64,000 nt of DNA from Lepidodermella squamata (Eukaryota; Animalia; Gastrotricha), in contig JBLDXI010000031.1 of assembly GCA_047495785.1 (NCBI GenBank), positions 806,001 through 870,000 of the forward strand, in the 5' to 3' direction. Below are positions 1 to 64,000 of the stretch, one piece after another; positions within the stretch are counted from its first letter, which is position 1, and every line of letters starts with the position of its first letter. The notes beneath the pieces were generated by a model. The model saw only the letters and a list, made by a program, of their open reading frames with translations. It had not been told where the DNA came from and searched no databases. The position numbers were made by a program, and so were the translations under genes.

Positions 1-129
1 ATCGCACCCTGGACTACAATTTCACGAGGACTGCTGTTACTGGTACATGGCAGACAATGTTACTTATTTGGCCTTTTACAGAGCAGCATGAAATGACCTT
101 GAGCGTTAACTCGATCTCTTCAATCAGCC

Positions 130-229
130 GCTCCAGTTGCATAGTTGGTTAGTGCGTCGTACTTATAAGCAGTACTTGATTGTACGCTGAGTTATGCGAA
201 GGTCGCGAGTTCGAGCCTCGCCTGGAGCA
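130..229 (+). tRNA. tRNA-Ile: tRNA-Ile (anticodon UAU) with 26-nt intron (168-193)
   Basis: GCTCCAG...CTGGAGCA acceptor stem; anticodon arm TCGTA-CT-TAT-A/intron/A-TGCGA; T-arm GTTCGAGCC; downstream T-run (Pol III terminator). Matches the eukaryotic intron-containing Ile-TAT pattern. Confidence 0.95.
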
Positions 230-385
230 ATGTTTTTTTTAAACCTAACCCACTCAAAGTCACGCAAAATCCTCAAAAAATAACAAAAGCACCTGAATTT
301 GTTTGTTTGCTATGAATAAACATTCACCTTAGGTGCATTGACTCACTAAGGTTCTCCGCGATTTTTCGGTTCATTCTATCAAGTG

Positions 386-1708
386 ATGAGGTTTTATCTA
401 GCCGCAGCTTTTATAGCCGTTTCTACGGTTCATGGGCAACAATTTGCTCCGTCCGGGCCGAATAAGCCCAATTTCATCGTTTTGGGCTGGTGGAACTATA
501 GCGGTAACCCAGCCACCCCTCCGGACCCGGTTTTCTCAGGCTGGCCAAAGTACAACCTATCAGACTACCAACCCGAACCTAGCCAAGTCCAATTGCAATC
601 AAATTTCGCCATAAACCGCTTTTTAGGGCTTTGGTACGAGCTGTATCGAACTCGTTCATACCCTTATGAAGGAACTTTAGGCACTGAAGTCGGATCGTTC
701 TACTTCAAGAATGCTGACGACTCAATCGGCATAGCAAATCGACAATGGCTGGCTGGTGAAGGGAAATGGCGAGTTGACCAGGGTGTCGGGAGGATCGTAG
801 AAAATGCTAGAATGGCTACCCAATTCAACCCTTGGACACCTCCTGGGGATTACCGAGTCCTTTCAACAGACTACCTATCAACTGCTGTGATTTACAGTGA
901 AGGGACTTTCAACAATCTGAAGAGGAGGTTTTGCTGGATATTAGCTAGGACAACTGCTCTTGAGGAAGAAACTATCAATCAGACGTTTGCCTTGATTCAG
1001 GAAAGAGTCAATTTCACGAGAAGTGACTTCGTCAAAATGAAGCATGGGATCGCGCCGAAATCTGCCCTTAACATTCTCCCAACTGGTATGCCTATGGCTA
1101 TGACAACTTCATCCACGACTCCCCCATCGCCAGGTAATTTTTTGAATGAAAACTGATGGTTTCCAAATAACCTTCTTGAGTCTACAGGGGCTTCCGATCC
1201 TAAGTTGAAGAAATGCAACTACAGACTCCCTCCAGGTGGCACTTGCTTCAACACAGGTCCTTACATTGTCTACGACAGTGCCGAGAAGATGTGTGTAGCT
1301 CAGGCCTATGACTGCAGCAACGACATTCGATCCGCAGCTTTCTCTTCATTTGAAGACTGCCTGAAAACTTGTAACGTCACATCACCGACTACGACAACAA
1401 TGGTAACGCCAGATTTGAGGGCCATCATGCAGTTTTTCGAGCGAGGACTGCCGGCTAATATGACAGGAGGCCTGCCAGCGCTCTTGCGCCAGATGGGTTC
1501 AAGAAATGGTTCCCTGCCGAATCTCGGAATGACGGGCAGAAATTTGCCGTTTAACCTGTCGAATTTGCCGAGATTGCTGCCATTCGCTAATATGGTCCAA
1601 CAAACTGTTGAGCAAACAACAACTCCTGCAAGTGAAACCACGACCGGTCAGTCGTCGGTCGCTGATACAACAGTAGCTCCTTCGCCGCCTCCTATGATGA
1701 GGATGTAG
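386..1708 (+). CDS. Secreted lipocalin (ApoD/Blc-like) fused to a Kunitz-like domain and a low-complexity tail; exons 386-1133, 1188-1708
   Basis: Signal peptide; lipocalin motifs GLWYELYR, DYRVLSTDY, WILAR; GT..AG intron 1134-1187 joins in frame to a six-Cys segment C-x9-C-x15-C-x6-C-x14-C-x3-C ending FSSFEDCLKTC. Confidence 0.85.
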
Positions 1709-1962
1709 ATTTTTGACCTAAAACATAGAGACATTTTTTCGGTGAAAAATTATTTTAGTCTTTGTTTCTAGACCATTCGCAGTTAGCCAGCCTATTTTTC
1801 CCACCCAGTTCAGTATAATAAAATTTATTGATGATACGCCAAAAATAACGGAGGATGATAAGCCTGGGAATGATATCATATGGTTCTATAATCAGACCAT
1901 TTGTGCCGGCGTACATGAGAACCAGGTCAGCCGTTAATTGCTGTTGGCCAAAATTAGATAGA

Positions 1963-1977
1963 AGAATGTTCCAGAAG
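1963..1977. promoter_or_regulatory. Heat-shock element upstream of lipocalin 2
   Basis: AGAATGTTCCAGAAG = nGAAnnTTCnnGAAn, about 180 bp before the ATG; same core upstream of lipocalin 3. Confidence 0.6.
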
Positions 1978-2140
1978 GAGGAACTGCACCTATATGCAGC
2001 TATGGGCTTGAAAACGAGGCTAACTAGCCCAATAAAGCAAACCAAAGTCCAGGTGGACACTCCCACGATTCACGGTATTTAAGGGCAGCTATTGCATCGA
2101 AATAATCATTCCAAGTCGAAAAGCCAAATATTCTCTAAAC

Positions 2141-2707
2141 ATGCAATACCAAGCTGTTCTCCTCGCCGTTCTGCCGATCCTTGCCTCGGCCAATGTCATC
2201 TCGATGGCTGCGGACAAACCCGACCCACCACTCCAGCCCGACTTCGACCTGACCCAATACACCGGCAAATGGTTCGAGCTCTACCGCACCAAGTTCATGC
2301 CATGGGAATCCAACACCGCAACCGATATCAACGCTGTCTATGGAGCTAATGCTGATGGCACTGTCTCAGTCGTCAACTCGATGTGGGAGCCTGCGCCGAA
2401 GAACCGATGGGAGGTTGCCTATGCCACGGCAACTGTCGTCGGAAACGCCCATCTCGCCGTTCAGTTCTTCCCGGACGCGCCGGCTGGTGACTACCGTGTT
2501 CTGTACACCGACTACAGCGGTATTTCAGTTGTCTACAGCAAGTCGACCACCCTCGGCCGCACTATTGAATTCGGCTGGATCCTGTCCCGCTCTACCAAAG
2601 TTGATCAGTCTGTTATTGACAATGCGTTCAAGCTTTTCGAGGATCTGACCGACCTGAGCCGCGACAACTTCAGGAAGACACCCCACGGCATTGCCCCTCC
2701 TCAGTAA
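2141..2707 (+). CDS. Intronless secreted lipocalin (ApoD/Blc-like), cysteine-free
   Basis: Signal peptide; FDLTQYTGKWFELYR (SCR1), GDYRVLYTDY (SCR2), GWILSR (SCR3); AATAAA near 2766. Confidence 0.93.
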   Translation: MQYQAVLLAVLPILASANVISMAADKPDPPLQPDFDLTQYTGKWFELYRTKFMPWESNTATDINAVYGANADGTVSVVNSMWEPAPKNRWEVAYATATVVGNAHLAVQFFPDAPAGDYRVLYTDYSGISVVYSKSTTLGRTIEFGWILSRSTKVDQSVIDNAFKLFEDLTDLSRDNFRKTPHGIAPPQ

Positions 2708-3973
2708 ACCAGTTCGATTTTTCCGCTGAAACTTTTCATAATTTCTGTTATAATGGTATCGGTTAAATAAAAAAGGATCCTTCGAATCATAAGTGTTTTC
2801 ATGACTCAAGGGCAGCTTGCAAAATAGGATCCCTGCGCTGATGTGTTTTCTAGCATCCAGTCAGAGAACCCAAAGGGCCCCCAGTGGTTTTTCAGCCATC
2901 CTCTGCCGAAAATGACCTCTGGTTCGAGGATCCCACTTCGCGCACTGGTCTCGAAGCTGGCGAGTCGCAAGAACCGAAATATCCGACTCGAAAACGCAAG
3001 CAATAACATAGATTTCAATGTCCAGTTACCCAGAGTTAAATTCACTGACTACTGAATTTGTCTAAGATCAAAACTTAGCTGATATGTCGGAATAGCAGTC
3101 TGAATGTGGTGTCAAGGTTTCAGAAAATAACCGTACGACTTCCCAATGTCTTGAAACAGCAGACCGCGCCATAACAAGTACATAAATCACCAAAAACAGT
3201 AAACGCGACAAAACAGCACATTTTTCAACTTGCGGCAAAACAGCAAAAATTGGATGATCTGATTTGTCGCGAAATAAAAAAGTTGCCGTTTTGTCGCATT
3301 CGATGTTCTGCGCAGCTGCTGATGTGTCGCGAAATCGCACACTGAATTACTCATTGCGCATTCTTTGGCTTGTCTATTCATGTTTATGAGATAATTACTC
3401 ATGGAACATAACATGGTATCAGTTTCATGTTTTAAAAGAACATTCAGGATTACTCGTCAAAAGCTGCGAACTGTAGAAGCGGGACCCTTCTACCAGCATT
3501 ACACTGGCAGAAATGAAACTGCATTACTCTCAGATGCTTAACTTTTGCAGTCGCATTTCATTCTTTAATTCATTATTTTGAGGACAATGATGAATGGAAT
3601 ACTCGGACACTAGTTGCTGGAAATCAAAAGGTTCTGGATCGGTAATAGCGTAAAAAAGGCTCCACCTTAAAATAATGTTGCTGTACTTTCAACTTGCTCG
3701 AAATGAATCTGTATTCCGACAGGTATGTCCAATTTAATTATTCATTGACCTGGAAAAATTTCGTTTAGTATACTAAGCTGTCAGAAATTAGGCAATATTG
3801 TTTTCTTTATTCCAAAGATTAGCAATGTTATAAAGATAAGGCCTGCACTGAAAGCTAAGCGACAAAATGTCTTAGCCGCTCGAGCATGGCTGTGTAAACA
3901 GCCAAAGTAAAGGCAAAAACTGTCCGCGCTAACAAGGCCAGGCTTAGCTTATCACCGTCGTGTTGCTAGCCAA

Positions 3974-3988
3974 AGAATGTTCCAGAAA
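3974..3988. promoter_or_regulatory. Heat-shock element upstream of lipocalin 3
   Basis: AGAATGTTCCAGAAA = nGAAnnTTCnnGAAn, about 200 bp before the ATG. Confidence 0.6.
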
Positions 3989-4108
3989 AAAATGAATCAA
4001 TTAGCCGCTGAAAACAGTGTCTTTGAGCTAGAAAACGAGGCTAATCAGCTTGGATAAATAAATAAAGTCAACGCAGCTGTAACTAAAAGGTTCACACGCA
4101 CATTACGG

Positions 4109-4150
4109 TATATAAAGACCCGGATTTCCCTGTTATAATTTCATTCAGTG
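4109..4150 (+). promoter_or_regulatory. TATA box and initiator-like element of lipocalin 3
   Basis: TATATAAA at 4109-4116 and TCATTCAGT about 30 bp downstream, shortly before ATG 4173. Confidence 0.6.
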
Positions 4151-4172
4151 TCAAAAACCGAAATACCTAACA

Positions 4173-4742
4173 ATGCAATACCAAGCTGTTCTCCTCGCCG
4201 TTCTGCCGATCCTAGCCTCGGCTAATGTGATTTCGATCTTCAAGGATAAGCCCGACCCACCCCTCCAGCCCGACTTCGATCTGGCCAAATACACCGGCAA
4301 ATGGTTCGAGCTCTACCGCACAAAGTTCATGCCTTTCGAATCTAACACCGCAACTGATGTCAACGCCGTCTATGGCGCTAATGCTGATGGAACCGTCTCA
4401 GTCACCAACTCCATGTGGGAGCCCGCGCCCAAGAACCAATGGGAAGTTGCCCATGCGACTGCCACTGTTGTCTCGAACGCTCGTCTTGCCGTTAAATTCT
4501 TCCCCTTCGCCCCGGCTGGTGATTACCGTGTCTTGTACACTGACTACACTGGCATCGCTGTAGTCTACAGCAAGTCGACCACCCTTGGTATCACCACCGA
4601 GTTCGGCTGGATCTTGTCGCGTACTACCAAGGTTGATCAGTCTGTCATCAACATGGCGTTCGATCTGTTCGAGAAAGTCACTGACCTGGAGCGTACCGAG
4701 TTTAAGGAAACCAAGCACGGCATTGCTCCTCCTCAGCAGTAA
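4173..4742 (+). CDS. Intronless secreted lipocalin, close paralogue of 2141-2707
   Basis: Same three lipocalin motifs; identical signal peptide; AATAAA near 4804. Confidence 0.93.
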   Translation: MQYQAVLLAVLPILASANVISIFKDKPDPPLQPDFDLAKYTGKWFELYRTKFMPFESNTATDVNAVYGANADGTVSVTNSMWEPAPKNQWEVAHATATVVSNARLAVKFFPFAPAGDYRVLYTDYTGIAVVYSKSTTLGITTEFGWILSRTTKVDQSVINMAFDLFEKVTDLERTEFKETKHGIAPPQQ

Positions 4743-5465
4743 ATCAAGTATTTTCAGGAAAGCTTGCGAAAACTTATAAAGATCTATTCTGTACTATCGG
4801 TGAAATAAATCTTCGAGTTCTCATCAGTTCCTCGTAATTATTTGTTGGCTTCGTTTTAGAAATGATGGACTGGTCAGACTGGCATTCTCTGACATTTTGT
4901 GTAAAGGAAGGGTTTCAGCTCCTGCAGCGCCCATGTGTATTATTAATAGGTTGATTGAAAGGCTTTACAGCAAATTGGACGATATTGCCTGTGAATGACA
5001 GTAGGAATTTACTCCTTTTGAAATTAGCGCAACTATTAAGATAAGGTCAACAACATCAGGGAACAGGAAGAACAGCTTCAGCAGCGGGAGGATTGCAAAG
5101 TTTATAACTATTATCTTGCAATCCTTTAATTTGACGTTTTATGAAAACGGGGATCATAAAAAACCGCGGAAACACATAACACATCATGAACCTTTCATGA
5201 ACCCGGTAAAATTTCGAAAACATAGTTACTCACCTAGGTCCGCCTTGAAAAACTGAATTTGATTAACTGGGAGAGTCACTTTTAAAAATAGTGCATCTAC
5301 ATGTCGCTTTCAATTTTCTAATACTTTTCCAGGCGATATAAGCCTTTCAACCGATACATATCAGGGTCGAGCGAAAAGGACTCTACAATTTACAAATCTA
5401 CTTCATAGCCTGTTTATTAACATTCATCCGCGCATTAGTTATTATCAAGCCTTGACGCATTTAGT

Positions 5466-8400
5466 TCAACAAAATCGCATTCTTCTCAAAGCTTTCCAGT
5501 TAATCCAAGAGCCACGTTTATTTCGCAGTTTCGCAGCCTTTTCTGCGGCCACTATGATTTCATTTGTTTTTAGGACACTTTCATTTGTCGAATATGCCGA
5601 TGTGTACCTCGAAGGTGTTCGATCATCATTATCTTTTGCCAGAACATCAGCTTTGAATTCTTGAACTAACATGGTCACAACTTCTGCATGACTCTTAGCA
5701 GCTGCAAAATGCAATGGAGTCTTGCCCTTATAATCCTTGGCGTCAACCTTTGCACCATATTCTCGAATCAGGATGTTGACAACTTCGACGTGACCACCTT
5801 CAGCTGCGTAGTGCAAAGCAGTCCGGCTATTAACATCCGCAACGTCAACTTTTGCACTATGATCTCGAATTAACAGGTTGATAACTTCAGCATTACCAAC
5901 CTCAGCTGCGTAGTGCAAAGGGGTCTTGCCGCTTTTACACTTGGCATCAACTTTTGCACTATGATCTCGAATTAGCAGGTTGACAACTTCAGTATTACCA
6001 ACATCAGCTGCGTAGTGCAAAGGGGTCTTGCCGCTTTTACACTTGGCGTCAACTTTTGCCCCATAATCTCGAATCAGCAGGTTGACTACTTCTGCATGAC
6101 CACCTATAGCAGCGTAGTGCAAAGGTACCAAGCCGCCGTCACATTTGGCATGAGCGTCTGCATCGAACTCTCGAATCAGCAGGTTAACAACTTCTGTGAG
6201 GCCAAAATTAGCTGCGAGGTGCAAAGGTTCCCGTCCGATATAATCTGAGGCGTCTACTTTTGCTCCAAAATCACGAATCAGCATGCTTACAACTTCTGCA
6301 TGGCCATTGCCAGCTGCAAAGTGCAAAGGGGTATATTCGGCTAGTTGCTTAGGTTCAACATTTGCACCAAACTCGCCAATCAGCAGTTTAACAACTCCTG
6401 CATGACCACGACTAGCGGCATAGTGCAAAGGGGTATCGCCTTCTATTTTACTAGCGGCGTTAACATTTGCATGAAAGTCTCGAAGCAGCAGGCTCGCAAC
6501 TTCTGCATGGCCCGCAATAGCTGCGTCGTGCAAAGGGGTCAAGTCGTTACAATCCGTGACGTCAGCATTTGCACCAAAATCCCGAATCAACAGGTTTACA
6601 ATTTCTGCATGGCCATTCTTAGCTGCGTAGTGTAATGGACTCGCCCACCTATTATCCCTGGCGTTATTTGGATTCTCGCCGTAATCTTGGAGCAGGTCTC
6701 TCGGTTTCTCGCGGTAATTTTGTAACAGGCCTCTAAGAATTTCCGTGTTACCACACGCTGCAGCAATATGGAGATCGATCGTTCTAAAATTTTCCTGTTT
6801 TTTACTCTCTCCGCTGAGTTTAAGCAAGAGCATTGAGCCTCGATAATCTCCTTCTCCACAGTGCAAGTTGAACAATTGTAGATAGGTGCTGCTTTCTTGG
6901 CTGCTTTCTTGGCTGCCTTCTTGGCTGCCTTCTTGGCTGCTTTCACTTCGACGAAGCTTGGAATTCAGAAATTACCGATTAGGTTATTGAGATTATTTTT
7001 TTATCTGAATGAAGCTTTGAGAGAGGAGTTTCTAAATACCGATGATAGCGAATACGTGCCCACAGAAAATTCCTCAAAATAAACTACCCTCCCCCATTTG
7101 ACGTAGATAGGACGCGAGAGGTTTTCGGACACGAGAAGCTGAAGTCAGACTAATAAAAACGCAAGGTTCATCGTTTCAAATTTAATGAGATGAACCATGA
7201 CATTATATTCCACTCAACTATTTCTTGTGATTTCTGTGTACTAATGCAATTGCTACCATTTTATCAGCTGAATTCATCTTTGAAGATGCATCTCCTCTTT
7301 GTAGCGTCTCGGAAACCGCGCCAAGTCACTACTTTTTGCGATCTTTGAAACTTGAACTAATTAATAATTTGAAATTCTATAATTTCAATTATTAAACAAC
7401 TGAGCTCCGTGATTTAGTTTTTAGTGCAAAATATTCAGAATATTTGTCAGCAAAAAAGTGAACTGTCTTCTGTTTGCCGGCGGGCACTTAGTGCGGCGTT
7501 CTATCTACGTCACATGCCCTCCCCCACAGCCTGACATTTTTTTGAAGCCGTTCCTTTGATGGGCAGTCCCATTCGTAAATCTCGGCCGGGTCCGTTCAGA
7601 TAATAGACTTTTTACTCGAGTTGTGTCATAAAAATATGCTGCAACAGTAGTAAAGAGTTGATGTATCTGAACGGTGCTGGCCGAGATCTATGAATCGACA
7701 CGAGTCGGAGACGTGAGGAGATGAGTGAATCAAGTATATATCGAGTATAATATGTGAAAAATTTTCTTACGTATATTTCTATTTTAACAAGTAGTAGCAT
7801 CTCCTCTGGCCAATAAGCCTTTTCTAGCAATTCTGCAGCAGATGGCCGCCGTCCTTGTTCATCATCAAGCTGCCTGTGGGGAGAGCTCATCATCGAGTTC
7901 ACGAAATCTCTGCATCGCTGCGAATATCCTCGTGATTCGTCGTGTGGTCTTTTCCAAAATAAGAAGGATCAGCGATATATATTTTGGGCTAATCATTACA
8001 ACCACTCACAATATCGATGACCAATCAACCCACTCTGGCTTTGTGAACTAAAGGAAGAAAAATTCGTATAACGCATAGGCTACTATAATTCAGCTTCTTT
8101 CGTTCAAAAATTACTGGCTTCTTGCCGTTAGCAATTTCGTACAGCGTAACCCCCAAGGACCAAATATCTGTCCTCGCTGTATAATTGCGGTAAACCCACA
8201 GATCAGGCGACATGTACTCCTTCGTACCAAGGACAAACTCGTCATCGCCTTCGTCTACCCTGCTCAAAGCCAAAAGATGAGTTGAGGAGTATAGTTTGAT
8301 TGCGAAACTTATACCGATCCAAGCTTTTGACCAGCCCAAATCCACCTAATTTCAACCATTTTCTGTCTTCGCTGATGTAGATATTTCGCGGCGTGATGTC

Positions 8401-8999
8401 TCGGTGGACAATGTCCTTCTTATGGAGGTAATTGACTGCGAGTAGCAGCTGATTAACCCATTCGATGAACTGTGTTTCAGGTATGTTAGCTGTGTCCGGG
8501 CTGCGAATGTAGCTCTCAAGAGTTCCCCCAGGACAATGCTCCATGACAACATAGTACATTTCGCAATCGGAATTATCTGGATTCGTGCCTTTGTACGTTT
8601 CTAATGGAATGTAACATTGTATAATATTGTAACAAGTTCAAAAATATTGGCACCTTTGAATGCTCCATATATCCGAACTATCAGGGGATGATTAATCTTC
8701 ATCAACTTGGCGTGCTATTGTTGCGCGAACAATCATAGAAAGTTTTAAAGTAAAGGAAATAGAGGTATTACATCTCGTAAGCTCATTTCGATAACCGTTT
8801 CCACTTGTCCACATTTGTTGTATCGTTGATCTTCTTTAAGCCTGGTCAAATTGATCTCTTTCGCGACGTAAAGCTGAGGAGAATCGACCTTTCGAACTAG
8901 AAACGCTTCCCCGTATACACCAGCTCGACCCAGGTTTTCGGCTATGCTGAATTCGCTGGAAGAAGTAAATTCAACAATTTTTATAGCACCCTCCATCAT
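5466..8999 (-). CDS. Multi-exon NEK-like (pseudo)kinase fused to C-terminal ankyrin repeats (copy 1)
   Basis: Kinase exons 8999-~7770 (LGRAGVYG, VAKE, HRDITPRN, KLGGFG, GTKEYMSPD, DIWSLG, RRPSAAELL) separated by short GT-AG introns. The last exon (~6957-5466) carries an ESSQ/EGSQ 12-bp repeat, then about 11 ankyrin repeats. The kinase-ankyrin link is inferred from copy 2, where the homologous exon (LNSHC..GSMLLLK) directly follows the kinase. Confidence 0.75.
6888..6944. repeat. 12-bp tandem repeat (GCTGCYTTCTTG)x~4.5, coding ESSQ/EGSQ on the minus strand
   Basis: Directly visible; in frame with the ankyrin ORF. Confidence 0.9.
7095..7516. mobile_element. hAT-like MITE in an intron of kinase-ankyrin copy 1
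   Basis: 21-bp TIRs CATTTGACGTAGATAGGACGC / CATGTGACGTAGATAGAACGC (19/21); 8-bp TSD CCCTCCCC at 7087-7094 and 7517-7524; no ORF. Confidence 0.85.
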
Positions 9000-9266
9000 T
9001 AAGAATTAAGAAATATGTGCAGGAAATGACCAAGACACAGAATGCGAAACGAAAACAATAATTGTCTGGTCTATCTTGTACGGGAACAGATAATTTCACT
9101 AAATTATCTCGTTTGATAATGTATTCATTTTACTGCAAATTTCCTACTTATTCTTTTCGACTGAGAACATGATATAGAGAAACAAACAGGCGAAGGGAGT
9201 TAAGCTTGTGGGTTGGTTTGATAAGTGCCGTAATTGTCGTTGATAAGTCCCGTCCGGCCCCAAGCG

Positions 9267-11386
9267 TCAGTCGTTATCAGTCGTAAAAATGAACTTTTGC
9301 GCGAACGCTGAGACGAAACTGTCACAGGATTCTCGCAACTGTATCAAAGTCATAACCGGCTTATTGATAACTAACCAAATGATGAGATAAATTGATATCA
9401 CGATTGCTGATACTGAAAATGCGATCTTAGTCATTGAAATGCGATAAGCAGGCGATAAACTGTTGTTCAAAACAAAAGTACTAGGGGCTCGGTATCTGAA
9501 TGCTCGTCCATTTCCCATTGAAGATCGCCGCCTCGAATGGCTGCTTCTCGTCCTCAAAATAGTGCCTACTCGAGTTTGCAATGGCAAAACTGTTTTGAAA
9601 TCCTTACGACGCTGGCTAAAACTCTTGTTGTAGAAGGCTAGATTCGAAATCAATCCTGATTGGACAAAGGAAAACCCAATAGACATGAACATTCTTTGAG
9701 CATTGCAGGTTGAATCGCTGATCGAAGTAATGTCCGACGGAAGGGAAAAGTTGATAGCTGAAAAACTAAGACAAATGGAACTCGGCAATACCAGAGCCAA
9801 TCCATAGGGGAATTGAGTGGATCCCATCAATTTTGTTTGCATTAATAACTTCACAAGGTAAAACAGATCAAAAAGTCCCACTATGCCACTGATTGAAGTG
9901 ATGGCAAAGAAAAAGCCATGGCTAATAAAAATATTGACATTTTGCACAGCCTTCCTATCTCGAGGAGGTTTCCTCATCATCCATCTTGGTGCAGCAAGAT
10001 TTCTCATTGAATAACTCGAGTAGTTATAAATTGGAAGACCTGGTTTCAAGTTGAACCAGTTCAAAACAACTCGACCTAATTCCGGGGTCCATTGAACAGC
10101 TACAAAACTGTCGTAATCTAGCTCAGAGCCTGAATATTGGAATCTGCCGATTCGAAGTCCGCTGAAGTTAGCACTGGCCATGCTATAATTGACCGCATTC
10201 GATATGTCCAGAGGTTGAGTCCTAAATTTATCGAGGCTCAACAGGCGAGAGTTGAGAATTCTCTCCGCTTTATCAAGGCCTAAAACTGCGGAGAGAGTCG
10301 CGTCATAACACAGAACTCTTTTATCATAGTCCGCAGGTCTCGTAAAGTTCATCTTGACATTGAAAGTATTCTCGAATTGATAGAGGTCGTGACCAATCGT
10401 TGATACAACAGACGAGTCAGCATTAAAAGACGACCAAGCTATCCAAAACGTAGATCTGAGCTGTTCAAATATCTCTTCTCTCTTACAGCCAGCAACATTG
10501 GGCGCCATAGCTGGTGGTTCGAAATAGGAACCGTAGAACAAAATGAATACGTGCTTCCCACCCGTCATTCCGAATTTGTAGCTTTGGCATAGGAATTTCA
10601 AGATGAGTGGTGGAATGGTGAAATCGATTACAATCACCCTAGTATCAGAGTCTTTCAGCGACTGCATGGTCGAGTCGTCTATATCGGGGACACAATCGAA
10701 AAACGACACCTCGAATCCGTTCTTCTCAGCTTCTTTCAGGAGGAATGTGGCTAGTGTGTAATCGAAAACATTGCCTGCATTCGTTAGTATACCGAATCGA
10801 TTCCACTTGCCGATATTCCGAATGAAGTGCAGCTTGGGGTAAGCAACTAGTTCGCCAGTGATCCTGGATCTGTACAGGTTAGGATACAGCCGTCGATTAG
10901 CTGGTGGGAATGGGGAGCTGCAGCCTTCACTCAGCGTTACCCTGTTGAAATGATGGATGTAACTGGCCACCGCCCTGCAGCCTCCTGAGAAGAAAGGCCC
11001 CATCATTAAGGGTGATGGAAACACGTGAGAGCTGCCATTTAGTGTTTCAGCGTATTCGAGATACTCAGTGAGTCTTCGAGTGGCTTGCAAGCTACCGCCA
11101 CCCTCATCTCTGTATAAGGGTTCGATGTAGTAATCAGGCAAGATGTCATTTCTAGCATTGACGGTGTCGAAGACGATATCAGAAGCAGCGCGGCATGCGG
11201 CACCTGAAATCACCTACTTCAACATATTATATTTCTAGCAATTAAAACATTACCATTTCTCGGTTCATCACCCGTTATCGGCAAAAGAACGAGAACAGAG
11301 AGTGTTTTGCTTTTCATAGCTTGACATGAAATTGCGACCAGCAGCAAGCATGGGAAGCAACATTTGACGCTGGCAATAAGCCTCAT
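9267..11386 (-). CDS. GABA-B-like class C GPCR (Venus flytrap plus TM), apparently ending after TM4; intron 11204-11253
   Basis: Signal peptide; LLPITG..AAC..A...VN.R.DILP.Y, GPFFSGGC, YPNLYRS, W.RFGI, CYDA motifs; no cysteine-rich domain; four hydrophobic helices then a stop. Confidence 0.8.
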
Positions 11387-12030
11387 GGTTTTCGTGAGAT
11401 TAGCAACTGCGGCGATGAGAATTTCCTTCGATTATGAAGCAATGTCTATTTACTGCATCAGTGTTATTGACATCAAAACAAGGCACTGCAATTTTCCTAA
11501 TGCTTCTTAAAAAGGGTGATGATGAATTAATCTTGGAATAGTCATGTTCCTGATCCAGCCAGGACCCAGGACATTTATGACGCCAACAAATCGATCAAGC
11601 TAATTACGGGGAAGCGAGCCCGTAAAATTCATAACAGACAAGACGTTTATCTTCCTTTTAGGGTAATCAGAACCGTGTAATACGACGAATCTTCGATCAT
11701 ATCAATGAACAAAACATTTTTTATTGACGATTTCGACGAAATGGCAAAATTTATGTCCGCAACGGAGCATTCAAAATGTTAAATAGATAGCCGCGAATCG
11801 CCTAGCATTTATTTTTCATTGCCTGTGATATTGAGCTGACGTGATTGGTTTGTAATCATCGCCCCTTCGATTACATTACGAATTCATTGCGAAATTGTTC
11901 ACTTGGAAGGACCTTTCTTAAGGAGAACTTAACTGCATTTCAAAAGACAAAACCTCTGTCCGTAACAGTGGAATCGCACATCTTCATCTTTGAATCCAAG
12001 AATATAGCTGCATGTAACTTTAATTCATGC

Positions 12031-14534
12031 TCATAGAGTTGCATCCACTTGATGTTCTCTATCTGCCCGCAGCGTATCTCCTTTCAGCACAACAATGTTC
12101 GTATTTCCTGCAGATAGCAGCAAACAAAGCACTGCCATAGTCATTAGCCTAGCAATCGACGAATCTAGCACTATAATCAGCAAAGTGCCGCCTACGAAAA
12201 GCGTTGAAACATTGAAACATGATAGCCTACTGACAGCTAGATTCTCGGCATGAGGTAACTTGTTAACAGACCACGATTCAACTGTCGAGTCGTCAACACT
12301 CATCGACCTGCACTGACGCAGGCTGTAAGCGAGAATAATGTTGACGATGAGCAAAGCCCCGTTTAGAAGTGCAAAAATAATGATAAAAATGTCATCTTTC
12401 CGCGAATAGCAGGCGTATTCGTAAAACTCAGTGAGGGTATCCGTTTCCGGCTCATAACATGACGACCGGGACAGTGATAGGACATATCTGGGCTCTTCAG
12501 CTACAAACCAAGCAAGTAACAGAATTCCAGAGAATGCCAGAAGTGATAGAACGCAAATTTTAAAGATTTTCACCAAAGTCTCGACTTCAAACTGTGGAAG
12601 GGCAACTCTTCTGATGAGAGCCTTCAAATTTTCTTGAGATCCCCTCAAACCTCGAGTTGAAGCTGTTGTAGTGTTTACGCCTCCGGGGTAGCTATTTCTT
12701 TTCATCGGTTTGACGAGGGCGGTTCTTTGGATCAACGAAACAGTTCCTGCTCGAGTGACTGAGTGTGCATTTCCTGAATTAGTTTGAGGATTAAGGTTAA
12801 AATAACTTATAACTCTCCGCCTCCTCTTATAGTTGGCGAAGCAGAACGTCAGGTGTGATGTGTAGCCGGATTGAGCTATACTCAAGGCGGTGGCAAAAAA
12901 TATCCGTTGCAAGTAGCAAGATGAACCGTTGATTCCTAATATCTCATTCACAGGATAAGAAAAAGCGATTGCACAAAAGTTGAACAGCATTGAACTGATG
13001 AGGGATGTTGCTGGAACAATAACTGAAGCTCGTTTTCGTAAAGGTAGTATAATAAAGGCGAAATTCCTTGAACTGTTGTAAGAATGACGGAAAAAGCTGT
13101 TATTGTTTCGAAAAATTCTTCAGGGATTGCCGATATGATAATGAGCGATATTTTCCGATCTCGGGGAGGTTTTCCATTTTTAACCCAAGTTGGATAAGCT
13201 AGAACCTTTGTCAAGTAACTAGAATAATTATCAGGCGATAATCCAACTTTCAGTTCGAACGATGTCAAAACAATGCGTCCGTTCTCGGGGGTCCACTGAA
13301 CTGCAACGAAATTGTCGTACTCAAGCTCAGCTGTAGATGGTGAGTAGCGAAACCTCCCTATTCGCAACCCATTGAAATCAGCCGCGGCAGTTGATGCATT
13401 GACAACCCTCATAACAAGTTCAGCTTTCGCGGAATAATCTGATAGGGATAGATTTCCAGCTTTTAGCGTTTCCTCAGATCTATGAAGGGCTAGCACTGCT
13501 GATAGGGTAGCATCGTAGCAAAGAATTCTTTTGTCGTAGTCGGCCGGTATCGTATGGTTCAGTGCGTTGTTAAAAATGCCCTCGAATTCAGACAAATTAT
13601 GCCCGATGGATGAAACTAAATCAGAGCTTTCAGTAATAGACGACCAAGCTATCCAAAACGTAGATCTGAGCTGTTCAAATATCTCTTCTCTCTTACAGCC
13701 AGCAACATTGGGCGCCATAGCTGGTGGTTCGAAATAGGAACCGTAGAACAAAATGAATACGTGCTTCCCACCCGTCATTCCGAATTTGTAGCTTTGGCAT
13801 AGGAATTTCAAGATGAGTGGCGGAATGGTGAAATCTATTAAAATCACCCTAGTATCGGAGTCTATCAAAGATCGCATGGTTGAGTCGTCTATATCGGGGA
13901 CACAATCGAAAAACGACACCTCGAATCCGTTTTTCTCAGCTTCTTTCAGCAGGAATGTGGCCAACGTATAGTCGAAGACATTTCCAGCATTTGTCAATAT
14001 CCCGAATCGATTCCATCTGCCGATGTTCCGAATGAAGTGCAGCTTGGGGTAAGCAACTAGCTCGCCAGTGATTCTGGATCTGTACAGGTTAGGATAGAGC
14101 CGCCGATTAGCTGGTGGGAACGGAGAGCTGCAGCCTTCACTCAGCGTTACCCTGTTGAAGTGATGAATGTAACTAGCCACCGCCCTGCAGCCTCCTGAGA
14201 AGAAAGGCCCCATCATCAAAGGCGATGGAAACACGTCAGAGCTGGTGTTTAGGGTTTCAGCGTATTGGAGATACTCAGTGAGTCGTCGTGTTGCTTGCAA
14301 GCTACCACCGCCCTCATCTCTGTAGTCGGGCACTATCTTTAAGCCTGGTAAAATGTCTTCTCTCGAATTTACTTCGTTGATAACAATGTCTGAAGCAGCT
14401 TTACAAGCCAATCCAGTGCGGGGCTCATCACCTGTTAGGGGCAATAAGATGAGCATGGATAAAGTAGCATTTTTGGACAATGTAGCTGAGGTTCCGATAG
14501 CTGTTGAGATGAATAATACAGCTTGAATCTGCAT
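12031..14534 (-). CDS. GABA-B-like class C GPCR with 7 TM; single frameshift near 13065 (pseudogene or sequence error)
   Basis: ORF 14534-12948 gives the flytrap and the start of TM1; the shifted frame continues NFAFIILPLRKRASVIVPATSLISSMLFNFCAIAF and TM3-TM7 to 12031. Confidence 0.8.
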
Positions 14535-14800
14535 GTTTGATTGCTCAATGGAACTTCTAATTATGTCGAAAAGTAACCTCAGCTTTCGAAAATGGAAAAG
14601 TGATATTGAAGCTATTCCTCCCTTTTATCTCGCATTTTCTATTTCCTTCCGCCTTGCGAATAGGATACAATACAACTTTGACATATGAATCAGATGATAA
14701 ACCTTGCGGCTTTTAGACGATTAAAAAATTAACATTTCTTTATTTTCGAATTTGTCAATACATTTATTCCTTTAATAATAGCTAGTAGAGTTTTAACATT

Positions 14801-17446
14801 CTATGATAAGCTAGCTTGCCCACATCTAGCTGCGAGGTGCAATGGAGTCCAGCCGTCATCCTTCACAGCATCAACATCGGCACCGAATTCTTTGATTAGC
14901 AACTCCACATCTTCTAAATCCCCAATCTTAGCTGCACAGTGTAATGGAGTCCAGCCGGAATCATTCTTGACGTCAGCTCTAGCTCCAAAATCTCGAGCGA
15001 GCATCTTGACAATTTTCGCTTGACCACCATCAGCGGCCATGAATGATGGAGTACCGCCGTTACTGGTCGTAGCCTCAATGTCAGCCCCGAACCTTTCAAT
15101 CAGCAACTTGACTACTTCACTACGTCCTGTGAAAGCAGCCCAGTGTAGCGGAGTCCTTCCACCATTATCAGCAGCTTCAGGATTGGCTGCGAACTCTCGA
15201 GCTAGGACATTTTTTACAACCTCTAAACGACCCTCACTTGCCGCATAGTGCAGTGGAGTCCAGCCCTCATTATCCGCAGCATTGGCGTTTAGACCGAAGC
15301 CTCCAATCAGCAGCTTAACAATTTCGGTATGACCCATCTCAGCAGCTCTATGTAACGGATTTACTCCACCATCGGTCACAGCGTCAGGTTTAGCACCGAA
15401 ATCTCGAATAAGCAGCTTCACCACTTCAACAAGACCACCTGTTGCTGCTGAGTGCAAAATAGTCCATCCATAGAAGTTAATGGCGTCAGGTTTTGCGCCG
15501 AATTCTCGAATTAGAAGGTGCACAACTTCTTCATGGGCATTTACGGCTGCCAGGTGCAGTGCTGTCAAGCCATCATTGTTCGCCGTGTCGACTTTGGAAT
15601 CAAACTCTCCTATCAGGAGCTTGACAGTTGATGAATGACCGCCTTTGGCTGCATAATGCAATGGAGACCATCCGTCATTATCCTTAGCTTCAGCTTTAGC
15701 ACCAAACTCTCGAATTAGCAACTCGGCGGCTTCTGTATGTCCACCTACTGCAGCGTAGTGCAATGCAGTCAAGCCATTATAGTTTTTAGCGTCAGCCCTA
15801 GCACTAAACTCTTGGATCAGTACTTTTATAACGGCTGAGTGACCCTCTTTAGCGGCGTAGTGCAAGGGTGTCTCCTCAGTTTCCGAGGCAACATTCTGAG
15901 GAGACTGAGGAGAGGCAGCCATCTTCTGAAGAGTTACTGGAGAAGGCAGCTTGGCCAGAGGAGAAACCACCTGTCGGGAGAGAAGAAGTAATCTGGATCT
16001 TTCCACGCAGTAGGTGAACTCCGTTAATCGATATTTTTCTGCCGTTTTAGGTCACTCAAAGGGATAGCCCCTATTACGGAGATCTTCTCAACTCTCATTG
16101 TGAAGTTGGGGACCTTCCAGGTTCAATGCTTCTGCTGAAACGCTGCAAGATGAACACAGCGAGCAGAGATGGAAGGACACCGTTGCATTTTGCTGCTGCT
16201 GGTGGTAACATTGAAATCGTCAAAATTCTCATCAATGAATATCATCAATGAAAATTCTCAGAATTTTGACGATTTCAATGTTACCACCAGCAGCAGCAAA
16301 ATGCAACGGTGTCCTTCCATCTCTGCTCGCTGTGTTCATCTTGCAGCGTTTCAGCAGAAGCATTGAACCTGGAAGGTCCCCAACTTCACAATGAGAGTTG
16401 AGAAGATCTCCGTAATAGGGGCTATCCCTTTGAGTGACCTAAAACGGCAGAAAAATATCGATTAACGGAGTTCACCTACTGCGTGGAAAGATCCAGATTA
16501 CTTCTTCTCTCCCGACAGGTGGTTTCTCCTCTGGCCAAGCTGCCTTCTCCAGTAACTCTTCAGAAGATGGCTGCCTACCCGATTCACTGTCGAGTAACCC
16601 ATCTGGGCAACCCGCCAGCCATTTGACGAATTCTATGCATTTTTGAGAATATCCACCGGATTCACCATGACGTCTATTTGAAATAAATCTTAAGAATGCG
16701 TGTTTCACCAGGACTTCCGTTGAATTTTACAAAATCGTTCTCCACTCCGCGATTCCTGGTGTAATCGATTCATTAAGCATCAGCCCTAGTCCGCCCAATT
16801 TCAACCATTTTCTATCTTCGCTGATATAAATGTTTCGCGGTGTGATGTCTCGGTGGACAATGCCCTTTATATGAAGGTAATTGACCGCAAGTAGAAGCTG
16901 GTTCACCCACTCGGAAAATTGCGACTCTGGTATGTTAGCTGATGTGTCCGGGTTGAGAATGTAGCTCTCAAGAGTTCCCCAGGCGCAATGCTCCATTACC
17001 ACATATAACATTTCGCAATCTTGATTGGCAGGATTCATTCCTTTGTAACATTCTAGCCAGGTAAAAAAAGTTGAACGAAATGCTGGTGAAAATCCACAAT
17101 CTCCTTACCTTTGAATTCTCCAAAAATGCGAACAATGAGTGGGTGATTCATTTTGATCAACTTGTCACGCTTGAAAATTATTGACAATGAAAATTTTGAA
17201 AAATTCGATAGAATTTACATCTCTTAATCTCGTTTCAACGAGTAGCTCCACATGTCTATTTTGATTGCATCGCTCATCGGCTTTTAGTTTTGTCAAGTTG
17301 ATTTCTTCCGCAACGTAGAGCTGAGGAGGGATAGCTCGATAACGGAAGTCTCGATGTCGAACAAGGAATGCCTCTCGGTATTCGCCAATTCGTCCCAGAC
17401 TCTCGAGTACGTTGAAATCGCAGTACGATGTAAATTCAACTGTCAT
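14801..17446 (-). pseudogene. NEK-like pseudokinase-ankyrin copy 2, lacking kinase subdomains VIII-IX and interrupted by an inverted duplication
   Basis: Exons homologous to copy 1 (YVVMEHC, HRDITPRN, KLGGLG, LLEKAAWPEE); no GTKEYMSPD/DIWSLG segment; the ankyrin exon is broken at 15913-16259; about 10 intact ankyrin repeats at 15880-14801. Confidence 0.7.
15913..16576. repeat. Long palindrome: 317-bp arms (15913-16229 / 16260-16576) with a 30-bp spacer
   Basis: Arms read as reverse complements by eye; the spacer contains locally duplicated CATCAATGAA and AAAATTCTC. Confidence 0.92.
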
Positions 17447-18625
17447 TTCTGAATGCGCCGAGGCTAGGGGAAAAACATGGTACTTGGTACCTATAATGGG
17501 CATAATATAGTAGAGTGTATACTGTATGGTATAGCCCATAGCATTGTAACTCGTCGCGCTGGGCAAATAATGACAAAGATTGATCGGCACCGGAAAATTG
17601 AATTTCCCTATCGGTTGTGAAAGGTATTCGTACGGGGAAATTTCGTTCTAATCGTCGAGAATTCGTGCGGAAAATTCTCGGAACTGTTTGTAAAAACGCA
17701 TTCTATTTCATATCGAAGTAAAGAATTCGGCGTCGAGAATTCGGCCCCGAGGTCTGAGAAAGTGTGAGGAGCAGTGCATTTTTTCTATGGCCCATGGCCC
17801 ATGGTGGAATATATGCGCAGCATTTACCAAATAATATTATACACACTTTACTATACTAATTATATTCATTATATCCGACATGATACTGCGGCATTTGTGG
17901 CATTTTATCGTAGCATTGCGGACAGCAGATACGATAGACTGATAACATATTTCTTTTACACGTCATTATTTATAAATTTACATTTTAGCAATTTGAAGTT
18001 CTAAGGCTATCGGGTTGTTATACCGTCCAAGGCGCAACTTCCTTGATTTATGTCTCATAAAAAGCCGAATAATAAAATGAATCCACGTAACTGTGATTGC
18101 GTTACGAATTGAGCCAAGATATATGGAAATCGTATACTTGGTACGGAAGCTGAATGGAATCTTACAGAATGTTCGGCATTTATTTGAATTATTAATTTTA
18201 AAAGTGGGATTCAACAAAATGAAATACAAGGAGGAAAATTCGGGAGATGCACGAGACGTAAGACAAAAAACCATTCGTCCCAATTGGATCAATAACCTTC
18301 AGTCTTCCTAAGTGATCGCAGACTAAAACTTATGACTTCTCTGCTCTCTGCCGCCAATAGAGATAATATTCTCATCAGCCTTCGTTTCGCAATCCGCCTG
18401 CAGGACGAAACCATCTACATCCGATTTCAATCATTAGTGGCCCTACCTAGTAGGTTACTCACCCACTATGCGTTAGGTTAGTATTCCGTGTTTACTCTGT
18501 AAAATGTGTTTACATAAAAACCAAACATTATTTTTTCGTTGATTTGCGAATCTTTATATGTGTCCTATCCTATCGGGTTTACAGTACTATCGATGCCCTT
18601 GAGTCTCTCCTCGTTTAATCCAAAA

Positions 18626-19849
18626 ATGATAATGGCATTTCAAATTTTCATGAATGTGCTGTTGCTGCTTCTTTTCCACTCATCTGAAGCAGAGGATCTA
18701 TCGGATAAATCAACCGTAAAAGATGTAGAGTCTGAATTTTTCAATAATCTCTTCCCGGCAGCAGGGGAACGTTACCTCCTCAATTACGTCGTTCTGAGCC
18801 GAGCATTACATGAATTGCCTATTAAACTGCTATTGACATGCTACCTGGAAAGAATAGTTACAATAGACGATTTGAGCCAAAGGTAAGTTCATGTCTACTT
18901 CATATCATCATTCCACCTGTTGCTAATTAGTTTGTCCGTATTTTCAACGTTCGTACTTATGTGGACAATGCCCGGTACTATTTGCAAGCCTTTAAACGCA
19001 ACCGAATTCGCTGGACATGAAGCGGAGGAATTGGGAATATGGTTTGGAACTGATATCAACAAATCATGGCGACCAGTTATAGATCATATCAACGCTGTAG
19101 ACACACTGCTCTTATTTTCTAACGAAAACTCTGATATTCAATATGCAGCATCAGCTGTAGAAGTTTATGGCGTTACCATGGATGCTCGCATTGTCGAAAC
19201 TAATTGCGATGGTTTCCAGCTAACCTTCTTCCCCTTCGATCGCTTGAGTTGTAGTATCAAACTTAGAACCCGGGAATTTGAAAGATACATGCACTACAAT
19301 GAGATCGAATACTATCCTAACTTCGAGACTCTCCTGGGCCCATCTGATATTTGGTCCACTTTACCCGAAGGCTTCTCTTATAACATATCCGTAGTTGATA
19401 GCTATGAAGTTTTGTCGCTTGAAATGTTATTCGAGAGAAAGGCCACGTATTACATCAACACAATTTGCATGCCAGTGATTTTGTTGATGATTCTCCAGTT
19501 GAGTTCACTCATCATGGACCCAGCTTGCCCGGATAGGGCTACTTACGGTGTTACTGTTGTTTTAGCATTTTTTGTTATCTTAGCTATGCTTTTCGCTGAT
19601 ATTCCTAAAATTTCAGATACTGTCTATCTTGCAGTCCTAGTTCAAATTCAGATTGTCATTTGTGTGCTTTTGACAGTTTATTCATCGATCGCAAATGTTA
19701 TCGCAGTGAGTGATTGGAATAAGGGGAAGCGTATGACTTTCATCAGTCCAATACGAATTATTGATTGCTGTGTTGCGGGTGGAACTTTAATCATTCTCGT
19801 CATTTTAAACTGTTATTATTTTGACAAAATGATTAACCGTAAATACTGA
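18626..19849 (+). CDS. Divergent Cys-loop (pentameric) ligand-gated ion channel subunit 1; intron 18883-18930
   Basis: Signal peptide, WRP..., Cys-loop CDGFQLTFFPFDRLSC, ERK..YY pre-M1, four TM helices, P..S..V in the M2-M3 loop. Confidence 0.9.
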
Positions 19850-20033
19850 TAACAACTGTGAAAAATGAAAGTTTTTCCGATTCAGGAATAACTAATGTAA
19901 CATTTGGAATAACTAGTTCAAAACTCAAGAAGTCCAAAATCAAACAAAAGATCAAACTTTTTATCCCGAATCGGCTTCAATTTGACAGATTGATCTGTTC
20001 TAATTGATCTAGGTCTGCATTTCAAAAACATTT

Positions 20034-20133
20034 TGCTCCAGGCGAGGCTCGAACTCGCGACCTTCGCATAACTCAGCGTACATTCAAGTACTGCTTATAA
20101 GTACGACGCACTAACCAACTATGCAACTGGAGC
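20034..20133 (-). tRNA. tRNA-Ile: tRNA-Ile(UAU) with intron, copy 2
   Basis: Reverse complement of 130-229 with one intron difference. Confidence 0.95.
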
Positions 20134-20336
20134 GGGCCAAAAACTGTTCATCCTCCTACATATCACAGAATCGATAAAGGTGGTGATTGCTAAATGGCTA
20201 TAAATACATATTTGTAATCCACTGATTGCTTAGGATATTAGCCTTTTTCCCGTTACAGCCTCGAAATCAATGAAAAACCGCCTGATGTTGAAAGAGACGT
20301 ATAACGGGGAAAAGGCAGATAAAAAATAAATAAATA

Positions 20337-20528
20337 CTGTATTTGTTCCTATAGTAAATTAGCCCGGTCTACTGTAATTTCAACCTCGAAATTTTGACAA
20401 TTTTAAATAATAATTTTCGGTGAATTGTTCACTTTTGATGTTTTCGAACCGACTTGACCCCTCAACCCTGTGCTACTATTAGGGATGGTCGATTATTAGT
20501 GAATGGGCTACTATTGGAACAAATACGG
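20337..20528. mobile_element. Tc1/mariner-type MITE
   Basis: TIRs C(T/C)GTATTTGTTCC(T/A)ATAGTA flanked by TA; a related partial copy lies at ~56718-56822. Confidence 0.7.
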
Positions 20529-21400
20529 TAATGTCTTTTCATAAGCTTTTTGCACCTTTCAACCCATTTTTGCATTCGGAGACAAATTTGGAAAAAGGTA
20601 GGAAATATCACCGGTCACCGTAATCACACTATGTACCTTAGAAGCAAAGAAAACATGTGCTTTTTCGCTCACGGCGATCCAGCTAAATTAGAGTCATGCT
20701 ATATTGTTTAGATGCTCTTTCATTACAATTACGCCAATTTACCTCCATTTTCAGGACTGGCAGGTCCGTTCTAACTGGGTTAACGATTTCTTTCGAATTT
20801 TGTTAATCATTGTTGATTAGAGAGAAAACCTTTTATTGGTATACTGTGTTATGTACAAACTATAACAATGTACAATGTACAAACTATAACATTGCCTTTG
20901 AGACACAGGATTATAAATTATTAAGTTTATAATTTGATGAGATTAATTGATGAATTAATTGCTTGATTGATTGATTAGTTAGCGTCTTTTAGTAGGTTGG
21001 CTATTTGAGTAAAGATGATTATTCAGGATCCTAATGCTGATTCCGTTAAATTTTCTCAACAATCCCATTTCACTTACGGGGCTTGTATTATGCTTGAAAA
21101 ATTATTAAAACGCATTAAAACGCTAGAATGCTAGCTGGATGATATTTAAAATCCTATTTAATGGTGATAGGACTCGTGACTGGAATCACTTTGCCCTTTA
21201 TATCAGCTAGTTAAGATGGGCAATTGAATAAATGAAGGCGATTCTTGATTACTTAATTAGGTATATAATTGGTGATTCATCCAGGTCACTTTACACCGCC
21301 CCGACGATAGAGCCTATTTCAGGGATAGACGAAATCTCGTAACGTGAAAAATCAACTTTAGAAAAATTTAATAAAAGCTGGACAAATTGCACGTCTGTTT

Positions 21401-21408
21401 ATTTGCAT
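21401..21408. promoter_or_regulatory. Octamer (POU) motif upstream of channel 2
   Basis: ATTTGCAT followed by AAAA; the same motif at a similar distance upstream of channel 3 (31069-31076). Confidence 0.4.
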
Positions 21409-21513
21409 AAAAACCGCATTTTGAATTGCAGTTGGCTAAGGTTCATGTTTGCTCAAGTTTGATCAGAAGCTTGTTCGGTTGCGATTCGGATTGAATTTTT
21501 CCGACATCTGACG

Positions 21514-22735
21514 ATGAGACTCGCTTATTTCCTAGCCTTGTACCTGGTGGTGTTTAACTGCGTACAGATATCTCATTCTGACAATTCTACGAAAACGATT
21601 GATATCGAATGGCGATTTTTCAACGAGCTATGCCCAGCAGCCCAGAAGCGCTATCTTTTGAATCATATTGCTCAAGCAGGCGCATCCCGCGAATTCCCCA
21701 TCAATTTGACGGTATTTTTTTCACCGGAAAGGATAGCTGCAATAGACGATTTGAAGCAAAGGTAAGGAAGCGCGAATTTGACGCTTGAATTTTCAGTGGC
21801 TATTACTCTCGTGAAGTCTGTCCGTATTTTCGGCGTTTGGCGTCACATGGACGATGCCACCAAGTATTTGCAAAAATGTTAATGCAACCGAGCTGGCAAC
21901 GTACGGAGGAGAGGAGCTTGAAATATGGTTCGGAAGCGATATTGGAAAATCATGGCGACCAGATTTGAATCATATCAATGCAGTAGAAACTCTGCGACTT
22001 TTTTCGAGCGACAACATTGAGGTTCAGTACACACTTAGGCTTAACGTTATATATGGGGAGTCTACAGAAACTCGAATTGTGGAAACTAATTGTGAAGGTT
22101 TCGAATTAACCTTCTTCCCCTTCGATCGCCTGAGTTGTAGTATCAAACTAAGAAGCCGGGAGAAGGAAAAATACATACATTACAATGAGGTCTACTACAT
22201 TCCAATCTATGAGACCCTTCTAGGCCCATCTGATGTATGGTCCACTTTACCCGAGGGTTTTTCAAATAGCGTCTCCATTGTTGATGGCTATGAAGAACTG
22301 TCACTTACTATGTTATTCGAGAGAAAGTCCACTTATTATATCAACGTAATTTTCATGCCTGTAATTTTGTTGATTGTTCTTCAGTTGAGTTCATTATTAA
22401 TGGACCCAGCATGCCCGGATCGCGCTACTTATGGTGTTACAGTTGTGTTATCGTTCTTTGTTATCCTAGCAATGATTTTTTCGGATATTCCTAAAACTTC
22501 CGATACTGTCTACCTAGCTACTCTTGTTCAGATACAGATCGTGATTTGCGTGCTGTTGACACTTTATTCATCGATCGCAAATATTGTTGCTGTGAGTGCT
22601 TGGAACAGGAGAAAACGCGATTTCGCTCTCAGTCCAATACGTATCATGGATTGCTGTGTTGCTGCAGCAACTACAGTTGTAATCGTCATTGTAAATTCCT
22701 ATTATTTTGGCAAAATGATTAATCGTCAGTATTAA
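21514..22735 (+). CDS. Divergent Cys-loop channel subunit 2; intron 21762-21816
   Basis: Paralogue of subunit 1, same intron position, CEGFELTFFPFDRLSC, 4 TM. Confidence 0.9.
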
Positions 22736-23875
22736 CAGTAAGCTTAGGAGGGCGGTGATCGTACATGAATAAGATTTATAACAGCATTATAATGACGTTA
22801 TAGTGCGACACAGAAAAAAAAATCTATCGTACACTTTTTATTGTTGGTGCTATATTATTGCCTATTCTGCCTATTCTGTTGCTTCAATTGCATTCTTTAC
22901 TACAGTCATTATCACCAGTTTCAGCAGATCGTTTTCGATAAACCGGTAAATCGAATCACGAGTTTCAAAATATATGATAGATTGAGGGTTATCATTCAAT
23001 TTCATCGCACACTTGTTACCTTTTAACTGGTATCTAACAGCTTTCTTAGCAGAATAAGAAGCTATATAGAAGCTGGCATTACCCCTGAGAAATATTTTTC
23101 TCCTTTGACAAATTCCACAATCATTCGATGACTTGAAATCTAGCTATTGCATCATTCGAAATGGCAGCTTTTACGAGGCACTTCAATATTATGCCAAATA
23201 AGGCGTGAGAGGGTAAATTTTTCAAGCTGGGGAAAACTCGTTTGTGATTAAAATCACAAAAGAAAGGCATCAGCATACAGGTAGTTTGTGACACGAAAAA
23301 TGCGGCTATTGGCGGATTGAAAATTGAGTTAGCTTTTGTTAGTTTTTGTATCACGATTATTTTCTTGAGAAAAATGGTAAAAACTAGCTTTCCAGATTCA
23401 ACAAACGAATTGGAACATCGTCTTGAGGCCATTGGCTATGCAGACCGCGAGGGCAGCGTTTCACCTCTGCGCGCAATGTCAAAATTTATGAATGAAGGAA
23501 ATGACCCAAATGACGTGAATAACGTAAGAGAATATTAGAACTCAAACAGCAGCAAAAAATCACAGTATTTTTTTGCTGCACATAAAACTTTATATTAGTG
23601 TTATAAGCAAAAAATAAATTTATAACAAATTTATTACTCTTTCGATCACAGCCCTCCAAGATTAATTTTTAAATAAAAACCGCAGATCTCATTTTTTCGA
23701 AAATGATGAAAAAAGTCTCAAAGGCAAAAAGAGTAATGGCAAGAACCGCAAAAGAGAATGAACTCTTTGCAAGGTTCAGATGCACTTTCCTAGCTCAGGC
23801 ACCTAAACGCGCTTCTACACTGAACTCTGAAACTCACTAGGAAAATGACGTCTTATCAAATTGTTCATAAAAATT

Positions 23876-23975
23876 TGCTCCAGGCGAGGCTCGAACTCGC
23901 GACCTTCGCATAACTCAGCGTACATTCGAGTACTGCTTATAAGTACGACGCACTAACCAACTATGCAACTGGAGC
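23876..23975 (-). tRNA. tRNA-Ile: tRNA-Ile(UAU) with intron, copy 3
   Basis: Reverse complement of 130-229; differences only in the intron. Confidence 0.95.
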
Positions 23976-24024
23976 GGATGAAATTCATAGAATCAAAAGA
24001 CTTGTATGTGCATACCAATTTTTA

Positions 24025-25746
24025 TTACAAAGCAACTGAAAAAACTACCGGATCTGCTACTGAGTTTCTGGGCTTTGAAAGCCTCACACTCAATTTATGA
24101 ATCACCTTGATATGGGGCCTCGTATCGTTTGGAACTCCAAAGAATTCAACAGCTAAGAAACCGACCAAACTCGCTATGCAAGTTAGAAAAAGTATTAAAA
24201 GCTGCCACCTTGAAAAATGAAATTTAAAATAAATAAACTGAGTAGGGCTGAAACGAACTTGAGCAGAATTTTGGCACAAAAGAAGGAAACCGCAGAGGCT
24301 ATAGCTTGGATGAAATAACATAACGCAAAACCAGCTGGTACCAACGGGGTGCCACCATATAACCGGGCCAGAAGGCAAAGAACGGCATTGACCAGCAATG
24401 CATCGCCAAAGCCGAGGAGGAAGGCCGAGACTATTGCGATATAACGAGCTGAAAGTAAAACTTCAGCTTGGGTATCGCCAACAGTGCAGTTATCAGGCAT
24501 GTTGATGTACACCAGGTTATAAGCAATTGTATGAAGAATGAAAGACGTGACTACCAAAGGATCTCGGCCGTACTTTAGTACCAATTTCTGGCCTAAACAT
24601 ATCATCAAAGCTGAACCTGTGACTTGCGCGATTCCGGTGGTTAGGCCAATCACTCCAATGGAGGCTTTCGGGTCTTCAAAGTGCAAATTGTGCCCGACGC
24701 AGGCGGGGAAGATCCCTCTGAAACTTAAATTTACAAAAACCAAGACAAATTCTGTTTTTACCTCTGGAACGAGCCTGAAAGGCCGACGTATGCAAATGGG
24801 AAACACATCAGGAGCAAGTTTTTTGTCCGTAACAAATTCCAACATTTTCCTGTACAATTTACAATCTAGTAATCGTATATTTGATTAGAGGACTCACCTA
24901 GGGTAGCTAGGACTTTGCTACAGGTTTTACCACATTCGCTCAGTGAAATGTGGTGCCTGGGGGCCATATTTGGCATTCGTCTTATTAAAAGCAGTCCCAA
25001 CGTGCCTGCAGTCGCAATTCCAGCCAGAGTTGAGAACAGGATGAGCCTCGACTTGGCATTGAAGTCATCTTGGCCTTTAAGCAGCACGAATTCAATCATA
25101 TTCCCGATGATGAGACTTGACTGGTAGAGAAGGCGGAAGATCGCTGTGTTCCGAGTCATAGTCTTCTCATTTGAGCATTCAGTCAGGAGAACACCCTGTG
25201 ATGTCCAAAGAACAGCTGCGCCTATACCGAGAAGTCCAGAGCCCAAATACAAGGACCATTCCATTGGATAGATGAAAACAGCAGCATAAAGACTGATAAA
25301 TTTAGATTCTTATGAAATGTGTTTCGAAATTGAGTGAAACTACCAGTAAGGTATTGCGCCCATGACTAGTGAGAATTTGAGGCCACAAAAACTCAGAACC
25401 ACGGGAGCTAACCAATTCGCAACGGCTAGCACAATGTTCATGATGGAATTACTGGCAAAAAGTTCTCAGAAATGAAGCATATTTTGAGAATGGATCATTC
25501 CTACCTTAAGTAAGCGTCCCCTTTGAAAGTTCCGTTTGTCTCAATCTCAATGTCTGCCAATACATTTTTCTGTAAATTTTACGAAAATATGCCCCACATT
25601 GGATAATTGCATTGAATAATCCTTACTGCTGTAAAGGATGTGGTAATGTAAGCTGTGAATATGAGCATGAAACATAGCCCAAGCAGGATAACGTTGTACA
25701 ACGGAACATTCGCCCAGCATTTAGTCCCTGTATAGCCTGCTGCCAT
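24025..25746 (-). CDS. MFSD11: UNC-93-like MFS membrane protein (MFSD11-like), multi-exon
   Basis: YNVILLGLCFMLIFTAY, GIGAAVLWTSQG..LT..S.E.TM.RN..IF..L.QSSL..GN, YGRDPLV, FLLGFGDA, WQLLIL; short GT-AG introns. Confidence 0.85.
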
Positions 25747-26406
25747 AGTATGTTAGTGTCAGGACGATTTCGTCCGATATTGATAGAAAAGTGCCACACC
25801 GTGCCCTTAATCTATCTTTTTTCATGCGGAGAGGGCGGATGCGGTTGCGTGCAACGAGATAAGGTCGTTTTTTACGATAAACTGCAGTTCAAACAGACCG
25901 GCAAGGTCAGCAAATAATGAGAATGCGATTCTCCACCCTCGCCTTCAGACTAAACAACCACAAATTAGCTAAGCTTGTCAAAGGGTCGAGATGTTAAAGC
26001 AATTTTCGGACATAGAAATGTAAATCGAGTTGAATCATTTATTTAATGAATTTTTCAGTGTGCTTATTGTAGCTATGAAATGAGTCCTAAGTAGGATATT
26101 GTGAAGCCGAAAGAACCCGTCGTGGCACTCGTTGGGTGGCTGAATGGTTAGATAGCCCTCTGCTAGATAGTAAAAATTGTCAGATTTGCTGATTGGCTGC
26201 TGGGATAGCGCCGTGGCACCTGCACAAACAGAAGCCCGGATACATGGAACTCAGGTGAACTGTTGATTCACCCGGGATCACTATCGTCCTATCGTGCCAT
26301 GTGCCATTTATTATTTAGGAACACGAACATACGCCTATGGGATTACCTTTTATTAAATTTCTAATGATAACAGTTCACACCCTCACAAGCTTAGCATCTG
26401 CTACTT

Positions 26407-29160
26407 TCAAGGCGTTCCGAGAATCTGGGGACATTTGCTAGGGTCTACAAGATCGCTGCACGCTATTTGTTGGTTAATTGAAGAGCCAAGTCCAGCCAGG
26501 TTTGTGAAACGCACAATCTCAGCCTTCTCGCACGTTCCGTATTTGAAATATATCCCGGCCTAATGAAATGAACATTTTTGATAATAGGAAGATGAAGTTG
26601 ACATGGTTTACCAAGACCAAGCTTGAGTCTATGTCCGTTACTTGATCTCGAGGCTTCACAAGCGTTAACATCGCCCCGTTGACCAGATTACATGCCGAAA
26701 AACCTTCATGAGTCGTGGGTATGAAACACAGATAAAAATCATTGAATTCACAGCCTGATCCAACTTCTGTTGTCAGCCTTCCAGAGACATAGCCATACCT
26801 ATTGTCAAGAAAGCATGGCTCCTCAATAGAGCAGCTTTCTGCTGTGGTTACTGCATTTGGCATCCTAAGTCCGATGACGTAAACATTTTCAGACCACATG
26901 CTTTCAAAACTTATCGCCGCAAGTGCTATGTTATTTCGGCCATAGCGGTTGATATGTAAAGATTTTCCTAATAACTCTAAGACCGTGAAACCATAGGATT
27001 TGTAGATAGTCTTATAATCCTTAGAGTTGGCATTAACGCAGATATCGGGCAGTAGAAGGTAGCGATCCTCCAAAATCGCTGTTAGGCATTCTAAGCCCAG
27101 TTCAGTCCTTACGATGTTGAAGAAAGGGAACTGAGCGGGATCAATTGGCAAAGGTCCTTCTTCTGTTGCGAATTCAGGAGCCGTGGGGAATTCACTGTCT
27201 GCCATAGCTTGCCCGCTAATTTGCCCAGCCAGCCTACTTCGGCATACATCGTGAAGCTGAGCCAACTCATCGTAACTGAGCCACGTGCGATAAATAGTCA
27301 GACAAGATATCGCATCGCTTGAATCGCCATTTAGAGTCAAGCTAAATTGTTTCGTTGCCACGGTTGGTTTGTGGTAAATGAAGTAGACCATACCAAAGTA
27401 GTTGTACACAAAGAAATTATTAGAATTAAGCGTAATTGCGACAAATGTCCATTCCTCGTCGGTGATAACATCTTTCAGATTGAAATTGACTTGATCACTT
27501 TCAAGGATAAGATCTCCATCATTGTTTATTCTGAGGATGAATGACCACTCATCTAGTTCCAGGATCTTCCTGTCATTTCGCTTGGCACTTTTGCGTAAGA
27601 AAAACGCCACGCTAAAACTGTTTTCGATTTCCATTGGCAGATCAGTGGGTTTAACATGCAGAAGCCCGCGTGTAATGGCCATTGCTGTGTTTTTAGTGCC
27701 GAAAGGCCCGTCAACATAGGTAAGAGGCTCAGCTCCTAGTGTTTTGGTACTCCGAAAGCGGAAGGGGCCAATATCGATATTGGTGTTCTTAAGGTCAAAC
27801 AGCCACATTGCGATTAGATACATAGGCCTCGGGGAGAACAAATCTGTCTGAAAACGTAAATAATCAACATCCGATAAATAGCTTTTATGGCATGCCTAAG
27901 GCGGAAATCGAATTAATATGTAATCCTCGGAGCCTTAGCTGCCTTGTCAGTTCGCGACAGATCCTAAGCTCATCGCCAGTCAATTTTGCGGATCTTTTCG
28001 TATGCAAGAAAAATTCTGCTTTCGTTTGATTATAGCAGGATTGCATCGGAAAATCACAGGTTATGCCGCCATCTTTCAAGCTGAGAATCAAAACTTCCAT
28101 TATCGGGAAACCCACCCCATAGAAAGCATCCAGAATCTGAGAACAATGTGATTTTCGATGATTCAATGCACTTTGCATACTTCAATATACCCTGTTAACA
28201 GCGGACTGTCGAAGATCACTTCTGCCTTCACTTGGACGCAAAAACGGTTCGTACTGCTTGTCCTCCATTTCAAGAACACCACGAAATGCAGCTGTTGTGT
28301 AACGTAGGACATAGGAAATAAGAAAATTCTTTCTAGTATTAGATCTGCTAATTCATGAATTTTCCCCTTTGAACTTTTGCCCACTACACTTAACGAATTA
28401 ATAACGAAATGCCTTGTTATCGGTTACCTGGCTGAGTTGTGGAGGTTTCTTGGTGGTACAAAGAGCACGTTGAAATCACTTCCTTCATATCATCAGCCGA
28501 AAGAGCTATGTTGTAGGCCACAACACAGGAGAAAACTTCCCGATTCGTAACTCCCGCGGAAAGGGTCTGCTCTCCATGGCCAGTATCAATCGAAATATAG
28601 CCTGCAAGGGAAATTCTAGAAGGGATTGTGACCAGATTTTCCATTTCGTAAGTTGGCTCTTGTCCTACCAAGAGGCTCAAGTCGCCGGCATCTTGGAAAC
28701 TCAAAGCGATGAAATAAAATCGTCCCGGAGTGAAGTTAAAGCTGTTCCAAAATTTCTTTGTATACGATGGTCCCCTGACAGACACCAGAATGTTTTTAGA
28801 TGCATCAATTTCTAGGCTGATATTAGAATCGAGCGATCTGATTGTTGCAATTCCAATTTCACGAGCTTCAACAGTGTCTGAGAGGAAAAACAGCCCGAAT
28901 GTGAGGTCTTTTGAGGGAGGCAGCCAGTAAAGATTAAGTGGCCCGGTCGCTGATGCCGATGTTCTGAGAAATCCGAATGGTCCTGTGATATCACTGGAGA
29001 TTTCAGCATTATCGTCGCCGAATCTCTTGGACTTGAAGCTGACATCATTACTATCCGATAATCTGTCATAGGTTACGAGAAGAATCGGTTCAGGAATATT
29101 GCTGGTTGATCTATTAAAGCAACAAGTAAAACAAACGAGAAGGAACAACAGAATAATCAT
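26407..29160 (-). CDS. LamG-SEA-like-LamG-pseudoprotease family member A; apparently secreted (no anchor)
   Basis: Signal peptide, IPEP.L...D / GPFG / FSC LamG-like exon, second LamG-like plus dead trypsin exon (27841-~26610); last exon AGIYFKYGTC...CPQILGTP-stop. Confidence 0.7.
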
Positions 29161-29734
29161 GGGATTTTTATCTCTAAATGGATGATGAATTTTCACTCAT
29201 CGAAGTGTGAGATGTTGTCTTCTTTTGGCTCTTATCAGCATTAAGCGATATGTTATTTCAGGTCAAGTCCACGATACGATGCGTTTTATCGAAAAAGTGA
29301 TGAGTGCTTTCTCTGCTTTAATGTAAGTATTATGTTTCTCGCCTCAAAAAATTCATACTGTATTCCACGTCAAAACATGAATTCCCGGTTTTCTTGCTTC
29401 GGTACATATAACATTCGGTTTCTGCTGTTATTGGGAAAGTTCCGGAAACGACTATCCTCCAAAATTAAAGAAATACAATTGGATGCCGGCCTTTTGAGTT
29501 CAACTTACCCTATTCGTTAGTATGGGTGGACATTTTCTTGTCTCTATTTGAATGACGTTCAGTTCCTGAAAAATGGGTATCGATGTCTTGTGTAAAGCAA
29601 AATGTGAATACTTCAAGTTGTAGAATTAAAACAGGCTCTAGAACGTATAGTTTCTACTATCCGATACTATTCGATACACGATACTATTGCCCGGTATAGT
29701 GGATTGATTTAATACCAGAATCGCTTATCCGGTC

Positions 29735-30963
29735 TCAAATACGGTTAATCATTCTGCTAAAATAATAAGAGTTCACGATGATAAGAGAAATCGACGTTCC
29801 GGCTGCAACAATGCAATCCACCCACCGGATTGGCCTGAGAGAAAACAAACGCTTTCTCTCATTCCAAACACTCACCGCGATAACATTAGCAATCAATGAA
29901 TATACTGTCAAAAACACACACGTCACCATGTCTATCTGAACTAGGACAGCAAGGTAGACGGTATCTGAAGTTTTAGGAATATTTGCGAATATCAATGCCA
30001 GAATAACAAAGAAAGCTAAAGCAACGGTAACACCATAAGTAGCCCGATCAGGGTACGCTGGGTCCATGATTAATGAACTCAACTGAAGAACAATCAGCAA
30101 AATTACAGGCACACAAATCGCATTGATGTAATACGCGGATTTTCTCTCGAATAACATTTCCAGTGACAGAACAGAGAAACCCTCAACTTCAGATGTGTTG
30201 TAGGAGAAACCTTCGGGTAAAGTGTACCAAACATCAGATGAGCTTAGAAGGGTTTGAAAGTTGGGGTTGTATTCGATCCCATCAAAATATAAGTAGATCG
30301 CTCGATCTTCGGGTCTTAGCTTGATATTGCAGCTCATGCGATCAAAGGGAAAGAAACTCAACTGGAAACCCTCGCAATTAGTTTCCACGATGCGGGTTTC
30401 TTGGGAATAGCCGAAGACTTCCACATGAGATGCTTTGTAGTGAATTTCTGTGTTTTCGTATGGAATGAGGCGCATAGTTCCTACTGCGTTGATGTGATCT
30501 ATATCTGGCCGCCAAGATTTCTTCGCGTCACTTACGAGCCATTTTCCATATTCCGTTCCGTCGATCCATGAGACTTCTGTTACATTGAAAGGTTCGCAAA
30601 TACTCTTGGGCATTATCCACATGACCATAAACGTCGCAAATACCGACAGGCTAAATGAAAAGATTTATCCAAAAATTTATCCTCATCCAAGTCACACTGT
30701 CAAAGTATGTGTTACCTTTGCTTTAAATCATCTATAGTGATTATCCTGTCAAGATAACACCTTAGGCTAATTGTGATGGGTAATTCGTGAAGTGCGTTTA
30801 TTATGACGATATAGTTTGGTAGGTGTCGCTCCGTGGCTGCTGGGCATAGCTCGTTGAAAAATCGCCACTCGATTTCATTTGTAGCAGTAGAATATTCAGA
30901 ATCAGACGCGTGCACGGAGAGGGATTCTAGCAGAAATAAGGCTATAAAAAACGCGAGTCTCAT
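29735..30963 (-). CDS. Divergent Cys-loop channel subunit 3; intron 30651-30715
   Basis: Paralogue with the same intron position, CEGFQLSFFPFDRMSC, 4 TM. Confidence 0.9.
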
Positions 30964-32302
30964 TATCAGTTGTCGAAAAATATGAATCTCGAAGTGCAAC
31001 CAATCTTCGCACCAAAGATTGGCAAACATGAGCCTTGCGAGCTGCAATAATCAAGCCACGCGTTTTTTATGCAAATAAAGATACATGCATTGTTTCCAGT
31101 CGTTTTTTAATATTTTAATTTTGACTTTCAGCAGCGCTTTCAATAATGGTTCACCTGATGCTTCAGCATTCCGCAGCAACTGCAAGCTAGCTCGGTTTTT
31201 TTCGCATTGATTGTCATCCTTAAAATTCTGCAAAATGAAATCGCGGATTGCTTCTCCCGAGCGATTACGATCTTGGTTTTCTGCGGCCCGGTCGCACTGA
31301 ACCATGTTCAAACTGGTTTGATTTGATCCATCACACTCGCGGATGACTTAAATCTCGGCGACCCGTCACTTGAAAAACGTCGAGAAAGGCGAAAGTCGTG
31401 CCACAGCCTGGGGCGGGTGCCAATCGTGTCTCTATGGACCCCAAGATGAGGGTCGACACATCATTCAGCTACCCAATATTCCGAAATAGCAGGCGGAAAG
31501 CAGGAGAACCGGCAGCGGCCGAAAAGCAACAACCAACTTGCGACCCGACCGTCCTATTTATGGCCCCACTCTGGATCCCGTTCTCTCTATGGAGCCTTGT
31601 GCCACGAAACTTGTAGGCGAGCCATCACAATTTTGACCCTCCGCCACACCTTCACTTGTAGGCGAGAGTGATTCCATCGACGAAGTCGTGAAATTTCTCT
31701 TTTCGATAGCTATTTGTTCTCATCATGAGGCAGAACTCAAAGAAAGAATGCCGACAATTGGCAAGAAAAAAACGGCTTTCAGCTATTCGTGAATTCTTTA
31801 GACCGAATTTCGCACGACGCACATCTTCACCAGAGCCACCAGATGAAGCTATACAATCCCACTAAGAAAAGCCACTTTGTCACTATTGGACATTAAGTTT
31901 TATCCGTTTTCTACCTTATTCTCTTGGCGTCTCTATCAATTCTTGTCGCTATAGAAGTATGGTGCCAAGTTATCCACGAATTCGATTCAATATTGAACCT
32001 TTAAACTTTAAATTACTATGCCCCAGTTTCTGAGTGAATAATCACCAGGAGAGCAAAATTGATTCATGAATCATGGTGTGTTGCAACTTGCAACATCATG
32101 TGACTCTCAATAACCGGTCATCCCCTATTCAACCGATGTGCATGCATGCAATCGATTTTTTACAGCTTTATCGGAGTACCTATTGTTATTTTCATTGTCA
32201 CGTTGTATTTCGCACTGCGTTCATCGATCGAAAATAAATTGATTCGACGGTGCACGGCGGACTTCGATTGTTACCAAAGCGTAGATATACCTATTTGAAA
32301 GC

Positions 32303-33177
32303 ATGGCAGCCGAACCTCACCATCAACCGGTGAAGCACAAGAAGAAGAGAAAGGTCTCGAAGCCCAAAGAAAATCCAGCATATCAGGTGAAGTCTTCGCG
32401 TAGCACCCCTTGTCTCATTAATCAAAGGTTTAGGAGCTGATCGACAGATCTAAAGCAAATGACGTTCCAAGAGTCAAAGCACTCTTGTCTGACGAAGCCC
32501 TGCATTTGGACGTAAACCATCGGTATAAGGGAAATACACCACTTCCCATCGCCGCGGAAATGGGCTTTTCCGAGCTTGTGACCGTTTTGATACAGGCTTG
32601 TGACCACGGCGCCAAGGTCGACTTGTTGGACGGAAGCGGCTGGACACCGCTTTTCATTTCCGCCTATTTCGGCCAGTTGCATGTTTTCGAATTGTTAGCT
32701 GAGAAATTTGGAGCCAATGTTAATTTTACCGATGACACTGGATGCACAGTTCTCAACGTAGCGGCATATGCTGGTCACTTCAGCATTGTTCAGCAGCTGA
32801 TTGATCGGCATAACGTCGATGTAGAACCTGTTGATCATCAAGGCAATACAGCTCTCTCTTCAGCGGCGAGAAAATGTTGCGTTGATGCGGTAAGACTCAT
32901 TGGTTCGAAGTTCAAAGGCAACATCGAAGCTGAGGATTACCAAGGTAGCACCATTCTCATGACTGCCGCCCATTTTGGCCGGCACGAGGCTATCGAGGTG
33001 TTAATCAAAGAGCTTGGTGCTCAGGTCAACACGAGAAGCTCTGTAACAGGGAAAACGGCACTGATGTATGCTGAGACCAGCTCGGATATCGTTTCCGCAG
33101 ATGATAGAAGCAAAACTTTCGATGTTCTACTGAAGCATGGCGGCTTCAAACTTCAAACCGAAACTAGTCAATTATAA
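32303..33177 (+). CDS. Ankyrin-repeat protein with an N-terminal basic NLS; intron 32387-32433
   Basis: Exon 1 MAAEPHHQPVKHKKKRKVSKPKENPAYQ splices in phase 0 to about six ankyrin repeats (GWTPLF, GNTALS, GKTALM). Confidence 0.8.
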
Positions 33178-33347
33178 CTAGGTAGCTCGCCATGTTTACT
33201 ACAACGTTCCTCAAGCAGCTATATCTTGGGGGTCTAAGCTTCTTCATTAGATTCGAACATCTATATGGATTAATAAATCAATTTTGATTTCAGTAAAATA
33301 TGAGCGGTATCATTCATCCTTCTATCGAAGTTAAAAAAATGCGAAGT

Positions 33348-36219
33348 TCAAAAGGCGAGCACGGCAATGGAAGCGACAAATTGTAACAGAATGCAATTAG
33401 ATTCAGATTTGATAGCTGCATTCCGGCCATCTGTCGTTGCAATTACAGTTGTTTGAAATGAAACTAATGTGAGATCGGGACTTGTTGACGATTCGACCGT
33501 GTCTGCTGAGGTACTTTTACCTTCAGTCGACATTGGACTTGTTGCTTTTGGGGTGGTCGATATCGAAAATTTCGGTGAAAAGGTGGTTCCAATCTCGTAA
33601 ATGGGACATGCCATACCGGAGGCTGATAAAGAACCACAGGCCGCTGTTTCCTGAATCCATTTATTCAGCCTAACAATGCTTGCGAAACGAACCACTGTGG
33701 ACGAACTGCAGTTCGAATCTCCAAGATACATTCCCCCCTGAAGAAAAATCAAGTCAGCATTCCAGTAATAGGTAGCTATACTTCGAATTCTTTCACATAC
33801 CAAAATCAAGCGAGGCTGAGTCTGCGACTGAATGGCCGAGTCCGAAATTCTTAGAAAGGACAGGGTTGCACCTGGAAGCAGGTTACATACAGAAAATTTG
33901 TCACTGTTAGAACCTGGTTTCACGCAAATCACGTCATCTGTTTGACATCCAGGCTCAGATGTAGCTACAGTTCCCCAGAAATATTCTTTATCGCAACCCG
34001 GTCCTGTATGCCCATAAATGAATACGGGAATCGTCCAAATCAAGTCTGTCCCTGCGTAGGTGGTTAGAAGACCGATATTATTGTAGCCTGAAGGACTGAT
34101 TTCGAAGGATTCGCGGGCATAGACTATGGCTAATCCGTTATTCGTGCCCAAGGTAACATCAGAGCTAGGATTCACACAAGATTCAGTAGTCACTAGGTGG
34201 TGACCATCGAGAATGGCCCATACGCATCTGTTTACATGGAGGTAGAAGCGATGAAATTTGAATACATCGCAGGTAGGGTCGTTTTCTGGGAAAGGCAACA
34301 GCAACTGCCCGCTGCTACCAATCGACTGTCCCATCTGAAGGGGGGTGATCATCGCACGGCATGCATCGTAAACCTTCATTATCGCATCGTGGCCGAGAGG
34401 TTCGCCGTAGATGGTCAAACAAGCAATTTCATCAACACCATTGTACAAAGTGAAGGAAAAACGGTCTGTTTTGCTGAATGTTGAAACATCAGCAGAGAAA
34501 ATGAGCCCAAAATAATTGTAAGCCAACAATGCGCTGCGATTTTGAGCAAAGCTCAAAAAAATCCATTCTCCGACTGGAAGAATAGGTTTTGGAAGATTGA
34601 ACACCTTTGAATTCGACATTTTCATTTCAATCTCGCCGAGAACGTTGATTGACAGCAGGAATCGCCATGCTGGTAGTTGGAATAGCGCGCGGCGAATCAC
34701 TCGGGGACTTCTGCGCAGGAAGAAAGCCAAGGACCATCCGTTATCGATGGCGTATTTCAATAAGGAGGTTTTTATTTCTATATCCGCTTCTGTCAAGTTC
34801 AGAGCGCTACTTTTGGAATCAAATGGCCCGTCGACGTGTTTTGTGTTCTCGTTTGGTAGCCACAACTTTTCACGAAATCGATTCGGGCCGATATCTCGAA
34901 GTTTGTACTTGTGATTGAATGGCCACAAAGCGACGATCGAAGCCGGCTTTGGATGAAAAATCTCTGAAAAAATACAAACTTCTTGTTTCTTGGGCTATTT
35001 TGAGTCTTTTCCTACCCGTGTTGACAGAAAGTATCTCAATTGCAGGAGATTGCATTCTAGCTTCAATTTCTCGGCAGAAGATTGCATTTGATTTACCTAG
35101 GTCATATTTGACTGACATTTTGACGTAGCCGGCAAACGTTGCAAGAACCATTTGGCACGAAGTATTTCCTTCGCAAACAGCAGAGTAAGATGATAGTTCC
35201 AACATTTGCACAGCGTTGTCTCCAATTAACGGAATTCCGGCTTTTACTATTGAATTTCGCACCTGCAAAATGTTAAATTAGCCGTGAAATTTAAGCCTAA
35301 TACAGCGAAGCTAACATCTTTCATCGCCTGCATGGATATCACCGCTCTATCACCACTGCCGTGAATGCCGTACGATGCCTTCCAAGTATCATTCATGAAG
35401 TAATTGCCGACCAAAGTCGCTGCAATATAAAAAATAAGGAATTTATATGGGGAAAAAAGAAAAACCTGGCTGTTCGAGGGAGGCCCTCAAGTGGAAGCCT
35501 TTGCATAATACTATGACAGCTTCTAAATCCTCGTCGCTAAGGCGCGAATCAAACGCGGAAATGCAGGAAAAAGCTTGTCTATGAGTGATGTTCTCAGCAC
35601 CGGCTCGGCCAAATGTAACTTCAGGACGGACATTATTAGGGATATTGCCGGCGAAATACGTAGGAGAAGTATATAATTTGAACAAAGGCTCCGAGCCGAT
35701 TGTCATCGTTACATTTTCGCTGTCTACTGATGTGACTGCAATGAAGAAGAACGTTGCAATGGGATAAAATGAAGCTTTCATGACTAAATCGGTTTTGTTT
35801 TGAGAGTTGCTCTTCAGCTCGAATTTCCATCCCGAGTCGAGATTTCTGTAGATGTGAAATGTTAGGGTGATTTCCCAATCTCCTCTTTTATGCGAATAAA
35901 CCCCCACTGAACCACTGAACGTGTCCAATAGGAAAAAGAAGCAATGCGTGAAATCATGAGAAGCAGCGCGCGGTAGTTTGTACGAAACCAGCCCATCAGC
36001 GCTATCGTCAACCAACTGCGCTGAGGTTTGCAGAAATCCGAATGGCCCGGCTAATTCTTTAGACAGTGTCATTGGCTTGCTCATAGTTTGTTCCGCTGCA
36101 CCAATCACGTCATTTGTGCCTCTCAATCTATCCATCGGAAGTTGAAGGACAGGTTGAGGTAGGGATGACGCGAAATCACTAATCAGTGATAGACATAGGA
36201 TTATTTGAATGACGGCCAT
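33348..36219 (-). CDS. Family member B: LamG-SEA-like-LamG-pseudoprotease-S/T stalk with a GPI-type C-terminus
   Basis: Same exon structure as the paralogues; ends ...TTDGRNAAIKSESNCILLQFVASIAVLAF-stop (hydrophobic tail, no cytoplasmic part). Confidence 0.8.
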
Positions 36220-36512
36220 CGCGCGTTGATCTCAATAACTGGACTCGCTAAAGCGTAACTCAGATGGCTGGCTTCATGAAAAATAACATAACAAATAAAA
36301 TAATAAAAAAAAGTTTCGGGTAGGAATGTTTACCTGAAGCAATCTGCCACTTTATCAAAATATTAAAATTTGAGCCCATCTGTCGAAATAGAATAACTGA
36401 TAAAAGCTCGATTTAATAAAACCATAAATTGATAAGGAAAATGAAGGAATTCAGAACATGCCATTCTACTTTTTCTTAGCATCTCGAGATAGATTCTTGA
36501 GCAAAATTTGAA

Positions 36513-39500
36513 ATGACAGCACTAATACTTGCGATGTTCAGTATTTTGGCTTCAGCGGCTTCTTTACCAGATCCCCTCCTATTTTTACCGTATGATCGGA
36601 GTGCAGGCGTCGCTGAGGTAAGCGGTAAAGCCAGAGTCCTGAGTTCGGCCAAAGTAGCACTCGTTAAAAACATGGCTGGTCCATTTGGCTACTTGCAAAC
36701 TGCGGCACATCTTAATGATGAAAACATGAAATATCTCGGCCTGTACGAGATTCGCTCGAATGGCTTTGTTTACATCAGGAATTTCTCGATCAGTCTCTTT
36801 TTCCATTCCGATTCAGTCGCCAGCGGCTCAGTTGGGGTATTAACATACGAGCGGCTCAACTGGTTCGTCGACATTTCCTATTCAACGGACACGCGAAAAA
36901 TACTGGTCACATCGAAAGAAAGTTGGCCTGATACTCTATGGCAAAGCAGCGTGTTAGAGCCGGGAAAATTTGTGTTCATCGCAATTTCATCAACAGATAG
37001 CTATACCTTCGAAATAATGATAGGCGAAGAGCCCAACTACGGCGAATTGCAGACAATCGGCCCATTTCGTGAAGAATTCCCTGAGGCTGTTTTGCCCAAA
37101 ATCTACATCGGAAAATCAAGCTTCGGCATTACGTATCGCGAGTCGTTCTCTTGCATTCTCGGATACGAGGCTAAATTTTCGGAGGAGGAATTTCGGGAGG
37201 TCATCGAATTTTGCTCAAGTACACACTCAAATGCAGCAAAACTGCAGCCAGGTGAGATTAGCACCCTCCAAAATAATCACCTGTGATTTCCCACATTATC
37301 CACAGTCTCGCTTCACGGGTTGTATTACCTGAAAGATGAATGGGATTCAGAGTATGACATAAAGCAAAGCCACAGACGGATAATTATGCGCGATAAAATT
37401 AGAGACGAGGTATCTTCAAGAACTGAGACTTGCCTTACACTATCTTATTTATTCAAAGGTTGGATCTCTGTTAGTTAATGCTGGTCTTAAAACGTATGGC
37501 ATAGTCTCTACAATCGAGATTCGTCCGGATATGTCAGATTGCGACGGACGAACTTGCAGTCGAGCTCTAGCAACATTCCGAGCCACGATTTTACAGCCTA
37601 TCAAGTACACTCCGACAACATCAGAAAGCGAAATGTGTCGCGAGATTGAAGACCTAATCGGCTGCGTAGACGTACGAATTATGACAATATCTCTAGGTAG
37701 GAGAAGTTTAATACTCACATCAATGATAATTTGATAGCTTCTCTTTTCAGATGTGGCTTATTACAGGCCATTTTCTCTAATCGCATTTCTTCCATTCAAC
37801 AAGCTGAATGGAGCTGTGGATTTGAGCCCATATAGGTTCCGGAGCCCATTCGCTGAATTAACGCACATTGATGGTCCTTTCGGAGTCAAAGAAGGTGCAG
37901 CTCTCATAACAACAGTCGAAATCGTCGAGATGATGCTACCTTTCGCAGTAGAGAAAGGGTTCTCTGTAGCGTTTTATCTTCGGAAAAGCTCAGCAATCGC
38001 GAGAAGGAATGTTATAGAGCTTCCGGATTGGAGTTTCTCAATATTGGTGGATTTCAAATGTGACCTAATAATTGGTTTATCTGACCGTGAATATTGCCTT
38101 AAAAGCGTTCTGCTAACTGAGGAATGGACCTTCCTAGCCCTAGTTCATAATGATACGGGCATTTTTGTTTACAACGCCTTTGGGCTCGTTTATCTGTCGA
38201 AATCTTCCAATTACACGACTAATGCAAAATTCAGCGTTTCCCTGCAAAATGGCGGATTGGATGCGATAGCCTGCCTTTCGATCTATCGTGAATCATTGAG
38301 TATTCATGAGCTTTTCCTGGTCCAAGGAGCCTGCCGTCACGTGTTAAGCCCACAGCAGCTACCTGGGCAAAGAAATCCGAAACAAAGTGCTCACCCCACA
38401 TCACCGTTCCCGACATTTAACGGGCCTTTAATAGCTGAGTCTGACCAATTTCCGTTTTTCACTAAAGTTATCTATAAATCTGAGTCTTGCCTAGCAGCAA
38501 TGCTTGACGAACGTCATTTCCTGCTGCCTTGGAGGTGTGCTGAATCGCTGTCGGCTTCGTCTAGACGAGATTTTCGCATCCTCGGTACAAAAAATGAAAT
38601 ATCGATAATACGCCTTGACAGACGCGTGGAAATAAGCCTAACTGGGCCAAATAACATTGGGCTATTCACTAAATATGCCGCAGTCGAAGATATTTGGGTC
38701 TACTTTGTGTACGTAGTTGGTCATGAAACCAGCAACTACGACTCGGTTGATTTCTACTCTGGATTGGGTTCAGGCAACTCGTTGGTATGTGTAGATGACA
38801 AGAATTACGAATATCTATCAGGGTTATTAACTACGGAAGAGCCCGGGTGTGATTCAAATGACTACCTCTGCTTCAAGCCAACATCAAATAATGGCTTTTC
38901 GCCCTGTAACCTAACAGAGGGTGCAACTCTGTCATTTTCTACGTATGGTGGTGTAGTGACTGATGTTGGAAGTCATCTTATCTTGGTAATTGCTTAATTT
39001 GGTAAACCAAGATTCTGATTATTCTACTTTTTTAGGGAGCTATGTATCTAAAGGACAAGTTTTGCGAACCTTCAGGAATCGCTAAATTTGTCAACATTGT
39101 CAGTCTTAGTGAATGGATCCAGGAGACAATTGCTTGTATTTTGCTGACCGAGAACGACCTCGAATGTCCCTTTGAACTCGATGTCAATCCCACGCTAAGC
39201 TCTGTGGTTGAAAATGTAACATTAATCGAATCAGCCGGTGCAACTCCGATATCTGTTCTGGCGCAATCGACCTTGAAACAAACTGATGAAAATCATCAGA
39301 CAAGCTCTGTATCATCGGCAGGCGAATCAATCCAGACCGGAAGTATACTTGCACCATTGATCCTAATGGATTCAAACTAATTATTTGATTTCAGGCCGTA
39401 TAGCTATGGCCGTGATGGCCGCAACTGGCGCTGTGGCCATTGCCTTCGTCGGGGTTTCATTTTATTGCCTGTACAGATTGAGGAAGAAAGCGAGAGAGAC

Positions 39501-40565
39501 TAAAGTTCTCAAAGAAACACCGTCAGTAGAACTGGGAAGTCAATTGACCTACATAACACCTTTCAACGACTTCAAAGAACTGCTTGATATGACTGACGAA
39601 GGTCGTGATCTCGTACCCTTGATCGAAGAAATCAATATCCAAGGCAACTGGCTTGAAGCATCTGAACTAATCGGGCAGGGCTTTTTCGGGGCAGTTTACA
39701 AGGGTATCATGAAAAAACCAGGCTGCATTCAAGTTGAAGTGGCTCTCAAGAGTATCTTACCTGGGGCGTGTGAAGACGTGGTTGCGTTTGTTAAAGAAGC
39801 GCTTATCATGAAGGAATTCGACCACGAAAACATTCTGCCATTACTTGGAATAGCCTCACTCGACGGCCAGCCCAACATTGTCGTCCCCTACATGGAAAAG
39901 GGAAACTTACACCGGTATCTCAACTCATATGAAGCTGAACTCTGGAATCAAGAGGAACTGCTTGATTTCGCAAAACAGATTTGTCGGGGCATGGCTTATC
40001 TTTCCTCGCGAAATTGCTTACACCGCGACCTGGCATGCCGCAATATATTGGTGTCTAATGATGAGGTTTTGAAGATCTCCGACTTTGGTCTATCTCGTGT
40101 TGTATCAAGCGAGCATCTATACTACAGGGCAAGTGATGCTAGCAACACCCTTATCCCGATAAGATGGTACCCTCCAGAGTCGCTTTGCACTCAGGTTTTT
40201 CTGCCTAAAAGTGACGTCTGGTCTTTCGGAGTTGTGGTTTGGGAAATCTTCTCACGTACGCTTACTCATTTTGTTTTCCGTTGTATACAATTATTGACAT
40301 TGCATCTTAGTATGCCGCGAGGAGCCGTACGAAGGACTGAACAATTTTGAAGTAATAGTTCAAGTGACGAACGGTTTGCGCCCAAGTCAGCCGAAAATTT
40401 GCCCTCACAAGGTGTATGTAATATCATTATTTCATATGGATCGCATGAAGGAATCTGCGTTTTCTTCAATCTAGGTTCAACAATGTCATCCTTGAGTGTT
40501 GGAAGTGCCCCGAGGATGTGCGACCCTCTTTCGCCGAGCTAGCGAATGCCATGGAGTCCTTTTGA
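36513..40565 (+). CDS. Family member C: receptor tyrosine kinase with LamG-SEA-like-LamG-pseudoprotease ectodomain
   Basis: Ectodomain exons linked by short introns to a TM (IAMAVMAATGAVAIAFVGVSFYCLY-RLRKK) and a kinase: GQGFFG, VALK, MKEFDHENIL.LLGI, HRDLACRN, DFGLSR, PIRWYPPE, DVWSFG, CW....RPSF. Confidence 0.88.
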
Positions 40566-40952
40566 CTGACTAAAACAGAATAACCAAAATTTGGGCATAG
40601 CGCGGCCGCTTTTTGTCGAAGCGGTCATAAATTGTCGTCAATCTTTGGCGTGTCATTTTTTGCTCTATCGTGAGGTTTTCTCCGATTTGGAAAAACGTGG
40701 CTGCGCTATGGGATTCGTTGGATTCCCACCTGGTCAAATAATAGTTGATTGATTTTCGGATCCAAACATGGAGCGCTGCTCAGATTTCTCTGCCAATTTA
40801 TATTCCACAAAAAATAATAGGTCAATATGTATTCAGTTCGCGCTTACCTTCCTTACCTTTAGATACTTGCGAGAAAAGCTTATTTTTATTTGGGGTTTGC
40901 TAGGCATATGGCATTCTAATCTGTTGTTTTAATGAAAACGACTTTGATCAAA

Positions 40953-41315
40953 TAATGAACTTGGACTGCGGCCATACGTGTGCTGGGAACACATCTGTCG
41001 GCCCTTTTTGAGGTCAATGTTTTGCCCAAGCATATGCTTGGCACATTTGTCACTTTGAAAAAATTGAATCTATGGCAAAGGTTAGAGGAAATAAAGTAAA
41101 ATGATATCGAATTACGCTTGACTTCTAGCGTCGTTGAAGTTTAAAGTTACCAGTTTATACCTTATGATGCTTTATCTATAGCGCCCCAGTTGAATTTTCA
41201 CGATGCTTATTCTTGGGTTTCGGCGTTTTACAAGACCTTGGCTGCGCTCGAAATGAGTGAAGTAATTACTGCGTGTTCGAGCTGTCATTTAAAGAAGCTG
41301 TTCGGACGCAGTCCG
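40953..41315 (+). pseudogene. Internally deleted relic of the promoter and first exon of member E
   Basis: Aligns by eye to 42451-42710, then jumps to 43209-43324; contains stops and frameshifts. Confidence 0.75.
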
Positions 41316-41364
41316 TTAGACTCATGCTTATTTCATTTACTGATCATTAACTGATACTGATATA

Positions 41365-42348
41365 TTAGAGTGGCATGATAAAATACGCCAATACATTTAA
41401 ATAAAGCAAAAAATGCATTTTCAACATTTCAAGTGATCCATTATTTTGAAATCCGGATGTGAAATCTTGCCTCGAAGTAACCATCTGAGTAGAAATAGCC
41501 GAAGAATTGTTTAAGGGGGAATTTAGTTGAGTTGTTGTAGAAGGTTTTACTCCAACAATTCGATGCTCATGCTTGCACCTTTCAATCATAAATTGAGGGT
41601 ATGGGTATGTATTGAAGAGCGTCTCGTTGTAAACAGACAGACAGGAAATGGCATCGGAAGATTGCAATCGTTTGTGACCGGTTTCATTTTTACCGCATGG
41701 CAAAGCGGATCCAAGGCGAATAATTAGGCCAAGCGTTGGATCGGCACTGAGAAACGCTGAGCCATCCCCATATGCTATGAACAATGGAAATGAACTTATG
41801 TCATAGTCGTAGACTCGAAAATTCCATTGCGAGAGGTAAAAGTCGAACAAAACAAAATGCCACACGCTGTTCCTTAAATTAGTCATTAGAAGAGGAACAG
41901 CCCGCTCTTCACCGAAGCAAATATCCAGCTCGCCATCACCTGAGTATCCAATGGAAACCAGATTCTCTTCATTCGAGGTTATTGTCAGGATTCCACCGAC
42001 ACGACTTGCTAATCCTGTGTCCGACAGGTAAAAGAAAAATCCAGCTATAATACTTTGATTTGGTAGTTGGTGAAGTTTATACTGTGCCAGCTCGCAGCCG
42101 TCTGCTGACCGCGAGGTGAAGGCGGTTTTGGGCATTTCAAATGGCCCCTTCAATCCTGCAGCCACCAATGCACAATCGTAGTTTTGAGTTAGCGTACTGG
42201 CGACGCCATCAACAGTGTCGAGTCCTGTTCTCTCGCTGAGAGGCCACAATCCCAAAACATTACTTTCCAACGACCCAGACAAAGCGCGCACCCATATTGC
42301 TGCAAGCAAATGAAGAAATTTATAGTTAGGTATCGAACGAAAGGGCAT
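41365..42348 (-). CDS. Intronless single LamG-like domain protein with a GPI-type tail (member D, distant relative)
   Basis: Signal peptide; LGLWPL, GPF, GFFFY, WHFV, DAISCLSVYN motifs shared with the family; S/T stalk; hydrophobic C-terminus. Confidence 0.7.
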   Translation of the reverse strand: MPFRSIPNYKFLHLLAAIWVRALSGSLESNVLGLWPLSERTGLDTVDGVASTLTQNYDCALVAAGLKGPFEMPKTAFTSRSADGCELAQYKLHQLPNQSIIAGFFFYLSDTGLASRVGGILTITSNEENLVSIGYSGDGELDICFGEERAVPLLMTNLRNSVWHFVLFDFYLSQWNFRVYDYDISSFPLFIAYGDGSAFLSADPTLGLIIRLGSALPCGKNETGHKRLQSSDAISCLSVYNETLFNTYPYPQFMIERCKHEHRIVGVKPSTTTQLNSPLNNSSAISTQMVTSRQDFTSGFQNNGSLEMLKMHFLLYLNVLAYFIMPL

Positions 42349-42614
42349 GAAACTGAAGCAATGTTGCTTAGGCAAAAATGAGTTTATTATGCCCCCGTCA
42401 TATGGAATTCTTATCTCTTGTTTCAATAAAAACGATTTCCAGGCAACAGGTAATGAACTTGGACTGTGACCATACGTGTGCTAGGCCATACGCCTGTCGG
42501 CTTTTTCGAGGTCAATGGTTTGCCTAATCATATGCTAGGTGCTACGCACATCTGTCACAGTGGAGAAATTTGAATCTATGACGAAGGCTCATGGGCGCAA
42601 GGAAATAATGTAAA

Positions 42615-45390
42615 ATGATCTCGGTATACGTTTGCCTTCTCACGTTGTTGAAAGCAGTTGCCAGCTTGCCGTCGCCGGTCCTGTGTCTACCTCATGATGC
42701 TTTATCCATAGACATTGACGTCACTTCAAAATCTAAAAAGCTTCTCAATGGAGAAGTAGGGTTGGTTAAGTACACATCAGGCCCTTTTGGATACCTTCAA
42801 ACAGCTGTTGTGTCGAATTCTGGCGCTATGAGTCTTTATGAGCTACCATTAACAAATTTGACAGACTTCACCCACTGCTTTTTCTTCATGACCAACTCAT
42901 TTGCGTCAAACTTCCAGATCTCCAGCATCACGAGAGGAGAGACAACTTTCACATTGCAACATGAGTCCTCGCGTGAACTTGTTTTCGTTCAATCTAAACT
43001 TGACATGAACAAGTCCATCCAGCAACTTGGTGTCAAGATTTCACCTGGCAGATACTATTTCGTCGCAATTGTCTCCTACAAAGGCGACATGATAAACATT
43101 TCAATCGGGATCGAGCCAGAGTTCAAACTGCAGACGATTGGTCAAATCTCTGCAAGCATTCCATTTGGAGTTTCCCCCAAGTTTACAACCGGAGCTGGAC
43201 TAACTAAGCACGATGTTTATTCCTGCGTTTCGGCGTATTACAAGACCTTGAATTCGTTTGAGATGAGTGAAGTAATTGCTGTGTGTTCGATCTATCATGG
43301 CGAAGCTGCACGGATGCAGTCCGGTAAATTTACGCTAACCACGACAAGTGAATATAAATAGCTGTAATGAATCTACAGCAAGGGCAATTGGATTGCTCTA
43401 CTTGGAAGACAAGTGGGAGGAGGCTATGATCATTCCAACTAGCAAACAACGCCTTACCGTTCTGTCAAAAGCCATTAGAGAAGTACTGAAACATTCGCTA
43501 GATAATGAATTATTTCAGATATTGTTTAGGTCGGACTGGCATTCTTCTATCAACAAGTTTTCACTCAATATATTATCGATCTCTATCCCTCCACCAGTGG
43601 ACTGGTTACAGTTCTCTTTGGAGTGACATTGGTTCAAACATACAAATATCCTGAGATCAACAGCGAGGACATTCTCCGTCGCAATCTAGAGAGACAGCTT
43701 CGAGCCCCTGGCGTTCATTTGATGTCAATATCGCTTGGTATTATGATTTTTTGCATGCCTCTAAAACTGCGATTTTGCTTTTAGCCGATTTTCCAATGCC
43801 TAGAACCTTTTCGCTTCTGGCGCTGTTCGTTCATGACGAGGAGAATGGAATACAGGATATTGGCCCCTATCGATTACTTCAAAAGCATGAGAAAGAAGCC
43901 AGGCCTTCGAGGACTTCAGGCCCATTCGGCTCGGACGAAACAGCTTGGACTTTGAACCAGACCATTCTGAGTATCGACACATTCGATCTAGCACTGGAAG
44001 TGGAAAATGGTTACACTATTACATTTTTCTATAAAAAGATGGCAACACGAATGTCCCGAAAGTTTATGCAACTGAATTCATTGTTGCTTGAGCTGGGAAT
44101 AGATAGCTGTGGGGATTTGACTATTCGAGTCGGAGCCCTCACTTCTCGACTTGAAGGAGTTGTGCCAGACAACGAATGGACTTTCCTCGGCATTGTTTAC
44201 ACAAAAAGTTCAGTGTTGATATACAAGTTTTTCGGACCAGTCTACTCCATAGCTATCAATGAAACATTTCTTCCACTCAGCTCGTTTAGTATCGTTGTTG
44301 AAGGGACATCGGAAGATGCAATAGCTTGCGTGGCTGTGTATAATCAACCGCTGGATTTCGAACACATCCAAGCAGCTCATGACGGTTGCCGGCGAACACT
44401 ATCAAACCAACAAGCTGGCGAGCCAAGTCCAGAAGCAGTTGGAAACCCTGCGTTGCCATTGCCACCGATTTCAGCGGAACCGTCGTACGCTGACCCACGA
44501 CACATCCCATTTTACTCTTATATCAGGACGGAGTATGCTGGAGTTTGTTTCTCAGCAATACTGGACGCCTTTCATTTGCTTGTGCCCGAAAAATGCGTTC
44601 GATTTCTGAACGCTTTTGAGCAGAATGACATGACTGTGGCTGGCGTTGAAAAGGGCTTAGCAATTGTAAGGCTCACGAAAGCAATCGTGATTAGCCCTAA
44701 TAGCAGCAATACAATTGACCTGTACACTCATAATACCGGCTACGAAACGATGTGGCAACTGGGAATGATATCAGGTCACAGATCGAGCAGCAACGACGAC
44801 CTCAGCTGCTTGTTAAGCGTAAATTGCGAGGAGAAACTAAATTTTAAATATCAGTATGGTTCAATAAGAAGCGATATGCCAGGTTGCAATACAGCTGATG
44901 AAATTTGCGTCGAATTATTTACGAGCATCCCTAGCGGTAGCTTACACGTTGGATCTATGCTGTCACTTTACAGAACCGATAATTATGGCCAGCCTTACAA
45001 AATGGTCTTGGTAAGAAGTCTTCGCAAAGTCTTCTCAATGTATATATCTTTCTGCTTTTTAAGGTCGGGGTATATTTAGGAGCGACCGACTCTCAAGGAC
45101 CAGTAACAGTAATCAAATTTCTGAACATCTTGCGACTCAACAAGTGGATTCAAAAGACAGTAGCTTGCAGAGCCATGAGCGATCAATGCCCAGAGGTGTT
45201 GAGCCAACCGACAATTACGTTCACTCCGGAGCCCGCAATTGTCACTCCGATAATTCCAACGGGTTCTACAACTGAGTTTCATGGCGCCGGAACAACGATT
45301 ACAGCTCGTTCAACGACGGATTCTTGCGGCGATAAAGTGGGATTAAGCCTCCCTTTGTTTATCGCAGCTGCCTGTGTCTCATTTATGTGA
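42615..45390 (+). CDS. Family member E with a GPI-type C-terminus
   Basis: Same exon layout; ends ARSTTDSCGDKVGLSLPLFIAAACVSFM-stop. Confidence 0.8.
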
Positions 45391-45579
45391 GAATCATTTC
45401 TGAAATCAACAATCTTACTGCACGAATATTAGCGGAAGAAAATGTTTTCATCATTGAAATTAAGAAATTAAGAACGCATGAGGTTATTTTAATACCTAAC
45501 TAATAATAGCGTATTTACGTGATTTTGATAATCTTAGTCTTTGGCTTCGACAATTAACCTTGAATGCTGATTAGCTAGA

Positions 45580-45964
45580 TAGCCTCCAGGTTTCAGGTCA
45601 ATATCCATCCCATATGATATAAATCCGTATCAGGTAAAAGGCCTTTTCCAGCGCCTTTGAACATAGACACCACTAAAAGTCTATACATCAAAATCGTTAA
45701 GTTGTATCGTTCGTTCAGTGGCAATTGTAGCTAATTCCTGATGTGTCGTAGTGGCAGATGTAGCCGATGTTGCCAAACGGGCCGGCAAGAACTGGGCTGA
45801 TACTCTGATAATCAGCTGGATCGCAAAATTTCGTTGCTTTCCCATTCAGATCTATTCATCCTGATTGCCTGATGCCGAACGGCACAAATAGGACGGGATC
45901 TGGTATTTCTGCACCATTAAACTAGAAAGCAGCGGTAAAATAGGTCAGGTATAGTCAGCTTCAT
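45580..45964 (-). pseudogene. Decayed first exon of another family member (duplicated at 50024-50408)
   Basis: Reads MKLTI...*FNGAEIPDPVLFVPFGIRQSG*IDLNGKATKFCDP...VLAGPFG with stops and frameshifts. Confidence 0.7.
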
Positions 45965-46220
45965 TACGGAAAGATCAGGGATCCGACTAGGTCCAGCTCT
46001 GATGGGGGTAAATCGAGCATATACAATAATAGGTTCTGGGAAAAATTGCTCAAAGGAAAATATATTTTTTGCAGCACCATCTGTCATTCCTGGCAACATA
46101 ACACCCCGTTTTGTGATATCAATCGTAATTTCTATACTCTAGACGAAACTGGGTAACTGGAGGTTTTAATTACACTGAATATGAGACTTTAAGACGTTTT
46201 AAAGTTAAGTGCTCATTCTT

Positions 46221-48683
46221 TTACTGATTGATAACATTGATATATTTGTTTCCATTTCCTGAATTTTCGCAATTTGTTATATTTTTCGAAGTTTCAGAGA
46301 TCTGAAGAGGACGTAAGTCAATAATATATCGTTAACGCGTCCATACAGAGCTGGGCTATGATATTGATTCACAGCAACACCCCTGACATTTCCCATTTGA
46401 GGCGAAATTTGTGACTTTTTCCGTTTTTTGCACAAACACCAGGCAGCAATTCCAATCACAAGAACGGCGAATGAGCAGCTGACTGCTGGTATTACTGTGG
46501 TAACAATTGATCCTACTTGAAACAGACCGAATACATACTTTAACGGAAATACTGGATAAAAAAGTCATTACCTTCGTATGATTGCGTCGTGCTCTTCGTC
46601 GCTGGAACTGTCGTCAACTCGGTTCTCAAATTGGTGAAATTGTGGCCCGATGATGTTGCGACAGCCGCTGTCATCTCATAACCATACAAGAACTTTGGAC
46701 ATTCCGCCCCCGAAAACGAGCTACAAGCTACAGTTTGGTGTATCCAGCTGCTAAGATTATCAAGGCTCAAAAAGCGGGCATATGGTCGATTCACACAGTT
46801 TTCTTCCCCCAAGTAAATCCCGCCCTGATAATTGAAATATTCATAAGTGATTAGCTAATAACCCTGAGCGACAATTTCGGGCCATTTAACTGCCTAAATC
46901 AAAAAAACTAAATATGCAAATTAGCGAGAGTTTGTCTGAGGACAGTATTCTGTTGAAAGTGTAGTTTTTTGCGGAGCTGGGCCAGCGGAACCGCGATGAG
47001 AGTTTCGCTGTGAGAAATGGTTTGTACTGCGCAGTCACTTACTGCGATACTAAAACTTTCACTTCGGGCCGTTAGTACTTCGCACTTACTGCTAAAAACG
47101 CGACCTGCACTGCAGCTTCAAAAAAGACAGTTTTACCCTTCTCACGTCCGTCGATGTAATCATTTTATTCAAGTATGATTTTTTTAATCAAAACTGATCA
47201 ATAAAAAAATTGAAAAATTGTCAAGTTAATAGTGAATGATTTTTCACGAGACGCCATGCTCGAACAACGGCCGTGACCGATGCAGAAAACCGCCACTGGA
47301 GCAGGCCCGATAACCTGTAGAAATTAATTTAAATTAATAATTTAAATTAATTGAACACGAAAATACCTTGTTAATTTTTCATCGATACCATTACGAATTG
47401 CTGACCGGCTCGTTCAGACTGGTTGGACAGCAAAATCGATTCGCGGGACAAGCCTTCAAAAATTGCGGGTAAATTAAAGAAAATGGAATTAATTTCAAAA
47501 TTACCTTGAATATTCGATAAATATCTAACTTGACCAAATTGCATGGTCGGCACACCTGGTGGCAAGGCGGCAAGGATTGATGAAGCTCAAAATGCGAAAT
47601 TGAGGCCGGACGAAAATTCTTACTAAATAGGACATGTCATTGATGTTTTGGAATTAAAAACAAAAATAAGATGATTTGAATGAACCAAAAAGCCACATTT
47701 TTGAAGCATGGCCTGATTACGCAACACCCCGAGGCATGTGTGCACAACAATCGACTGCCATAATAACAATGATTTTGCCCTATTTCAGCTTTTATTTAGA
47801 ACGACAATTTTCAGTCATTAAAAATGTTGCTTTTACGAAAAATCAAAATTATCGAATTTTTCTAGCCTCCTTATTTTCTTAATGGTTCAGGCTGAAAACG
47901 ATAAAAATTCGGTTATGTTTAGGATCCAGGTAAATAATCAGTAAAAATTAGAGAAAATCGGGAAAAAAACGAGGAATTTCATGATAAATAAAAACAGTTT
48001 AATCCGGATAGGTAGAAGGCAGTTTTTCGAGCCAGGGAATTTTCAGCAATGAAAACTAGAGGTCGAGGATCGAATTTCACTTTGGTTTACTACTTCTCAG
48101 TTCTCACTTCGAAATAGAGAAAATTCGAAAGTTTTGTTAACGGTGACGTAGAAATATTTCAACTGGCAGTTAACTTCGGGTCGTAAAACCGAAATTCCCA
48201 AGTTTCATGAAAAAACTGTGTCAATTTCGCGAAGTGACTGGTTTCCAGCTTTAACTTCCAGTTTTTTCCAAAAACTGCAGTTAGTTTCGAAAAAAGATGA
48301 AAAATGACAGTAAACGGCGTTTTAAGGCAGTTTCCTGCAATTCCCACTGGAACTTAGCAGTATTTCGCAAAAAACGTGCACTTGCTGCTCAGGGAATCAT
48401 AGTAAAAACTTGCCAAACGCATTCTGGGTTTTTTGTGTCGTACATAATCGTAGTCAGTAATGAGAATTAGCGCAGTTCCGACGGTTATTCTACAGCTGTC
48501 GAAACTCTCATCTGAAAGCGGCGTAAAGCAAATGAACGTGCCTGAGTCGCATTCGGGGAATGAAGTGGTGATGGAACCAGAAACATTATAAAACTCGAAT
48601 TCCAAGTGACAGTGTGGCGAGCCACATCCTTCTCCTCTTGGACGATATCCAATGATACGTATAGGATACCACCAGTTATAATA
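46221..48683 (-). pseudogene. Promoterless duplicate of the 3' half of member G
   Basis: Copy of 50665-53127 created by the 4444-bp duplication. Confidence 0.75.
46862..48394. mobile_element. CACTA/EnSpm-like non-autonomous element (copy in duplication unit 1)
   Basis: Copy of 51306-52838. Confidence 0.6.
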
Positions 48684-48788
48684 TATTGCCTTAGTTGTAA
48701 TTTTAGTCAGCGGGCGGATTTTTGGTCGGAGGCCGCCAGGCCGGAGACCAAAATCCGCCAGCTGACTAAAATTGCAAATAAGGCAATA
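48684..48788. mobile_element. 105-bp hairpin MITE (copy in unit 1)
   Basis: Copy of 53128-53232. Confidence 0.7.
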
Positions 48789-51305
48789 TACTTATTATCA
48801 CCCATCTGCGACTTGTCCTAGTAGTAATCCGCGTCACGACGGAAAAGAGACTGATTTTTTTTCCTTTGGACTAAGACACAAGGACTTCGTAAACATTAGT
48901 CGGGCTTCATTTTTCCGAATTTTGATTCGAAAGCTACTAGCATGTTTTAAGCTGAGTTTTGGAGGTTTGAATAGATTCTTTTTAACCGAAGGTGACAAGA
49001 ACGGCTCAATTTCAGGTATTTTCAGTAATTATTTAGCTTTCAGGTGATGTAGATTGTCAGACCTAGCTCTATATTATCTACTGTAAAAACAATTCCGTTT
49101 TTTGTTTAAATACAGTTTTAGGCGATAAATTTCAGTTGCCATCAAACTGCCCCTAAAATGTATAGAGGGATCTAACCCTATTACTCTTTCCGGCCTGCAA
49201 TTCGATATTCATGGCATTGCTATTGATTTCAAATTAAAGCACCAGCTGATCGAAAATTGGCAATTGGCAAATCCAAAAATTTTGATCACGTTGAACAAAT
49301 TAATCTAAAATTAATGAGAACGGTGTCTTTTCCTCAAACCTGTTCTAATCTCTTGAATTCTGGAATTATTCTGAATCTCTGCGTAGAAAACGGGGTGAAT
49401 TGCTCTAGTCAAATTAGAACGAATTATTGTCTCGATTCAATATTGAGCTCTATTCCATTAGCCAAGCCATTTTAGTTAATTTTTTACTATTTTCAACGTG
49501 GCCTTTTACCTTTACCTAAGCCAGGAATTTGTTGGAGCATGCTCTATTTTCGCCATTTTCTCCTTAACCTATTTTTTTGTCCTGTCTCTTTTTGGGTTGT
49601 CTTAATTTTTGCTCTGCCATCTGACGGCTCTGAGTTGACCTTCGTTCGAGTTAAGACAAATCAGACCGGCGGCTCGCTCATAAAATCCGCCGGTCTGATT
49701 TTAATCCGAACAATGGTCAACACAGTGGCGCCGGAACAACGATTACAGCTCGTTCAACGACGGATTCTTGCGGCGATAAAGTGGGATTAAGCCTCCCTTT
49801 GTTTATCGCAGCTGCCTGTGTCTCATTTATGTGAGAATCATTTCTGAAATCAACAATCTTACTGCACGAATATTAGCGGAAGAAAATGTTTTCATCATTG
49901 AAATTAAGAAATTAAGAACGCATGAGGTTATTTTAATACCTAACTAATAATAGCGTATTTACGTGATTTTGATAATCTTAGTCTTTGGCTTCGACAATTA
50001 ACCTTGAATGCTGATTAGCTAGATAGCCTCCAGGTTTCAGGTCAATATCCATCCCATATGATATAAATCCGTATCAGGTAAAAGGCCTTTTCCAGCGCCT
50101 TTGAACATAGACACCACTAAAAGTCTATACATCAAAATCGTTAAGTTGTATCGTTCGTTCAGTGGCAATTGTAGCTAATTCCTGATGTGTCGTAGTGGCA
50201 GATGTAGCCGATGTTGCCAAACGGGCCGGCAAGAACTGGGCTGATACTCTGATAATCAGCTGGATCGCAAAATTTCGTTGCTTTCCCATTCAGATCTATT
50301 CATCCTGATTGCCTGATGCCGAACGGCACAAATAGGACGGGATCTGGTATTTCTGCACCATTAAACTAGAAAGCAGCGGTAAAATAGGTCAGGTATAGTC
50401 AGCTTCATTACGGAAAGATCAGGGATCCGACTAGGTCCAGCTCTGATGGGGGTAAATCGAGCATATACAATAATAGGTTCTGGGAAAAATTGCTCAAAGG
50501 AAAATATATTTTTTGCAGCACCATCTGTCATTCCTGGCAACATAACACCCCGTTTTGTGATATCAATCGTAATTTCTATACTCTAGACGAAACTGGGTAA
50601 CTGGAGGTTTTAATTACACTGAATATGAGACTTTAAGACGTTTTAAAGTTAAGTGCTCATTCTTTTACTGATTGATAACATTGATATATTTGTTTCCATT
50701 TCCTGAATTTTCGCAATTTGTTATATTTTTCGAAGTTTCAGAGATCTGAAGAGGACGTAAGTCAATAATATATCGTTAACGCGTCCATACAGGGCTGGGC
50801 TATGATATTGATTCACAGCAACACCCCTGACATTTCCCATTTGAGGCGAAATTTGTGACTTTTTCCGTTTTTTGCACAAACACCAGGCAGCAATTCCAAT
50901 CACAAGAACGGCGAATGAGCAGCTGACTGCTGGTATTACTGTGGTAACAATTGATCCTACTTGAAACAGACCGAATACATACTTTAACGGAAATACTGGA
51001 TAAAAAAGTCATTACCTTCGTATGATTGCGTCGTGCTCTTCGTCGCTGGAACTGTCGTCAACTCGGTTCTCAAATTGGTGAAATTGTGGCCCGATGATGT
51101 TGCGACAGCCGCTGTCATCTCATAACCATACAAGAACTTTGGACATTCCGCCCCCGAAAACGAGCTACAAGCTACAGTTTGGTGTATCCAGCTGCTAAGA
51201 TTATCAAGGCTCAAAAAGCGGGCATATGGTCGATTCACACAGTTTTCTTCCCCCAAGTAAATCCCGCCCTGATAATTGAAATATTCATAAGTGATTAGCT
51301 AATAA

Positions 51306-52838
51306 CCCTGAGCGACAATTTCGGGCCATTTAACTGCCTAAATCAAAAAAACTAAATATGCAAATTAGCGAGAGTTTGTCTGAGGACAGTATTCTGTTGA
51401 AAGTGTAGTTTTTTGCGGAGCTGGGCCAGCGGAACCGCGATGAGAGTTTCGCTGTGAGAAATGGTTTGTACTGCGCAGTCACTTACTGCGATACTAAAAC
51501 TTTCACTTCGGGCCGTTAGTACTTCGCACTTACTGCTAAAAACGCGACCTGCACTGCAGCTTCAAAAAAGACAGTTTTACCCTTCTCACGTCCGTCGATG
51601 TAATCATTTTATTCAAGTATGATTTTTTTAATCAAAACTGATCAATAAAAAAATTGAAAAATTGTCAAGTTAATAGTGAATGATTTTTCACGAGACGCCA
51701 TGCTCGAACAACGGCCGTGACCGATGCAGAAAACCGCCACTGGAGCAGGCCCGATAACCTGTAGAAATTAATTTAAATTAATAATTTAAATTAATTGAAC
51801 ACGAAAATACCTTGTTAATTTTTCATCGATACCATTACGAATTGCTGACCGGCTCGTTCAGACTGGTTGGACAGCAAAATCGATTCGCGGGACAAGCCTT
51901 CAAAAATTGCGGGTAAATTAAAGAAAATGGAATTAATTTCAAAATTACCTTGAATATTCGATAAATATCTAACTTGACCAAATTGCATGGTCGGCACACC
52001 TGGTGGCAAGGCGGCAAGGATTGATGAAGCTCAAAATGCGAAATTGAGGCCGGACGAAAATTCTTACTAAATAGGACATGTCATTGATGTTTTGGAATTA
52101 AAAACAAAAATAAGATGATTTGAATGAACCAAAAAGCCACATTTTTGAAGCATGGCCTGATTACGCAACACCCCGAGGCATGTGTGCACAACAATCGACT
52201 GCCATAATAACAATGATTTTGCCCTATTTCAGCTTTTATTTAGAACGACAATTTTCAGTCATTAAAAATGTTGCTTTTACGAAAAATCAAAATTATCGAA
52301 TTTTTCTAGCCTCCTTATTTTCTTAATGGTTCAGGCTGAAAACGATAAAAATTCGGTTATGTTTAGGATCCAGGTAAATAATCAGTAAAAATTAGAGAAA
52401 ATCGGGAAAAAAACGAGGAATTTCATGATAAATAAAAACAGTTTAATCCGGATAGGTAGAAGGCAGTTTTTCGAGCCAGGGAATTTTCAGCAATGAAAAC
52501 TAGAGGTCGAGGATCGAATTTCACTTTGGTTTACTACTTCTCAGTTCTCACTTCGAAATAGAGAAAATTCGAAAGTTTTGTTAACGGTGACGTAGAAATA
52601 TTTCAACTGGCAGTTAACTTCGGGTCGTAAAACCGAAATTCCCAAGTTTCATGAAAAAACTGTGTCAATTTCGCGAAGTGACTGGTTTCCAGCTTTAACT
52701 TCCAGTTTTTTCCAAAAACTGCAGTTAGTTTCGAAAAAAGATGAAAAATGACAGTAAACGGCGTTTTAAGGCAGTTTCCTGCAATTCCCACTGGAACTTA
52801 GCAGTATTTCGCAAAAAACGTGCACTTGCTGCTCAGGG
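51306..52838. mobile_element. CACTA/EnSpm-like non-autonomous element in an intron of member G
   Basis: Termini CCCTGAGCGACAA / CCCTGAGCAGCAA, 2-bp AA duplication; removal leaves a ~54-nt intron, typical of this window. Confidence 0.65.
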
Positions 52839-53127
52839 AATCATAGTAAAAACTTGCCAAACGCATTCTGGGTTTTTTGTGTCGTACATAATCGTAGTCA
52901 GTAATGAGAATTAGCGCAGTTCCGACGGTTATTCTACAGCTGTCGAAACTCTCATCTGAAAGCGGCGTAAAGCAAATGAACGTGCCTGAGTCGCATTCGG
53001 GGAATGAAGTGGTGATGGAACCAGAAACATTATAAAACTCGAATTCCAAGTGACAGTGTGGCGAGCCACATCCTTCTCCTCTTGGACGATATCCAATGAT
53101 ACGTATAGGATACCACCAGTTATAATA

Positions 53128-53232
53128 TATTGCCTTAGTTGTAATTTTAGTCAGCGGGCGGATTTTTGGTCGGAGGCCGCCAGGCCGGAGACCAAAATCC
53201 GCCAGCTGACTAAAATTGCAAATAAGGCAATA
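53128..53232. mobile_element. 105-bp hairpin MITE, TA-flanked
   Basis: TATTGCCTTAGTTGTAATTTTAGTCAGCGGGCGGATTTTTGGTC is nearly the reverse complement of GACCAAAATCCGCCAGCTGACTAAAATTGCAAATAAGGCAATA. Confidence 0.75.
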
Positions 53233-54226
53233 TACTTATTATCACCCATCTGCGACTTGTCCTAGTAGTAATCCGCGTCACGACGGAAAAGAGACTGATT
53301 TTTTTTCCTTTGGACTAAGACACAAGGACTTCGTAAACATTAGTCGGGCTTCATTTTTCCGAATTTTGATTCGAAAGCTACTAGCATGTTTTAAGCTGAG
53401 TTTTGGAGGTTTGAATAGATTCTTTTTAACCGAAGGTGACAAGAACGGCTCAATTTCAGGTATTTTCAGTAATTATTTAGCTTTCAGGTGATGTAGATTG
53501 TCAGACCTAGCTCTATATTATCTACTGTAAAAACAATTCCGTTTTTTGTTTAAATACAGTTTTAGGCGATAAATTTCAGTTGCCATCAAACTGCCCCTAA
53601 AATGTATAGAGGGATCTAACCCTATTACTCTTTCCGGCCTGCAATTCGATATTCATGGCATTGCTATTGATTTCAAATTAAAGCACCAGCTGATCGAAAA
53701 TTGGCAATTGGCAAATCCAAAAATTTTGATCACGTTGAACAAATTAATCTAAAATTAATGAGAACGGTGTCTTTTCCTCAAACCTGTTCTAATCTCTTGA
53801 ATTCTGGAATTATTCTGAATCTCTGCGTAGAAAACGGGGTGAATTGCTCTAGTCAAATTAGAACGAATTATTGTCTCGATTCAATATTGAGCTCTATTCC
53901 ATTAGCCAAGCCATTTTAGTTAATTTTTTACTATTTTCAACGTGGCCTTTTACCTTTACCTAAGCCAGGAATTTGTTGGAGCATGCTCTATTTTCGCCAT
54001 TTTCTCCTTAACCTATTTTTTTGTCCTGTCTCTTTTTGGGTTGTCTTAATTTTTGCTCTGCCATCTGACGGCTCTGAGTTGACCTTCGTTCGAGTTAAGA
54101 CAAATCAGACCGGCGGCTCGCTCATAAAATCCGCCGGTCTGATTTTAATCCGAACAATGGTCAACACAGTGGCCGACTGATTTTAGGACCAAGGCATAAA
54201 TAATTTCAGAGGGGTGATAATAATTA
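53233..54226. mobile_element. ~1-kb non-autonomous TIR element inserted in a coding exon of member G
   Basis: TIR core TTATTATCACCC at both ends, TA-flanked; no transposase ORF. Confidence 0.65.
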
Positions 54227-57200
54227 ATATAGTCGACATTATCAGTGAAAATACCAATGTTATTAACAGTTTCTTGGCTTATCTCTAGAGCCTGACTGAG
54301 CTTGAGAACAGCCAATTTATTGCTGGAGCCGATCATTTGGAAGCCACTTGACGCTTTTGCGCAGGATTCCGGCAAAATAACGTGTCGCTCGTCCAAAATC
54401 GAGATCATACACACGCCAGAGGCAGAACGAAATGGTATGAAGTACGGGTATCTGATAGGATCGTCTATTGATACTGTTGTTAGGTTCACCTTTTGCAAAC
54501 CTTGACCGGCCATCATTTGAGGCATAGCTCTCAACCTGCAGCCATCGTGAACCTTCAGAACATCTTCGTAACTCAGCGGAATATCGTAAATTGATAAGCA
54601 GAAAATAGCGTCTTCCCCAGTTCCGCTCAACCTCAAGTCAAACATGCTGGTAGGATAGAAACTTGTTTCATTCGTGAAGTATATCAGTCCAAAGGCGTTG
54701 TAAACAAGCAGCCCGTTACCATTATTGACAAGGCAAAGGAAAGTCCAAGAATCATTTGGAATCGCTGCTGCTAGAGTGTATGTTTCGTTGTGGTTTCGAA
54801 CCTTCAGTGCGCCTTCGCTGTTTATCGACAAGTGGAGCGACCACTGCGGAAATTCAACTACATCTCTACTTTGTCTTGTCGATGATTTCAAGATGAATAG
54901 GGCAATAGTGTATCCGTTAGTGATGGGCAGGTTGATCGGTTGAATTTCAACGAGGCGCTCAGATATTTTCACCCCACCTTGTTTATTGGAACTGAACGGT
55001 CCGGTAATGAAACTAGGTATCCCGGACCTGCTACCAATGGTATCGCGAAGTCGGCGTCTGCCCATATCGTTGATCCCGCTGGCCTCGTCGAATGGCCACA
55101 CAGCTATCAGTGAAAGTGGCTTGGCGTACGGCAAGACTATGAGAAACCCAGTTAAACTGTAATCTAATTTGAATTACATATTGCGAACCGCGAGCAACTT
55201 ACGCAAAGATATTGTATGAATTTGGATAGCTTCTGATCCAATTTCTTGCTCAATCTCGCGGCATATTTCTTCCTCGGATTGATAAGGTGAAAATATCACG
55301 GGAACCTTTCCTTGAGCTTCAAATTTAGCCATTATTTTCTCACATTTCTCACCGTGACAATGCCCAGTGTACCTCGTCAATTCGACAGTATAGACATACC
55401 AGCGGAGAAAATGTCCCACTTCATTCAACAGTCGCGAAACCTAGATCATAAAAATACTTATCTATGATATATGTCATCAGCTGAGGAACCATAGGAAACC
55501 TCTATGCTAGCAGTGTTTATGATTTTCTTTCGGGCATCGCTGGTGCGCTTCGAAATATCAGGATGCCAATTGTATTCCATGTAGTAGAGCCCCAACAGGT
55601 TTACTGTTGGTGAAGCATAAGCGGGAAATTGATTTTCCAAGCTGATAAATATTTTTAATCCTACCGTTCGGTTGCCATGTTGCAAATTGCTGGTATTCCG
55701 AACACAGCTCAATGATTTGCCTTAGCAGTGAATGTTCGTAGATGCTCATTTGATAGCCGGTAAGACAAGAGAAATGTTCCTGATTAGTGGCTCCAAGAAG
55801 GCCACCAATGGAGATTTTCGGCTCTGCTGCCGCCGATATTTCGTAGCCGTCGAATGGACCAAGTGTTTCTAGCACGTAACTTGGCTCCTCGCCAATGGTC
55901 GCTAGAACTTTGTTGGTAGTCCACATTGTTAGTGTGATGAAATAAAATTTAGCCAATCGAATCGTTCGAAGGTCTGCAATCAGCCGTGTCGCTTGATTTT
56001 CAGAGCCTTTAAGACTCAGCATTTGGTTTGACGCGTTGTACGAAATAATCAGAGTCTTGTTCTGGCGCTCGCACGCAATTACTTCAACCTCGCCACTTCG
56101 AGAATCTGAGTAGAAGAACACCGAAATCGTAAGGCTGTTGTGTATTTCGGCAGATGGTAGTGCGAACGCATCCAGAATTGCTAGTTCCTTCTGAGTCGTA
56201 GCGAATGAGGTTCCGAGGTAACCGAATGGACCGGCGATCTCTAAATCACCAATAACATCAGCTGTCCCGCCCAACTGTTTGGCTTCTCCGCTCACATCTT
56301 CAGCTTCATGTAGCATGTCGTAAGGTACCAGTAGAACGGGATCTGGCAATTCCGCGGAAGAAAGGAAGATGTTAGCGGCGATATAGATCAGAATAAGCAG
56401 ATCCATTTTTCCGAAAGATGGTTTAAAGCCAAGGAATTTTTATAAGGTCATCTGCGGTGACGTAGAACCCTCTTATAAAATAGAACACAGATGTTTTATT
56501 TCGAATTAATTGATAAACATTTTAATTTTAAATGTTAACAGATTCAAATGCGATTGATTTGATTTAATGGGAAGTTCTCTTGCCAATCGCTAGGCTCATA
56601 TAGATTTCTTATCGTTTTCGTTCATGAGATCATTATGAGCCAAACATATGACGTGCCGGCATCTGTTGTTAATAAAGTTGGATCGAATTCTAGGTTAATT
56701 TCACACGCCGAAAAAGCCTCGAAATTTTGGAGAATTTAAGGAATGATTTTTGGTGAATTGCTCATTTTTGACGCTTTTAAACTGACTTCACCCCTCAACC
56801 CTACTATTGAAACAAATGCGGCAACCGCTGTTGATCGATTCCGGCCTATAGCAGCCTGCATCCCTTTGCCCATTTAATGTGAAACCTGAAGTGGCACACG
56901 TCCAAATATATCGGATCTACAGAAAAACCCTGGATACAATTGCCAGCTCCCTCCCTTAAAATTCTTCTGTCTCACTTCTGTCTCACTCTCAAGCAAGGAG
57001 CCACTGATTTACGGATTGCCGCGAATTGAACCCAAAACGCCGTTCACAGTGTCAATATTCTTTTACACCGACTCAACTAGCGGCGATGTCGAAATTTGTA
57101 TGCTGCCGTATGCGCCCGTATTCGTTGAGAATATTCGGAATTCCTGAAAACTTAAGATCAGAGAAATTGAAAATAAAATTTCAATCATTTCTAAGCTAAT

Positions 57201-57467
57201 CCCTGAGTCCAATTTTCAAAAAATAGCGTTAGCTATTGCTCGCTTCGCTCGCAAAGAGATGAATTTTTGTTTGGCCTTGATTGATAGTTTCTGAACTTCC
57301 TCAAATTTCAACGCTCAGCTACAGCCTTTCGCGCACATGTGCGCACGCATAGGCGCAAAATTTGTTTCGTCTTTTATCAGGAATTTACAACAAATTGGGC
57401 CGCCAAACGTCAAAAGCCCAGGGGCCGCCAGAGGGTTAATCCGGCCCTGGGCTCTGCTAGTACGATA

Positions 57468-57650
57468 TGGTGCCGGAACGAGTTGTATGATGCCGGAACG
57501 ATGGATAAAACACGTCTACATTCGACGACTTTTTCTTGCGGCGGGAAAGTGGGATTCAGCCTCTCATTGTTTATCGCAGCTGCCTGTGCCACATTCGCGC
57601 GATAGCCCGTTCTGAATTGAAAAATCTTACTGCGGGAACTCTAGCGATAG
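57468..57650 (+). pseudogene. Orphan 3' relic of an E-like gene (GPI-type tail and 3' UTR)
   Basis: STTFSCGGKVGFSLSLFIAAACATFAR vs E STTDSCGDKVGLSLPLFIAAACVSFM; downstream UTR also similar. Confidence 0.7.
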
Positions 57651-58170
57651 AAATCACTTATAATAAATCACCTTAAGTTGTCATGACAATAATTTCAACT
57701 TTTCTTTGGCTTGGAAGAAGGTACCAATTTTAAAATATATGTACGGCGACTGTCATAAAAACCCCCCTTGTTTACATAAAGAACGGGTCTGGCGCCGGGC
57801 CCTGTGCTTATATCGAGGGCGCACCGAACTGTAACAAAGAATCAAGGACTCGCTGATCATCGTGTTACTGAGCCGCAGAGTTCAGCTAAAAATGGACTGA
57901 GCGTTTCCCTCAGATTGCGCAACCGGGGGCCGGACGGAACTTATATGGCTCCGGAATTGAGCAAATCTAATACAACCTCACTGGCATATTTCCAAATTTA
58001 ATAAATACTTATCAGATAGACTAGAAATCCCTCGATGCATCTGTTTTGAATTCAGATAAAAATTCTTATCAGAAAAGTTGAATGTTCAGTGTTCATCACG
58101 TAATCGCAGGGGCACCTATACTTTTGCGCATTTTAATCTGAATTTCGGCGACCTTTCTGACGCTAAAACC

Positions 58171-61100
58171 ATGAATCCGATTGTCATAGTCTTTGTTTCA
58201 ACTATTATCGTGGCATCTTTTGCACAATTACCAGATTCACTACTGGTTCTACTGGTGCCGCTCGACATGCAATCTGGATCCAAAGATTTGAGCGGGCGGG
58301 CTAAGCAACTAAGTGACCCTGCTCATTCAAGCGTTAACCATGTGACGGCGGGTCCGTTTGGTTACCTTGGAACTTCCGTTTCATTTTCTAGCAAGGAACC
58401 GCTCAGTTACAGCTTGCCACTGATTAAAGCCAACCGGCCGTTGACAATTTCAATGTTCTTCTACTCCGACTCAACTAGCGGCAATGTCGAAATTTTATAT
58501 TACGAGCGTCAGGAAAAGTATATCATTTTATCAGTCAACGCTTCAGAAAGGATGAGGCTGAGTCTTACAAGTTACGAAAAAGGAAAAACAAGCAGTTATG
58601 ACCTTATTGAATTACGGCGAGCATGCTTCTATTTCATCTCGCTATCAATTCGAGAATTCGGCTGGCTTGTCGTAACAATAGGCATGGAGCCATATTATTC
58701 TATTGAACCTTCAATCCCACTTGATTTTCTCGATATTTCGGAATCGGCGGAACCTAAACTTAACATCGGCGGTAGGGATGGTGCAACAAATCGCGAGCTT
58801 TTCTCGTGTGTTACAGCATATCAAACGAGCCTCTGGGAACCATTAGTTTTGAAAGAAATTGTCGATTTGTGTATGCAACAACACCGAATTGCTTCTTCAA
58901 AAGGACAGCGAGGTATGAATATACTTAGGATTGCCGGTAACAAATAATTAATCATGTCGTTCAAGTCTATTTGTTAGGCCACCGATATATGGAAACCGAG
59001 TGGAATGCCGAGATTTCCAAGCCAAATAGCATGGCTCGCTATCAAATAACTTATGACACTAACATTAAAGTTTTTATTACTCGATGGTTATATGTGACAA
59101 ATTTCACTTGCACTTTTTCAGGTCTTAACGCTTATGAACCAAGCGGGTATCGTTACTTATGCATCTACTTACGCTGTTGAAGTTTCAAGCTATGCGGGGA
59201 TGTGTAACGGCTTGAATTGCGAAAAGGTCCTAGTAGCCTATTTAATTCCGATTGTCTATGCTGTGAAGTTCTCGCAATCTGAGGAAGAATTATGTAACGA
59301 AATCGAGCAAAAACTACTTTCGGACGAATATCGTATTACATCGGTAATGTCGCTAGGTAAGATTCGGTTAATTCATTCATCAACCATTCATTTAAAATGC
59401 ATATATAGGCAATTTGCCTTACGCCAGACCACTGAAACTGCTGGCAGTGTGGCCATTTGACGAAATAAGCGGCTTACGAGACATGGGACCTTTACGGCTT
59501 CGTTCTGCTACGGAAGATAGCTCAGTAATCTTCGTTGATGGTCCTTTCAATGCTCGAAAAGCTGCGGTGCGATTAACCCAATCCCTGATGAAAATCGATC
59601 CCGTCAAAGTTACGATAAATGAGGGTTTTACTGTCGCCTTTTTCTTATGGAAGTCCTCATCATCAAAAGCTAGAGATATTATGGCATTGCCCCAGTGGTC
59701 GCTAAGTATTGGGATAAATAGTGAGGGCGTGCTGTACGTAAAAAGCCTGGAAAGACTTTACAGCCTAACAATGGCGGTTTCGGACGACGCTTGGTCATTT
59801 CTCGGATTCGTGAGCAATTCATCTGGATTTTATGTCTACAATTCCTTCGGACTTATGTATTATGCGAGTGATATGAAGTTCAAATCGGCAAACATGTTCA
59901 GCATTGAGTTAAACGGGAATGGTTTGGACAGCATATCGTGTCTATCACTTTACGTAACTCCAATGAGCTTGGAAGACATTTCTCAAATTCATGACGGGTG
60001 TAGAGGGAAAATCATTCCGCAGTTGAAATCAGGCCAGACTTTCCCGCCGAACTCTGCAACGGCCCAAAAGAATTTCCCATTCTTCAAACCGTTAATCACT
60101 GATATCAGCTGTATGGCTACAAGGTTGGACAGTCGGCATTACTTGTTGCCTGAATCGTGCTTGGAGCTACATCAAGGGTCAACAAATAAAGATGTCTTCG
60201 AAATTATTGGTGTAAAGGACCGGGTGGCAATCCTCAGGCTAAATAACAGTGCTGAAATAGACCCTGAAACTTCGAATAACATCGCTCTGTTCACTAAATA
60301 CGTTGGCATGGCTGATTTCTGGTGGACTACAGTGTTTGCTGTAGGATTCCAAGTTGAAAGCGATAGTCGCTCGATTTATTACAACTCCAACTATAATTTC
60401 TACGAGGTTCGTGGACACATTAATAGCTCAGCCCCAGAATGCGAATCCGATTCGTACATTTGCTTTGATCTGTCTTCCTTTTCTGAAACGCTTCCTACTA
60501 ACTTAAATCTGGGCGCTGTTCTATCTTTCAAAGATTACGGCCTACCATATGCCTACCACCTTGAGGAGCCTAAAATGATAATGGTGAGATAAAATTTCTT
60601 AATTTGACATCAATACTTAAAATAAGACATGCGCAGGGTGGAATTTATTTGGGCGGAGAAACCGACACATTCGTTCGATTTCTCAACGTTGTGTCACGAA
60701 CTAGCTGGATACAGGAGACAGTAGCGTGTAGTTCTTTCTACGCAGTCAAATTAGATTGCCCCCAGTCTCTGGATCAGATTGACTCTGAAACGTCACTAAC
60801 ACCTGGAGAAACCACTGCCTCAACATCGCAGAGCAAAAATTGGCAGATAACAACAATACCAGTTTCAAACACATCGTCTTCATCAGAAGGTTATTAATAT
60901 TTAATTGAATTTATTATAACTCTTTCATTTTAATTCCTCTGCGCAGACGTAATTACGGCGGCATTGTTGTCAGCAACTGGTGGGTCTTTACTTGTTCTAG
61001 TTGGAATCGCAGCGTGGTGTTTAGTAAGGAAGCAGAGGAAATTAAAGTTTGCAAAACAGAAAGGAATTATCGGAGGAGAAACCACTTACATAACCCCTTA

Positions 61101-62099
61101 TGGCGATTTCAAACAAATGCTCGAGATGACACCCGAGGGCCGTTATCTCTTACCATTGATCGAAAAGATTAACATTTATCCGAACTGGCTTGAGACAAAC
61201 GAGTTGATTGGCCAAGGTTTCTTTGGCGCTATTCATAGGGGCATTTTGAGAAAACCAGGCTGCGAACCTCTTGCCATTGCTCTGAAAAGTGTTTTGCCTG
61301 GTGCTTGTAACGATGTTGTTGCCTTTGTCAGAGAAGCTCTGATAATGAAGGAATTCGATCACGAAAACGTCCTGCAAGTGATAGGTATCGCGTCTCTCGA
61401 CGGACGGCCAAACATTATTGTCCCTTATATGGAAAGAGCAAATCTCCATCACTATCTTAATTCTTACGAGGATAAATTTTGGGAGCATGATCTTTTGGCT
61501 GACTATTCCAAACAAATATGCAGAGGAATGGTTTATCTGTCGTCACGCCACTGTCTTCACAGAGACTTGGCGTGCCGCAACATTTTGGTTTCAGACAATG
61601 AAGTATTGAAGATTTCAGACTTTGGATTGTCCCGATTGGTTTCTAACGAGCACCTCTACTATCGATCTGGTGATATCAATACGTCTATGATACCAACTCG
61701 ATGGCACCCACCCGAGTCCCTCAGTAGTCAAATTTTTCTGCCAAAAGGAGATGTTTGGTCGTTTGGGGTTGTTGTCTGGGAGATTTTCTCTCGTAAGTAT
61801 AGCGTGAAGCGTTGTCTTTCGCCGGCTTAAATTTCAGGCTATTTTTATTAGTTTGTCGCGAAGAGCCCTATGCAGGGTTGAACAATTTCGAGGTCATAGT
61901 TAACGTGACTGGCGGGTTACGTCTGAGCAAACCAAAATTATGCAGTGATGAAATGTAAGTATAATTATTTTGAATATTACTATAATTACATTTATTCATC
62001 TTCAGATACAACAAAATAATTATAGCTTGTTGGAAATGTCCCGAGACCGAGAGGCCGTCATTTCAAGAAACTTTGGAGGCCTTTGAAGAGCTGAAATAA
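58171..62099 (+). CDS. Family member I: second receptor tyrosine kinase with the same ectodomain
   Basis: Same exon layout; TM ...GSLLVLVGIAAWCLV-RKQRK; kinase GQGFFG, IALK, HRDLACRN, DFGLSR, PTRWHPPE, DVWSFG; last two kinase introns as in member C. Confidence 0.88.
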
Positions 62100-63154
62100 T
62101 TAGAAATAAAAATAGCATTTGAAAACTGTTGAAAGAGAGAAACCGATTTATTGGTGGTCTATGTTACGGGTATTTACTGTAACATTGCCTTATAGACACA
62201 GGATTATGTAATTAATTGATAATACAGATTGGTATGTTTCATAAATACTGAATGTAATTCATAAATACAATTTGTATTTTCCTTTGTTTCATAAAATCAT
62301 GGGAAATTGTGATGTGAGGTGAGTTGACTTTGAGGGTTTTTGAAACTGGGGTGTCCCGAAGTGGTCGCCTGATGGTTTTCATAACACTTGAATATTGCGA
62401 AAATTTGGTTCATTCTTAGTCACCTTTCCAGGAAAAATCTTCAAAAATAGCGATAGCTGAGTTCGCTCGCATCCAATTTTATTCGACTGAAAACCGTCTA
62501 AAGTTGCAGTTGAGAGCCGAGTTCATGTAGATTTTGAAGAAATTATGAGAAAAAATGCTGTAAATTGAGTGACATTTTATAGTTTGGACGCGAAATGTTG
62601 GAAGTTTTGAGCATATTTTCCCTCACTGAAAAATGGAAAAAATGGAAAAGATCGCTAGGGGCCGCAGCCTGGTAAAGAATTTTGATTTTGGGGTCGCCAA
62701 GTGTTAGGGGTTTAGAAGGCCTGTACTAACCGTTTCCCCGTTGACTAGGCCTGTTTCAAATAATCTCTAATTATCACATTTCCATTAGCAGAAATAAGTT
62801 TCCTACCTTTTACAGTGTTGTCTAAGGTATGAATAATACGATAGCCGGTGATGTTCTAACCAGCTGCGAATTTAATCTATTTGAAATTCGATTCGCAGTC
62901 ATGCCCGATACATCAATCGGACCTCCATTCAATCCGAGTTTTTCATCATTATACCAGATGGCGACGCCATATGCGGGGTTCGTAATAAACGAAATGACCC
63001 TGAAAACGATAAGAAGAATTGGCAGGAACCCTCGATGCAATTTATATTAAATTCATTTCTGAAAAGGTGGTTGTTCACCGCGCAATCGCAGATGTACCAA
63101 TACACATTTCACAGTTATAACCTGAATTTCAGCGAACTCTCTGACGCTAAAAAT

Positions 63155-64000
63155 ATGAATCTGCGCATCATAGTCTATTTTTCAGCTGGCATAGTGGCAT
63201 CTTTTGCACGATTACCTGATCCAATTCTACTCCTGCCGCTCGACATGCAATCTGGATTCAAAGATTTGAGCGGGAAGTCTAAACAGCTAAGCGAACCAGC
63301 TCATCTGAGCATTAGCCAAGTGATGGCAGGTCCATTCGGTTATTTAGGAACTTCCGTTTCATTTTCAAGCAACGAACCGCTGATTTATAGCTTACCGTTG
63401 ATCGATAATTATCAGCCGTTGACCATTTCAATGTTTTTCTACTTCGACTCAACAGCTGGTGATGTCGACATTTTCACCTACGAGCGTCGAGATAATTATC
63501 TCTTTTTGTCTGTCAACGCTTCGGGAGGAAGGCTAATTTTGAGGAGTTTCGAGAACGGGAAAACAAGAAGCATTGCTGAGCTTCGCGAAGTCCGGCCTGC
63601 CAACTATTATTTCATCTCTCTCGCAATTGCATTCAACGGCGTGGTTCTGGTAACCATAGGTGTTGAGCCAAACTACTCTCTCGAAACTGCAATTCCTTTC
63701 GATGGTCATACTACCATTGGATCTGCAGAACCAAAACTGTACATCGGCGGTCTGAATGGAGCATCGAATCGCGAGCTTTTCTCTTGTGTTACAGCGTATC
63801 CTACGTGCATTTACGACCCATTAGTTACGAAACAAATTGTTGACTTATGCTTGCAGCAACACCGAGCCGCTTCTTCAACGCGCCAACGAGGTATGAATCT
63901 ATTGAGGAATGACAATGATAACTATTTAAGCCCTTCAAGTGAGCTTGTTTGCCCACCGATATACGGAGACCGAATGGCATGCTGATTTCGGCAAGCTTCA
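63155..64000 (+). CDS. Family member J, 5' part (signal peptide, LamG-like exon, start of SEA-like exon); runs off the window
   Basis: Closest to member I (PLDMQSG.KDLSG, AGPFGYLGTSVSFSS, NRELFSCVTAY); donor GTATGA at ~63891. Confidence 0.8.

Follow-up and report, generated by a model that had tools for sequence, protein, structure and literature searches.

A cluster of related genes at 26.4-64 kb of the window (the 64,000-nucleotide stretch of Lepidodermella squamata DNA that was analysed) raises the question of what kind of ectodomain these genes encode, and how one ectodomain has come to stand in front of a tyrosine kinase in some copies and of quite different C-terminal ends in others. 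The original prediction described at least seven paralogues, a single-LamG relative and several relics, with an ectodomain ordered LamG, SEA-like, LamG and dead protease. Searches by tblastn with the exons of gene C, together with alignments, bear out the inventory: there are seven multi-exon paralogues (A, B, C, E, G, I and J), accompanied by the single-module relative D and by relics (Table 1). The relics exist as described, and part of them are copies arising from a 4448-bp duplication.

Table 1. Positions of genes, exons, relics and the duplication in the window
Gene	Feature	Position	Strand	Remarks
A	gene	26410-29196	-	probably secreted
A	exon 1	28417-29196	-	
A	module	27885-28178	-	
A	exon 3	26519-27841	-	
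A	exon-4 equivalent	26410-26520	-	'...SINQQIAC...CPQILGTP', stop directly after
B	gene	33348-36219	-	GPI-like form
B	exon 1	35443-36219	-	
B	module	about 34960-35220	-	
B	single 526-aa exon	33348-34928	-	lectin-like domain 2, dead protease-like domain, 'WIQETAAC', Ser/Thr stalk, hydrophobic end
C	gene	36513..40563	+	full receptor tyrosine kinase; 1185 aa, 7 exons, stop at end
C	exon 1	36513-37251	+	signal peptide, lectin-like domain 1
C	exon 2	37475-37696	+	orphan 75-aa module
C	exon 3	37751-38985	+	lectin-like domain 2, dead trypsin-like domain
C	exon 4	39036-39342	+	C-terminal helix 'WIQETIAC', Cys pair, Ser/Thr stalk
C	exon 5	39395-40255	+	TM, juxtamembrane, kinase
C	exons 6, 7	40311-40413, 40475-40563	+	remainder of kinase, stop
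D	gene	41365-42426	-	intronless; one exon-1-type lectin-like module, hydrophobic C-terminus
E	gene	42615-45390	+	GPI-like form
E	exon 1	42615-43361	+	
E	module	43599-43739	+	shortened, without Cys
E	exon 3	43751-45079	+	
E	last exon	45130-45390	+	'WIQKTVAC', stalk, 17-aa hydrophobic end
	duplication, 4448-bp unit	45282-49729 = 49726-54173		head-to-tail, 99.98% identical (self-blastn)
	exon-1 relic	45727-45918, 50171-50362		two copies
G	3' half, second copy	46280-48599		
G	gene	about 50724-56406	-	TM and short tail, kinase lost
G	exon 1	55558-56406	-	
G	module	55189-55428	-	
G	exon 3, N-part	54169-55134	-	
G	exon 3, C-part	about 52885-53043	-	
G	exon 4	about 51016-51268	-	
G	TM, 50-aa tail	50724-50956	-	
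	relic of E-type GPI-like tail	57540-57602	+	'GGKVGFSLSLFIAAACATFAR', between G and I
I	gene	58171 to about 62095	+	second full receptor tyrosine kinase, seven-exon plan of C
I	exon 1	58171-58912 or 58936	+	exon 1/2 junction ambiguous
I	module	59144-59356	+	
I	exon 3	59409-60583	+	
I	exon 4	60637-60889	+	
I	TM and kinase exon	60947-61792	+	
I	last two exons	61852-61954, 62006 to about 62095	+	
J	exon 1	63152..64000	+	64% identical to I exon 1

Gene structures and C-terminal ends

Gene C has six GT-AG introns of 223, 54, 50, 52, 55 and 61 nt in phases 1, 1, 0, 1, 1 and 2, and its reading frame is uninterrupted over 1185 codons. Alignment places the best-scoring GT-AG junctions of gene I at the same six positions and phases. 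The identical intron positions and phases in the two genes, and the uninterrupted frame of C, favour a single transcript for ectodomain and kinase in each gene. The kinase domain of the cluster matches the Pfam family PK_Tyr_Ser-Thr (PF07714) with E 2.7e-64 and the motifs GxGxxG, VALK, HRDLACRN, DFG and PxRWxPPE are intact (GQGFFG, VALK, HRDLACRN, DFG and PIRWYPPE in C, with their equivalents in I); two small exons complete the kinase C-lobe in both genes. Hydropathy of C and I gives an N-terminal hydrophobic segment and one TM segment opening exon 5, followed by a basic stop-transfer run. All this agrees with the description of C and I as ending in a TM and an intact tyrosine kinase. As judged from their sequence, the two genes have the generic features of receptor tyrosine kinases (RTKs), namely a kinase domain with a signal peptide, an ectodomain and a single TM, and their kinases are apparently active.

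The family to which the kinase belongs is not clearly assignable from its sequence, since it shares at most about 40-45% identity with anything found and the matches come from mixed families. Among PDB entries the score is 154 bits for MET, as against 146-148 bits for Eph and Mer. We rejected membership of the MET/HGF-receptor family because the ectodomain is unrelated (Sema-PSI-IPT is lacking) and the MET score is only slightly above those of Eph and Mer.

The other genes end differently. A stalk, a TM and a hydrophobic tail were looked for downstream of A as far as the next gene and none was found; A is probably a secreted form. The claim that it stops after the protease-like domain stands as far as the stalk and TM are concerned, but an exon-4 equivalent is present. 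B terminates in 15 hydrophobic amino acids followed by no cytosolic residues (C-terminus '...NAAIKSESNCILLQFVASIAVLAF') and E has a comparable hydrophobic C-terminus ('...DSCGDKVGLSLPLFIAAACVSFM'). Such hydrophobic ends agree with the prediction that B and E are GPI-like; the GPI-like call was made by eye from the C-termini, and B and E may be anchored by GPI. D is 23% identical to the exon-1 family in the alignment and has the invariant GPF, SC and C columns in common with it. For J the window ends after exon 1, and the rest of the gene lies beyond it.

There is a TM and juxtamembrane region in G that is homologous to that of I (E 1.6e-4), and the kinase is absent downstream. In the tree G is sister to I (97/95) and the window copies are monophyletic (100/100), with both of which a loss of the kinase in G fits. 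The protease-like exon of G is split at 54169/53043 by about 1.1 kb and the following intron is 1.6 kb. The duplicated 4448-bp unit contains the end of E's last exon, the exon-1 relic and the 3' half of G, and is either a recent event or an assembly artefact. The interruption lies exactly at the edge of the duplication, which suggests that G may be damaged, and it may be a pseudogene. G had been described as a TM with a short tail: the TM and juxtamembrane parts are kept and the kinase is gone, but the protease-like exon is interrupted. Apart from this and the exon-4 equivalent of A, the C-terminal formats of A, B, C, E, G and I are those originally assigned, and the sequence supports RTK, TM-tail, GPI-like and secreted formats side by side in the cluster.

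The ectodomain and its homologues

A Pfam scan of the window copies matched the kinase alone directly, with LamG and Trypsin unmatched at E up to 1, and a profile built from the window only had no match in the PDB. For this reason the domains were assigned through transitive homology and from structure models of only moderate quality. Profile A1, made from window exons only, recovered just 26 proteins from a set of 1.84 billion representatives, and both halves of the profile were matched in the best of them (P0001, E 9e-33; P0002, 2e-23; P0003, 1e-21; P0004, 7e-19). These metagenome relatives carry Pfam Laminin_G_3 (PF13385) and Trypsin (PF00089) with E 1e-14 to 1e-24 and terminate in '...WIxQQMACxLPG...CP'. 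The joint profile A3 matches S1 proteases in the PDB with E 6e-25. The structure models have pLDDT 59-61, with loops below 50 and the domain 2 part at 74-91.

Taken together, the searches and models support an ectodomain in the order lectin-like domain (LamG/ConA superfamily), small module, second lectin-like domain and dead trypsin-fold domain. Lectin-like domain 2 corresponds to residues 1-213 in the model of C exon 3, for which the fold search gave ConA-like jelly rolls with Z 17-19 and domains of the pentraxin/TSPN/LamG type with Z 12-13. Lectin-like domain 1 (exon 1) was assigned by hhalign alone, which aligned it with the N-terminal Laminin_G_3 region of P0003 (E 3.8e-5, probability 71%). 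Both are thereby placed, domain 1 by sequence and domain 2 by sequence and model, in the LamG/ConA-like lectin-glucanase superfamily at the level of the Laminin_G_3 clan. For the protease-like domain of B (AF2 model of 33588-34361, pLDDT 59) all top fold matches have the chymotrypsin fold, among them chymotrypsinogen, kallikreins, thrombin, HGF beta, protein Z and SMIPP (E about 2e-4, TM 0.45). Sequence and predicted fold both assign this domain to the S1 (chymotrypsin/trypsin) family.

When the triad positions are located by alignment to a real protease, every copy proves to carry substitutions there. In alignment A3, His57 is S in B, R in C, I in A, K in E and S in I, and G reads LPESC; Asp102 is G in A, B and E, E in C, R in I and K in G (from our own reading of the exon); Ser195 is P in B, E in C, N in A, V in E and L in I. 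With all three residues replaced, the domain is predicted to be unable to cut, and on their sequences these domains are pseudoproteases. About 25 residues are missing between the His57 and Asp102 motifs. A zymogen activation site (R/K then IVGG) is absent from the start of the domain, where a Pro-rich linker follows lectin-like domain 2 instead.

The 75-residue, Cys-containing module sits on its own phase 1-1 exon. We dropped the label 'SEA-like' for it: five copies and their profile had no match in Pfam, the PDB or the Atlas, and a GSVVV-type autoproteolysis motif is absent from the module alignment (A4). Of the architecture first proposed, the lectin-like pair and the dead trypsin fold remain.

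The secreted metagenome proteins (P0001-P0007, P0160-P0165 and locus L001, on ENA metagenome contigs) are true homologues, with E down to 9e-33. They share the order of lectin-like, lectin-like, S1 fold and C-terminal 'WI..AC...CP', substitutions have already inactivated their triad (His57 to S/T/R, Ser195 to E/Q) and they too lie in tandem arrays. Unlike the window cluster they have no TM, kinase, GPI-like end, 75-residue module or introns, and they retain the segment of about 25 residues that the window copies have lost. Some have CUB domains in place of the first lectin-like domain, and identity to the protease-like domain of B is only 17-23%. No homologue with a kinase was found among the 1.84 billion protein representatives. 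As had been supposed, no described RTK class or database protein with this ectodomain and a kinase was found in the databases and papers searched.

Divergence within the array

The motifs listed in the original prediction are real alignment columns, invariant or nearly so across the copies: LPxPxLxLPxD, GPFGxLxT and FSC in exon 1, WxFL, YNxFG, DAIxCLxxY and CxxxxLDxxHxLxPxxC in exon 3, and WIQETxAC in exon 4. The predicted contrast between divergent ectodomains and similar kinases is also found. Ectodomain exons are 26-45% identical among paralogues, with the exception of I and J (64%), whereas the kinases of C and I are 66-67% identical; between C and I, dN is 0.72 for exon 3 and 0.22 for the kinase. 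Silent sites are saturated between paralogues, indicating that these are old, and I-J is the only pair young enough for dS to be measured. The dN/dS ratio, proposed earlier as a check, is 0.33 for exon 1 of this pair. This estimate is crude, but being below 1 it shows purifying rather than diversifying selection overall at the sequence level.

Interpretation and related systems

The data shown here, from sequence and models, concern homology, fold, the dead triad, gene structure and formats. We think it likely that the array encodes binding proteins, some at the cell surface and others secreted, which form a lineage-specific family in which an ectodomain of the secreted lectin/pseudoprotease type has been joined to a kinase. 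On sequence and models, the shared ectodomain consists of a signal peptide, a ConA/LamG jelly roll, the 75-residue module, a second jelly roll, a degenerate S1 fold, a Cys-paired helix and a Ser/Thr stalk, and would derive from a rare secreted family of lectin, lectin and dead trypsin that had already lost catalysis. The C-terminal ends differ between the copies: TM and kinase in C and I, TM and juxtamembrane region in G, GPI-signal-like ends in B and E, and none in A. The lectin-like and pseudoprotease domains may serve to bind a ligand, glycan or protein, with no catalysis involved; the ligand would cause C and I to dimerise and thereby activate the kinase, as in other RTKs, and the kinase-less paralogues may be co-receptors, decoys or soluble binders.

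The tandem array, the many formats and the relics would also fit a diversified system for recognising non-self, microbes or allogeneic partners, in which ectodomains evolve fast, RTK members activate and GPI or secreted members modulate. This is how the original prediction read the array, and its suggested role in innate immunity, gut sensing or self/non-self is speculative. Lectin-like folds are typical glycan binders, and C and I differ far more in their ectodomains than in their kinases. However, exon 1 of I and J is under purifying selection, divergence alone does not prove diversifying selection because the paralogues are old and dS is saturated, and fast ectodomain evolution is usual in any receptor family; we regard this explanation as possible, with the balance against it. 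It is improbable that the array is largely decaying, most copies being pseudogenes of a past expansion without present function. The two kinds of relic, the interruption of G and the erosion of the protease-like domain (deletions, low model confidence) point that way, but in A, B, C, E and I the exons are long and open and the Cys and motif columns are conserved, and the open frame of C, dN/dS below 1 and the intact catalytic motifs of the kinase argue against decay.

Could the kinase genes be prediction chimeras, each made of a secreted or GPI-anchored ectodomain gene and an adjoining, separate TM-kinase gene? The only two sequencing runs that contain the locus are DNA-like, with splice joints absent, and kinase-less ectodomains exist both in the cluster (A, B and E) and among the metagenome homologues. 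However, the stalk exon lies only 52 nt (C) or 57 nt (I) from the TM-kinase exon, across a GT-AG intron that is matched in phase 1 and needs no stop or start. A separate signal peptide is absent from the TM-kinase exon, the junction is conserved in C and I although silent sites are saturated, and G retains the stalk/TM junction with the TM part only. This makes chimeras very unlikely. A further reading, again improbable and drawn from analogy, is a self-contained set of ligands and receptors, in which A, B, E or a receptor's own tethered modules would partner the ectodomains of the RTKs. In such a set the part of the HGF beta chain would fall to the dead protease, and that of the two LamG domains of Gas6 to the lectin-like pair. 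HGF and Gas6 are soluble ligands of RTK families, and the kinases of those families are among the nearest PDB matches. Paralogue-specific pairing could then form a homotypic or allorecognition code, with a tyrosine kinase as its read-out.

A binding-protein family of the kind we favour has partial likenesses elsewhere. Non-catalytic S1-fold binders include the HGF/MSP beta chain, haptoglobin, protein Z, azurocidin, insect serine-protease homologues of the masquerade type and the SMIPPs of scabies mites. Like the window domain they have the chymotrypsin fold with a replaced triad, and they bind instead of cutting. Haptoglobin and heparin-binding protein are among our sequence matches, and HGF beta, protein Z and SMIPP among the fold matches. 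These proteins are soluble ligands or cofactors, however, and not parts of receptor kinases; the window domain resembles them at the family level only, with no specific kin, and its ectodomain has no kringle, PAN, Gla or CLIP context.

Lineage-specific shuffled ectodomains are known in the RTK radiations of choanoflagellates and sponges, in discoidin-domain receptors and in the Hydra lectin-type RTK. We know of no such shuffled receptor that carries a ConA-like pair with a dead S1 domain. Venus kinase receptors are likewise RTKs with a lineage-specific, shuffled ectodomain (VKR review PMC4026697). All these RTKs share with C and I the single-pass plan of signal peptide, binding ectodomain, TM and tyrosine kinase, and with the window family the addition of a new ectodomain to a conserved kinase by exon shuffling, with tandem expansion.

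Plant L-type lectin receptor kinases have a ConA-fold ectodomain on a single-pass kinase, and plant clusters of RLKs, RLPs and secreted proteins mix kinase-bearing, kinase-less membrane and soluble paralogues that serve as receptors, co-receptors and decoys. On paper the lectin receptor kinases resemble the window cluster, but as an analogy only, of independent origin: they are Ser/Thr kinases (IRAK/Pelle-type) and have no protease-like domain.

RTKs gain new ectodomains by exon shuffling, and the source family and its products are seldom visible together. In this array a single locus holds what appear to be kinase-fused, kinase-lost, lipid-anchor-like and secreted versions of a single ectodomain, and its non-receptor ancestors, already catalytically dead, are recognisable in metagenome data. 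A signalling receptor with a pseudoprotease and two lectin-like domains would offer a tractable example of how an enzyme fold is taken over for binding, and the cluster may be an animal counterpart to the lectin receptor kinases of plants and the kinase-less proteins that partner them. Should glycans, microbes or the family's own paralogues prove to be the ligands, the cluster would represent a new recognition system, in an animal lineage that branched early or has been little studied.

Modules of the ectodomain

The window is metazoan genomic DNA with a GC content of about 42%; exons are long and introns measure about 50 nt. A tblastn search with one gene's exons as queries finds copies of the receptor family on both strands between 26.4 kb and the end of the window, which bears out the predicted array of paralogues. 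The members are A, B and G on the reverse strand, C, E, I and J on the forward strand (J is cut by the window end), the intronless single-module gene D on the reverse strand, and additional fragments. The motifs listed in the original prediction are exactly those that are invariant in the alignments of the first large exon (A2, eight sequences, mean column identity 37%) and the second large exon (A1, six sequences, 40%).

No Pfam family matches any of the ectodomain exons in a direct scan, the window-only profiles have no match among PDB sequences and an ESM Atlas look-up of the large exon of gene B gave nothing usable. An exon-3 profile was made from the six window copies only and scored with HMMER against 1.84 billion representative proteins, just 26 of which matched. 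The best matches (E 9e-33 to 1e-13) span both halves of the profile and are unnamed proteins encoded on ENA metagenome contigs. In Pfam the first part of these homologues is Laminin_G_3, of the ConA-like lectin superfamily, and the second part is Trypsin (E 1e-14 to 1e-24). Among them are several complete, secreted proteins with a signal peptide, two lectin-like domains, a trypsin-like domain and the end '...DWISQQMACALPG...KCPQ', which is the same motif as 'WIQETxAC...CP' in the window. On one contig the homologues form an intronless, kinase-free tandem array. The 7278 bp ENA metagenome contig L001 carries four intronless lectin-like/dead-trypsin genes in tandem (384, 746, 273 and 441 aa); this array is the nearest known relative of the window ectodomain and the family is nameless in any source.

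The joint alignment of window copies and metagenome homologues (A3), used as a profile against the PDB, finds S1 proteases at E 6e-25. Only in gene B does a single exon encode the protease-like domain; the AlphaFold model of this copy has a pLDDT of 59 (70-82 in the core), and chymotrypsin folds make up all of its top Foldseek matches, among them the non-catalytic HGF beta chain, protein Z and SMIPP. A beta-trefoil was rejected for the second half of exon 3, which has the S1 fold instead in Foldseek. In the model of exon 3 of gene C, residues 1-213 are confident (pLDDT 74-91). With Z 17-19 this part resembles ConA-like jelly rolls, namely the lectin-like N-subdomain of clostridial neurotoxin binding fragments, carbohydrate-binding modules and sialidase lectin domains; with Z 12-13 it resembles pentraxin and TSPN domains and those of LamG type. 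The resemblance of the model is at the level of fold only. The whole exon-3 model matches clostridial neurotoxin binding domains in Foldseek, but a toxin relationship was rejected because the lectin-like jelly roll alone explains the match. For exon 1, hhalign gives an alignment to the Laminin_G_3 region at the N-terminus of P0003, one of the best metagenome homologues (E 3.8e-5, probability 71%). Taken together, Pfam on the homologues, A3 against the PDB and fold searches with the models agree on the lectin-like and protease-like modules that had been predicted.

The protease had also been predicted to be dead. The triad positions were read from A3, which takes in B, C, A, E and I without G, and mapped onto a real protease. 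In these copies, in that order, His57 is replaced by S, R, I, K and S, Asp102 by G, E, G, G and R, and Ser195 by P, E, N, V and L, so that all three catalytic residues are substituted in every window copy in A3. The exon of gene G has LPESC at the His57 motif and, by our reading, K at Asp102. The protease-like domain of the window copies has no IVGG activation site and is shorter by about 25 residues in the stretch from the His57 motif to the Asp102 motif; it retains the His-loop disulfide and other Cys columns. Since the metagenome homologues are likewise dead (His57 to S/T/R, Ser195 to E/Q), catalysis would have been lost before the fusion to a kinase.

The 75-residue middle module lies between the two lectin-like domains. 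Five copies align (A4), with conserved Cys and the helix-like motif 'SExExCREIE'; that of gene E is shortened and Cys-free. Within the window the module is confined to this receptor family, and it is missing from the metagenome homologues. The label 'SEA-like' is unsupported because nothing matched the module in Pfam, PDB sequences or the ESM Atlas and there is no SEA autoproteolysis motif in it.

C-terminal ends and gene structure

As expected from the original prediction, genes C and I each encode a tyrosine kinase in which all catalytic motifs are present, preceded by a TM helix and a basic stop-transfer run. Scored per domain against the PDB, the kinase reaches 154 bits with MET and 146-148 bits with Eph and Mer; no database kinase exceeds about 45% identity to the window kinase, the best matches being at about 40% and from mixed phyla. 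Judged by these scores, the kinase is not assignable to any known RTK family. The description 'MET-like' was rejected as too strong because MET, Eph and Mer score alike, and the top PDB match, to 'EGFR', was discarded as a tandem-kinase construct that is scored twice.

Gene C can be read as seven exons with six GT-AG introns of 223, 54, 50, 52, 55 and 61 nt, and its predicted frame runs for 1185 codons without interruption from the signal peptide to a stop past the kinase. The best-scoring junctions of gene I are at the alignment positions of those of gene C and the phases are likewise 1,1,0,1,1,2; only the exon 1/2 junction of gene I is ambiguous. The middle module is on a separate phase 1-1 exon, and the gap between the stalk exon and the TM-kinase exon is 52 nt in C and 57 nt in I. 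Separate transcripts for ectodomain and kinase in C and I seem unlikely, because the junctions are conserved in two paralogues with saturated silent sites. Two sequencing runs contain this DNA, one of them probably the source sample and the other yielding short contigs of low depth with strand-flip artefacts; splice joints were seen in neither, and a search for RNA data found none.

Gene G, predicted to end in a TM and a short tail, indeed has a TM segment with a juxtamembrane stretch of about 35 residues, homologous to its counterpart in I (E 1.6e-4), and then a stop, after which no kinase remnant was found. Because of this homology, because its stalk-to-TM junction matches those of C and I in place and phase, and because the ectodomain tree joins G and I as sisters (97/95), gene G would best be read as an RTK that lost its kinase. 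In B and E the stalk exon itself ends in 15-17 hydrophobic residues with no cytosolic residues, and these ends look GPI-like by eye only. Gene A has a divergent exon-4 equivalent ending in 'CPQILGTP' and a stop, and there is no hydrophobic segment between this stop and the next gene. Gene D has one lectin-like module and a hydrophobic end.

Divergence and genomic neighbourhood

The ectodomain exons are 26-45% identical between paralogues (64% for I and J) and the kinases of C and I 66-67%. Between C and I dN is 0.72 in exon 3 versus 0.22 in the kinase, with dS saturated; therefore the ectodomain evolves faster than the kinase, as had been proposed. Saturation of dS makes dN/dS unusable for most pairs, and there is so far no sign of diversifying selection in the sole measurable one, exon 1 of I and J (dN/dS 0.33). 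The window copies all group together, apart from the metagenome homologues (100/100). G and I are the only resolved pair; the tree leaves A, B, C and E unordered and therefore does not fix how many times a kinase was gained or lost.

Two copies of a 4448-bp unit, perfectly adjacent and 99.98% identical, lie head to tail, so that the end of E and the 3' half of G occur twice, together with an exon-1 relic. One edge lies within the last exon of E and the other at a break in the protease-like exon of G; the break coincides with the right edge and is bridged by weak splice sites only. The region (45282-54173) could be a very recent duplication, or else an artefact of assembly, and gene G may be damaged or the region misassembled.

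The neighbours of the family in the window are ankyrin-repeat, ANF-receptor and Cys-loop-channel-like proteins, UNC-93 and lipocalins. The ankyrin-repeat genes are interspersed among the receptor genes and one of the three channel-like ORFs sits between genes A and B. P0008 (1099 aa), a metagenome protein matched weakly by the lectin profile, has Laminin_G_3 and Neur_chan_LBD together.

Repeat copies and neighbouring genes in the window
Feature	Position	Strand	Remarks
Lipocalin-like ORF	383-1156	+	Lipocalin_2, E 1e-11; tandem pair with next
Lipocalin-like ORF	2141-2707	+	Lipocalin_2, E 9e-16
Ankyrin-repeat gene	5466-6875	-	at least 10 repeats; Pfam E down to 1e-140 (three genes)
Ser/Thr-kinase-like gene fragment	8025-8559	-	just downstream of ANF_receptor ORFs
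Large ORF	9267-11213	-	ANF_receptor (Venus-flytrap) domain, then hydrophobic segments; nothing at E 1e-20 among 5.8 billion proteins
Large ORF	12948-14534	-	ANF_receptor domain, then hydrophobic segments
Ankyrin-repeat gene	14801-16006	-	at least 10 repeats
ORF, ~300 aa	18920-19849	+	both halves of Cys-loop ligand-gated channels; weak Pfam, E 6e-4 to 6e-3 (three ORFs)
ORF, ~300 aa	21854-22735	+	same match
UNC-93-like gene	24195-25264	-	directly downstream of gene A
ORF, ~300 aa	29735-30628	-	same match
Ankyrin-repeat gene	32485-33177	+	at least 10 repeats
4448-bp unit, left copy	45282-49729		
4448-bp unit, right copy	49726-54173		
Break in protease-like exon of gene G	54169 to 53043	-	

Novelty and proposed working

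Among the 26 representative profile hits, none of those scanned (all but P0024) carries a kinase, nor does any of the relatives of P0003, and a full-text literature search found no description of a receptor of such design. The window family is a real, lineage-specific receptor family. Its ectodomain architecture is previously undescribed: a pair of ConA/LamG-type domains is combined with an orphan module and an S1 pseudoprotease, and the whole sits on a tyrosine kinase or on alternative ends. The sequence comparisons agree with a putative origin of this ectodomain from secreted lectin/dead-trypsin proteins.

The ectodomain is most likely a non-catalytic binder that would be coupled to RTK signalling, and the kinase-less paralogues would most likely be co-receptors or decoys. 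The proposed working has a parallel in the lectin receptor kinases of plants with their kinase-less partners. The window shows RTK, kinase-lost, GPI-like and probably secreted forms side by side, and the family fits the known habit of RTKs of swapping ectodomains.
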